64,000 bases of DNA from Macrostomum hystrix (Eukaryota > Animalia > Platyhelminthes), in contig CATNEN010000038.1 of assembly GCA_950097015.1 (NCBI GenBank), positions 22,382,001 through 22,446,000 of the forward strand, written 5' to 3'. This document shows positions 1-64,000 of the stretch, in pieces (within the stretch, counting starts at the first letter, position 1; every line of letters begins with the position of its first letter). Under the pieces are notes generated by a model. The model saw only the letters and a list, made by a program, of their open reading frames with translations, ran no database searches and had not been told where the DNA came from. Both the position numbers and the translations under genes were made by a program.

Positions 1-1261
1 TTGCACACTATGAGTACCAAAAATACAGAACAAGAACTGAAATCTTGATCTAGTTGTTGCTAGCTAGCCACTCCCAAACCAGTTTACTAGGCCTAGCCTC
101 CCAACTATATTGTCTTAACCAATGTGTACACAACTAGGTATTGTAGAATCATACATGCGCAACCTCCTAAATCTTAGCTGGCCGTGCGACTTAGTTTTTG
201 CTCTATTTACGACTTAGTTTGCTCTCATTTGCTCTCTTTTTCTCTCCCCTTTTTCCTTTTCTTCATGCCTTCTTTTTTTGTCCCTTGGTCCCCCTTTGAT
301 TTTTTTGCACTTGGTCAATTGGTTTTTGGGACTTACCTTGCTTGGCCCTCGTTTCACCCGGCCAGTTCGGCCGGGTTGGCCGGGTGTTGCGCATGTATGT
401 GTAGAATACTAGCTAGATAGAATACTAGTAGAATTATAATAGGCCTACCTGAAGAACATTCATGTTTGCTTATGTGATTGTAAACAAGAATTAACATTGT
501 ATAACTACTATACATTATATATTAACCATTTATAGAAAATATAATGGAATGTGCATGGAAATTATTGATTACAGAAGGACAATGCTATAATATAATGTCT
601 ACTTATTAAAATTTGTTAAGATAACAGACAAAGTCATGGAAAAAGATATCAATTGATGTTTTTAAGGCTTAGCTAATTTTGCTACTATATTATAATATGC
701 GATTGTTGATAAAATATCACTATTTGGTAGATATAACAATTTTTAGGATGCACAGAGTCAATTTTTTAAGATATAATTTTTAGAAGTATCAGAAGTTTAA
801 CTACATTTTTACCCCTGAATAGGTTTATATCTGTGATAGTAACAGTTTTTCTTTGTGTTTCTTCTAAAAGTTTAAAAGAATGTTCTTGTCAATCATGGTA
901 CTACCATTTCTAATTGTTTTACCCACTGTACTTAATTGCATATTTTTCATCAAATTACAGAATAGGGCAGTTAGACCATACATAGAAGAACAAGGAAAAA
1001 TTTGCTTCAACAAATATTTTGCAGTTATAATAGAAAAGGGAAGTTTAATGACAATGAATTTATAAACAAAGCAGATGAATAGGTAAATGGTATTGTTAGT
1101 GTTTTTAATTGAACCTAAAAAGCAATGTACTTGTTTTATAAAAATTTACATATTTCCACTAAGCTTAAGTAGTGAATTTTAAAGAGTTCTGCATAGGACA
1201 ATGTCTAGCTACAAAATATATTTCTATTAACAATAAATTCTCGTGGTTTCCAGTCCAGCAA

Positions 1262-4227
1262 ATGCACATGGCATCACAAGGTGGCTCAGGTCTGACTAGC
1301 ATGGTAAATGGCAAATCTGCGCACAAGCAGTTTATGATTCGTCAATCAAAGAGCGACTATGTCAAACGAGTCTGCTCAGCCAAGTCTACCATAGACAATG
1401 GCCTGCCAAAGACCTTTCGTCATCGGCTTCAGAGAGATGGCCGGCTCCCTAAAACTGACCCGATGCCGTCCAGACCATTGTCTTCATCTTCTAGGCCAAC
1501 AAATCATCAGCAGCAGCATCTGACCAATGCTCAGCTACTGTCGACATCTACAGCATTCAATGCGTTAGACACTGATCAGATGGATTCTGGCGGCGGAGAT
1601 CTGTTAGAAACGCACCGGGATCGTTTCACGAATCCTAAGCAGCCATTTACACCGCGAATTAACAATTCGAAATCTCGCGGTGTAGTAGCTCAGAGTCGGC
1701 TATTGGCTAGCGGAATCTATGTTAAACCGCCGCCTAAACAGAAGCGAGCTAATTCGGCTAATGATGCCAATGGGACACAGCAACAGCGCAGGCGATTCGA
1801 TGGCACCTACGATGTTTTTGATGGCGGACTGGCTGAACGAGATCAGCCGATTTCGGCGCATAGGCAGCAGCAGCAGCAGCAGATTCCATTGCCGCATAGT
1901 CAGAGGCGAACAGCTGATTGGGTGCTGGATGGTCACGGGCTTGACGGCGGGGACGATCGTGGGAGCTCTAATGCTTATAACACCCTATTCAGGTGAGAGA
2001 GTCATTGCTGTCACTGAGCTGTTATTTAGTGAGTCATTGCTGTCAATGAGCCGTTATTTAGTGAGTCATTGCTGTCACTGAGCCGTTATTTAGTGAGTCA
2101 TTGCTGTCACTGAGCCGTTATTTAGTGAGTCATTGCTGCCAATGAGCCGTTATTCAGTGAGTGATTGCTGTCACTGAGCTGTTATTTAGTGAGTCATTGC
2201 TGCCAATGAGCCGTTATTCAGTGAGTCATTGCTGTCAATGAGCCGTTATTTAGTGATTCATTGCTGTCAATGAGCCGTTATTTAGTGAGTCATTGCTGTC
2301 AATGAGCCGTTATTTAGTGAGTCATTGCTGTCAATGAGCGTTATTTAGTGAGTCATTGCTGCCAATGAGCCGTTATTTAGTGAGTCATTGCTGTCAATGA
2401 GCCGTTATTTAGTGAGTCATTGCTGTCAATGAGCCGTTATTTAGTGAGTCATTGCTGCCAATGAGCCGTTATTTAGTGAGTCATTGCTGTCAATGAGCCG
2501 TTATTTAGTGAGTCATTGCTGCCAATGAGCCGTTATTTAGTGATTCATCGCTGTCATTTCCTGTTTTTTTTTAGCAAAATCGACGAAGCCTATTATCCGT
2601 TTGCCGACGCCATTATCAAGGACATCGCATCGTCTGGTGTGACATCAAATCGGTGAGTCGTTTTTCCTCTTGTCGTTTGTGTACTTTCATTTTTCGATTT
2701 GGTTGTTCGATGTGAAGCAGCATAAATTTGAAACTTTATGTTCCAGCATGATTCGCATCGTCATGCAGAAGCATGTAGAACTCAATCGTAATAGACTCAA
2801 AGCTCGCCAAATGGAAGAGGTGTGCCAGCTTATTAGCGAATACCTGGGCATCAATGACGAAGATGAAGATGATAATGAGGACACGTACACTGCCGGCTTT
2901 GGCACCTCTGCATCTGCTAGCTTGCAGATAAAGAAGTTTGATTATGAAGTACGTTGCTGCGATACTATTGGTCCATAGAACTTCCAGATCCTCAAAATAT
3001 ATCTCATCTTTTAGAATCCCAAAGCTTCATCCAGTCCTCAGGTTTAAGATCCCCAAAGCTTCATCAGATTCTCAGGTTTAAGATCCCCAAAGCTTCATCA
3101 GATTCTCAGGTTTAAGATCCCCAAAGCTTCATCAGATTCTCAGGTTTAAGATCCTCATAGCTTCATCTGATCCTCAGGTTTAAGATCCTCATAGCTTCAT
3201 CAGATCCTCGGGTTTAGGATCCCCAAAGCTTTATCAGATCCTCAGCTTTAGGATCCCGATTGTTTCATCTGATCCTCAGGTTTAAGATTCTGAGGATTCT
3301 GAGCAATTCTGCCCATTTCGCTGACTCCAGAGCACACTACTCACATTAGGTGTGTACATCTGCCCTGACTTTCTCGTCGTCAGGCTGTCTACACTCCCAC
3401 TGTGCCTTTGAGGTTGGCCCTCCCAGGTGTAAATTGCGCCATAAGCCCCCAAGCCTTCTCTCCGCGGCTGCGCTCCAATTAAATGTAGCCTCGCCGCGGA
3501 ATCGAGCTCAGGGACCTTCTTGTGAGAGAAAAATGCGTTAGACCGCTCAGCCACTCATCCCCTGATCGTCAAGTTTAGGATCTTCATCAGATCAAAGCTT
3601 GATCAGATCCTCATGGGATCGAATCTGGATGCCCTAATTTCATCCCGAAAATCCTCTTCGAACGCCACAGCAATTAATTTCCTCTAAATCAAACAAACCT
3701 TAAATTAGCCGCAGCCGCGTTATCAGCGCCTAGACGACACGCAGCAGCAGCAGCAGCAAGAGCCAATTAATATTCAACCGCAGCCTCGTCAGCCTAGACG
3801 TCCTCAGCCTCTCTCAGCCTCATCGGCAGCACCCGCCTCCGTAGACGACGATCCACCAACCCTGACGGAGGTCAGCCAGATGGACGCCGTCCAGACTCCG
3901 ACACCGCTTCCGCGGGATCATCCAGGCGATCGGGCTGGATTAAACGATCCGGCCAATGACAGTCGCTCGGCTACACCGTTGGACGATTTTCAAGATGCCC
4001 TGCGTACACAGCTGCGCGATGTTACCGAATTAGACGACAACGACAATTCTGACATTGATAATTCGTCTGTGGCCGATGCTAGACCAGTTAATAATAATCC
4101 TAACAATGACGACACGCGCAGTATAAGCGAATTCGGTGTCACTCTGCGGCCTGGCCAGTTTGAGATGATGCAAACCGCACAGCCTGGATCGCCGTCTCGC
4201 AGCAAAACTGTGCGTTTTAGCAGCTGA
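1262..4227 (+). CDS. SPATA7: Spermatogenesis-associated protein 7 homolog; exons 1262-1992, 2575-2652, 2747-2948, 3709-4227
   Basis: SPATA7-like blocks: YVKRVCSAKSTIDN (cf. YNKILSAKAAVD), GDLLETHRDRFTNPKQPFTPR (cf. GDLLDKHSELFSNKQLPFTPR) and YYPFADAIIKDIASSGVTSNRMIRIVMQKHV. GT-AG junctions keep the frame. The start codon and the last acceptor are less certain. Confidence 0.8.
1999..2557. repeat. 32-bp minisatellite (GAGTCATTGCTGTCAATGAGCCGTTATTTAGT), ~17 copies, SPATA7 intron 1
   Basis: Unit starts at 2031, 2063, 2095; no spacers. Confidence 0.95.
3016..3285. repeat. 34-bp minisatellite (ATCCCCAAAGCTTCATCAGATTCTCAGGTTTAAG), SPATA7 intron 3
   Basis: Unit starts at 3049, 3083, etc. Confidence 0.9.
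3300..3562 (-). mobile_element. tRNA-derived SINE-like insertion
   Basis: The minus strand begins GGGGATGAGTGGCTGAGCGGTCTAACGC (A box) and has a B-box-like GAGCTCGATTCC; it interrupts the 34-bp repeat. Confidence 0.6.
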
Positions 4228-5144
4228 ATAAATGATTCACGGTGGCACACTTAATTGGATTAGTATAGGGCCATACTTGACTGCTGATCATGGATACGAT
4301 GTAGCTTTATTATCTGTGTTCTCTTAAAAACGTATAATAACTCGCCTTAACTAAAAATTGATTATCATTTACTTACTACCCTTCTCAAAGTGGCAGTATA
4401 CGTAAAGCATGCACTGATAAAAAAGTATTTTTATCCCACTTACTATTTACCCCTACTGATAGTACTAATGCAGAGTATTTACTGTGAATTTTATGTAAAG
4501 GGATGTTTTAACATGACTTTTAATAATAAAAATTAAAGTTTTCATTATTTACTTTCGTGGTACCAAAATGTTTGAGTTTTGCTAAATTCTGTAAAACTTT
4601 TACTTGCATAAAATATTATCTACTGTAATTTCACTTTCGCTGTGATCTACTTACGAGATCTCGTACAAACTCTAAAATTCTAAGCCGTCCACGATTAATA
4701 TTTTTTTACAAAAAGTTTTTATCCGATTTTTTAATGCTTTAGTTAAGTAGTTTTATTGTATATCCTTTCTATTCGATATCAACTCGACTTATATTCTACG
4801 AAATTGAATGATTAATTTTTCTTTGAAATAGATTGGAAATTCCAAAATTATGTTACATTTTTACTTAAAATACACGTTTCAGGTTTGTTGTGTTCAATTA
4901 ATGCTAGTCAGAATTTAAGAGTAGTGGAATAGAAAATATGTAAAACTTACTATCAATTTTACTGTAAGTAGCACAGTGAAGACATTTTGCCCTTTAAAAT
5001 CCAATTTAAAAATCGTTGCATAATATGTGTCAACACTAAAAAACGAAACTTTCAGCCAAGCAGCCAACTCGATGCAATCCAGTAAATAATTCCTCAACAA
5101 GCATTGAATCAACTTTCTCAACTATAGTTACCTGATTAACTGTC

Positions 5145-8100
5145 ATGGATGATATCGATGAAATTGATTATGAACCGCCACGTCCACTGGGTGCGGAGTA
5201 TTTGCCCATGCAGAATAGGGTGAGTCGTTGTTTTTTTACTTATTTTGACTACTCAAATAACACTACTTACAGTAGTCAGTCTCTCTCGTGTTTTTGTCTA
5301 TAAAAGATTTCAATCCAATTTACAGAGTCACGAGCACGACGTCTCCGACTCTGACGATCGCCGCCAACCGCATCATCAGCAGCAACAGCAGCAGCAGCAG
5401 CAGCAGCGGTCAGCCAGTTCTGCCCTAGCTCAGCCAGACTTCATTATGGAGGACTCGAAGCTGGTCCTAGCCGAGATGGCTGCCTTCATGCAGAAGGTTG
5501 GCGATGCTGAGGCCCTCACGGAGCATCTGGTCAGCGGCTATGAAGGCGCCGCTCAGCATTGCAACATCTTGGCTGATTGGCTGGTACGTGTTAGCAGTGC
5601 ATGTGCATATCTCTATACACTGAATTCGATCCACGATATTATCATTATTTCTTTCTATTGATATCCCTAATTTTAATCCACGTTCCTTTCATTCTTAGTA
5701 TCCCAATTTCAATTTTAGAATCCTCACTTATATTGTATTTAGGGGGTGAGTGGGTCAGCGGCTAATGTCGCTGCCTCACTTTCCAATGGTCGCTGGTTCG
5801 TTCCTCCCTCCAAGTCACGATTGTCTCGGGGCTTAGTTGGAGGTTTGCGAAGTAGTGACTTGCGGAGATGCACCTTATTTTGTGCAACCAAAGCTAATTT
5901 AAAATAGCTTAACCCCTGCCTTCTGCATGCCTGCTTGTTTGTGTTTGTTTGTGCGTTGGGCCGGGTGTGAGGCGTTGTATGGGGCGGGTGTGCACCAATG
6001 TGTACTCTGGTCCCTACCTTTCAGGCATCTAAGTCCTCCCCTGGTTTGGTCTGTTCTGTGCGTTTGCGGGCCTGGGGTGAGAGGCACTCCGGCTGCCGCC
6101 CCTTCCCCGCTTGGCTTGCTGCTGTGTGTGAGGTGCCCATGTCCAGGGGTCCAGATGACGCGATGGGCGACTCCCGCCTAGTTCGCCGGCCTGGGGGCAT
6201 GCCGTTCCTGCGCTTGTGCGTCAAGTGCCCCAGCAGGCCCCCCTGCAATTAAGTATATTGTATTTATTCCCATACAAACCAGTATTTATCCCCATTCAAA
6301 CCAGTACTTATCCCCATAACCACCTGACTCAGGTGCACTATGCTGACGAATCAGCGGAAGACGCCAAGGCTGCTATTGAAGGCAGCTTGGCTGATAGAGT
6401 CACCGCAGCATTCGATCCGGCAGCAGTTGACGAGTCCATCATTGCTGAAGATCCCGTGGCTTTCCTAGTCTGGCTAACCAGCCTGGTGCAGTACAGACAG
6501 TGGCGCGAGCTGATCTACCAGCTGGCGCAAAGGCATTCCACCTGCGCTTTTCTCAACTGGGCTATCAAGGTGCGCTGAAAGAGAATTTGATGAAACTCAA
6601 AATTGGAAAGTAAATTACTTCTAAAGGCCTAAGAGTTGCACATTGATGTAAAGTCTATTCGCTTTCTTAAAATACGAGTACGTTCTATCATTTCTACTGT
6701 AAGTAGTTTTGCTAAAAAAGTAGCAAGTTTAATATATATTTTTCTTTAGCTCTATAATTAGACACTAAAATGCTGCAAAAATTCTAAAGATTCCTATAGA
6801 GCAAGATATTTTATAGCTCTAAAAGCTTTTTATCTGCAGATCCCATTTTTTATACTGACCCTAAAATCCCAATCGATCTAATTAACCCAAAAGATGAAGA
6901 AACTCTAACCTTTCTACAGATCCTAATAGATCTACAGATCCCAAAAAATCAACAGATCCCAACAGATTAAAGATCAAACTAGTAACTAAACTAAAGATCC
7001 CAATAGATCTACACATCCCAATAGATCTTCAGATCCCAATAGATCTACATATCCCAGTAGATCTACATATCCCAATAGATCTACATATCCTAATAGATTT
7101 ACAGATCCCAATAGATCTACATATCCCAATAGATGTACACATCCCTATTGATACAGATCCCAATAGATCTACAGATCCCAATAGATGTACACATCCCTAT
7201 TGATACAGATCCCAATAGATCTACAGATCCCAATAGATGTACACATCCCTATTGATACAGATCCCAATAGATCTACAGATCCCAATAGATGTACACATCC
7301 CTTTTGATACAGATCCCAATAGATCTACAGATCCCAATAGATGTACACATCCCTTTTGATACAGATCCCAATAGATCTACAGATCCCAATAGATGTACAC
7401 ATCCCTATTGATACAAATCCCAACAGATGTACACATCCCTATTGATACAGGTCCCAATAGATCTACAGATCCCAATAGATGTACACATCCCTATTGATAC
7501 AGATCCCAATAGATGTACACATCCCTATTGATACAGATCCCAATAGATCTACAGATCCCAATAGATGTACACATCCCTATTGATACAGATCCCAATAGAT
7601 CTACAGATCCCAATAGATGTACACATCCCTATTGATACAGATCCCAATAGATCTACAGATCCCAATAGATGTACACATCCCTATTGATACAGATCCCAAC
7701 AGATGTACACATCCCTATTGATACAGATCCCAATAGATGTACACATCCCCATTGATACAGATCCCAATAGATGTACACATCCCCATTGATACAGATCCCA
7801 ATAGATGTACACATCCCCATTGATACAGATCCCAATAGATGTACACATCCCCATTGATACAGATCCCAATAGATGTACACATCCCTATTGATATAAACAT
7901 TCCAATAAGTCTGCAGCCTAATAATTAGTAAATTATTCTGATTCAAACTAGCAATTATCCACAAATCCCTAAAGATCTACACATCCCCAAAAACTGCAGA
8001 TCCCAACAAATCTACAGATGCCAACAGATTACAGATTCCAGTATAATATTATTCCGCAATAACTCGCCAGGAAATATCCGAGCGCGGTTTCGAAGAAGAG

Positions 8101-11100
8101 ATGAAGTTCGTGCCAGCCGCATGTGCCAAACTGCCCGTATTCTGTCGCTATCTGAGCACCAGCCTCTCCAAATTACTAGCTGAAGAGTTCGATCACAGTT
8201 TCGAACGCGATTTAGAACAGCTGTTAGACATGGCCTGTTACGGTGAGGCTACTTACCTGTTCAGCCAGGTAATGCTTTACAATCTGGCCCAGTCGCCTGT
8301 GAATGGCCGCTGTCACGCCATCCGCCGCCTCAGCCAGGAGTTGGAGAAGGCCGCGCTGTCTCGCGGTCGCGATGTCAGCAGATACTCTGTTCAGCTGTGC
8401 GGTGCGCATCATTATCCCAGGTTTGTGGCTCCTAATCTCATTGTCTTCTATCTTGCTATGATGGGTCATAATCCCCTTCTTAAATCGAAAAAGGTCATAT
8501 GGTCCCACATGAACTCGAGATCGGTCATAATCTCCCTTGTGAAATCTAGATTGGTCAGTCGAGTCATAGTCTAGCGCAGGTAACATTAAAATAGAATATG
8601 ATCTCCAAATGACCAAATGAGTCATGTCATTAATATGGGTCATTATGTCCGAAATCTCGCACATTAATAGCCCTGTAAAAAATTCGGCTGCTTCTTCGGC
8701 GGTTTTTTTGTGCAAAATAGGAGTGGAATCTACCAAAATCCCCCCTATCTCGCAAGAGTTAAAGAAACCACTCAGGAAGCAGCCGATGTGATCGTAAATT
8801 GTGCGGAAACCGCCGAAGAATCACCCGAACCAGCGGCCTATGGGACAACCAGAGAATTCTTTACGGTCGATTCCTCGGCGGTTTCTGAGCATGGAATCTC
8901 ACGAACTGGAGGATTCTTTGGGTGATTCCATTTCGCCACCAAGAAGCACCGAGAAACCGCCCAGTTTGGTAGATTCCAAGCATGGAATCATCCGATTGGT
9001 CTGTTTCCAGCGTTTGGTTGTTTCTTTTCTAGAAATGCCTATATTTCCTTTTTTTCTGTATATTCTGATTAAAAAAACATCGGCCTCTGCTCACAAAATT
9101 TTATTCGTAATCATGTCGGCTATTATTTTTTACTATATTTTATTGATTATATTGTTTCTTTGTACACATTTGAAGCCATTAAAGTAGTTTCTGCAAAGAA
9201 ATGTCAGCTGTCCTTTATACTCTTTTTCTACTTTTTACTAGGAGTTTTAGCCTATTAGGTCAAGAGTTCGATTCCCCAATCCACTAAAATAATCTGTATC
9301 ATTTATAGCAAGACACTTGAGGGTGGGTGTGGCGTCTCCCCTAGTCCATGGACTGTACGACAGTACGCAACCTTCAGATTCACATTTCTTACTGCACTCC
9401 CAGAGCCACGGCAGCCATGCAGAGCATGCTTGCTAAGCGGCAGCTCAACCCTGCTGATATGCTCACCCTGTACCAGCTCTACAAGCAGCAGGATCCGCCG
9501 CCAGCCGCCCTACTCCGGCTCCCGCTATTCGTACAATTGCTAACTGACGCACTGTTTCTGCCAGAATCTCAGGAGATCAACGAAGAATATTTGCACACCT
9601 ATGTCTACCTGCTGGCTTTTGCCGCCGCGGCTAGAGACTCTTCGGCTTCAAGCTCCGGCGGTAAAGACTCGGCTGCTGGCGGCAGCGGCGGCGCTGCCAG
9701 CTGCGAGCTGGGCCTGACTCAGGCGGCCATCGAGCGGGCGTCTGGCGTCTGTCGGAGCAATAAACACGTTATGCAGAGCGTTCGAGATCTAATCAAAACC
9801 CTGCGCTATCCGGTTGTGGCATACGGCGTGCTGGCCTTTGTTGAGAAGGCCCTGACGGATGAGAGGGGCTGCGATCTCAGTCAGGTTGGGGTTTTCGGAA
9901 TTGCTCGTACAATTTTATGTAAACATTTTTTGTTCATTCAAAGAAGAATCGAAGTATTGATTCTAACAAACGTAGATGTGGGGTTCTTAAACGCTAAGTA
10001 ATGTTTGAAAAACAATGTCAATTTCTTAGAAATTGTAAATGTAGATTCTTAATCATAGTTGCAAAGTTTCTAAGAAACTGTCAATGGAAATTCTTGAAAG
10101 CATAACTTTAAGGTTTCTAAGAAACTGTTAGGTTTCCAAGAAACTGTTAGGTTTCCAAGAAACTGTTAGGTTTCCAAGAAACTGTTAGGATTCCAAGAAA
10201 CTGTTAGGTTTCCAAGAAACTGTTAGGTTTCCAAGAAACTGTTAGGTTTCCAAGAAACTGTAAGGTTTCCAATAAACTGTAAGGTTTCCAAGAAACTGTA
10301 AGGTTTCCAAGAAACTTTAAGGTTTCAAAGAAACTGTTAGGTTTCCAAGAAACTAAGTTTTCCAAGAAACTGTAAGGTTTCCACGAAACTGTAAGGTTTT
10401 TAAGAAACTTTCAGACTTCAAGCGTTCCAAAGGCTGGAACTACTTAATAGGTCAATTTCTTAGCTCTTGTGCACTCGTTATAATAAACTCGCCCACCCTG
10501 TACAGGTAGAGCAGACCACTGTGTACCTAATCCTAGTTGACGAGGTTGCCACTAGCCATCCGCACCTGAGGCCCCGCGTCTTGCCAATGCTCTGCCGCCT
10601 ATTCGAACAATCGCATCCGTCCCTAGACGAGTTGAGCCAATTAGAATTTAAAGTGCGCCTAGTTGATCGCTTTGTTCACCTGATGTTTGTTGGGCACGTG
10701 GAACCCGTGCTAGACTACATGCACAACTGTCTAACTAACAAATTAGCCGACATGTCTCTACTGCGTCACTTTGTTCTAGAAGTCCTAGAAATGGTTGAGC
10801 CGCCGTACACTGAGAGTTTTGTCCGACGATTAAGACCTCTAGTTGAGAGTCCCGATATCTACAATGCAATTGAACGAAAGGAGGGTCGCGACAGCTGCGA
10901 TCGATTTCTCAGTGAGTCGGCTCAGTTTTGCCTTTTACTGTACAGTTTCTGGTCCATGATTATCCCATCTCCCAGGTAGTTATCTAGTACACAATTATCC
11001 TATCTCCCAGGTAGTTTGTGTTTGTGGTCCATAATTATCTCATCTCCCAGGTAGTTTGTGTTTGTTTGTGGTCCATAATTATCTCATCTCCCAGGTAGTT

Positions 11101-11779
11101 TGTGTTTGTTTGTGGTCCATAATTATCCCATCTCCCAGGTAGTTATCTAGTACACAATTATCCTATCTCCCAGGTAGTTTGTGTTTGTGGTCCATAATTA
11201 TCTCATCTCCCAGGTAGTTATCTAGTACACAATTATCCTATCTCCCAGGTAGTTTGTGTTTGTGGTCCATAATTATCTCATCTCCCAGGTAGTTATCTAG
11301 TACACAATTATCCTATCTCCCAGGTAGTTTGTGTTTGTGGTCCATAATTATCTCATCTCCCAGGTAGTTTGTGTTTGTTTGTGGTCCATAATTATCTCAT
11401 CTCCCAGGTAGTTTGTGTTTGTTTGTGGTCCATAATTATCTCATCTCCCAGGTAGTTTGTGTTTGTTTGTGGTCCATAATTATCTCATCTCCCAGGTAGT
11501 TTGTGTTTGTTTGTGGTCCATAATTATCTCATCTCCCAGGTAGTTTGTGTTTGTGGTCCATAATTATCTCATCTCCCAGGTAGTTTGTGTTTCTTTGTGG
11601 TCCATAATTATCTCATCTCCCAGGTAGTTTGTGTTTGTTTGTGGTCCATAATTATCTCATCTCCCAGGTAGTTTGTGTTTGTTTGTGGTCCATAATTATC
11701 TCATCTCCCAGGTGGTTATCTGTTTCTGAATGTCATTGCAGAAGACTCATCGCGCACACTGAAGGCAGCAAGAACTTGA
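5145..11779 (+). CDS. NELFCD: Negative elongation factor C/D (TH1-like); exons 5145-5219, 5326-5583, 6333-6569, 8071-8420, 9404-9884, 10506-10911, 11742-11779
   Basis: TH1 family motifs: [118 protein letters not shown]. All junctions are GT-AG and in frame. The last exon is less certain. Confidence 0.93.
5742..5900 (+). mobile_element. tRNA-derived SINE-like element in NELFCD intron 2
   Basis: GGGGGTGAGTGGGTCAGCGGCTAA (A box) and GGTTCGTTCC at 5795 (B box); 3' limit approximate. Confidence 0.55.
6995..7895. repeat. 18-bp-based minisatellite (AGATCCCAATAGATCTAC and variants) with 36/54-bp higher-order units
   Basis: Direct tandem array in NELFCD intron 3; source of spurious ORFs at 7653-7964. 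Confidence 0.95.
9240..9375 (+). mobile_element. Degenerate SINE related to 21640-21880
   Basis: GAGTTCGATTCCC B box, GCAAGACACTT, and GGGTGTGGCGTCTCCCCTAGTCCATGGACTG resembling the 21.8 kb copy. Confidence 0.5.
10110..10410. repeat. 19-bp minisatellite (GGTTTCCAAGAAACTGTTA), NELFCD intron 5; also at 18270-18370 and 60380-60580
   Basis: Tandem units 19 bp apart. Confidence 0.95.
10950..11720. repeat. ~35-43-bp minisatellite (GTGGTCCATAATTATCTCATCTCCCAGGTAGTTTGTGTTT), NELFCD intron 6
   Basis: Tandem array with two alternating unit variants. Confidence 0.95.
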
Positions 11780-12392
11780 AGTAACTAATAGACAGTAGAC
11801 TGATTTATGCATTCAATACGTAATTTTTAATCATTGCGTTGCGTCTCTATTCTTTCTTCCAGTGCTCATGTGTTCTTACTATTTGCGTTATTTTCTTCAC
11901 TCTGATGTACAGTGCCACCTGTAAGTTTGTTGTATTCAATTCCAGTTTTTTTGTCTTCAGTGTCAGTGTTTCATCGTATTCTCCTGTTCACCCTGTTCTT
12001 ACCTGTTTCCAGCCTTTAAGAGGCAGTGCTTGTCACATAATAATAAATTTGTTCAGAGTGTTGCATTCTAGCATTGCTTATGTCTCTATACGCGGCACTG
12101 ACGTACCAGTGACACATTTGTCTTAAGCCTTCTTCAAAAAATCTTTCTTGTTATTAGGCTACAGAGTTGACTTCAAATATAACTGCGTTATCCTCAAGCA
12201 AGGTAACCCAAGAATTTAGCATATTGCCTAAACGTGTACTCAATTTCGGCCGGGTCAGGTGTTGAAATACGGCTCGTAGAAGACGGCGCGACTTGTGACG
12301 ACGTATACCATTCTGTCAGTAGAAAAACACGACGATAACGCACGTAGTGACATCCGGGATCTCTATTCTCTCTCTCAATCCAGTCTGCCTTG

Positions 12393-12803
12393 TCAACCAT
12401 CTGCTGGTACTTCCTCCGTCTCGTTGCCGTTGGAGTCGTTGAGTTGGTCGTGCGCCGCGTACCGCCATCTGGTATTCCTGGTGCCTAGATCCACCGCTTG
12501 CAGCCGGCCTGCGTCGTTAGTGACGTTGCGAGGTTGGCGGAATCCGCTGCAGCATAGCAGATGCTTCACAGATCGCTTGAACTTAGCACTGCGGTAGATG
12601 AAAACGAAAATGGTCATGCAGTGGTTTAATAGAGACAGTCTCATGCTGCCGTGCACCAAATCGGCTAGCTTGGCCAGGTAATCCACATTCTGAGCCACGT
12701 CCATCAACTCCCTGGAGGTGTCTAGCAATGGTCGGGACACTAGCAGCGAAATGTTGAACACCAGGTACATGATAGACAGAGGGAGCACTGTGACGGTGCC
12801 TTT
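12393..12803 (-). pseudogene. 3' fragment (TM6-TM7 and tail) of a class A GPCR; part of duplicate 11806-12803 = 18550-19547
   Basis: Near-identical to 19137-19547; cut at ~12804 by Crypton sequence. Confidence 0.85.
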
Positions 12804-12804
12804 A

Positions 12805-13592
12805 AGCATCCTTTAGCAAAGGCGGAAGCGTAAGGTAGCTCTGCCCATCAGCATCTTTACAATCCAGCAGAGCACAACGCTTCCTGATCGCTTTAAGTTG
12901 CTCTTGACCTCTCTCACCTAGGATATAAAGAATTACGAAGATGACCTCGTCCTGCAACCTTTCTGCGGTCGATCTGTCGAAATATTGCCAATTTTTATTA
13001 GATCTCCGTCCTCAATCGGTTGATTTTGTAGAACTCCACCTTCAGCATTGAACTGGCGAACTTTTACTCTTAGCATCCTGTTTGCAGCTTCAAACTCTGG
13101 TCCACATATGATGTCCGTCTTCATCTTCAGCACCATTCTTAGGTAACGTTGCACACCAGCTCGAATGCACATAAGCGTGGAAGATGCATACGGACTCCCA
13201 CCAGCCTTCTTCAACCCAAAGTAGTAAAAACGGGGATATTCTCCCAGCTTCTCCTCTGCCATGCCTTGCACCTCTTCAATCGTATGCTTGCGCATAAAGT
13301 TTATAAACCGTTCTCCTTGCTGAATCATTTGATCACGGGTTGACAGTGCCAAAGAATCAATCTCAACCTGGTCCATATCGGCAGCGACAGCTTCTGGTGC
13401 ATTCGGTAATTCAACTCCGCTAACATAATCGTCCGAGTTGGCATGGGGATCCGTAAGAAAGTTGACAAAGTTCAGTAATTCGTCGTCTTCATGGTGGTCC
13501 TTAGAGCTTAGCACAGAAACAAATTCAAATTCGATCCGACTGACTCCATCCAAAGAGAAACATGGAATATTTTTCCAGTTAATCAAAGCCAT
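12805..13592 (-). mobile_element. Crypton-type tyrosine recombinase fragment (DUF3504/KCTD1-ZMYM-like), frameshifted and truncated
   Basis: FYYFGLKKAGGSPYASSTLMCIRAGVQRYL...GPEFEAANRML; after a frameshift near 12985 it reads YFDRSTAERLQDEVIFVILYILGERGQEQL (first catalytic Arg box). Confidence 0.75.
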
Positions 13593-14309
13593 CTTTGTGC
13601 GTCTTGAATAAAAAAATTAAGAGTAAAAAGCAGTCCCTTAATAGAGCTTTTTGTGCAACACAGCGAATAGTCTATGGTCCATCTCGCCCTAATTTTTCTA
13701 TTTTTCTCATCCTAACACTGAAATTTAGTCTATGGCCAATCTCTAAAGAAACTTATAAGCGGTACGCAATGAAAACATACACGCCGTTCGCAATGATCAT
13801 AACGCAATCATTGCGGGACTCGGTTAGGCCATAGAACAATGCGCGTTGCCCACATTGGAACCATAGACAAATTTTCCATAAATTTAAGATATTATTAGCT
13901 AGACGAAATCCGAATTACTTTCATTTGTAGCTTTCTATTAAACCACACCGCGATGGAAGAAAAATTTGATAGCGACAATATTTACGGACGCAGAATTGGC
14001 TAGCTTGCGACAGGTCTCAGATGCGGCAATAGGATGTAGGATATACTAGCCGGTTAGCCCCCCCTCCGGGGCGTCTCTGATAGTCTCGCCGAGCCTCAAG
14101 TCGATGCATGCGGACATCAGCACTCTCCAGCTTCCGCCTCCCCATATCAATATGAAAGTCACTCTGCAGCCAACTCACGCCTCAGCCAACTTAAGTATAT
14201 AGACTAGCAAGTTTTGCCCCCCTTCGGGGAGCAGAAATATTTTTAATTCGTCCCGTATATACTTTTTAGCAGCTGTATTTTCAGCTTTTTTTAAGCTACT
14301 GGGGGATTT

Positions 14310-14665
14310 TAATGATCCCCCAGTTGACAATGATCCCACAGTTGACAAGTGCACCCAGTTGACCATGATCCCCCAGTTGACAATGATCCCACAGTTGACA
14401 AGTGCACCCAGTTGACCATGATCCCCCAGTTGACAATGATCCGCCAGTTGAAAATGATCCCCCAGTTGACCATGATCACCCAGTTGACCATGATCCCCCA
14501 GTTGACAATGATCCCCCAGTTGACAATGATCCCCCAGTTGAAAATGATCCCCCAGTTGACCATGATCACCCAGTTGACCATGATCCCCCAGTTGACCATG
14601 ATCCCCCAGTTGACCATGATCCCCCCATTTGATGATGATCCCCAGTTGATGATGACTACCCATTG
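14310..14665. repeat. 18-bp minisatellite (GTTGACCATGATCCCCCA); shorter copy at 22205-22320
   Basis: Tandem array; the flanking 14540-14820 is duplicated at 22205-22480, upstream of genes A and B. Confidence 0.95.
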
Positions 14666-15628
14666 ATGATGATTCCGATTTGAAAATCTTCTTCAGTTGA
14701 ATTTTTATATTAGCTGCTTTTGTAAAAAATTGAGAAGAACAACACTAAATGAATATTATCCATGATTAAAACTCTGGTTTAGCCATGATGCAAACTCTGG
14801 TTGGCTATGATTCAAACTCTCAGCGAAATTGAAGTTACTTAGTTTGAAATAGAAGTTGAGACTATCTACGAGTATCTATCTAAGTCTAAGACATTTCAAT
14901 AAAAATGAGAGTTAGATCAGTTAAAGTGCAGTTGATGCTCAAAACTGACTCAAAACTGTCAGAAGTTTTTTTACCTTGGCGGCGTGCTTCCTGACGTCCA
15001 CGAAGATCTGCGGCGTCGCCGCGGGATGCCTTTCGTTATGTTATGGCGCTTCTGCAGTTCATTGCGTACATTGTTGTTGTTGTTGTTTTCATAGGCACTT
15101 GTAATTGAAAGCTATATTATCGAGCAAGAATTATTAGACATGGATGCTTAATTTTTAGTGCGCATTCTAGGGTTAGGAAGTCCGAGGCTGCATTTGATGG
15201 TCACTGCGATGGAAGAAGAATTTGATAGCGACAATATTTACAGACGCAGAAACACACTAAAAGTGGGAAACGAACCTCGCGCTGGCGGACCGAGACCGGT
15301 TTAAGCCATAGACTAGGCGTTCCTGGCAAAGTATTAGCCCAATAACTGTCAATAAAATAAGCAGTAAGATTTTAAAAGAAAGAACAAGAAAGAACAAGTG
15401 CAGACAAATGAACTTGCAGCAACACAACTTGGTCAAAGCTTCGAAATAAAGCAGATTGTGCATTTTATAAGATTTGCTGTGAACAGTGCTACTCTCTGGA
15501 TCATCAAATCATATCGCAGGTGCCGATTCATTCAAGTAGGACGTCATAGTAAATCCGCAATAATTTCTGAGTTGATTTCAGCAGCACAAGTTTTTACTGA
15601 TTTTGAAATTTTCAAACTGGCCAAGGCC

Positions 15629-17829
15629 ATGCTTCTACTGATCCTGGCCCTGCAAGTTTCCATGGCAACTGCAACCTGTGAGTTGCCAATTCGCAGGTAT
15701 CAAGTGCTCAACTCCTGGCAGTCGTCCTTTAAGACGATCCGCGGAATAACGCCTTGCTTCAACAACAGAAGCTCCGAATCAACAATTTTGGATGCTTTTG
15801 CCATCTACAGAGTCTTAGATACAATATATAAGAGATTCGTTATCCCCAGCTACGCGTTCTTCCACAGCAGAGACAGAAGCCAAGCAGACGGAGGATTTCA
15901 TTGGTTCGCAGTGCAGCTGAATGAGTTGGTGCTCATCAGATCAGTTACTGTAAAGGGCATAGAGGGTGAGTCACTGCTCAATTTTTTCTATACACATCAG
16001 CTTCCACTGCTTAGTCGTGAAGTTCTCACTTTTAGATCGCACTAAATATCTCTACCCGAGAGCCAGAGACATCGAGATCTGGACATCGAGCAGCGGCAGT
16101 CAACTGTTCTCAGGTGATCACTGCAGCTCAAAAAACATGAGCAGCCAGTTCAGAGAGTCTCAGCATCTCTGGAGACGGTGCGGCCTGACGGTGAGCAAGC
16201 AGGCGCGTATCGAGGCTGGTGAGATCTTCACCGTGAACTGCTTAGCGGAGGTGAGACCTGCTCTGTGCCTTGAGTTGTGCTCTGATGAGTTCTGGATCCC
16301 ACTGAGATTTCATCTCAACTCCAGGTGAGACACTTGCTGCTGCGAAGGAACATTACTGTGTCACCTAATTATGAGGCCTACATGAGCTTCGCAGATCTCA
16401 GGCTTCAGACTATGCATCTGAGTGAGTTCGGGTCTTTTACTATGGACCTATTGTTGTGAAAGGGAAATTCATAAATTTCCTTAAATTTTCTTTAGCAATG
16501 TCGATTGGATGGTTTGTAAATCTCCAGAATCCTCAGCGCCTCAGCTGGTGCCTCAGAGCTCAAAGTTCAGTGTGAGCTGCTTGCTGGACTGCAGCGATGG
16601 AGTAAAACTCAACTCGAGCTCAAGCGAGCTACAGCTGTGCACTCCCAACGGCAGCTGCATAAATGGCCATGAGCTGCACATTGGCAGCGCTCAGCCTGAG
16701 CACTCAGGTGACTACTGGTGCAGATTCGGATCGTTTGCAGAAACATCCACTGTCAGAGTGCTGAGTGAGTTCAATTTTAAAGTATTTCTCAAGCAGGAAG
16801 TGCACAAGTCAAGCTTAAAATTTCAATGGTAACTTATTTTCCAGCGGTTTCGGTAGATCAGGTCGTGGCCCTCAAGTCGAGGTTCTCTGTGGGCTGTGAG
16901 CTGCACTGCAACAGCTCAATGCTGTGCTCAAACTCAAGCGGGCTCCAGCTCTGCCTTCCGAACGGTACCTGCATTGCAGAACACGAGACTGCAGTGGCTG
17001 AAGCTCGGCCTGATCACTCTGGAAAGTACTCTTGCAGACTTGGCTCTGTCAGCAAGCAGACCTCAGTCACCGTGCTCTGTGAGCAGATTTTTTACTTTCT
17101 TTTAACGAATTATAAGGGCCTGAAAGCGGGACATTTAAAATTTAACACCTTAAAATTCCCACCAGACCCGCCATCGAGTCTATCGATAAAATTCCTGGAA
17201 AGCTGCAAAAGCATGGCAAGAATAACGGTACAGGTCAGATCATCGGCTTCTCACCCAATGCCTGAGCACACGTGCAACTTTCAAGCTGGCGAACTCAATG
17301 GAAAAAATGTCTCTCTGCTTGAACTTGTGAGTTGCATTCCGTATGATTCTTGAAAGACTTGGTCGCAACTCACTGTACTATATGAAACTGCAGGTGCCAG
17401 ACAACAGGGGCCTCCTTACCACGTGGTCGCTCGACAGCGGTGTTGAGCATGACATGAGCAGGAGCGAAGTCTTTGTCAACTGCAGTGCGGCACAGAACCT
17501 CCCTGAGAACATGACTTTCGGCTCACCTGTTTACACCACGGCTCGACTCGTCTGCCCTCGGGCTGGGCTCACGACTTTCACGATTGCTGTCTTAGCCACC
17601 ATCGTTTTCGTTGTTGTGTCAGTCGTCTGTGCTGCATGCTTTCTGCTCATCTCGAAGGTCAGTGCAGGAAAATGTGGCGATCGTGCACTTCAGCAGCTGA
17701 CGGCTCTGAACCTTTCCATTGCAGCTCCGAGTGCCGTCAACTGAGCCTTCAGCAGCCGGGCTCAACCTAAGCTCAGGCATTCAGGAGGAATCTAAAGTGT
17801 CACCTGAGGTGTCTCATCCTGCTAATTAG
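15629..17829 (+). CDS. Receptor gene A: SP - F-type lectin-like - Ig - Ig - Ig(C2-like) - TM - 36-aa tail, 549 aa; exons 15629-15965, 16036-16250, 16325-16421, 16528-16764, 16845-17078, 17166-17326, 17394-17657, 17725-17829
   Basis: Signal peptide MLLLILALQVSMATA. FTLD/discoidin-like pattern FFHS..HWFAVQL..V.IRSVTV..D..R..EIW..CG..G.IFTVNC..RHLLL..MSFADLRL. Ig F-strand motifs HSGDYWC and HSGKYSC, YPP linker, TM IAVLATIVFVVVSVVCAACFLLI. Seven short GT-AG introns; exon sum 1650 nt. Confidence 0.8.
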
Positions 17830-17917
17830 GTGAGTCAACGAGTCACTTAGACTTCAGCGAGCAAACAGGGACAGTCCTGTCCGAGAAATGCCACGTTGCT
17901 TATCCATTAATCTCGAT

Positions 17918-18082
17918 GGCTACTTGGCTACAGTGGCTACTTGGCTACAGTGGCTACATGGCTACAGTGGCTACTTGGCTACAGTGGCTACTTGGCTACA
18001 GTGGCTACTTGGCTACAGTGGCTACTTGGCTACAGTGGCTACTTGGCTACAGTGGCTACTTGGCTACAGTGGCTACTTGGCA
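17918..18082. repeat. 17-bp minisatellite (GGCTACTTGGCTACAGT) in the intron after the receptor stop codon; also 42201-42580 and 48540-48850 (inverted)
   Basis: Same position in all three paralogs; source of spurious LATVATWLQWLLGYSGY ORFs. Confidence 0.95.
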
Positions 18083-18189
18083 ATAATGCCACTATATCGG
18101 AAATGGGTCGGGTAATGGGGATCAGGACCCGGTAGCTGATGGATGTGTGGCAACCCTGCATGATGGGGATCAGGACCCGGTAGCTGATG

Positions 18190-18500
18190 GATTCTCTAAA
18201 CCATAATTGTAATGTTTCTAAGAAACTGTCAAGTAAGATTTCTCAAAGCATACCTGTAAGTTTTTAAAAGACTTTAAGGTTTCTAAGAAACTGTAAGGTT
18301 TCCAAGAAACTGTTAGGTTTTAAAGAAACTGTTATGTTTTAAAGAAACTGTAAGGTTTCCAAGAAACTGTACTTCACTTACTTGACTTATCTGCAGGGCG
18401 GTCCGACACAACGGGGAGGTGGGGAGGCGGTCGCCCATACCGCTAATCCCTGAAAGACCCGCAATCGGCCGATGGCGCGGGGCCAGTCAGGGAGGCCAGT
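18190..18500 (+). repeat. Duplicated block: NELFCD intron-5 repeat plus LINE 3' end, matching 60304-60705
   Basis: Near-identical text including TACTTCACTTACTTGACTTATCTGCAGGGCGG. Confidence 0.85.
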
Positions 18501-19136
18501 CACTGGGGCCGTTACTCGTAGAAACACCCCTCGTAGAAACAACAAAACTTATGCATTCAATACGTAATTATTTATCATTGCGTTGCGTCTCTATTCTTTC
18601 TTCCAGTGCTCATGTGTTCTTACTATTTGCGTTATTTTCTTCACTCTGATGTACAGTGCCACCTGTAAGTTTGTTGTATTCAATTCCAGTTTTTTTGTCT
18701 TCAGTGTCAGTGTTTCATCGTATTCTCCTGTTCACCCTGTTCTTACCTGTTTCCAGCCTTTAAGAGGCAGTGCTTGTCACATAATAATAAATTTGTTCAG
18801 AGTGTTGCATTCTAGCATTGCTTATGTCTCTATACGCGGCACTGACGTACCAGTGACACATTTGTCTTAAGCCTTCTTCAAAAAATCTTTCTTGTTATTA
18901 GGCTACAGAGTTGACTTCAAATATAACTGCGTTATCCTCAAGCAAGGTAACCCAAGAATTTAGCATATTGCCTAAACGTGTACTCAATTTCGAGCCGTAC
19001 TCAATTTGAAATACGGCTCGTAGAAGACCGCGCGACTTGTGACGACGTATACCATTCTGTCAGTAGAAAAACACGACGATAACGCACGTAGTGACATCCG
19101 GGATCTCTCTTCTCTCTCTCAATCCAGTCTGCCTTG

Positions 19137-20347
19137 TCAACCATCTGCTGGTACTTCCTCCGTCTCGTTGCCGTTGGAGTCGTTGAGTTGGTCGTGCGCC
19201 GCGTACCGCCATCTGGTATTCCTGGTGCCTAGATCCACCGCTTGCAGCCGGCCTGCGTCGTTAGTGACGTTGCGAGGTTGGCGGAATCCGCTGCAGCATA
19301 GCAGATGCTTCACAGATCGCTTGAACTTAGCACTGCGGTAGATGAAAACGAAAATGGTCATGCAGTGGTTTAATAGAGACAGTCTCATGCTGCCGTGCAC
19401 CAAATCGGCTAGCTTGGCCAGGTAATCCACATTCTGAGCCACGTCCATCAACTCCATGGAGGTGTCTAGCAATGGTCGGGACACTAGCAGCGAAATGTTG
19501 AACACCAGGTACATGATAGACAGAGGGAGCACTATTACGGTGCCTTTGAGTCCATTTCGCCCCGTGGGCTGTCCTCCGGTCATTGCTCTTTTCTTTCTCA
19601 TGGCGATTGCCACCTTCACCAGCATGAGCGCGTTCAGAATCAAAATTAGTCCGATAAACAGGGTTGGCGGACTGGAGAAAGACGTCTTGAAGATCCTCAT
19701 GAAAACCGTAGCCGATGGACGATGAAAGCAATAGATTTGCAGCGAGTTGTCCGCCATCCTTAGGTAGATATGGCCACTGAGCAGCACGTTGGGCAAGTTG
19801 ATTAGTAAGGTGAGGACAGAGCTAATAGCCAGGCTACCCATGGCCCAACGAGTACCGAATCACTTCATCATCAGGGGCCAGTAAACGACCAGGAAATGAT
19901 CGGCCACAAGAATTAGCAGCCACACGGAATCTAGGCCGTACAAGTACTTCATAGTGAAGCGAGACAATTTGCACCAGGTGTCGCTCAAATTGTACACAAA
20001 AAAACCGAATCTGCCACCGCAAATCCAGGCGAGGCCTTTGGGGATGAAGAAATGTAACAGACCCGAAATCACGATGGTGATCGAGTCCGCTATGGCGATG
20101 CAGCCGATCTAAACATTCTGGCGAGTCAGCGGTCTCAACTTGCGTATAGCATAACGTGCGCTATGATCCAATTGCCAAGTACGCCGATCAGCAGTACAGC
20201 CGGCATGCCGAAGGCGGAGAAGGCGCCAATGACGACGTCGGTGATGCAGAAGGACAGCCGTTTCGGCAAGCCGCTCTGACAGTCGCGCACCATAGCCATG
20301 GCGCTCTCCACGTAGTCGATGCGAACTGTGTGGTTGCCACTAGCCAT
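19137..20347 (-). pseudogene. Intronless rhodopsin-like (class A) GPCR pseudogene
   Basis: GVLGN (TM1), IAIADS (TM2), C..DHF (DRY-like), later TMs and TM7 NHCMTIFVFIYRSAKFK. Frameshift near 20146 and in-frame stops near 20109 and at 19860. Confidence 0.85.
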
Positions 20348-21639
20348 CCAGATGTTAGAAGTTCGGTTTCAATTAAATCCAACAGACTGGCTGTCCAGCA
20401 ATTGGAAATTTTTTGTATTGGGAAAATTTTGTTGAACGAAGCGCAACGTTAGGAGCTTGGAAATGCATTTCACTAAGAAGGTATACCACTGCGTAACTTC
20501 ATGCTGCTTTTGTGCAATCCTGACTTAATAAAGCTCGACAACAATAATTTCTACAGAAAGGTATTTTAAAACTGGTAACAAAGTTTGCCATTGAAACGAG
20601 CCAGGGACTATACTGGCTTAATGTTTTCAGTTGTATTTCAAATTAATGCAATATTACACAAGCTTCAACCAGCCACCATTTGTATCGTAATTTTGTCAGT
20701 CATTAAACAAAGACAGTTATTTATATCCGTCCGTCATCAAGCATGGTTGATTCTGCTGTTACTCGGCGCTCGAGTGGTTGTAGTAAAGCCGACAGCCACG
20801 CCAATTAGATAGATTCTAATAGAATAAATCATCCAAGACTAGGTTTAAATAAGTGCGAGAAAGTAAAACAAAAAATAATCAGTTATGAAATCTCACTGTT
20901 TCTCCATGGGTCCCTTGAAGTCTACTTTATCCTTGTATTCTGGAAAATATAAAACTATAAGTTTATTATGAAATATGAAATGCAATCATTGTAACTGTTT
21001 ATTAAACAAAATAATTACAATGAGCTAACCGTTCTTAGTTTGAAAACCTCCAGGAGCAGCAAGGGATTCCTCAATGCCGCTGCTTGCAAGCAGAACTGAC
21101 AATGAAAAGTTGTTGTGTAGAAAAGTCTGTAAAAGATAATGAAGATATTATCATTTTTTAGTTTTATTAAAACTTACGCAGCAGAAGTGGAACTAGGGCT
21201 CGCATTCTGGCTACGTTGATGTCCGGGAGTACCTTTTTACGTTTCTTCACACCTTTGAGCAGTTTTTGAAGCGAAAATTTGTGTTCTTTATCTAGTCAGT
21301 GAGCTTACCCATTGCTAAGTTAAGCTACCAACGCAACTGTGTGCTCAACATGCTTGATCTGACGCCTACCAGATGGTGTCTCATAGACCGATTGTAATTC
21401 AATACCAAAGAATATATGGCTTAGATTTGCTTTCTCAGTTCCTTTGTTTGCCGTTGAGTGTACAAGTGAAAGCACAGCTCCAGGTTAGATTTTTTAGCTA
21501 CCGAGTTAAGCTAAAATGTAAGACATACGAGCTAAATGTTTCGTTTCTTGCTCCAGACGACATAATGGGTCTCTAGAGTAGTTTCAGGAATCAAAAGAAA
21601 TCTACTTTAATCTTGTCTGTCAGAAGGTACTTGTTGCCT

Positions 21640-21880
21640 TGTGGTTAGAGCTTCAAACTTCTGATCCAGAGATCGAAAGTTCGAATCCCAATTAAAGGGA
21701 AACTATGTGTCCTTAGGCAGGACACTTTCTTTAGTGCTTCAGTTCGCCCAGCTGTAAAATGAGTGCCAGCATCAGCTGGGTTAGGCGTGGGGTCCTCTCC
21801 AGTCAACGGACTGAAGAGCGGTACACGCCACACGGCTTTTGAATGCTCCGCGTCAATATATGTGAATAAACTTGAACTTG
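21640..21880 (+). mobile_element. tRNA-derived SINE with (ACTTGA)n tail
   Basis: GTGGTTAGAGC...GTTCGAATCCC head, GTGTCCTTAGGCAGGACACTT and CCCAGCTGTAAAATGAGTGCC body, AATAAACTTGAACTTGA tail. Confidence 0.75.
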
Positions 21881-22414
21881 AGAGCGATGGTTTAGGTGAC
21901 GGTCAACAAGCTCCAGTCGAAGCTCTAGGCCTTGAACGGGGTATTTATTGCGCTAACAGGGGGTATAAACCGATAAGGGAGGGTGGGTTTTGAGATGGGT
22001 ACAACTGAGTGCACATAGCTGACAATAACAAGATAGAGTGGGGCGATCGATAAGTTACTACATGTACATTAATTGAACGGAGTGGTGAGCGCATCAAAGC
22101 CGCGATGAGAAATAGATAGAGACTAAAGGTAAAATTACTGGACAGTAGCACTTTTCCGCGACAATATATATTTTTGACGTCTCAGGCAAGACACAAGTGG
22201 TAAACAGTTGACCATGATCCCCCAGTTGACAATGATCCCCCAGTTGACCTTTGATCCCCCAGTTGACAATGATCCCCCAGTTGACAATGATCCCCCAGTT
22301 GATGATGACTACCCATTGATGATGATTCCGAGTTGAAAATCTTCTTCAGTTGAATTTTTATATTAGCTGCTTTTGTAAAAAATTGAGAAGAACAACATTA
22401 AATGAATATTATCC

Positions 22415-23030
22415 ATGATTAAAACTCTGGTTTAGCCATGATTCAAACTCTGGTTGGCTATGATTCAAACTCTGGTTGGCTATGATTCAAACTCTCGTTT
22501 TGCCATGATTCAAACTCTCGTTTTGCCATGATTCAAACTCTCGTTTTGCCATGATTCAAACTCTGGTGGGCTGTGATACAAACTCTGGTTTAGCCATCAT
22601 TCAAACTCTCGTTTTGCCATGATTCAAACTCTGGTGGGCTGTGATACAAACTCTGGTTTAGCCATCATTCAAACTCTCGTTTTGCTATGATTCAAACTCT
22701 CGTTGTGCCATGATTCAAACTCTGGTGGGCTGTGATACAAACTCTGGTTTAGCCATCATTCAAACTCTCGTTTTGCCATGATTCAAACTCTGGTGGGCTG
22801 TGATACAAACTCTGGTTTAGCCATCATTCAAACTCTCGTTGTGCCATGATTCAAACTCTGGTGGGCTGTGATTCAAACTCTGGTTTAGCCATCATTCAAA
22901 CTCTCGTTTTGCTATGATTCAAACTCTCGTTTTGCCATGATTCAAACTCTGGTGGGCTGTGATACAAACTCTGGTTTAGCCATGATTCATACTCTCGTTT
23001 TGCCATGATTCAAACTCTCGTTTTGTCATT
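22415..23030. repeat. 22-23-bp minisatellite (ATTCAAACTCTCGTTTTGCCATG and variants)
   Basis: Tandem array; only ~3 units at the paralogous site 14760-14820. Confidence 0.95.
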
Positions 23031-24024
23031 CAAAAGTGAATGAAAAGTTCCCCCTTATTTTTTTAATTATTTTAAAAAAACTGCTTCGCATCCATCACTA
23101 CTGCCTAGGACAATTAATTTAAATTTTTGACACAGTGAAGAGTCGAACCAAGGACACTTCGCATAGCCAAGCCTAACCTTTTCCTAGTGCCTACACATCA
23201 GCTACTCCGACTCTTGGATTGCGGATGCAAAAGTAGACTCTTTTGCTTTAGCCGACCGATGGCAACTGGTCTGACTGGCGAGGTTGAGACCATAGACACG
23301 ATGAATCCTGACTGCAAGCATTATTATATTATTGCACTCGAGGCCAACCACTGGCAAAAAAATCGAAATGCCGAATGACGAAAGAGAGTATGGGCGGTAG
23401 ACAGGTTTTTCTCTATTTTAACAATAGAAGCATTTTCTCAATTTAACAAGGAAGCATTTTCACAATTGCAACCAAAAATGAAACAAATCGAGTTGGAAAA
23501 AAATTGGCCACCAATTGCGTCCTCAACCGTGTTACATAGAAAGTGAAAAAAAGAAAGAATGTGAACTTTAGTATATAGATAGTGTATATAGGATCTGTGG
23601 TATCGGCTATGCCTCCCCATGTGACCCATTAAAGTGCTCGCAGTTTTTACCGAATTGATTCTGTCTTCTATGGTACATCCCGACACCGCTGCCACGTCAT
23701 ACTGCTGACAGCCACGCACCAATTTAAACGCAGAAAGAACCAAAAAGGATTATTGAAAGAGCTAACATTATCGAGCAAGAACAAGAAACAACAAGTGCAG
23801 ACAAATGAACTTGCAGCAACACAACTTGGTCAAAGCTTCGAAATAAAGCAGATTGTGCCTTTATTAGATTTGCTGTGAACAGTGTTACTCTCTGGATCAT
23901 CAAATCATATCGCAGGTGCCGATTCATTCCAATTGGAGGTCATAGTGAATCCGCTTTAATTTCTGGGTTGTTTTCAGCAGCACTAATTTTTACTGATTTT
24001 GAAATTCTCCAACTGGCCAATGCC

Positions 24025-27000
24025 ATGCTTCTGCTGATCCTGGCACTGCAAGTTTCCATGGCAACTGCAGCCTGTGAGTTTCCGATTCGCAGGAGCCTAG
24101 TGCTCAGCTCCTGGCAGTCGTCCTTTGAGACGATCGGCGGAAGAACGTCTTGCTTCAGCAGCAGAAGCTCCGCCGAAGAGGAAAGGACGGTAAAGAATTC
24201 TGGCCTCTTTAGTTATCCCAGCTACGCGTTCTTCCACAGCAGAGACAGAAGCCAAGCAGACGGAGGATTTCATTGGTTCGCAGTGCAGCTGAATGAGCCA
24301 GTGCTCATCGGATCAGTTTCTGTGAAGGGCAGAGAGGGTGAGTCACTGGCCAATTTTTTCTATCCACATCAGCTTCCACTGCTTAGTCGTGAAGTTCTCA
24401 CTTTTAGATGGCGCTACATTTGTCTACCCGAGAGCCAGAGACATCGAGATCTGGACATCGAGCAGCAGCAGTCAACTGTTCTCAGGTGATCACTGCAGCT
24501 CAAAAAACATGAGCAGCCAGTTCAGAGAGTCTCAGCAGCTCTGGAGACGGTGCGGCCTGACGGTGAGCAAGCAGGCGCGTATCGAGGCTGGTGAGATCTT
24601 CACCGTGAACTGCTTAGCGGAGGTGAGACCTGCTCTGTGCCTTGAGTTGTGCTCTGATGAGTTCTGGATCCCACTGAGATTTCATCTGAACTCCAGGTGA
24701 GGTACTTGCTGCTGCGAAGGAACATTACTGTGTTATCTTATCCTGACGACTTCATGAGCTTCGCAGATCTCAGGCTTGAGATTGTGTATCTGTGTGAGTT
24801 CGGGTCTTTTACTATGGACTTATTGTTGTGAAAGGAAAATTCTAAAATTTCCTTGATTTAGCAATGTCGATTGATAATTTGTAAATCTCCAGTAACCTTA
24901 GCGCCTCAGCTGGTGCCTCAGAACTCAGAGTTCAGTGTGAGCTGCATGATGGACTGCGATGGAGTACTTGACTCGAGCTCAAGCGAGCTGCAGCTGTGCT
25001 CTCCCAACGGCAGCTGCATAAATGGCCATGAGCTGCACATTGGCAGTGCTCAGCCTGAGCACTCCGGTGACTACAGGTGCAGATTCGGATCGGTTGCAGA
25101 TACATCCACTGTCAGTGTGCTGAGTGAGTTCACTTTTAAAGTAATTTTTCAAGCAGGAAGTGCACAATTTTAGCAGATTTTCTACTTTGTTTATCACTTT
25201 TAGAGAATAATAAGGGCCTGAAAGCGGGACATTTTTGCGCTTCAAATCGTAGCTCGGACAAATTACACAAACGGTAAAAAATAGCAAAATGCAGAAGTTA
25301 GCTTGGGGAAATTGGTTAAAGTATAAAGGCTGAAAGCAAATTTAAACACAATAAGGAATAATAGAGCATTGCTCGAGTTATTTTCCGAATTGCTTGGAAG
25401 GAGTGTCGCGAAATTGAGAGAAGTAATATTTTTTTAGCTGGCCTGCGGGTAGCCAATGGAGAGAAGAGAAGCGAAAGTGACCGGGCGCTGTGTTGGTTAA
25501 GTATATAGTATCCAATGAAAGAGGGTCCTAAATGAAATTCAGCAACGCTAAGCGCAACACCAACGGATGCAGTAATCAAAAGTTATGACTGATCCCGTTT
25601 TGCATGTTTTAGCCCCACGGGGGGTCAAAATTTGGGATTTCCGCATCCACCTTCGGGGCAAGTGGATGCTTAGAAAATTCAAAATATACATTTTGAATGA
25701 CCAAAATCACGTTTTTGGGATTTAATTACCCACATCTTCGGTAAACAATATCCAATCAGTCTGAAACCAACATTCTAGTATAGGCGACACCCAGAGGCGT
25801 CCAAAGTGCACCCTGTACTAAAAGTACTTTAAAAGTGCACATTTTTTTCAATCATAAAAGTGCAAAGTCAAAAAATCTCTTCACTATCAAGTAGGCCAAT
25901 GTGTTGGGGTTACGACCCAGCAAGTCAAAGTTTAAAAACATGCACATTTTTCAACCTCAAAAACCCGTTTTTGACCCTATGACCCAGAAGATGAGTCAGC
26001 AAGAAAAAATCCATATCAAATCATTGTAGGCTTCTATAGCCCGCATCGACTGGATAGAGTCACTTGGTGACACCATAAAATGCCGAAAAAAGCGCCGAGA
26101 GACCAATTTTTGTCATGTCGAAAAAAATCTTATTTTTGGTTGCCATGGCAACGCTTTTCACTTCAGTACATAGACCCAAGTATTTTACATGTTTTGCAAA
26201 AAACCGCATCCAAATCAGTTCAACTGGGCAAAAGCGGCAATCTTTAAAAGTTGAAAAGCCTGCTTTCGTATCCCGACACGTTGGTTACATCTTATCAAGA
26301 TGAGATATCGCATCCGTAATGAGCAAGAGAATGCCTCGCTAACGCTCGGCTTCCTCTTGGCCATTACTGGCTCACTCATCCCAACTGGATAGAATTAGAG
26401 CGAAGTCAGAACTGACTGAAGAATCCAAGGTAAGCAGACAGCAAAACAGACAGGACAGGGTAGCAAACACCCAAAGCCAATTGAAACGCCAATAGCCAAT
26501 TCAACGATCATGCTGATTAATGGAATTCATGAAATCGTTGAGAAATTAGCTCCTCATCAACGAAAATCGATACTAGTATCCTATCCTGCCTTTACCTCGT
26601 CACAGAGACTTCAGTCACAGAAAATGGATTCGATCGCTATTTGTTTATCTGTTTATCATACAAGCTGGGCAAAACGTTTTTTCAGCGGCATCCGCGGATC
26701 AGGTTGTGCCCATCAACTCGAGTTTCGCTGTGAGCTGCGAGATTCACTGCAACAGCTCAATGCTGTGCTCAAACTCAAGCGGTCTCCAGCTCTGCCTTCC
26801 GAACGGTACCTGCATTGCAGATCACAAGATTGCAGTGGCTCGAGCACTTCTTGAGCACTCTGGAAAGTACTCTTGCAGACTTGGCTCTGTCCGCAAGCAG
26901 ACCTCAGTCGCCGTACTCTGTGAGCAGATTTTCTTTTTTTGTATAACTTTTAAAGAAAAATAAGGGCCTGATAGCGAGAAAACTTTGCGGTTCAAATCGT

Positions 27001-30000
27001 GCCTTGGACAAATTAGACAAACAGTAAAAAATAGCACAATTCAAAATTGAGCCTGGGGAAATTAGTTAAAGTATAAAGGCCGAAAGCCAATTTAAACACA
27101 ATAAGGAATAATAGAGAATTGCTCGAGTTATTTTCTGAATTGCAATTTTCCATGGCAACTGCAGCCTGTGAGTTTCCGATTCGCAGGAGCCTAGTGCTCA
27201 ACTCCTGGCAGTCGTCCTTTGAGACGATCGGCGGAAGAACGTCTTGCTTCAGCAGCAGAAGCTCCGCCGAAGAGGAAAGGACGGTAAAGAATTCTGGCCT
27301 CTTTAGTTATCCCAGCTACGCGTTCTTCCACAGCAGAGACAGAAGCCAAGCAGACGGAGGATTTCATTGGTTCGCAGTGCAGTTGAATGAGCCAGTGCTC
27401 ATCGGATCAGTTTCTGTGAAGGGCAGAGCGGGTGAGTCACTGCTCAATTTTTTCTATGCACATCAGCTTCCACTGCTTAGTCGTGAAGTTCTCACTTTTA
27501 GATGGCGCTACATATCTCTACTCGAGAGCCAGAGACATCGAGATCTGGACATCGAGCAGCAGCAGTCAACTGTTCTCAGGTGATCACTGCAGCTCAAGAA
27601 ACATGAGCAGCCAGTTCAGAGAGTCTCAGCAGCTCTGGAGACGGTGCGGCCTGACGGTGAGCAAGCAGGCGCGTATCGAGGCTGGTGAGATCTTCACCGT
27701 GAACTGCTTAGCGGAGGTGAGACCTGCTCTGTGCCTTGAGTTGTGCTCTGATGAGTTCTGGATCCCACTGAGATTTCATCTGAACTCCAGGTGAGGTACT
27801 TGCTGCTGCGAAGGAACATTACTGTGTTATCTTATCCTGACGACTTCATGAGCTTCGCAGATCTCAGGCTTGAGATTGTGTATCTGTGTGAGTTCGGGTC
27901 TTTTACTATGGACTTATTGTTGTGAAAGGAAAATTCTAAAATTTCCTTGATTTAGCAATGTCGATTGATAATTTGTAAATCTCCAGTAACCTTAGCGCCT
28001 CAGCTGGTGCCTCAGAACTCAGAGTTCAGTGTGAGCTGCATGATGGACTGCGATGGAGTACTTGACTCGAGCTCAAGCGAGCTACAGCTGTGCTCTCCCA
28101 ACGGCAGCTGCATAAATGGCCGTGAGCTGCACATTGGCAGTGCTCAGCCTGAGCACTCCGGTGACTACAGGTGCAGATTTGGATCGGTTGCAGATACATC
28201 CACTGTCAGAGTGTTGAGTGAGTTCACTTTTAAAGTAATTTCTCAAGCAGGAAGTGCACAAGTTGAGCAGATTTTCTACTTTGTTTATCACTTTTAGAGA
28301 ATAATAAGGGCCTGAAAGCGGGACATTTTTGCGCTTCAAATCGTAGCTCGGACAAATTACACAAACGGTAAAAAATAGCAAAATGCAGAAGTTAGCTTGG
28401 GGAAATTGGTTAAAGTATAAAGGCTGAAAGCAAATTTAAACACAAGAAGGAATAATAGAGCATTGCTCGAGTTGTTTTCCGAATTGCTTGGAAGGAGTGT
28501 CGAGAAATTAAGAGAAGTAATATTTTTTAGCTGGCCTGCGGGTAGCCAATGGAGAGAAGAGAAGCGAAAGCGACAGGGCGCTGTGCCTTTGGCTATACAC
28601 GACTCGTATTGGTTAAGTTGGACACACTGGATGGGGTTGGCGTGGCGTTAACAAGAGAGTGCGCGACTGAGGGTAAGAGAGGAGGCTAGAAAGTGGGAGG
28701 CGGACCAATCAGAAGGCGGAAAATGTAGAGAACTAGGCTAGTAATGAAGTCGGTGACTTATTACGGGATGAGTGAGCCGTGATTCATATCAAAGTACTGA
28801 TAAATACTTATTAAAGACTCTGACTGACCCCTGCCCTTCCGTTCTCTCTCCCAGACCCGCCATAAATCTCTTGGCGTTCAGTGATTTCTCAAACTTTCAA
28901 TAAAGAGAGGGGGCGCAGTGTCTTTAATCATTTGTCCAACTTTCTTCATTAAAGTATGACGAAATTAACGGCAGACAGAGGCAGGCGGAAGTTTAATATT
29001 CCAATTAGAGTCCAGAGTTCGCGTAATCTAGTGTAGCGATGGCACTTTATCTTTATTTATTTTCACTAAGACACACGACAAGCAATATAATTAAAGTTGG
29101 GTGCAGGAGCTCAATGATGACGACGCAATAGAGAAGACAGCGGATGACAGTAGAGAGGAAATGGCAGAACGAAACACTCGGCAGAACAGTGGGTAAGTAG
29201 GTCGCAGTGAAAGTAACAGTGGCCGGGACAAGAGCAGTGACAAAAGGGGTGGGCCAATGTCCAAAAGCGTGTCGCTTTTTTGATTTGGCCTCTGCGTTAT
29301 CCGCAAAACTATCGAACAAAACTGTTCATGAGAGACAGAAAGAGAAGCTTTTGTTCCGGCGTAGACATAGTAGTAAACTTTTAAACTTTCAGTTTGCGAG
29401 ACTAGAGCCTTAGCTGTATATGTATATGTACTTACCAGCTCCTTCTCCATGCAGCTGCAAAGCGAATGTCTATGGCACGAATTCTATGCTAGGGAGAATA
29501 GCAGTACTGATATTTACTACACCATTTTACCCTCAATTTTGAACAACGAAAACTTCAATAGTGACAAACTCCGATTCAAATTCGACAGTTAACGGCAAGG
29601 CACGTCAAAGCTACATTCGATTTTGACACAGTCAACTTCAAGTTGGAAAAGGTCCGATTTAGCCCATGCGCGAGCCAAATCCTCACTCCTCAAGTTGTCT
29701 AAAACTCTGATTCAATTTTGACACACCGAACGACAAAAGTTACACTCTATGGTAAATTCTCCTGAATATCCGCTTCAATTTTATCAACTCCACTTCAATA
29801 TAGACAGTCTACGTCCAATTTCGACGGACTGGTGACTGCTGACGTTGTCAATCACAATGCTGCATCGCCGGTCCGGGTGCACTTGCTGGAAGTTGGCGAT
29901 TGTGATGCTTACAAATTCGCCAAATCGCTCCTTTGTCATGCCCTTCTCGTAGCTGTGATAGTGCACGACACCAAGAGTCGGGCTGACAGCCAAGCAAACC

Positions 30001-33000
30001 GTCACGCGCTGCCCCTTCGGCCCAGAAACCACTCAGAAAGGCGTTGGCCTTTCTGGGACCGGCCAATTGAGCGGCGCATCCAGGTGTTGAATCCGAACTC
30101 ATCAATAAAGATCTCCATATCCAGGGTCTCCTCAGAGCACAGCCACTCTGCAAACTGGCGTCGGGTCTCAATCGTAGCAACCGAGTTTCTCTCAGCGGGT
30201 ATGTCGCGCGAACCAGATTGGTTGTATACAGAGCACCGTCAAGCTTGATGCTATGGTCTTGTCCGAGACGTGCCGCTTGCTTGGGTATCTGTTGCGCAAC
30301 ATGCCGTTCATCTGCGACAGCGTTAGCAGTGGGTTGTGCTGGACGATTGCGCACAGAAAGCGTTGCATTTCGTTGTCCCACTTTGAATGCTTCGCACCTC
30401 CCTTTGCTTTTTTCTCAGCTCTGCCGGTCCGAACAATGGCATAAGCAGTGGTCCTCTTTATCCCCAGTTGGATCGCAAGGTGTACGAAGTCCTCACCGTT
30501 CTCATGAGCTGTAATTAGGCGCTGTCGGTCCTGAACAGAAACTGACTGGTTTCTTCTTTGTTCCGGCTGCTGCAGCTCCTCGTCAATCGGATCGTCGGTT
30601 GACTCCGAACCTTCTTCTTCCAGAAACGATTCCGCGTCCTCGTCGATCATTTAAATTTTCTAAGTTATGAAGTATAAAAATAAGGACGGAACGGAAGCGA
30701 CACGGAGAAGAGAAGGCTCTCATCTAACTTTTACCCTGGACAAGACCATTTCGTTTATGGCAAAAGCTCCCGATGGTTCATGTACTGTATAGTCATGAAA
30801 AGTCCGTCAAGATTGGACGTAGACTGTCTATATTGAAGTGGAGTTGATAAAATTGAAGCGGATATTCAGGAGAATTTACCATAGAGTGTAACTTTTGTCG
30901 TTCGGTGTGTCAAAATTGAATCAGAGTTTTAGACAACTTAAGGAGTGAGGATTTGGCTCGCGCATTGGCTAAATCGGACCTTTTCAAAATTGAAGTTGAC
31001 TGGGTCAAAATCGAATGTAGCTTTGACGTGCCTTGCCGTTAACTGTCGAATTTGAATCGGAGTTTGTCACTATTGAAGTTTTCGTTGTTCAAAATTGAGG
31101 GTAAAATGGTGTAGCAGATATTTACCAGTTCCTTCATGAAACCAGATTTTAGCAGACTGATGAATATCCGCGGTTATTTTAGCTGCTGCTAACTGCTAAT
31201 TTACCAATTGCTCATGAAATCGGTCCCAGGAGAGAGTTTTGTCACGGGACAAAAGCAGTGGCAACCATCGGAGTCCTTGAGGTCGAAGCATCTGCAGCAC
31301 CTACAGCAGAGCGGCTGATCAGAGCACTGCAGCTCATTTGCTTCTTCACTGACACTCCAACATAGCGCTCAAGAGCAGAGCTCGAATGGCCTGGGACGCG
31401 GCAAATTTCAGCCCGTTGAAGCCCAGCCTCGTCGAGCAGCGTAGCTGTAGTCTTACGCAGACTCTGATTTTTCTCATGGTTTCCTCTGGAGCCAACTCTT
31501 TAATCAGCGATTGAACTAAAACACTCAGCGTGTGCTTTCCGATGGGTGTCCGGGTGTACCAGTCGGATAGAGCGTCTGGTTTCCAATGTCGATTGTGCCC
31601 CAGGAAAAGCGCATCATTGCACTCGCGTGGTCTGCGACTCACGTAAGCAAACGATGCAACGCTCATGCCCTGCTGTGTGGAATGCCCGTACCACCTTTGG
31701 AAGCCGACGCAGGCCTGTAAGTCCTCCCTGATTCATCTTGGTTACCGCATTTTCGTTGTACGTTAGGCATTCGTTCTCACCAACGTTATCGAGCTTGATC
31801 TGCTGGCCATAGCGCAAGTTGCGAAGCTCAGTACCCCCGCAGGGCAAAGTGTTTTCCAATGGACCAGATCACCGCGTTCAGTAGTTGCCCTGGATTCGTG
31901 TTGCCAAGCAGATTACTTGTCCAGAGCTTGTCCTCCAGACAAGAAGGAATTGGTTCTGAGCGGTTTAGTCCAGCACCCTATCCTTCCTTTGTGCTAATCT
32001 TCATAGACGCATCGAGTGCACGACGACTCTCAGCAAAAGCCGGATCTTTCCAGAGACTCCAGTCTCGTTTGCAGACGTTGACCATATGGTACTGCACCAT
32101 AGAATAGAAGTCCTTTAACGTCGAGGCGGAGTATCTCTGTTTCTTTTTCGTTCGTACTTTCATTACAAAGAACTTTAACAGAAATTTCAGATCCGATTTG
32201 CTCATCTCATGCAGCTTCTTGAGCACCATCAGTCCAGATTGCTCGCCAGACGCCCACTGTGTCTTCTTTTCGTTGTGCCATTCCATAAACGTGTTGACCA
32301 TCCAAGTAGCTTTCTTCTTAGTTGCTTCTGGCACACAGCCATCGACAACAGCCATGAGCTCTTCCTCCGACGTAAAATCGAAGCGAGGGCTTGAGGGTGT
32401 GTCCGATGTGGTTCCGTCCGCAAAAATCAAATCAATCATTTTCGCTATATAGTCATCAATACTGGCTAATTCACTAATGTCTTCAGCTATTTCGTGCGCA
32501 AGCGTTGAATTTAAATCGGTTACACTTAACCATTTAGCAGAAGTTTCGCTCAACGTGCATTATTTGTGTGCATAAAAAATCACGTTTTATAAATGAAAAT
32601 CAATACTGTACATCTGAAATGTGATGCACAGCTTCAAGTGACATGTCATTGTCTTGGAAACATCTAGACGCATCTATTGAAACCATTTTAAATGACATTG
32701 GGGCAAAGAACAACATTTTATTAGAGTAAACTCGAAAATGCAGCTTCTCTTAAAAGTACTGCATCGTGTACTGACGCTCAATCAATGTTCACAGGCAGGC
32801 ATGCATGCAGTCCTTTTGAAGAGGGTTCTAAATGATTTTTAACGACACCAAACTTGATTCGAGAAATTGCACTACTAAAATCTTATGAGTAATCTTATGG
32901 AAATTGGCATAGGCCCCAGGTGTCAAAATTGCTGCAATGTGCCTTCCATTTCGAAAAATCGAATTTTCCAACACAAATGCAGCTGCTTATCGGATGCAGC

Positions 33001-36000
33001 ATAGTACAGTTCGTCTCTGTACATAAAAAATATTCACAAGACCGTTTTTACAAAATTAACCTTTAAAAGTTCGAAAAATTGCATGATTTATTCAATTTCT
33101 ACGAAAAAACACGTTTTCCAACTGCAAATCAATATTTAGCATCTTGAATGTGACGCTGACTTTAAGTTGACATGACATTCTCTTTCAAACATCCACATGC
33201 GTCTATTGACACCATTTTCAACTCAATGCGACACAGTGCACTATCGTAGAGGCAGAAATAGCAAACTTTTTCTCTCATACGTACACCTGTACAGGTACAT
33301 ATTTTAGTACAGATGGCCAACTACTGAATGTGTGTACACGAGTCTAGTATCCAATGAAAGAGGGTCCTAAACGAAATTCAGCAACGCTAAGCGCAACACA
33401 AACGGATGCAGTAATCAAAAGTTATGACTGATCCCGTTTTGCAAGTTTTAGCCCCACGGGGGGTCAAAATTTGGGATTTTCGCATCCACCTTCGGGGCAC
33501 GTGGATGCTTAGAAAATTGAAAATATACATTTTGAATGACCAAAATCACGTTTTTGGGATTTAATTACCCACATCTTCGGTAAACAATATCCAATCAGTC
33601 TGAAACCAACATTCTAGTATAGGCGACACCCAGAGGCGTCCAAAGTGCACCCTGTACTAAAAGTACTTTAAAAGTGCACATTTTTTTCAATCATAAAAGT
33701 GCAAAGTCAAAAAATCTCTTCACTATCAAGTAGGCCAATGTGTTGGGGTTACGACCCAGCAAGTCAAAGTTTAAAAACATGCACATTTTTCAACCTCAAA
33801 AACCCGTTTTTTACCCTTTGACCTAGAAGATGAGTCAGCAAGAAAAAATCCATATCAAATCATTGTAGGCTTCTATAGCCCGCATCGACTGGATAGAGTC
33901 ACTTGGTGACACCATAAAATGCCGAAAAAAGCGCCGAGAGACCAATTTTTGTCATGTCGAAAAAAATCTTATTTTTGGTTGCCATGGCAACGCTTTTCAC
34001 TTCAGTACATAGACCCAAGTATTTTACATGTTTTGCAAAAAACCGCATCCAAATCAGTTCAACTGGGCAAAAGCGGCAATCTTTAAAAGTTGAAAAGCCT
34101 GCTTTCGTATCCCGACACGTTGGTTACATCTTATCAAGATGAGATATCGCATCCGTAATGAGCAAGAGAATGCCTCGCTAACGCTCGGCTTCCTCTTGGC
34201 CATTACTGGCTCACTCATCCCAACTGGATAGAATTAGAGCGAAGTCAGAACTGACTGAAGAATCCAAGGTAAGCAGACAGCAAAACAGACAGGACAGGGT
34301 AGCAAACACCCAAAGCCAATTGAAACGCCAATAGCCAATTCAACGATCATTCTGATTAATGGAATTCATGAAATCGTTGAGAAATTAGCTCCTCATCAAC
34401 GAAAATCGATACTAGTATCCTATCCTGCCTTTACCTCGTCACAGAGACTTCAGTCACAGAAAATGGATTCGATCGCAATTTGTTTATCTGTTTATCATAC
34501 AAGCTGGGCAAAACGTTTTTTCAGCGGCATCCGCGGATCAGGTTGTGCCCATCAACTCGAGTTTCGCTGTGAGCTGCGAGATTCACTGCAACAGCTCAAT
34601 GCTGTGCTCAAACTCAAGCGGTCTCCAGCTCTGCCTTCCGAACGGTACCTGCATTGCAGATCACAAGATTGCAGTGGCTCGAGCACTTCTTGAGCACTCT
34701 GGAAAGTACTCTTGCAGACTTGGCTCTGTCCGCAAGCAGACCTCAGTCGCCGTACTCTGTGAGCAGATTTTCTTTTTTTGTATAACTTTTAAAGAAAAAT
34801 AAGGGCCTGATAGCGAGAAAACTTTGCGGTTCAAATCGTGCCTTGGACAAATTAGACAAACAGTAAAAAATAGCACAATTCAAAATTGAGCCTGGGGAAA
34901 TTAGTTAAAGTATAAAGGCCGAAAGCCAATTTAAACACAATAAGGAATAATAGAGAATTGCTCGAGTTATTTTCTGAATTGCAATTTTCCATGGCAACTG
35001 CAGCCTGTGAGTTTCCGATTCGCAGGAGCCTAGTGCTCAACTCCTGGCAGTCGTCCTTTGAGACGATCGGCGGAAGAACGTCTTGCTTCAGCAGCAGAAG
35101 CTCCGCCGAAGAGGAAAGGACGGTAAAGAATTCTGGCCTCTTTAGTTATCCCAGCTACGCGTTCTTCCACAGCAGAGACAGAAGCCAAGCAGACGGAGGA
35201 TTTCATTGGTTCGCAGTGCAGCTGAATGAGCCAGTGCTCATCGGATCAGTTTCTGTGAAGGGCAGAGCGGGTGAGTCACTGCTCAATTTTTTCTATGCAC
35301 ATCAGCTTCCACTGCTTAGTCGTGAAGTTCTCACTTTTAGATGGCGCTACATATCTCTACTCGAGAGCCAGAGACATCGAGATCTGGACATCGAGCAGCA
35401 GCAGTCAACTGTTCTCAGGTGATCACTGCAGCTCAAGAAACATGAGCAGCCAGTTCAGAGAGTCTCAGCAGCTCTGGAGACGGTGCGGCCTGACGGTGAG
35501 CAAGCAGGCGCGTATCGAGGCTGGTGAGATCTTCACCGTGAACTGCTTAGCGGAGGTGAGACCTGCTCTGTGCCTTGAGTTGTGCTCTGATGAGTTCTGG
35601 ATCCCACTGAGATTTCATCTGAACTCCAGGTGAGGTACTTGCTGCTGCGAAGGAACATTACTGTGTTATCTTATCCTGACGACTTCATGAGCTTCGCAGA
35701 TCTCAGGCTTGAGATTGTGTATCTGTGTGAGTTCGGGTCTTTTACTATGGACTTATTGTTGTGAAAGGAAAATTCTAAAATTTCCTTGATTTAGCAATGT
35801 CGATTGATAATTTGTAAATCTCCAGTAACCTTAGCGCCTCAGCTGGTGCCTCAGAACTCAGAGTTCAGTGTGAGCTGCATGATGGACTGCGATGGAGTAC
35901 TTGACTCGAGCTCAAGCGAGCTACAGCTGTGCTCTCCCAACGGCAGCTGCATAAATGGCCATGAGCTGCACATTGGCAGTGCTCAGCCTGAGCACTCCGG

Positions 36001-39000
36001 TGACTACAGGTGCAGATTTGGATCGGTTGCAGATACATCCACTGTCAGTGTGCTGAGTGAGTTCAATTTTAAAGTAATTTCTCAAGCAGGAAGTGCACAA
36101 GTTGAGTTTTAAATGTCAATGGTAACTTTTATTCCAGCGACGTCGGTAGATCAGGTGGTGGCCCTCAAGTCGATGTTCTCTGTGAGCTGCGAGATGCACT
36201 GCAACAGCTCAATGCTGTGCTCAAACTCAAGCGGTCTCCAGCTCTGCCTTCCGAACGGTACCTGCATTGCAGAACACAAGACTGCAGTGGCTCAAGCTCT
36301 GCCTGATCACTCTGGAAAGTACTCTTGCAGACTTGGCTCTGTCAGCAAGCAGACCTCAGTCGCCGTGCTCGGTGAGCAGATTTTCTACTTTGTTTATAAC
36401 TTTTAAAGAATCATAAGGGACTGAAAGCGGGACATTTTTGCGCTTCAAATTGTCGCTAGGACCTATTAGTGAAACAATGAAAACCATAAAGCAGAAACTG
36501 GTCAGGGGAAATTCATTCAATGACGAATGCCGAAAGCTGAATGCAAACACAATAATGAATTTAAGAGAAATAATCATATTCAATGGTACAAGCAAAGGTG
36601 TCAATAGTGTAAAAACACGAAAATAGAAAAGGATTGATTAGTGAGTGATGTGGAGTGTGAGGATCGAGTGAGTGTGTGAGCCTGCAAAAGTTTTCGAATT
36701 TTTCAGTAATCAATAATCGCGACCCAACTAGCAGCTGGCCACGAAACAAGATCATTAATTTTAGGGCCGGGTTTGGGGCGGGCGGTGAATTGAGTAGCCA
36801 TCGATCCCCTCTCCCTGGATCTGTCTCAACCCCTGTGCCTGTAGGAATGACTGATCGCGGGCCCATAACCTTACTGTATGAGCTAGTTTAGGTCATAATT
36901 CCCCTCCAAACCGCGATCAGATATCGGGAATCACTCGGGCATTATGAGTGATCAATAATTCTTCATGTCTGCTCGATTTTATGACCTTTCCCCTTTAGAT
37001 ACATGTATTGTCACTGTAGGCAGGTCAGCGCCTGCGCTTCCCATGGTCCTGGCGGAGTAGCAATTATTGGCCGACTGCCGGCAGCTGCTCTCAGAGGGGC
37101 ATCTGTCGTTTCTCGCCGCTGGTTCATTGGGCAATCGGGGTGGCGCAACGCCGCTCCGATTCCTCGCTGACAGGCCGGCGGGAATGTGGGTTAGTTTGAT
37201 GAATGTCGAGTTTGGCGGAGCTGCAGGACTATTTAAGCAAGCGCGCTGCGCTGCTCCCCCCACACCCTTCTGGGACCGGTCCTTTCACCCTCTTTTGCCG
37301 AGCGACCTCGCTCTTACTTCCCCCGGACCTTTTACCAAGTCCTCGGACAGTATTCGGACGCCCGAAGCCGAGTCCTTCACTTACTCCGGAATCTAACTCC
37401 GAGCTTAGGGTTTAGACCCTAGAGCTATAAGCTCAGCTAGCAATAACGGGCTCATTGCCTGTTTAGAGAACTGTAATAGTGCAAGCCACCTTTTTAGGTG
37501 AGCTCTTAAATCGGGCTTCGCGCTCAACTAGTGTGTTGGTCCCTTGCCAACTCGCAGCTACCCTTCCCCATCCCTCCTTCCTCTCCTATCTTACCCTAAC
37601 CCCTCACTCGAGAACTACAGGCCTGCAGCACGCGACCGGCATTTCAGCTAAGTAACCCGCGTAGCGGTTTTTTGATTGCCATTCCTAAGGGATTATTCTG
37701 CTAGTTAGGCGGCTTAGTAGCGGGAAACGGGCACCGGGATTCTAGCCTAATATACTATCAGCATTAGCTACTAATTGAACAATTAGGTCAACTTTCAAGT
37801 ACAACTTAAACCTTCTCTTTGTTTGTTTTTCCTATTTATTTGTCTAATTAGGCAGCCCTCGGACATGAGTGGCTAATTTACTAGGGGGCGGGCTCTGGCG
37901 AGGCCGAGCTGAAAGGCTGTGGCAGGACGGCAAATATAAGCACGCACGAGAGTTAATAGGGAGCTATGGATTTGCGAGCAGATGCGGAGCGTAGCATGTG
38001 CATTTCTTTCCAGAGGTGAAGGAGTCCTTGGCCGGGTTTCCTTCTCTCTCTTGGGTAGGCCCAAGTGTACATGTCAAACTCCCTTTCCAATGGAGTTTCC
38101 ACTCAGTCCCCCCTTCGCAACTGCGGCCACGGGAGCGAGAGTGATGATCTAATAATCTTCCGCTTGCATAATCACTCAGCCAGTTGTTCTGCTTAACCTC
38201 TCCAACCTTTGATTTCCTCAACTCACACAGATTCGGATTCGTTAGTTAGCTAATGTGTAGGCCGCAGTTTAATGTATGGAACGGCTTGGTGTCAATGAGT
38301 AGGATTCTGGCTACGGATTCTCGTTCGAGTTCTTAGTACCACCTTTCTAGACCCTGTAGCGCAGCAAATGCAGGAATCCCCTTTTGAGGCGTGTCTCGAT
38401 CCATTCTGGGGCCCCCGCTCCAGTCTAAAACGGAAGTTGCAGTAATGCCCTATTTTCGTCTTGTCCAGATCTGCGTGATAAACTAGGAGCTGTGTACTCC
38501 GGGGACCCAAGTTCTCAAATGCCTGCGGTGGCAACGTAGGCGCACTGGGTGGTGGCGCTACAAGGGGTTAGCGGAATGGGCGGTCCTCTGCACTTCATCG
38601 CTGCGTCCGCCGGTCCGGAGCACCCTGCAGCTAAGTCAAGTAAGTCAAGGTGGCGCTACCCTAGATCATCTATCCGCTTTGCCGATAGCCGTTCCGCAGT
38701 TCTGTGGCAAGGGCCTAGACCGATTCGACCACCGCTACCAAAGCTGGGAGTCAGTGCGCACCGCACTGCTGACGACAGTTGGCTACCCAAGCCCTGTCTT
38801 GTCCGATTCCGGACAATCCGAACGCTCCCTCACTCCCTTAGACTTTTCGCGGGTTTCGAGCATAGCTTGAGGTAGGCACGAAAAATATGTCTGTGGCCTA
38901 TGGGACGAGTGGGACTGGCTAGCCTGAGGCCAATAGGACCATTGGAGCACTGCTTACGATTCTCCTCAAGCCACGAAACAGTGACACCAAAAGGGTGCTT

Positions 39001-42000
39001 CGTGGTGTCGATTGCGCTGAAAGAGTGACACTTGTGACACAATGACCACAGCACAAAACATCAACTGACACAATGACCACAGCACCAAACCTCAACTGAC
39101 ACAATGACCACTGCACAAAACCTCGACTGACACAATGCGCATAGGATAAAACCTCGACTTAACAATAACCACAGCACAAAACCTCAACTGACACAATGCC
39201 CACAGCATAAAACCTCGACTGACACAATGACCACAGCACAAAACCTCAACTGACACAATGACCACAGCAAAAAACCTCAACTGACACAATGACCACAGCA
39301 AAAAACCTCAACTGACACAATGCCCACAGCATAAAACCTCAACTGACACAATGACCACAGCATAAAACCTCAACTGACACAATGACCACAGCATAAAACC
39401 TCAACTGACACAATGCCCACAGCATAAAACCTCAACTGACACAATGCCCACAGCACAAAACCTCAACTGACATAATGACCACTGCACAAAACCTCAACTG
39501 ACACAATGACCACAGCGTTAAACCTCAACTGACACAATGACCACAGCATAAAACCTCAACTGACAATGACCACAGCACAAAACCACAACTGACACAATTG
39601 CCACAGCACAAAACCTCAACTGACACAATGACCACAGCACAAAACCTCAACTGACAATGACCACAGCACAAAACCACAACTGACACAATTGCCACAGCAC
39701 AAAACCTTAACCGATACAATGTCCACGGGCATGCTGGCAAAAAGCCAAGTCAATTGAAACGCCAATAGCCAATTTGAACATCAACTATGAGTCTCGGAGC
39801 TCATGAACTCGTTGATAAACTCGCTCTACATCAACGATAATAGATGCTAGATTCCAATGCCTTTGAGTGCATCCGTACCATTAATTCGTCACAGAGACTT
39901 CAGTCACATAAAATGCATTCGATCGCAATTTGTTTATCTGTTTATCATACAAGCTGGTCAAATTATTTTTTCAGCGGCCTCCGCGGATCAGTTTGTGGCC
40001 GTAAACTCGAGTTTCGCTGTGAGATGCGAGCTACACTGCAACAGCTCAATGCTGTGCTCAAACTCAAGCGGGCTCCAGCTCTGCCTTCCGAACGGTACCT
40101 GCATTGCAGAACACAAGACTGCAGTGGCTCAAGCTCTGCCTGATCACTCTGGAAAGTACTCTTGCAGAATTGGCTCTGTCAGCAAGCAGACCTCAGTCGC
40201 CATGCTCTGTGAGCAGATTTTCTACTTTGTTTATAACTTTTAACGAATCATAAGGGCCTGAGAGCGAGACATTTTTGCGCTTCAAATTGTCGCTTCATAT
40301 CGTAGCTCGGACAAATCGCTTGAAATCGTCGCTTGGACCTATTAGTGAAACAATGAAAACCATAAAGCAGAAACTGGTCAGGGGAAATTCATCCAATGAC
40401 GAAGGCCGAAAGCTGAATGCAAACACAATAATGAATTATAGAGAAATAATCATATTCAATGGTACAAGCAAATGTGTCAATGTGTAGAAACACTAAAACA
40501 AAAAACGACTTGTTAGTGAACTACAATGCAACTTGAAATAGGTCAAAAGTATATTACGCTGCTGTAATCTTGATTTTGGAAACAGACGAGCATTGTGCAG
40601 AAGCTCCCAAAAACCTCGGCAGAGAATTGCAGCCCAGCAAGAGAAGCTTTCTCCGTTGCTCTCAACAATGGCACCATGGATGCAGAGCAGCTTATTTAGA
40701 AGAACTGCACCTGCGATTGCATTGGAGCACTGCTTACGATTCTCCTCAATCCGCGAAACAGGGACACCAAGAGGGTTCTTCGTGATGTCGATTGCGCTGA
40801 AAGAGTGATACTTGTGACACAATGACAACAGCACCAAACCTCAACTGATATAATGACCACAGCACCAAACCTCAACTGGCACAATGCCCACAGCACAAAA
40901 CCTCAACTGACACAATGACCACAGCACAAAACCTCCCTTGACACAATGACCACATCTGTCCACATCACATCCACGTCGACGATAATAGATACTAGATTCC
41001 AATGCCTTTGAGTGCATCCATACCATTTACTCGTCACAGAGCCTTCAGTCACATAAAGTGCATTCGATCGCTATTTGTTTATCTGTTTATCATACAAGCT
41101 GGTCAAAATATTGTTTTCAGCGGCCTCCGCGGATCAGTTTGTGGCCGTAAACTCGAGTTTCGCTGTGAGCTGCGAGCTACACTGCAACAGCTCAATGCTG
41201 TGCTCAAACTCAAGCGGACTCCAGCTCTGCATTCCGAAGGGTACCTGCATTGAAGATCACAAAATTGCAGTGGCTCGAGCACTTCCTGAGCTTTCTGGAA
41301 AGTACTCTTGCAGACTTGGCTCTGTCAGCAAGCAGACCTCAGTCAACGTGCTGTGTGAGTGAGCATCCAGAATTTTTCTAATATTTGCTCCTCATAACAA
41401 ATACTTCAGCAGCAATTTATGAAAGCACCTCAATATTCCCGCCAGACCCGCCATCGAGTCTATCGATAAAATTCCTGGAAAGCTGCAAAAGCATGGCAAG
41501 AATAACGGTACAGTTCAGATCATCGGCTTCTCACCCAATGCCTGAGCACACGTGCAACTTTCAAATTGGCGAACTCAATGGAGAAAATGTCTCTCTGCTT
41601 TCACAGGTGAGTTGCATTCCGTATGATTCTTGAAAGACTAGGTCGCAACACACTGTACTATATGAAACTGCAGGTGCCAGACAACAGGGGCCTCCTTACC
41701 ACGTGGTCGCTCGACAGCGGTGTTGAGCATGACATGAGCAGGAGCGAAGTCTTTGTCAACTGCAGTGCGGCACAGAACCTCCCTGAGAACATGACTTTCG
41801 GCTCACCTGTTTACACCACGGCTCGACTCGACTGCCCTCGGGCTGGGCTCACGACTTTCACGATTGCTGTCTCAGCCACCATCGTTTTGGTTGTTGTGTC
41901 AGGCGTCTGTGCTGCATGCTTTCTGCTCATCTCGAAGGTCAGTGCAGGAAAATGATGGCGATCGTGCACTTCAGCAGCTGACGGCTCTGAATCTTTCCAT

Positions 42001-42110
42001 TGCAGCTCCGAGTGCCGTCAACTGAGCCTTCAGCAGCCGGGCTCAACCTAAGCTCAGGCATTCAGGAGGAATCGAAAGTGTCACCTGATGTGTCTCATCC
42101 TGCTAATTAG
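24025..42110 (+). CDS. Receptor gene B (model): SP-(FTLD-Ig-Ig)x3-Ig-Ig-Ig(C2-like)-TM-tail, up to 1391 aa; exons 24025-24337, 24408-24622, 24697-24793, 24893-25123, 26686-26919, 27165-27431, 27502-27716, 27791-27887, 27987-28217, 34525-34758, 35004-35270, 35341-35555, 35630-35726, 35826-36056, 36138-36371, 39975-40208, 41121-41354, 41446-41606, 41674-41937, 42006-42110
   Basis: There is only one full signal peptide (24025) and one TM exon (41674) in 18 kb. Every exon is open and phase-compatible (sum 4176 nt). The model depends on cryptic acceptors ACTGCAG ending at 27164 and 35003. Confidence 0.6.
25507..26389 (-). mobile_element. Truncated copy (5' ~0.9 kb) of the Helitron/Helentron-like element at 28733-34228
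   Basis: Near-identical to 33346-34228, including GGCTCACTCATCCC at 26369-26382. Confidence 0.6.
29520..31111 (-). mobile_element. Tc1/IS630-like DNA transposon with ~300-bp TIRs, TA target duplication and a defective transposase (30650 to ~29820)
   Basis: TIRs 29520-29819 and 30812-31111 (CACCATTTTACCCTC...); TA at 29518-19 and 31112-13; HTH LGIKRTTAYAIV..KGGAK, IFIDEFGF, IVIDNVSSH; frameshifts; no final E motif. Confidence 0.9.
31320..32553 (-). mobile_element. Crypton-type tyrosine recombinase (DUF3504), disrupted
   Basis: VPEATKKKATW..F.EW, FFVMKVRTKKKQRYSASTL, HFALRG(G)TELRNL, KMNQGGL, WYTRTPIGKHTL, NQSLRKTTAT, GHSS..LERY; stop at 31978 and several frameshifts. Confidence 0.85.
33346..36100 (+). 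repeat. Tandem segmental duplicate of 25507-28260 (offset 7839 bp)
   Basis: Exon boundaries shift by exactly 7839; few substitutions. Confidence 0.9.
36625..38940. other. Unclassified ~2.3-kb insertion in a gene B intron, probably decayed retroelement sequence
   Basis: Replaces ~220 bp present in the paralogous introns (40495-40720; 50715-50945); no intact ORF. Confidence 0.45.
39030..39720. repeat. 31-bp minisatellite (AATGACCACAGCACAAAACCTCAACTGACAC); also 40815-40950 and 50110-50620 (inverted)
   Basis: Tandem arrays of different length in paralogous introns before Ig exons. Confidence 0.95.
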
Positions 42111-43328
42111 GTGAGTCAACGAGTCACTTAGACTTCAGCGAGCAAACAGGGACAGTCCTGTCCGAGAAATGCCACGTTGCTTATCCTCGATTAATCTCGA
42201 TGGCTACTTGGCTACAATGGCTACTCGGCTACAATGGCTACTTGGCTACAGTGGCTACTTGACTACAATGGCTACTTGGCTACAATGGCTACTTGGCTAC
42301 AGTGGCTAATTGGCTACAATGGCTACTTGGCTACAATGGCTACTTGGCTACAGTGGCTACTTGGCTACAATGGCTACTTGGCTACAATGGCTACTTGGCT
42401 ACAGTGGCTAATTGGCTACAGTGGCTACTTGGCTACAGTGGCTACTTGGCTACAGTGGCTACTCGGCTACAATGGCTACTTGGCTACAGTGGCTACTTGG
42501 CTACAATGGCTACTTAGCTACAATGGCTACTTGGCTACAATGGCTACTTGGCTACAATGGCTACTTGGCTACAATGCTACTTGTCAGTAGTGTTTCCGTT
42601 TTATTTCCGAAACTGAATGAGTGCTCAAGGCTGCTCTGATTTCAGAAAACTAACGGCTTCGAGTCCGAGTGCTGCTACTTGATTGTTAGCATACCAGCGA
42701 CTGCTGCTGCTGGTGCAATAAATAATAAAAGAAACTTTTCGTTCATTAGTTTTTGCTCTCACTAGTGGCTGATCAATTATCCATGCAGAATATGTTCAAG
42801 AATCAAATATGTCTATCTGGTTGTCACCTCAGCCAATTTATTACAGTAGCTGGGCAGACAGTCCCAAAAATGTTCTTATCATATCATAGCTCGTAGAAGC
42901 CCAGTTTCCTTAGACGATTCTGTCTGAAATTTCTCTGCTTTTTGCACCCAGACTGACTGTTATTCAAGCATGCGAAAATGCGTCATAAACTGTTCTAATT
43001 ACTGTTCTCAAGTATTGCTTAATAAATATATTAAAATACACTCTAACCAGAAGCATGAGTTCAATGGGTCACTCCTCATCAAATGCAGAAATTTAAAACG
43101 GAATCTACAAAACTCTAAAAAACTCTACAAAACTCTACTGACTGTAGTGGAAATAAGATTTTTTGTGCAGTTTTCCCTATTCAAATTTATTCAAAGCACT
43201 CACCCTACTCAACTGTACCAAGCAAAAATGTGAGCAAAACTTACTTAACAGCACCTACTGATTATCAATAGCAACTGTAGTGCGCCGCGCATATGCCGTT
43301 GTTTACTATATTATCTCGTATCACTGAA

Positions 43329-43620
43329 TGTACACCTGGCTATGTACACCTGGCTATGTACACCTGGCTATGTACACCTGGCTGTCAGGTCCAAGTGAGC
43401 GGGCTGAGGTGGGTGTCTCGCCCGGCCCAGAATAGATTTACACCTAATCAGGGCCAAGGTCGGAACGTTGTTTTCACTGCCAAATTTCGGCCTTTGTCTG
43501 CGTCAAACCCTTCAATAGTGCCCTCAGCCCTACAATACTGCACCCAGCCCTACAATACTGCACCCAGCCCTACAATACTGCACCCAGCCCTACAATACTG
43601 CACCCAGCCCTACAATACTG
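43329..43620. repeat. Two short arrays: TGTACACCTGGCTA x4 (43329-43384) and CAGCCCTACAATACTGCACC x5 (43525-43620)
   Basis: Direct tandem units. Confidence 0.9.
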
Positions 43621-43947
43621 TGGATCGAGAATCGAGAATGCATCATGTCTGACCCCGCTGTCATACCTACGTACATGAATGTGTAAGCAGCTTAGAGTTC
43701 GCGGCCCGCAGTGTACACTGCGGGGGGTAGAGCGTACACGCCTGCGTGCGTGCTTACGTGGCGTGATTGGGGGTCGGATACGCCCACCCCAGTGTTTCTG
43801 GCCAAAAATAATAGTGCTAGCGAGCCAGTATGGCTCTTCGCGTTTGTGTGCATGCTTGCCTGACAAACCAGCGTATTACAGTACATTACTAACAGTAAGC
43901 ATGCAAAGTTAATATCAATACAATCGTGCACCAATGCATCAATCTGT

Positions 43948-44484
43948 TCAAGCCAACAGGGTGACGTTGAACTTAGGTTGTACAGACGTGGCGATATCAA
44001 TTGAAGACGCATTGACTTGGTGACCATCAGCTCCGGGAATTCGGGGCGGCACAAGCAGGCGCAGCGTCAGCGACGCCGCCAGCAGAATCACCATGGCGAA
44101 TAACACCGGTATCTTGGAGCGGACGGCGTTGCGCTGCTTCACACTGCTGGTAGAAGCGCTGAGCATGTAGGAAGATGCAACTGTGCCCGTGTCCTCCTTG
44201 CCTTTGGGCCCCTCCGGCTCCTGCTCAGGCAGCAGCGGCCGCCGTTCTCCAAGCAGCTCCATGTTGGTCTCCATCTCGGCGTTCAAGTGGGCTGCGGCTG
44301 CGCGTCCGCGCCAGTCGAGGCGAAGCGCACCAACGGTCAGGAGGACGAAGAAGGAAACGCAGGAGACGGCGAACCCGATCCACAGGCCGGTGAGACCCCA
44401 GCCGGCTGCGAACGCCAGAGAAATTCCCAGGGGCGCGTCAATGATGTAATAGCCGGTGAAGTTCATGAGCATGACTATAAGCAT
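43948..44484 (-). pseudogene. C-terminal fragment of a MATE (SLC47-like) transporter
   Basis: NFTGYYIIDAPLGISLAF..GWGLTGLWIG...LDWRGRAAAA resembles the last core TMs of MATE1, followed by an extra C-terminal TM; no upstream exons found. Confidence 0.75.
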
Positions 44485-44852
44485 TTCGCAGTTTTTTGCG
44501 CTATATTTTTATGATAAATATATTTGAAAGCAACTAAACAATGCGCATAATTCTATTATTGTCCTCTAAGGCGCACGTTTCAACCTAATTCTACAACAAC
44601 TTCTCATCTTTCAGTGTTAGCTGTACTCTTCTGCGGTTCAGTTGCCTATGTCAAATTGCTTACATAATTGAATGCATCGGGTCTAACCTCGCTGTCATAC
44701 CTACGTACATGAATGCATCGGGTCTGCATATGACCCACTATGTCGGAAATGCATCGGTAAATTGACCTCTCTAAGTGGAAACTCATACGAATGAGGCTTA
44801 AGATGACATTACAATTGTTACGACAAGGGGGTCAGACCTGATGCCCCTGGAC

Positions 44853-47800
44853 CCCCTATCACGGATAAATCATGCATGATACGTGGGGAAGACCATGCAT
44901 AGAACGTGCATGAATCATGTATTTGCATATTCATGTGCATGCATATATTATCCATGTATTTATGAAAGCATGCATGCTTTATCCATGATTGCTATACAAG
45001 CATTGCATGCAATCTTTGGTCATTTTCGTGTCGAAAATGTCGAAAACTGAATGAAGTCAAACCAAAAGGGTTTGTATAATATCTAAGAAATGAAGTCTCA
45101 CTGATATCAACATCACAGATCGGAAAATTTGATGCAACTATTATTCAATGACCAACTATACATAAACGATCTTTGAAATATCAACTAAATTATATATTTA
45201 TGTGTTGCATACAAACTAACAAGGTATATGTATTAAATAGCCAGTTAAGTAGTAATGATTAAACAATAAAACACATAATTCATTACTTCGTAATGCAGAG
45301 TGAGAAACCAAATGCAAGGGGCACAAAAGAAAAAAACTAAAACCTAACATAAGGCAACAATAAAATGAAGCAACGCATAATTCCATTTTCGAAAATCAGT
45401 GAGAGAAATACATGACACGTAGAGCAAGTTACAATGAATTTTAGTGTACTTATGTTAGAGTTGCACTTTACAAACAAGCAGCAAAATTGCACGAAAAGAA
45501 ACGGATATTTATTTACATCCAATGTCAAAAAACTGTATAGTAGGTCACACTGCTTAAAAAAACAAGTAAAAAGTATATACAACAGGTGAACTGCGTAAGA
45601 GATACGTTTTTACTACGCGGTGCACTTTGTAGAAATTCAATTGGTATATTGGAGATATTGGAATTCGCAGAGTAGGCACATCTCCAGGGGAGCAGCGATG
45701 GGTTGACGGCACGCTTTCAGAATTAGTCATGCATGTAGCTGTAAACTGGTACAATGCAAAAAACAGAAGGACCACGCCACGGAATTAGTGTACAAGGTGC
45801 TAAAATATTAGTCAGCGGCACGTTAATTAGAGCGCTAGTTTGCGTAATATTATAGATGCTGAATGACAAGAACTGATTAGCACTAATAATTGAGTCAATT
45901 GTCTCCAACATTGCTACGTCTCGCGCAGAGAACGCTGTACCATTGTTAAGTGTCTCGCAAATCACGGACACTATGGGGTCAACAATACGTAGAGAAGCAA
46001 TGTCACTTGTAGTGCCAGTTACAATTCCTATCTGTTTGCTGCGTAGGAAAACAATTGAGTTGCGTGTCTTTCGAGATGAATCCTCGTCAGACGAACAGTA
46101 CATTTCCTTGAAAGAACGGGAATCGATAATTATCTTCGCCAGTGCCTGTTGAACCTTTTCGCTGGGCGAGGATGACAGTACACGCAATAAACGTTTTATC
46201 TGCAGCGTCTTTATAGCCATCTGACAAGCATTATTAGGTGTTCCCATAAGCATTTTTTGTAGCGGCCTATCGCACTCTAAAAGCCGAACATCGAGGCCAC
46301 AGAGATCGGACCAAATGCTGATACATCATGGGATATTGCACCAAGAAGTGGAAATTTAGGCGGCAACTACTTCCGCCAAATAGAACAGGCAAATCTTTCA
46401 GAAGTCTATCTTTCAGAACTTCAATATGGGCACATGAAGAGTCTCTGTGCAAAAGCAGGCCATGCTTTGTGTAGCAATAAAAACTCGCAATTCGGTGTTA
46501 GAAGTTGAACGGAATAGAACAGGAAAAGCCAGAAAGAGAATGAAATTTCTAAAATGCTTTCCTTTCCATATAGACAATCGTTGTATATAGTGATGGCGGC
46601 AAAGCAAAGTCACGAGGAACTGCACACTGAGACACAACCTGGTCAATCAATGACACTGAGATAAGCGCAAGTGAGCAAGGTGTGCCGCGATTGGCTGAGT
46701 CGGTCATTTGAGACAACATAAATTTTGTCTGTCCTTCGAATAGCGCGTGCATAGGGTCAATAACATTCAATTCTGGAAATTTAATGTATCGTATAATTGC
46801 CGTCAATGAACGGACGCCAAATATCGGTACTCCACGAATCTCGGCAACCTCTGCGTGTGCCAGATGTGACGAATGCGTTCGCAACTCAAATCTCTCGCCA
46901 TCGTTATGCGAGAAGACGCAAACGTGACCTCTTTCTGAGACGCGAACGGACTCTCCAGGGTGCAAGCACTTCGGACAACTAAACTTTCCGTTGAATTGGT
47001 GAATGCAGAATATCTGCGCTAGTGCCGGCAAGTCGACAATAAAGAACGAAAAGTGGACTTTGACTTCCTGTCGACCATGAATGAAACTTGTCTCGAAACG
47101 TGAAAATAGAATAGGCAGCAATTTTTCAAAGTCTGGCTTCTTGTGACTTTCAATAACGGCTTGTTCATTCTTCACAGCCTTGACAGACAAAAGATCGCAA
47201 CCAGGGTTGCTACACAGGAAAGCCTCGTACTGGACAATGTCATCAAATTTTCGAACGAAAATATCTCTTATCTGCTCTTCTAGTGATGGAACCACGATCT
47301 TGCATCTTCTCGCGTGTGATGCATCGTGACAGTCGGTTGGACAATTGGGGCAGACATAAAACTTGTCAACTAGATCGTCTCCAAAAGAGTCTTTAATCAA
47401 AGACTTAAGTGCATCGATGTTTGCAGGAAAGAAGACGCCTGGACTCAAGACATGAACTAATCGCAATAGGCGATCCAACGCAGCATCATTGATCCCGGAG
47501 GTGAGGGCCCACAGGTACAATAAAGCAGCCGAGGCGTTGACATTATCTACGTCCAAGAAAAAAACAACAGCATATGCGTGGCGCACTACAGTTGCTATTG
47601 ATAATCAGCAGGTGCTGTTGCAAGTTTTCTCACAGTTTTGCTTGGTACAGTTGAGTAGGGTGAGTGCTTTGAATAAATTTGAATAGGGAAAACTGCACAA
47701 AAAATCTTATTTCCGCTACAGTCAGTAGAGTTCTGTAGGTTGTCGAGCAGGTGATGGTAGAGGTGACTTGTATGAGGTGGGTTTCATCGTCCATTCCGTT
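44853..47800 (-). mobile_element. CMC (EnSpm/Mirage-like) DNA transposon with fragmented transposase (46549-47586, 46267-46646, 45723-46253)
   Basis: FIVDLPALAQIFCIHQFNGKFSCPKCLHPG, RTHSSH, GVRSLT and VIDPMHALFEG motifs; CATGCA-rich subterminal region 44870-45010; ends approximate. Confidence 0.75.
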
Positions 47801-48273
47801 TTAAATTTCTGCATTTGATGAGGAGTGACCCATTGAACTCATGCTTCTGGTTAGAGTGTATTTTTATATATTTATTAAGCAATACTTGAGAACAGTAATT
47901 AGAACAGTTTATGACGCATTTTCGCATGCTTGAATGGCAGTCAGTCTGGGTGCAAAAAGCAGAGAAAATTCAGACAGAATCGTCTAAGGAAACTGGGCTT
48001 CTACGAGCTATGATATGATAAGAACATTTTTGGGACTGTCTGCCCAGCTACTGTAATAAATTGGCTGAGGTGACAACCAGATAGAAATATTTGAGTCTTG
48101 AACATATTCTGCATGGATAATTGATCAGCCACTAGTGAGAGCAAAAACTAATGAACGAACAGTTTCTTTTATTATTGATTGATTATGATAAATTAATTCA
48201 CAGATTTTGAAATTCAAATTCAACTACTCGAGCTTAATAATCAGAATTGCAAAGCTATGCAAGAATTTCGAGC

Positions 48274-48471
48274 TCAAAAATCACTCAAAAATGTGCAGTT
48301 GTGATGAATCTCTGGCTGATCACGAAAAAGATCGCCCAGAGCAACAATCTCAATGTAGTCAGTGCAGCAGTCGCTGTCTGTGTCCTGCCCCTCAACAGCA
48401 GCACGAGCAGCAGCAGTCGCTGGTATGCTAACAATCAAGTAGCAGCACTCGGACTCGAAGCCGTTAGTTTT
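48274..48471 (-). CDS. Putative extra cytoplasmic exon of gene C (65 aa) with YLIV and ITSM-like TDYIEI; gene B equivalent is 42646-42765 (+)
   Basis: TGATTTCAG acceptor, then an open phase-0 frame KTNGFESECCYLIVSIP...DCCTDYIEIVALG...SDF*. Confidence 0.5.
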   Translation of the reverse strand, partial: KTNGFESECCYLIVSIPATAAARAAVEGQDTDSDCCTDYIEIVALGDLFRDQPEIHHNCTFLSDF

Positions 48472-48935
48472 CTGAAATCAGAGCAGCCTTGAGCACTCAT
48501 TCAGTTTCGGAAATGAAACGGAAACACTACTGACAAGTAGCATTGTTGCCAAGTAGCCACTGTAGCCAAGTAGCCATTGTAGCCGAGTAGCCATTGTAGC
48601 CAAATAGCCATTGTAGCCAAGTAGCCATTGTAGCCAAGTAGCCATTGTAGCTAAGTGGCCATTGTAACCAAGTGGCCATTGTAGCCAAGTAGCCAGTGTA
48701 GCCAAGTAGCCATTGTAGCCGAGTAGCCATTGTAGCCAAATAGCCATTGTAGCCAAGTAGCCATTGTAGCTAAGTAGCCATTGTAACCAAGTGGCCATTG
48801 TAGCCAAGTAGCCACTGTAGCCAAGTAGCCATTGTATCCAAGTAGCCATCGAGATTAATGGATAAGCAACGTGGCATTTCTCGGACAGGACTGTCCCTGT
48901 TTGCTCGCTGAAGTCTAAGTGACTCGTTGACTCAC

Positions 48936-51900
48936 CTAATTAGCAGGATGAGACACCTCAGGTGACACTTTCGATTCCTCCTGAATGCCTGAGCTTAGGT
49001 TGAGCCCGGCTGCTGAAGGCTCAGTTGACGGCACTCGGAGCTGCAATGGAAAGGTTCAGAGCCGTCAGCTGCTGAAGGGCACGATCGCCACATTTTCCTG
49101 CACTGACCTTCGAGATGAAGCAGAAAGCATGCAGCGCAGACGACTGACACAACAACCAAAACGAAAATGGCTAAGACAGCAATCGTTTTCGTTGTTGTTG
49201 TCGTGAAAGTCGTGAGCTCAGCCCGAGGGCAGACGAGTCGAGCCGTGCTGTAATCAGGTGAGCCGAAAGTCATGTTCTCAGGGAGGTTCTGTGCCGCACT
49301 GCAGTTGACAAAGACTTCGCTCCTGCTCATGTCATGCTCAACACCGCTTTCGAGCGACCACGTGGTAAGGAGGCCCCTGTTGTCTGGCACCTGCAATTTC
49401 ATATAGTACAGTGTGTTGAAACCAAGTCTTTCAAGAATCATACGGAATGCAACTCACATGTGAAAGGAGAGAGACATTTTCTCCTTTGAGTTCGCCAGCT
49501 TGAAAGTTGCACGTGTGCTCAGGCATTGGGTGAGAAGCCGATGATCTGAACTGTACCGTTATTCTTGCCATGCTTTTGCAGCTTTCCAGGAATTTTATCG
49601 ATAGACTCGATGGCGGGTCTGGCAGGAATATTGAGGTGCTTTCAAAAATTGCTGCTGAAGTATTTGTTATGAGGAGCAAATATTAGAAAAATTCTGGATG
49701 CTCACTCACACAGCACGTTGACTGAGGTCTGCGTCTGCACAGAACCCAGGCTGCAAGAGTAATTTCCTGAGTGCTCAGGAAGTGCTCGAGCCACTGCAAT
49801 TTTGTGATCCTCAATGCAGGTACCCTTCGGAATGCAGAGCTGGAGTCCGCTTGAGTTTGAGCACATCATTGAGCTGTTGCAGTGCAGCTCGCATCTCACA
49901 GCGAAACTCGAGTTTACGGCCACAAACTGATCCGCGGAGGCCGCTGAAAACAATATTTTGACCAGCTTGTATGATAAACAGATAAACAAATAGCGATCGA
50001 ATGCACTTTATGTGACTGAAGTCTCTGTGACGAGTAAATGGTATGGATGCACTCAAAGGCATTGGAATCTAGTGTCTATTATCGTCGATGTGGATGTGAT
50101 GTGGACAGATGTGGTCATTGTGTCAGTTGAGGTTTTGTGCTGTGGTCATTGTGTCAGTTGAGGTTTAGTGCTGTGGTCATTGTATCAGTTGAGGTTTTGT
50201 GCTGTGGTCATTGTATCAGTTGAGGTTTTGTGCTGTGGGCATTGTGTCAGTTGAGGTTTTGTGCTGTGGTCATTGTATCAGTTGAGGTTTTGTGCTGTGG
50301 TCATTGTGTCAGTTGAGGTTTGGTGCTGTGGTCATTGTGTAAGTTGAGGTTTAGTGCTGTGGTCATTGTATCAGTTGAGGTTTTGTGCTGTGGGCATTGT
50401 GTCAGTTGAGGTTTAGTGCTGTGGTCAATGTGTCAGTTGAGGTTTTGTGTTGTGGTCATTGTGTCAGTTGACGTTAGGTGCTGTGGGCATTGTGTCAGTT
50501 GAGGTTTAGTGCTGTGGTCAATGTGTCAGTTGAGGTTTTGTGTTGTGGTCATTGTGTCAGTTGACGTTAGGTGCTGTGGGCATTGTGTCAGTTGAGGTTT
50601 GGTACTGTGGTCATTGTGTCACAAGTGTCACTCTTTCAGCGCAATCGACATCACGAAGCACCCTCTTGGTGTCCCTGTTTCGCGGATTGAGGAGAATCGT
50701 AAGCAGTGCTCCAATACAATCGCAGGTGCAGTTCTTCTAAATAAGCTGCTCTGCATCCATGGTGCCATTGTTGAGAGCAACGGAGAAAGCTTCTCTTGCT
50801 GGGCTGCAATTCTCTGCCGAGGTTTTTGGGAGCTTCTGCACAATGCTCGTCTGTTTCCAAAATCAAGATTACAGCAGTGTAATATACTTTTGACCTATTT
50901 AAAGTTGCATTGTAGTTCACTAACAAGTCGTTTTTTGTTTTAGTGTTTCTACACCATTGACACATTTGCTTGTACCATTGAATATGAAAATTTCTCTATA
51001 ATTCATTATTGTGTTTGCATTCAGCTTTCGGCCTTCGTCATTGGATGAATTTCCCCTGACCAGTTTCTGCTTTATGGTTTTCATTGTTTCACTAATAGGT
51101 CCAAGCGACAATTTGAAGCGCAAAAATGTCTCGCTTTCAGTCCCTAATTATTCTTTAAAAGTTATAAACAAAGTAGAAAATCTGCTCACAGAGCATGGCG
51201 ACTGAGGTCTGCTTGCTGACAGAGCCAAGTCTGCAAGAGTAATTTCCAGAGTGATCAGGCAGAGCTCGAGCCACTGCAGTCTTGTGTTCTGCTAAGCAGG
51301 TACCGTTCGGAAGGCAGAGCTGGAGACCGCTTGAGTTTGAGCACAGCATTGAGCTGTTGCAGTGCAGCTCGCAGCTCACAGCGAAACTCGAGTTGACGGC
51401 CACAAACTGATCCGCGGAGGCCGCTGAAAAAATATTTTGACCAGCTTGTATGATAAACAGATAAACAAATAGCGATCGAATCCATTTTATGTGTCTGAAG
51501 TCTCTGTGACGAGGTAAAGGCAGGATGGGAATCAAGTATCGATTTTCGTTGATGAGGAGCTAATTTCTCAACGATTTCATGAATTCCATTAATCAGAATG
51601 ATCGTTGAATTGGCTATTGGCGTTTTAATTACTCGTAACTTTAGGTTTTTGCTACTTTGTCCTGTCTGTTTTGCTGTCTGCTTACCTTGGATTCTTTAGT
51701 CAGTTCTGACTTCGCTCTAATTCTATCTTATTCTCTACATTTTCAGCCTTCTGATTGGTCCGCCTCCCACTTTCTAGCCTCCTCTCTTACCCTCAGTCGC
51801 GCACTCTCTTGTTATCGCCACGCCAACCCCCTTGTCGGAAATGCTTCCTCCAGAACTCCTTCTCGTCGTTTCCTTCGACTCTCCTCTTTTCTCTCTTGCT

Positions 51901-53928
51901 CACCAACTAGTTAATCAGTACGTTTCACTGCACTTTAATTGTTTCGCTTTCTATCGTCCTTTTAGCCCATAGACTACGCATCCTGCCCGCCCCTTGTTAC
52001 TCAATCGTTGTCTATGTTTCTAATTCCTTTCTCGGTACAGTTCCCCTTTAGTTGCTTCTAGTGCGCACTAAGCCCACAAGAGCTTCGAACCAAATACTTT
52101 CAATATACAAGTCAAATACAAGCAAAGAAGTTTTGTCCCAAGCGACACCCCTCCAGTCTGTCCAACTTAACCATGCGCATATTCGAGTCGTGTATAGCCA
52201 AGGGCACAGCGCCCTGCCACTTTCGCTTCTCTTCTCTTCATTAGCTACCCGCAGGCCAGCTTAAAAAATTATTGCTTCTCTTAATCTCTTGACACTCCTT
52301 CCAAGCCATTCGGAAAATAACTGGAGCGATTTTCAATTATTCCATTTTGTGTTTTAATTGGCTTTCGGCTTTTCTAATTTAACTAATTTCCCCAGGCTAA
52401 CTTCTGCATTGTGCTATTTTTGACCGTTTGTCTAATTTGTCCGAGCTACGAATTGAAGGGTAAAAATGTCCCGCTTTCAGGCCCTTATAATTCTTTAAAA
52501 GAAAGTAGTAAATCTGCTCACAGAGCACGGCGACTGAGGTCTGCTTGCTGACAGAGCCAAGTCTGCAAGAGTACTTTCCAGAGTGCTCAAGAAGTGCTCG
52601 AGCCACTGCAGTCTTGTGATCTGCAATGCAGGTACCGTTCGGAAGGCAGAGCTGGAGACCGCTTGAGTTTGAGCACAGCATTGAGCTGTTGCAGTGCATC
52701 TCGCAGCTCACAGAGAACCTCGACTTGAGGGCCACCACCTGATCTACCGAGGTCGCTGGAAAATAAGTTACCATTGAAATTTCAAGCTCAACTTGTGCAC
52801 TTCCTGCTTGAAAAATTACTTTAAAAGTGAACTCACTCAGCACACTGACAGTGGATGTTTTTGCAACCGATCCAAATATGCACCTGTAGTCACCGGAGTG
52901 CTCAGGCTGAGCACTGCCAATGTGCAGCTCATGGCCATTTATGCAGCTGCCGTTGGGAGAGCACAGCTGCAGCTCGCTTGAGCTCGAGTTGAGTTTTACT
53001 CCATCGCAGTGTAGCAAGCAGCTCACACTGAACTCTGAGCTCTGAGGCACCAGCTGAGGCGCTGAGGATTCTGGAGATTTGCAAATTATCAATCGACATT
53101 GCTAAATCAAGGAAATTTTAGAATTTCCCTTCCACAACAATAGGTCCATAGTGAAAGACCCGAACTCACTCAGATACACAATCTGAATCCTGAGATCTGC
53201 GAAGCTCATGAAGTCGTCAGGATAAGATAACACAGTAATGTTCCTTCGCAGCAGCAAGTACCTCACCTGGAGTTCAGATGAAATCTCAGTGGGATCCAGA
53301 ACTCATCAGAGCACAACTCAAGGCACAGAGCAGGTCTCACCTCCGCTAAGCAGTTCACGGTGAAGATCTCACCAGCCTCGATACGCGCCTGCTTGCTCAC
53401 CGTCAGGCCGCACCGTCTCCAGAGCTGCTGAGACTCTCTGAACTGGCTGTTCATGTTTCTTGAGCTGCAGTGATCACCTGAGAACAGTTGACTGCCGCTA
53501 CTCGATGTCCAGATCTCGATGTCTCTGGCTCTCGGGTAGACATGTGTAGCGCCATCTAAAAGTGAGAACTTCACGACTAAGCAGTGGAAGCTGATTGCAT
53601 GGAAAAAATTGAGCAGTGACTCACCCGCTCTGCCCTTCACAGTAACTGCTCTGATGAGCACTGACCAATACAGCTGCACTGCGAACCAATGAAATCCTCC
53701 GTCTGCTTGGCTTCTGTCTTTGCTGTGGAAGAACGCATAGCTGGGGGTATCATTCCTTTCAATCCTTCTCTCTTCGATGTAGGTTCTGATGCTGAAGCAA
53801 GACCGTACATCGCGGATTGTCTCAAAGAACGACGACTGCCAGGACTTAAAGACATTGTACCTGCGAATCGGCATTTCACAGGCTGCAGTTGCCATGGAAA
53901 ATTGCAGTGCCAGGATCAGTAGAAGCAT
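48936..53928 (-). CDS. Receptor gene C: SP-FTLD-Ig x4-Ig(C2-like)-TM; exons 53625-53928, 53341-53555, 53170-53266, 52837-53070, 52522-52755, 51190-51423, 49710-49943, 49458-49618, 49108-49390, 48936-49040; a +1 insertion after the TM gives a stop at 49021
   Basis: Exon sizes match genes A/B (215, 97, 234, 161). The TM exon is 283 nt versus 264 nt (18-nt Thr-rich insert plus 1 nt). Confidence 0.78.
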
Positions 53929-54809
53929 GGCCTTGACACTTTGAGAATTTCAAAATCAGTAAAAGTTTGTGCTGCTGAAATCAACCCAGAAATTATAGCG
54001 GATTTACTATGACGTCCTATTGAAATGAATCGGCACCTGCGATATGATTTGATGATCCAGAGAGTAACACTGTTCACAGCGAATCGAATGAAAGGCACAA
54101 TCTGCTTTATTTCGAAGCTTGGACCAAGTTGTGCTGCTGCTAGTTCATTTGTCTGCACTTGTTCTTTCTTGTTCTTTCTTTTTCTTGCTCGATAATATAG
54201 CTTTTTCAATCCTTTTTGGTTCTTTCTGCGTTCAAATTGGTGCGTGGCTGTCAGCAGTATGACGTGGCAGCGTTGTCGGGATGTACCATAGAAGACAGAA
54301 TCAATTCGGTAAAAACTGCGAGCACTTTGGGCCACATGGGAGGGGCATAGCCGAGACGAAGAATGTCGCAGAGGGGATGATACGCTAAGATTAGTCTTTT
54401 GGACAGAGAGAGAACTGTGAATGCATTACGTCTCTGGTCGCAACTAGAAGGCGCTTGGTCGTATAATGGGAATCATCAATATGATGGGAAAGCAGTCAGT
54501 TTGAAACATCGTGACTTACGTACGAAGAGACCGGAAGAACGCACATCTGCCAAAAGGAGGAGTGAGAATACAAAAGATCACGCAAGCTTTGGTGAACAGG
54601 TTGATCGATTTGTCAGCGTCTACACATTTTTTCGTTCAATTTCAAGCAAACGCTCATTCAATTTCAGCAAGCTTGCAATCAAATTCATCAGCCTATTTCT
54701 AACCAGTCAGACCAGCATCCAAATTCTGCAACCTTGCATTCGACTTCAACAAAAGACATTAATTTTCAGCAAAGTGCAATTATCAACACGGGCTCATCCC
54801 GGTAGGCTC

Positions 54810-54960
54810 GCCTGCTGCGGCTGTTACAGACCGTGGCGCTGCTTTGCCTGCGGCAGAATGTGGTTGTCACTGCCTACCACTTGCCGGGCCGTTACCAGCT
54901 GTTTGCGGATGCCGCGTCCCGGCTGCATTGCCGCCAGGAGCTGCTTAATTTTTGGTGTCT
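54810..54960 (+). mobile_element. Fragment of DIRS-type RNase H
   Basis: ALLCLRQNVVVTAYHLPGRYQLFADAASRL resembles the HIPG.N..ADALSR motif. Confidence 0.5.
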
Positions 54961-55224
54961 TTTTAACGCTTTTAACGCCTCGGCGAATTTCGTGTTTGAA
55001 GGGTCAGTCATGACTGCAGTTGCTTTTAATACAGCACCACATTTTTGCACCAACCGGATTATCGAAGCTGTCAAAGAAATGTTGCCTCCATCTGCACTGC
55101 TTCAGTTCAGTGTTAGGATGCCAATAACGCACGCTTCTATTTCGTGAACTTCGTGGACACAGATTATGTCCATGTCTTCTGGGTGGTATTAGATTATTAT
55201 TATTATTATTATTCTAGATTAATA

Positions 55225-56000
55225 TAGCATTTTGCAGTCTAGTTTGGACAGCGGGCTTTTAAATTGGACGCAGGCCGCGGTCAGCCTCAGCAGCCTGACT
55301 GCAGTCTATGGCCCAACCTGACACGCAGGCGCGGGATTTCAAATTGGACAGCGGGCAGCAATTTGGACACAGCAACAACAACAACAACAAACTACAGGGT
55401 CCCTGACGAGAAAATAAAAAGTTTGGACACAGCGAGGCGCTAGCATGCAGCGTGAACACTACGCTTCGATCACCAGAGGGAAGCGAGATCTCGTGATCCA
55501 GGCCTGGCAACGTGGTGAGAATCCTGAGGACATTGTCCGAATGTTGGGAGTAAAGCGAAGCACAGCGTACAACAAAAGGAACACATTTCGTAATGGTGGC
55601 AGGCGATACGCCTTGCCAAGAGGTGGAGCAAAGCAGCGGAAGCTCACTGCCCCGATGAGGTATTTCCTGGTGTCCATTGTTCAGGATAATCCCTTCCTGA
55701 CCTTGGACCAAATGCGTGCGCGCTTGCTGGCTGAATTTCATGGCGATCTCGCAACCGTTGACATTTCTACCATTTCGCGGGCGCTTGATGGCCAGCTGTT
55801 CACCATGAAGTGTCCGTCAAGGGAAGCAGATGTTCCAGATGCTCGAAATTCTGAAGAGAACAGGGAGAAGAGGCGCGAATTTGCCAACTGGCTCGTCAAC
55901 CTGCTTCCGTTCACTGAGCTCGTACACCTGGACGAAACTGGATTTGGAGTGTGGACTCGTCGCAGTTTTGGCAGAAGCGTGCGTGGTGAACGGGTTCACC
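55225..56000 (+). mobile_element. 3'-truncated Tc1/IS630-like transposon (transposase from 55445)
   Basis: LGVKRSTAYN..RGGAK, NPFLTLDQM, STISRALDG, HLDETGF, related to the 30 kb element; repeated TTGGAC motifs upstream. Confidence 0.8.
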
Positions 56001-56679
56001 ATATTATTGTTATTGTTATTGAAATGCGCACGTCTACTGGGGGCTTTTTTGATGCTGGTAACAAGGCTGAACGATTCGATTTAAAAAAGGATAGAAAAAC
56101 AGTAGCATGCATAAGATTGATTTTATTTTATTTAAAATACTTAAAAGTCGTAAACTAAGGCATTAAAAAAAAATTAATATATTGAAATTTGAGGAAAAAA
56201 TCAAAACTGTGACTGAAATCACTTCGCTCCCGAAAGGAGAATAGCTATGGTGTTTTTGCGAGTTATGATCAAATATAAGAAATCTAAAACTGAAGCTATA
56301 ATAAAGCATTCTAACTATGGGCCTCAGGGCAGTGGCTTTTTTCTAGCTTTAAGTATGCTTTCTATAGTCCACAAAAATTTCTGTTAATTCTGTGCTTCCC
56401 TGTGTGATTAAACACACCATTTTGTCATCAGCTGTTAGGCTTTCGAAATTTCGAACAGTGCCTGCCACTTTCTCTATGAATTTATTTCTAACTGGAACAT
56501 AAACGGACCAATCGCATCTAAAAAGGGATAATGCATTTCGTTCTCTACCTCGACTCTACATTTTGGAAATGTACTGTTTTCATAAGCGATTTTCGGTCTT
56601 ACAGTGCGCAACGCCTCACAGGCTAGTTTGTGGTTTTCTAGACGAAATCGGGACATTGTGCGCCTTTGTTCTGTTATAT

Positions 56680-57453
56680 CTACATGCGAAAGTACTTCAC
56701 ACACTGCATCTTCTCGGTAGTACTAGCGGAAAACGCTTCGGTATTCAGAGGCAGGTTGGCATCAAAGTAGCGGAGCAGGACGCACTGCTTCCGGATCGGG
56801 TGCCAGTAAAATCCAACGCAGTCGTCGAACTCGTACTGAAGACAGACTCGGCTGCATCGAGTCAGAGTCACTGTATTGGTCGCCATGATCCAGCAACCAG
56901 GGTCAGGCTGTTCATAAACTGTAATTAAAGCTTTCTTGAAGCTTCCTTGATTTTCCTTTAAATCGAGCCGAGCAGCCACTGACGGATCTGCGTAGCAGTA
57001 GAATATGTACCGGTCTGAGCAGGTGGCGTCTCTCAAGAGTTTGCTTGACGATGACGTAGACACGCAATCTTGCTTGCTCTGGTCATTTGGCTCGCTATTT
57101 TCAAAGTAGTTTTCAGTCCCGGTGGTAACTTGACCGTCTTTAATCCACACCCAGCCGCTCTTTTTCTGCGCGCCGCCCATTTCATTGAGCGCCTCAACAA
57201 GGCCAACCCACCAGTAGCCGCCTGGAATCCTGTGGTCATTCTTCATTGCGTCAAACACAGCCTGGCTGACCATCTCCTGACCGTTTGCGTGGCCGGTTTT
57301 CACAGCGTCGCAGAAATTCATAATGGAGCTATATCTCCTGATGCACCAAGTCCGTCCATTGTAGGAAATCGAAATAATAACAGAAGCGCAAGATGCAACG
57401 GCGGGAGCCGCAAGTTGAGCGGCACAGAGGGACACGAGGACAAAGACTATCAT
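56680..57453 (-). CDS. Secreted C-type lectin (EPN) plus PAN/Apple domain protein, 257 aa, single exon
   Basis: Signal peptide; WWVGL, WVW, EPND, DCV, LRDATC..YIFYC; then CSRVCL..DCVGFYW..QCVL (PAN-like). Confidence 0.85.
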   Translation of the reverse strand: MIVFVLVSLCAAQLAAPAVASCASVIISISYNGRTWCIRRYSSIMNFCDAVKTGHANGQEMVSQAVFDAMKNDHRIPGGYWWVGLVEALNEMGGAQKKSGWVWIKDGQVTTGTENYFENSEPNDQSKQDCVSTSSSSKLLRDATCSDRYIFYCYADPSVAARLDLKENQGSFKKALITVYEQPDPGCWIMATNTVTLTRCSRVCLQYEFDDCVGFYWHPIRKQCVLLRYFDANLPLNTEAFSASTTEKMQCVKYFRM

Positions 57454-57837
57454 GTTCTTCTTAAGCGGGCCAAAGGGTTACAGTGCTAAGTATATTCTGT
57501 CCATTGAAGGCAACTTTTTTTGCGAGAAGTTCCTGAACATGAGAAAGATGGCCAGCTATTACTACCCGTGCCCACACTTTTCCCACCACGGAAACTGTCG
57601 CAGACTCTGACATTAGATCTTAGCGATTGTTTTGCGAACTTAAGGAGGCCAGAGAGGAAAATGTGAGGCAATTTTTGGCATGAATCGGCTGAATTAACCT
57701 GCTTCGCGTAAAATGGGATTCCCATACTCCATTTCACATGCAGATGAATAAGAAGGCACATTGGGCCACGAAACATGAAGAGTCTTGATAAACAATCAAA
57801 TGGTGGAGTTTAACTACATCATCATACTAGTAGAACT

Positions 57838-58846
57838 AAAGTACATTACTAACAGTACGCATGCAAAGGTAATATCAATACAATCGTGCACCATTGCATC
57901 AATCTGTTCAAGCCAACAGGGTGACGTTGAACTTAGGTTGTACAGACGTGGCGATATCAATTGAAGACGCATTGGCATGGTGACCATCAGCTCCGGGAAT
58001 TCGGGGCGGCACAAGCAGGCGCAGCGTCAGCGACGCCGCCAGAAGAATCACCATGGCGAAAAACACCGGTATCTTGGAGCGCATCTTTTTCGTGATCAGC
58101 CAGAGATTCATCACAACTGCACATTTTTGAGTGATTTTAGAGCTCGAAATTCTTGCATAGCTCTGCAATTCTGATTATTAAGCTGGAGTCGTTGAATTTG
58201 AATTTCAAAATCTGTGAATTAATTTATCATAATCAATCAATAATAAAAGAAACTGTTCGTTCATTAGTTTTTGCTCTCACTAGTGGCTGATCAATTATTC
58301 ATGCAGAATATGTTCAAGACTCAAATATGTCTATCTGGTTGTCACCTCAGCCAATTTATTACAGTATCTGGGCAGACAGTCCCAAAAATGTTCTTATCAT
58401 ATCATAGCTCGTAGAAGCCCAGTTTCCTTAGACGATTCTGTCTGAATTTTCTCTGCTTTTTGCACCCAGACTGACTGCCATTCAAGCATGCGAAAATGCG
58501 TCATAAACTGTTCTAATTACTGTTCTCAAGTATTGCTTAATAAATATATTAAAATACACTCTAACCAGAAGCATGAGTTCAATGGGTCACTCCTCATCAA
58601 ATGCAGAAATTTAAAACGGAATGGACGATGAAACCCACCTCATACAAGTCACCTCTACCATCGCCTGCTCGAACACCTACAAAACTCTACTGACTGTAGC
58701 GCAAATAATATTTTATGTGCAGTTTTCCCTATTCAAATTTATTCAAAGCACTCACCCTACTCAACTGTACCAAGCAAAACTGTGAGCAAACTTACAACAG
58801 CACCTGCTGATTATCAATAGCAACTGTAGTGCGCCGCGCATATGCC
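57838..58846 (+). repeat. Chimeric duplicate: MATE 3' end (= 43880-44120) fused at ~58082 to receptor last exon/3' flank and CMC sequence (= reverse complement of 47575-48332)
   Basis: Direct sequence matches to both sources. Confidence 0.85.
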
Positions 58847-60080
58847 AAATGTTCGACTTTTCTCATCTGTAATCGGCACCTGTGTTTGTAAAAAGCCTGT
58901 AACATTAGGAAATTTGAGAATCGGTTAAAATGCACAATCGACAGGTGCAGGCAGGTAAGACGAATCGATTCAAAATTTGATGCTCACTGATCACTTTTCA
59001 AAGGCTGTAAATTTTCCTGTGATTTGGTGGTCAGGGCCACAGTATGCCATATTTCGAAAGTAAATCTGAAAATGAAACGGGGAACCGTTACATTTAACTC
59101 ACTTGCATCTGCCTGTAACCGTAACATTCGATTCAAATTGCAAGCATCTTTGTTAATATGTGGTGCCGGTGTCTCTGGCCTTGTGGTTTTGTTAGGCCTT
59201 CCTCACCCAGCGCCGTCTTGGCTCAGAGTGCCCGGTGCCGCCATCTGATTGGCTGGGCGCGGGCATTGTGTGCCTATCCTACCCCAGCCCTGCGTGGCTT
59301 TGCCCTCACGCCAATCAGCTCTGCGTAGCTTTGCCCGTCCACCCGTCCAGCGCGTACAACCCAACCCTACCCCCCCAGCGCGCTGTAGGCTTTGTTTGTG
59401 CTCCGCCCCTGTCTGCCCCCTTGTCAGCCCTTAAGGTATCGTTTTCTGCCCGGGCCAAGGCTACCTCTCTCCCCCCTTGCGAACTTTAAAAGATCGTGCC
59501 GTAAAGACGGTCTCTTACGGCGAAGGCTCAATTTATTGCATAGCGAAGTGATTATTGAATAGTGATTCCGAGTGCATGGTTTATTAAAGTGCAAAAATTG
59601 CCGACAAATACATTCAGCGTCATCCTGCCATCCTATCGTGCGTCCCGACCGGTAAGCACTGTATTTGTGTCTGTCCTTTCGGGGTGCCAGGTCCGCACGG
59701 AGTACTGTAATAATCTTAGAAGTACTGTGTGAGCGTCCTAACGCCACCAGTCCCTGACTGCAACAGAGCGTCCTAACGCCTGGTTCAGTGATCGATAATA
59801 TTTTAATTAATAGGGCTGTGGGCCGGGGATCTCAAACCGACCACTGTCACTACAAATATAAAGTGATCCTTTTTTTCTCTCTTTAGGTTTTTGTACTTAA
59901 GGGGACCCACGTTATATGCGATTACGCAATAAGAATTGCTGCAATCGGTGGCACATTGGTGATGGTGAAATATTAAGTGTACTGCCATTACTAAAGAAGC
60001 TGAAAACATACGATGATTGGAATACACACGATAATAATAAAAAAATAATAATAATAATCATAATATTAATAAAAATTGCT

Positions 60081-60580
60081 CTATCCGGTTGTGGCATACA
60101 GCGTGCCGGCCTTTGTTGAGAAGGCCCTGACGGATGAGAGGGGCTGCGATCTCAGTCAGGTTGGCATTTTCGGAATTACTCGTACAATTTTATGTAAAAT
60201 TTTATGTTGATTCAAAGAAATTTTCGATTCTAACAAACGTAGATGTGGGGTTCTTAAATGCTGTCATAAAAACAATGTCATTTCTTAGAAATTGTAAATG
60301 TAGATTCTCTAAACCATAATTGTATTGTTTCTAAAATACTTTCATGGAAGATTTCTCAAAGCATACCTGTAAGTTTTTAAAAGACTTTCAGGTTTTTAAG
60401 AAACTGTAAGGTTTCCAAGAAACTGTAAGGTTTACAAGAAACTGTAAGGTTTCCAAGAAACTGTAAAGTTTCCGAGAAACTGTTAGGTTTCCGAGAAACT
60501 GTTAGGTTTCCGAGAAACTGTTAGGTTTCCAAGAAACTGTTAGGTTTTAAAGAAACTGTAAGGTTTCCAAGAAACTGTAC
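60081..60580 (+). pseudogene. Duplicated NELFCD fragment (end of exon 5 and start of intron 5; = 9806-10410)
   Basis: CTATCCGGTTGTGGCATAC...GATCTCAGTCAGGTTGG match, followed by the 19-bp repeat. Confidence 0.85.
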
Positions 60581-63500
60581 TTCACTTACTTGACTTATCT
60601 GCAGGGCGGTCCGATTGACACAACGGGGAGGTGGGGAGGCGGTCGCCCATACCGCTAATCCCTGAAAGACCGGCAATCGGCCGATGGCGCGGGGCCAGTC
60701 AGGGAGGTCCGTGGCCGGTCCTTCCTGCAGCTTGCTCTTCACTAGGGAAGAAAGATGCTTGTCTGGTAGCCCTTAGGAACCGGAAGAGCCGCGGGATGTT
60801 CTCGGATCTGCAAACGTCGTCCATGGATGGGTTTGGTCCGAGGTGATTAAGCCTCTCTCTGGTGAAGAAAGGGCAGTGACAGACGAAGTGCAGGGCATCC
60901 TCGTTCTCAAGGTTGCAGAACGGGCACAGCTCACTCCGGAGGTCTCGGAGGAGGAAACAGTGTCTGGCGTAGTAGCCATGGCCCGTGAGGGTCATGGTGA
61001 GGCCCCGGATGTCCTTCCGGGTCTGGTTTAGAAGGACCTTCCGGAGCCGAGTGGATGGCACTGAGACTGCCGCTTTGGATTGGCGGCAATTAATGGTGCT
61101 TCTCCACCGGGTAAGATGGAGCTTGGCGGCCCAGTCATTAATCTGACGATAGATGACGGTGTTCAGAATTGGAATCGGGGGGGAGGGGCCCGGCGCAGAG
61201 CTAGCGCCTCCCTGCTTGGCCAGGGAGTCAGCAAGCTCGTTTCCAGAAAAACCGGCATGCCCTGGTATCCATTGAAGACTGACGGTATTCTTACCGGCCA
61301 GGTTGCTAAGCTTCCGGACACAGTCAGAGACTGTCCGGGAGGTTGTGGTGGTGTGACAGAGGGCTTGCAGAGCAGCCTGACTGTCCGGGTGAAAGATGAT
61401 AGTCCTGCCTGAGATGTTTTTCTCATTCAACTCCACAGCGCAGGAGCTGATGGCCAGGACCTCGTTCTGGAAAACGCTTGAGGAATTTCAGTGTGTTGAG
61501 CGTGTGTGGCGACAACACGTCCGTCGACTAGGATACAGACCCCGAAGCCAGCGGAGCCATCCTTCATAAATCCGTCCGTGTAGCAGTGGACCTCCTGGGT
61601 GTTTCAGTGGTCGCTAGCTTGGTCCCTGGTGGGGATGAGAACCTTAAAGCACTGGAGAAGGTTGAGCGTGCGCGGTTCTCCGTCCGTAAGGACATTGATT
61701 CCGTTGTTCGCGCCCAAATCTCTCAGGCAAAGGTCCGTGTGCGGCAGGAGCTTTCGTTTTGCTGCCGCTCGTTGGGGGACGAAGCGCACTCCGGCATCAA
61801 GGAGACGCCGGGCGGTTTTTGCCGCCTCACCGCGGATAAAAATATCAAGCGGGAGGATATTCAGGAAGGCGCTGAGGCCGTCGAAGGGGGCGGATGGCGG
61901 GGCGCTCATGATCATGCGACACGCGCGAACTTGCACTCTCCGAAGAGTCTCATGGCAGGTCTTTAGCTGCAGGGCGCTAGCCCAGATCAGTCCGGCGTAC
62001 GAAACAGCCGGTCTGACCATAACAGTGTAGATCCACCATAGAACGCAAGTGTTGCCAACCGCCCTGCGCAGCTGCGCCAGGATCGCAAAGGCCTTTTTGT
62101 GTTTAGCGTGGGTCATGAGGAGTCTAGCTGAGCCTGTGATCGAGCGTTATGCCCAAGCATTTAGTTTGCTTCTGGAAGGTGATGTCCTTTCCATACAGCT
62201 GGAGGGGGCGAATATGCCATTTGTTTTTGCTGGTGAACATGATCACCGCTGTCTTAGACTCGGAGAGCTTCAGACCACAGCGAGTTGCCTATCTTTCAGC
62301 GTTGTTTTCGAGTTTTGCAGAAGGTCTCGGAGGGCTTCCGGTGCCGGGCCGGATGCCACTGCCGTAACATCATCCGCGTAGCCGACCTTTAGGATGGGGT
62401 CCGGCTGAGAGTCCCGAATGAGCTCGTCGATAACCATATTCCAAAGAATTGGTGAGAGGACGCCGCCTTGTGGGCTACCTTTGCAGACAGTGACCGTCCG
62501 CTGGTGTCTAAGAGGGTGCGCCGTAGCAGTGCGGTGGCGGACCATGTACATGATCCACCTCCTAAGATGCGAATGCGTGTGCCGCATACGTAGGGCCCTG
62601 TCAAGCCGTTCGGCCCATTGGATTTAAAGGGGTTGAAGGACTGCAGGCTGCCTTGGTAACCCGGTCTTCAGTAATAATGGACGCCGCAAGGATATGACCT
62701 TCCTCGGCATGATCCGGGGGGTCTGTCCCTGCTGGCACGCTGGGGAAGAAGGCTGTGAGCAAAGTGTCAAGCGTTTCCCCAGGGTTCTCGGTGGGTCGGC
62801 CATCGGCCTTCCTCACCGTCGAAAGCTTGGACATATGGTCCAGCGTGAGGGCTTTGACGATTCTGGAGGTAGGGCGAATGCCCTCAAGCTCCTCACTCCT
62901 CACAGTATTGTCGCCACTTGCTGTTTTTGGCGTTTCTGACTTCCTTCTTGAAGCTATGCTATGAACGGCTTTAAGATACGCAGCCTGATCAGCCTGGTTT
63001 TTAGTTTTGGTGGCCCTGCGGTGTAGCCGCTTCGCCGCTCGACGGAGCTCGCCGAGCTGCGGATTCCGCCATGGGGCAGACGTTTTGCCTCTGTAGGCTT
63101 TGAGGGGGCAGGAGGCCTCGAAGGCGGTGGTCAGCGAGTTAGTAAGAAACTCAGCTAGCTCATCCGCTTCATCGCAGGTGCGATGGGCTGAGGTTTCATT
63201 GGGTTCCTTCGAGGTTATACCTGAAGGCTTCCCAATCGGCGTTCCTAGCGTTCCTTTTCCAAGTGATCTGGATAGTGCAGCGTGCACCTGCCAGTTGGAA
63301 AGAGATATATTTGTGATCGGAGAGGGAGATCCGGCAGAACCTGCCACTCCCTAAGGCTCTGGTAAAGCCCAGGTGTGGCTAGAGTGGCGACAATGACCTC
63401 AGACCATCGGCCATTGTCGAAGGTCGGGGTGCTCCATTTGTTGCAGAACTCCAGGGGCGTGGTTAAGATGTAGGCAAGGAGGTCCTCGCCTCTCGAGTTA

Positions 63501-64000
63501 ATGTGAGAGCTCCTCCAGTGGGTGTGGTGGGTGTTGATATCGCCAGCCACCATGAGCTAATAGTTTTTGGCAGTGAATGTTTCAACCAGAGAAATCAGCT
63601 CCTCAGAGACTACCGGCCTATCGCCCGGTAGATAAACCGAGGCGATAAAGACGGTCTTTCCTGGGAGGATACTCTCCGACTGGATGACACAGGTGTCCCG
63701 ATCAGAGAGGTCGGGTCTGTGCCAGTTGAGAGAGTCTCTCACGAGGATGCACGCCCTGGGAGTTTGGTTCTCCCGGTGACGGCTGTTGTAGAAGCAGTGA
63801 TACCCATTGGGTACATTTTGAGGCTTACCTTTGTGAGTCCACGGCTCCTGGATGAGGATGAGACCCGGCGTGTTGAGCTCGACGTAGCGCATCAGATTGA
63901 CGGATGCAGCTATGCAGTGTTGCAGGTTAACCTGCAGGCAAGTGGTTCCAGTCAGACTATTCATGGTCTAACGGGAGACTCCTTGAGCAGCTCGTCCTCC
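60579..64000 (-). mobile_element. Non-LTR retrotransposon (APE-RT-RNase H; I-group, Loa/R1-like), disrupted; continues beyond the window
   Basis: APE: LQVNLQH, LIQEPW, ASVYLP, GDINTHH..W, TPTF. RT: GSPQGGVLSPILWN, YADD. RNase H: DSQAAL, QWIPGHAGFSGNELADSLAK. C-terminal CPFC..EDALHFVCHC; TAAG-like tail. Stops, frameshifts and an RT deletion near 62600. Confidence 0.92.

Follow-up and report, generated by a model that had tools for sequence, protein, structure and literature searches.

A cluster of genes for predicted jelly-roll-headed Ig membrane proteins in the flatworm Macrostomum hystrix

Genes and duplicated blocks in the window

The window analyzed here is a stretch of 64,000 nucleotides from Macrostomum hystrix (GCA_950097015.1, contig CATNEN010000038.1, positions 22,382,001 to 22,446,000). 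It contains five head domains, at ~15.6k, 24.0k, 27.1k and 35.0k on the forward strand and at 53.9k on the reverse strand, which belong to gene A, locus B and gene C. The mapped features are:

15629-17829, +: gene A, 549 aa, eight coding exons (open frames, GT/AG borders, spliced contigs)
15629-15965, 16036-16250, 16325-16421, +: gene A, signal peptide and head exons
15774-15839, +: gene A exon 1, most variable patch of the head (self-BLAST gap between A and B; contigs replace the segment)
16528-16764, 16845-17078, +: gene A, two Ig exons, phase 1-1
17166-17326, 17394-17657, +: gene A, exons for the Ig-like membrane-proximal domain and the TM helix
17725-17829, +: gene A, tail exon, 34 aa, TAG stop abutting a GT donor
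24025-24337, +: locus B unit 1 (24025-26919), exon 1 with signal peptide, 5' end of the signal-peptide type
24408-24622, 24697-24793, +: unit 1, other head exons
24893-25123, 26686-26919, +: unit 1, Ig exons
27141 (start of homology)-27431, +: locus B unit 2 (27087-34758), first head exon, without signal peptide
27502-27716, 27791-27887, +: unit 2, other head exons
27987-28217, 34525-34758, +: unit 2, Ig exons
~28.3-33.3k, +: transposon-rich block between the unit 2 Ig exons, HTH and QRICH1-like ORFs
29510-29830 / 30801-31121: transposon with inverted ends inside locus B (self-BLAST)
34958-35270, 35341-35555, 35630-35726, +: locus B unit 3 (34958-42110), head exons, without signal peptide
35826-36056, 36138-36371, 39975-40208, 41121-41354, +: unit 3, Ig exons
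41446-41606, 41674-41937, +: unit 3, membrane-proximal and TM exons
42006-42110, +: unit 3, tail exon, TAG end
42646-42762, +: exon 3' of the locus B stop, 3'UTR as spliced (attached to the end of exon 8 in contigs)
48334-48471, -: tail exon after the gene C stop (homologous to the tail that M. lignano P0001 has in frame)
48936-53928, -: gene C, inverted (paralogous exon mapping)
53928-53625, 53555-53341, 53266-53170, -: gene C, head exons
53070-52837, 52755-52522, 51423-51190, 49943-49710, -: gene C, Ig exons
49618-49458, 49390-49108, -: gene C, membrane-proximal and TM exons
49040-48936, -: gene C, tail exon
56680-57453, -: neighboring C-type lectin gene, single exon, 257 aa, signal peptide (Pfam Lectin_C, E 3.9e-6)

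Gene A starts with a signal peptide and a head of ~190 aa; two Ig exons and an Ig-like membrane-proximal domain follow, then a TM helix and a tail of 34 aa. The 549-aa protein proposed in a sequence-only reading of this DNA was reproduced exactly (550 codons with the stop). The paralogous exon sets lie where that reading had placed them, with similarity far above chance, and the gene order of tandem (A, B) and inverted (C) copies was borne out. The exon sets of the three paralogous genes it had counted are present, but the number of heads is five and not three. Its outline of gene B as signal peptide, lectin, nine Ig domains and TM had to be given up, since the actual order has three heads, the second and third without a signal peptide. 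The proposed numbers of Ig-like domains (3, 9 and 5) hold once the membrane-proximal domain is included among them, as its fold supports. A C-type lectin gene does lie nearby, as had been noted: the gene at 56680-57453 (-) matches Pfam Lectin_C above the cut-off (28.0 bits versus 22.6). It is not part of the lectin-headed Ig receptor family.

Locus B is ordered head-Ig-Ig, head-Ig-[5-kb transposon block]-Ig and head-Ig-Ig-Ig-Ig-membrane-proximal domain-TM, with exactly one signal peptide (5' end) and one TM (3' end). Because three heads share one signal peptide and one TM, locus B is either one three-headed gene or a set of truncated duplicates. Possible phase-1 acceptors in unit 2 put the start of its first exon at 27087 or 27117, and the 5' sequence of the internal heads was found again at three other loci. 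All mapped exon copies in the window (38/38) are open with AG/GT borders, the only exceptions being the 5' ends of first exons. In gene C the TM exon (49390-49108) measures 283 nt, 19 nt longer than that of gene A, and the frame of the tail is therefore shifted. Self-BLAST of the window returned repeated blocks that are 85-99% identical; 25506-28267 and 33345-36106 are 99.4% identical, and 38941-42716 repeats 50715-48401 in inverted orientation (86-96% identity).

Fold of the head and the Ig stalk

Fold models were made for two homologues that are ~50% identical to the window proteins, P0006 for the head and P0020 for the Ig part. The AF2 model of the head (pLDDT 76.9, pTM 0.77) had only FTLD, CBM32 or discoidin domains as top Foldseek matches, with the FTLD of lectinolysin at E 2e-4. 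VIA-align gave Z 9.7 for the CBM32 module 4zxe, Z 9.7 for eel agglutinin 1k12 (19% identity) and Z 9.5 for bass F-lectin 3cqo (22% identity), and further matched neuropilin b1b2, the CASPR2 discoidin domain and muskelin. The nearest ESM Atlas clusters were F5_F8_type_C and fucolectin (0.94-0.96). A head of the MAM or ephrin-receptor type was also considered; none occurred in the top 50 fold matches. The modelled head thus matches a galactose-binding-domain-like jelly roll (discoidin / F-type lectin / CBM32 clan), and its F-type assignment holds at the level of fold only, because CBM32 modules score equally.

Sequence models gave a different result. Pfam found no match on the window head ORFs at E<=1, the family profile matched no PDB sequence even at E 10, and M. 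lignano P0001 had sub-threshold matches only (F5_F8_type_C at E 0.008 and a second at E 0.055; PF22633 / PF00754 models). A genome-wide PF22633 scan gave 143 matches, none of them at loci of the lectin-headed Ig family, and hhalign of the family against the canonical FTLDs of the same genome reached a probability of 1.3%, with the WW/strand block alone aligned. FTLDs are defined by a fucose motif, H-X24-R-X-D-X4-(R/K), and a calcium motif, hhDGx (PMC5712786). Since the canonical controls have a spacing of 26-33, they too fail the strict fucose pattern, and 20-34 residues were allowed before a conclusion was drawn. Of the canonical FTLD ORFs in this genome, 12/15 had the relaxed motif, as against none of the 17 family sequences; hhDGx was likewise found in 13/15 canonical FTLDs versus 0/17 family sequences. 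The N-terminal F-type lectin of the sequence-only reading therefore stands as an FTLD/discoidin-type fold, but without a Pfam/HMM match and without either motif. Since motifs and sequence-model matches are both absent, glycan recognition is something that we only infer here, and sugar binding is putative. Judging from the missing motifs, sugar binding by the head may have been lost or changed. Family heads do conserve a His (FFHS), an Arg (KGRE) and a second Arg (YxRA) at sites that may correspond roughly to the FTLD triad.

The Ig exons are all 231-237 nt long, in phase 1-1 and with one domain each, and every one of them contains VSC ... EHSGDYxC or DHSGKYSC, i.e., the conserved B- and F-strand cysteines and a DxGxYxC-type motif. 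No Pfam Ig model scored above its curated cut-off: the best match was Ig_2 (E 1.9e-5, 25.2 bits, under the cut-off of 27), and single Ig exons gave E 0.01-0.05. The alignment behind the AF2 model of P0020 included the Ig exons of the window, and pLDDT was ~86-94 for the Ig domain. The membrane-proximal domain is all beta (pLDDT 60-82) and was modelled with a thin alignment, since MAFFT put the membrane-proximal and TM exons in the wrong place when exon fragments were aligned to proteins with several domains, and these rows were dropped. The top 50 Foldseek matches were all tandem-Ig proteins or Fab chains, over ~200 columns, and include IgLON5, BTN3A, RAGE, MAdCAM-1 and MDGA1. The models support an Ig beta-sandwich fold for the stalk domains and an Ig-like membrane-proximal domain.

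Transcripts, cytoplasmic tails and extent of the family

The sequence-only reading depended on the existence of spliced transcripts, and these were found as joints in contigs of public runs. Six of the seven introns of gene A are directly shown by spliced contigs (exons 1/2, 2/3, 3/4, 4/5, 5/6 and 7/8), the 6/7 junction being a loose end. Runs of two studies contributed the contigs with GT..AG joints; some match gene A at 99-100% identity, and 15675-15868 is covered by contigs without mismatch. These runs are coded contigs with unrecorded library type, and it is the spliced joints that point to RNA. In another loose end, the donor of one Ig exon is followed directly by a second exon of that Ig type, which means that transcripts differ in stalk length.

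The tails of A, B3 and C end in ...SHPAN-TAG and have no tyrosine, and an in-frame ITIM/ITSM motif ((S/I/V/L)xYxx(I/V/L) or TxYxx(V/I)) is absent from these three genes. In the window copies, the one motif of signaling type that the family has (TDYIEIV) is found in the exon beyond the stop. A possible alternative donor lies 18 nt before the TAG (17808 | 17809 in gene A) and, if used, would give isoforms with the tail. Downstream of gene C, 48334-48471 is open in the continuing frame (FESECCYLIV...DTDSDCCTDYIEIVA) and has YxxV and TxYxxI (ITSM-like) motifs. Downstream of locus B, the continuing frame of 42646-42762 gives KTNGFESECCYLIV...; the sequence diverges where the inverted duplication has its edge (42716). 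Gene A has lost this exon. The exon beyond the stop has a pN/pS of 0.61, a value compatible with continued translation as well as with its loss, and the TAG precedes it in 11/12 sampled copies. The TxYxxI/V motif is in frame only in other members, namely M. lignano P0001 (ECSYLSV...DCTVYLEIVA) and copy L050 on another contig of this genome. The ancestral tail probably carried the tyrosine motifs YxxV and TxYxxI; in the three window genes, and in the subfamily of this contig generally, they are cut off by a TAG with which the exon before them ends. With the motifs removed, the window copies would bind without signaling by that route and might be adhesion, decoy or partner-dependent receptors. 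No charged TM residue able to recruit an adaptor is present in the tail-less window copies.

Genome-wide, 98 exon matches were found, about 54 of them heads, and the genome has at least ~54 head domains, which lie on four contigs. Among 1.84 billion representative proteins there were 16 matches only; six of these were looked up, and all were Macrostomum lignano proteins except one metagenome contig. A homologue search with P0002 returned three M. lignano proteins only, in a collection that does not hold the window's own proteins. The family was found only in macrostomid flatworms, to which it may be restricted as far as sequence searches indicate. Literature searches on Macrostomum lectin/Ig proteins, on the FTLD+Ig+TM architecture and by M. 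lignano accession brought up no paper that describes the family, in line with the sequence-only reading, which knew of no described family with an N-terminal F-type lectin domain, Ig stalk and TM.

Paralogues have a dN/dS of about 0.5-1.3, with a non-synonymous excess in exons 2, 3 and 6. Their differences are mostly in the head loops, where column entropy peaks; the maximum is at head residues 31-40 (1.95 bits versus 0.2-0.7 in strand cores). The patch at 15774-15839 is unalignable among paralogues and varies in length. The rapid evolution proposed for the locus is compatible with these dN/dS values and with the loop-centered variability, but relaxed constraint fits equally well.

Interpretation and comparison with known receptors

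We consider it fairly probable that recent duplication within a macrostomid-only multigene family gave rise to this cluster, and that the family encodes type I membrane glycoproteins with head, Ig stalk and TM. From the outside inwards, such a protein would have a ~190-aa head, a variable number of small, cysteine-rich Ig domains, the Ig-like membrane-proximal domain, the TM helix and a short cytoplasmic tail. The head would be held off the cell surface and would bind an external ligand, most likely a glycan and possibly a protein. Gain and loss of Ig exons would vary the length of the stalk, and the family would diversify via tandem and inverted segmental duplication. A dN/dS near 1, the heads without signal peptide, the transposon, the stop and the gene C frameshift would also fit a partly decaying cluster. 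A role in immunity, allorecognition or gamete recognition is speculation.

Discoidin domains of DDR and neuropilin are precedents for protein binding in the fold of the head, and the head might serve cell-cell or cell-matrix adhesion as a protein-binding module instead of glycan-based non-self recognition. The missing fucose and calcium motifs (present in 12-13 of 15 canonical FTLDs), the fold matches to neuropilin b1b2, CASPR2 and muskelin, and the short tails of the window copies without tyrosine argue for this. Most top structural neighbors are, however, carbohydrate-binding modules or lectins, the best identities among the top fold matches are to F-type lectins (19-22%), and the conserved His and two Arg would roughly parallel the FTLD triad; on balance we hold a protein-binding head to be a minority possibility, though one to be taken seriously. 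It seems rather unlikely that much of the cluster is non-functional duplication debris, with B units 1 and 2 truncated, tails cut and constraint relaxed. The B2 and B3 heads without signal peptide, the 5-kb transposon block, the TAG ahead of the tail exon, the frameshifting 19-nt insertion in gene C exon 7, the lost tail exon of gene A and the dN/dS range would all agree with decay. Yet all 38 exon copies are open with intact splice sites, locus B keeps one 5' signal peptide, one 3' TM and its frame through a phase-1 acceptor before the internal heads, the internal-head 5' sequence recurs at three further loci, and spliced transcripts match gene A at up to 99-100% identity.

The family might also act in reproductive recognition (of sperm, egg or mating partner in this hermaphrodite) instead of immunity, an analogy to which we give little weight. 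Reproductive genes are typically genus-restricted, fast-evolving, tandemly duplicated surface proteins, a pattern that the family resembles, and polymorphic F-lectin-repeat sperm proteins act in oyster fertilization. As a further precedent, FTLs take part in fertilization (PMC5712786). The tyrosine-motif tails of other members are nevertheless closer to immune-type receptors than to sperm ligands. Also improbable in our view is a diversified recognition repertoire, in which CDR-like hypervariable loops on a lectin fold, one to three heads per Ig stalk of variable length, and signaling ITSM-like members next to tail-less paired or decoy ones would discriminate self from non-self, microbes or mates. 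If true, it would be an independently evolved analogue in Platyhelminthes of FREP, Alr or KIR-type systems.

The reading we prefer, a duplicated family of headed Ig membrane proteins, can be compared with several known systems. F-type lectins (AAA 1K12, MsaFBP32 3CQO; PF22633/PF00754 clan) have the jelly roll in common with the head (Z 9.5-9.7 over 120-121 residues) and a similar order of blocks (QSS ... H[ST] ... aromatic-W ... strand ... basic loop ... C ... final strands), but the head lacks their Pfam/HMM match and their fucose and calcium motifs. CBM32 modules of bacterial glycosidases tie for the best structural match (4zxe, Z 9.7; many others Z 8-9.3), but they are enzyme appendages with 6-16% identity to the head and without Ig/TM context. 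Drosophila furrowed / CG9095 is also type I, with an F-type-like head, a stalk of repeated small modules and a TM, and its FTLD also departs from the basic triad (PMC5712786). Its stalk is built of CCP (sushi) repeats and includes a C-type lectin domain, whereas that of the flatworm proteins is Ig, and no sequence relationship appeared among the 1.84e9 representative proteins searched. Conceptually, snail FREPs, CREPs and GREPs are similar, being diversified multigene families of an invertebrate that couple IgSF domains with a lectin-type domain. They are secreted, with N-terminal Ig and a C-terminal fibrinogen, C-type lectin or galectin domain; in the flatworm family, the lectin-like domain is N-terminal and of another fold, and the protein is membrane-anchored. 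Homology to them was not detected among the same 1.84e9 proteins. Paired Ig-type immune receptors with ITIM/ITSM tails, such as Hydractinia Alr and vertebrate KIR/SLAM-type receptors, are likewise clustered, fast-duplicating type I Ig-stalk receptors, and the flatworm family resembles them in that some members have a TxYxxI/V tail and others are tail-less. The distal domain is a jelly-roll head versus an Ig V-type domain in those receptors, to which no sequence homology was found.

To our knowledge, a variable surface-receptor family has not been described in free-living flatworms. The proteins combine two old modules, a jelly roll of the discoidin/F-lectin type and Ig domains, and no paper or review that we found has them in this arrangement. 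Concrete hypotheses follow from the possible three-headed gene and from the difference between members with and without a tail, and the family is testable, as Macrostomum lignano has homologues (among them A0A1I8GJD6, A0A1I8H6B9 and PAA53557.1) and established transgenesis (PMC5730564). If the copies are mostly relaxed duplicates, the cluster would be a lineage-specific gene expansion only; if the head loops bind ligands, it would add one more lineage to the invertebrates that have assembled diversified sets of receptors.

Organisation and transcription of the receptor cluster

The window (G000:C38:22382001-22446000) lies in an assembly of 220 Mb in 42 contigs, and self-BLAST showed dense blocks of 85-99% identity spanning 15.4k-54.4k. 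Exons were mapped from ORFs and from splice joints in public contigs; introns in the window are short (66-106 nt, GT/AG). Besides locus B, the following features were found:

~1-11k: TH1/NELF-C/D gene
15629-15965, 16036-16250, 16325-16421, 16528-16764, 16845-17078, 17166-17326, 17394-17657, 17725-17829 (+): coding exons of gene A, AG/GT borders throughout
53928-48936 (-): gene C, with head, four Ig exons, membrane-proximal domain (MP), transmembrane segment (TM) and tail
56680-57453 (-): C-type lectin gene
within the window: Tc1-like and QRICH1/Crypton-like ORFs

Gene A has the order head, two Ig exons, MP, TM, tail, and its 1650 coding nt give 549 codons plus stop, the length proposed in the sequence-only reading. 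Pfam likewise confirmed the C-type lectin gene which that reading had placed near the cluster. When the gene A exons were mapped back, 38 exon copies were found in the window, each of them open and flanked by conserved splice dinucleotides. They include five heads and not the three lectin-like heads reported before, while the earlier counts of 3, 9 and 5 Ig-like modules hold provided that MP is counted.

Transcript evidence comes from contigs of four public runs (two studies), whose library type is unrecorded. The GT..AG joint 16248/16323 was seen in contigs of all four runs from both studies, and further gene A joints (16421/16528, 17078/17166, 17655/17723) occur in run contigs, with 15964/16035 and 16764/16845 found within single contigs. 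Loose contig ends give the junction 17326/17394 and show 17829 joined to one more exon, and mismatch-free contigs cover parts of the gene, e.g., 15675-15868. Since these joints are spliced, the runs derive from RNA and spliced transcripts of gene A, on whose existence the sequence-only reading depended, are present.

Locus B consists of three head-plus-Ig units (B1, B2 and B3). The signal peptide MLLLILALQ is found only on the first head (24025), and MP, TM and tail only at the end of the last unit (to 42110). Heads two and three start ...NLNTIRNNRELLELFSELQFSMATAACEF; these internal heads (regions 26920-27170 and 34759-35009) lack a signal peptide and have an open upstream frame, NLNTIRNNRELLELFSELQ. 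A phase-1 AG before an internal head gives an exon start at 27087 or 27117, which agrees with the donor of the Ig exon before it, also in phase 1. The same internal-type 5' end is common to three more loci on this contig (L006, L010, L013), with an Ig exon ~200-250 nt upstream. Open internal-head frames, matching phase and recurrence elsewhere make locus B compatible with a single gene, which could encode head-Ig-Ig-head-Ig-Ig-head-Ig-Ig-Ig-Ig-MP-TM in ~1,440 codons and would hold one long intron with the transposon block 28.3-33.3k. With this internal 5' sequence present at three further loci too, a multi-headed, chained receptor is possible. Alternatively, units 1 and 2 may be truncated duplicates. 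Within the locus, 25506-28267 and 33345-36106 are 99.4% identical by self-BLAST, which suggests that the duplication is very young; an assembly problem is less likely.

Relatives and fold of the head and stalk

Pfam searches with the window head ORFs found nothing, and phmmer against 1.84 billion representative proteins gave only 16 matches at E<=0.001. Six of these were looked up: five are from Macrostomum lignano and are annotated as uncharacterised, as 'Ig-like domain-containing' or by some other automatic domain name, and one is from a 1.6-kb metagenome contig. The M. lignano relatives share about 50% identity with the window proteins, which places the genome among macrostomid flatworms, and all folds discussed here are of homologues ~50% identical to the spliced proteins of the window. 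For the head, the head-only homologue P0006 was modelled from an alignment that combined it with M. lignano proteins, with pieces of window exons and with pieces from 20 other loci of this genome (mean pLDDT 76.9, pTM 0.77).

All significant Foldseek matches of this model were galactose-binding-domain-like modules, namely the lectinolysin F-type lectin domain, CBM32, EndoS, striped bass F-lectin, muskelin discoidin and APC10. An independent all-against-all structural search placed CBM32 (4zxe, Z 9.7) and F-type lectins in a tie for the top (eel agglutinin 1k12, Z 9.7, 19% identity over 121 aligned residues; bass F-lectin 3cqo, Z 9.5, 22% identity), and its best 50 matches were of one fold throughout. 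Language-model features placed the head nearest to the F5_F8_type_C and fucolectin clusters of ESM Atlas (0.94-0.96), and one M. lignano member had a sub-threshold F5_F8_type_C match (E 0.008). These searches agree with the FTLD/discoidin-type fold that had been proposed for the head.

At the sequence level, the proposal that the head is an F-type lectin did not hold. Searched against PDB sequences, the family profile gave no match up to E 10. For PF22633, the Pfam model of F-lectin type, there were at least 143 exon matches in the genome, on other contigs, and 0 at the loci of the receptor family, and hhalign of the family against the canonical FTLDs of the genome gave a probability of 1.3%. 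The two defining motifs, for fucose and calcium (PMC5712786), were present in 12/15 (fucose, searched with relaxed spacing) and 13/15 (calcium) of those canonical FTLDs, and each in 0/17 receptor-family sequences. The heads carry a signature of their own: WQSS ... FFHS ... ADGGFHWFAVQL ... VKGRE ... YxRAxDIEIW ... GDHC ... WxxCG ... YLLLRR. From the predicted structure, the head is best regarded as divergent and new within the discoidin/F-lectin/CBM32 fold class; sugar binding would be plausible. The partners of FTLDs in F-type lectin reviews are CCP, C-type lectin, pentraxin, FA58C and TM; Ig domains are not among them (PMC5712786).

Canonical F-type-lectin-like domains are hugely expanded in the genome (contigs C1, C3, C2, C7 and C39, e.g., loci L031-L040). 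Many form tandem arrays of ORFs of ~140-180 aa, most of the domains keep intact fucose and calcium motifs, and they have no sequence kinship to the receptor heads.

Every Ig exon of the stalk is 231-237 nt long with phase 1-1 and carries the motif VSC ... (E/D)HSG(D/K)YxC, extra cysteines and several N-glycosylation sequons; the Pfam Ig_2 match (E 1.9e-5) was slightly below the cut-off. The stalk model was made for M. lignano P0020 (Ig, MP and TM), aligned with Ig and MP exons of the window. It is all beta, with a pLDDT of ~90 for the Ig domain and 60-82 for MP, and Foldseek paired Ig and MP with two-Ig structures (IgLON5, BTN3A, RAGE VC1, MAdCAM-1 D1D2, MDGA1). Stalk length differs by whole exons: M. 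lignano members have no Ig or one, or a head joined straight to TM, and in one transcript contig two Ig exons of the same type are spliced together.

A stop codon before the tyrosine-motif tail exon

The last coding exon of A, B3 and C ends in AAT TAG, directly followed by GTGAGT (17827-17835, 42108-42116, 48930-48938 (-)), and transcripts continue by splicing from this end of exon 8 to a further exon. Two such exons were located, with the tyrosine motifs ECCYLIV and TDYIEIV conserved:

from 42646 (+): tail exon after the stop, locus B
from 48471 (-): tail exon after the stop, gene C

In gene C this exon is open in the continuing frame (FESECCYLIV ... DTDSDCCTDYIEIVA). Its homology to the tail that M. 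lignano P0001 carries in frame (ECSYLSV ... DCTVYLEIVA, with a TxYxxI motif) is clear. The pN/pS of the post-stop exon is 0.61, a value that fits continued translation as well as its loss. The TAG was found in 11/12 loci sampled, all on C38 or C39; L050 on C8 has GAG in place of TAG and keeps the tyrosine motifs in frame, and its natural stop follows YIEIVAVGD. A contig from another organism reads AAT GAG ACA ACC AGC GGC TTC GAG at the same point. At 18 nt ahead of the stop there is an in-phase alternative donor, GAG|GTGTCT, which no contig of the transcript runs used. The post-stop exon is entirely lost in gene A and is cut short in B3, where the inverted duplication ends within it. The gene C TM exon (49108-49390 (-)) has 283 nt vs. 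264 nt in A and B3, the additional 19 nt being an extra TTTTTK stretch and one more base; its tail is therefore out of frame and would read ...LLHLEAPSAVN-stop, ending after ~13 residues. The TM has no charged residue. Judged from their coding sequence, the window copies appear to be tail-less derivatives of a tyrosine-motif receptor.

Several repeats and other ORFs lie around the genes. A 1-kb duplication (11805-12803 and 18549-19547, 98.6% identical) carries part of a multi-pass membrane-protein-like gene without a Pfam match, to which the ORFs at 19137-20347 (-) belong; directly downstream of gene A, its copy occupies the place where a tail exon is expected. In each of the three genes, exon 8 is followed by a tandem repeat (17888-18115, 42234-42640, 48478-48849), which as protein has a 17-aa unit, ATMATWLQWLLGYNGYL. 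Locus B and gene C also have, in their long introns, separate tandem arrays with a ~31-bp unit (39035-39726, 50110-50621). The 3' halves of these two loci lie inverted to each other, and the spacer between them, 42716-48181, contains two ORFs without Pfam match, one membrane-protein-like and by eye MATE-transporter-like (43948-44484 (-)) and one of 345 aa (46549-47586 (-)). Block 42716-43104 is repeated at 47793-48181 and 58234-58622 with 98% identity. At 60699-63964 (-), endonuclease-, reverse-transcriptase- and RNase H-like ORFs judged by eye mark a non-LTR retrotransposon with a GC content (0.51-0.55) richer than its surroundings.

Family size and variability

A six-frame genome search gave 98 exon matches, representing about 54 distinct heads:

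Contig C38: subfamily with 80-95% identity, including the window and another copy just past the window end
Contig C8: arrays with 43-66% identity
Contig C5: arrays with 33-45% identity
Contig C39: one copy

Pairwise dN/dS (Nei-Gojobori) among A, B1, B3 and C was 0.5-1.3. The excess of replacements was marked in exons 2, 3 and 6, at small counts (e.g., exon 3, A vs. the others: 13 non-synonymous, 1 synonymous). Among genome copies, column entropy was highest at head residues 21-50 (1.95 bits at 31-40), a region which takes in an unalignable patch of variable length (15774-15839). Lesser peaks occur at residues 81-90 and 151-160, and strand cores are almost invariant. Loops that diversify on a fixed scaffold would account for this pattern, and relaxed constraint on the loops yields the same picture.

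We found no published description of this receptor family in the literature, and a role in immunity, allorecognition or gamete recognition would be speculative. The data give good support for a lineage-restricted, transcribed family that duplicates rapidly and encodes type I membrane proteins in which an Ig stalk carries a head of the discoidin/F-lectin fold. Its variable head loops would bind an extracellular ligand, with the window copies probably lacking the family's signalling tail.
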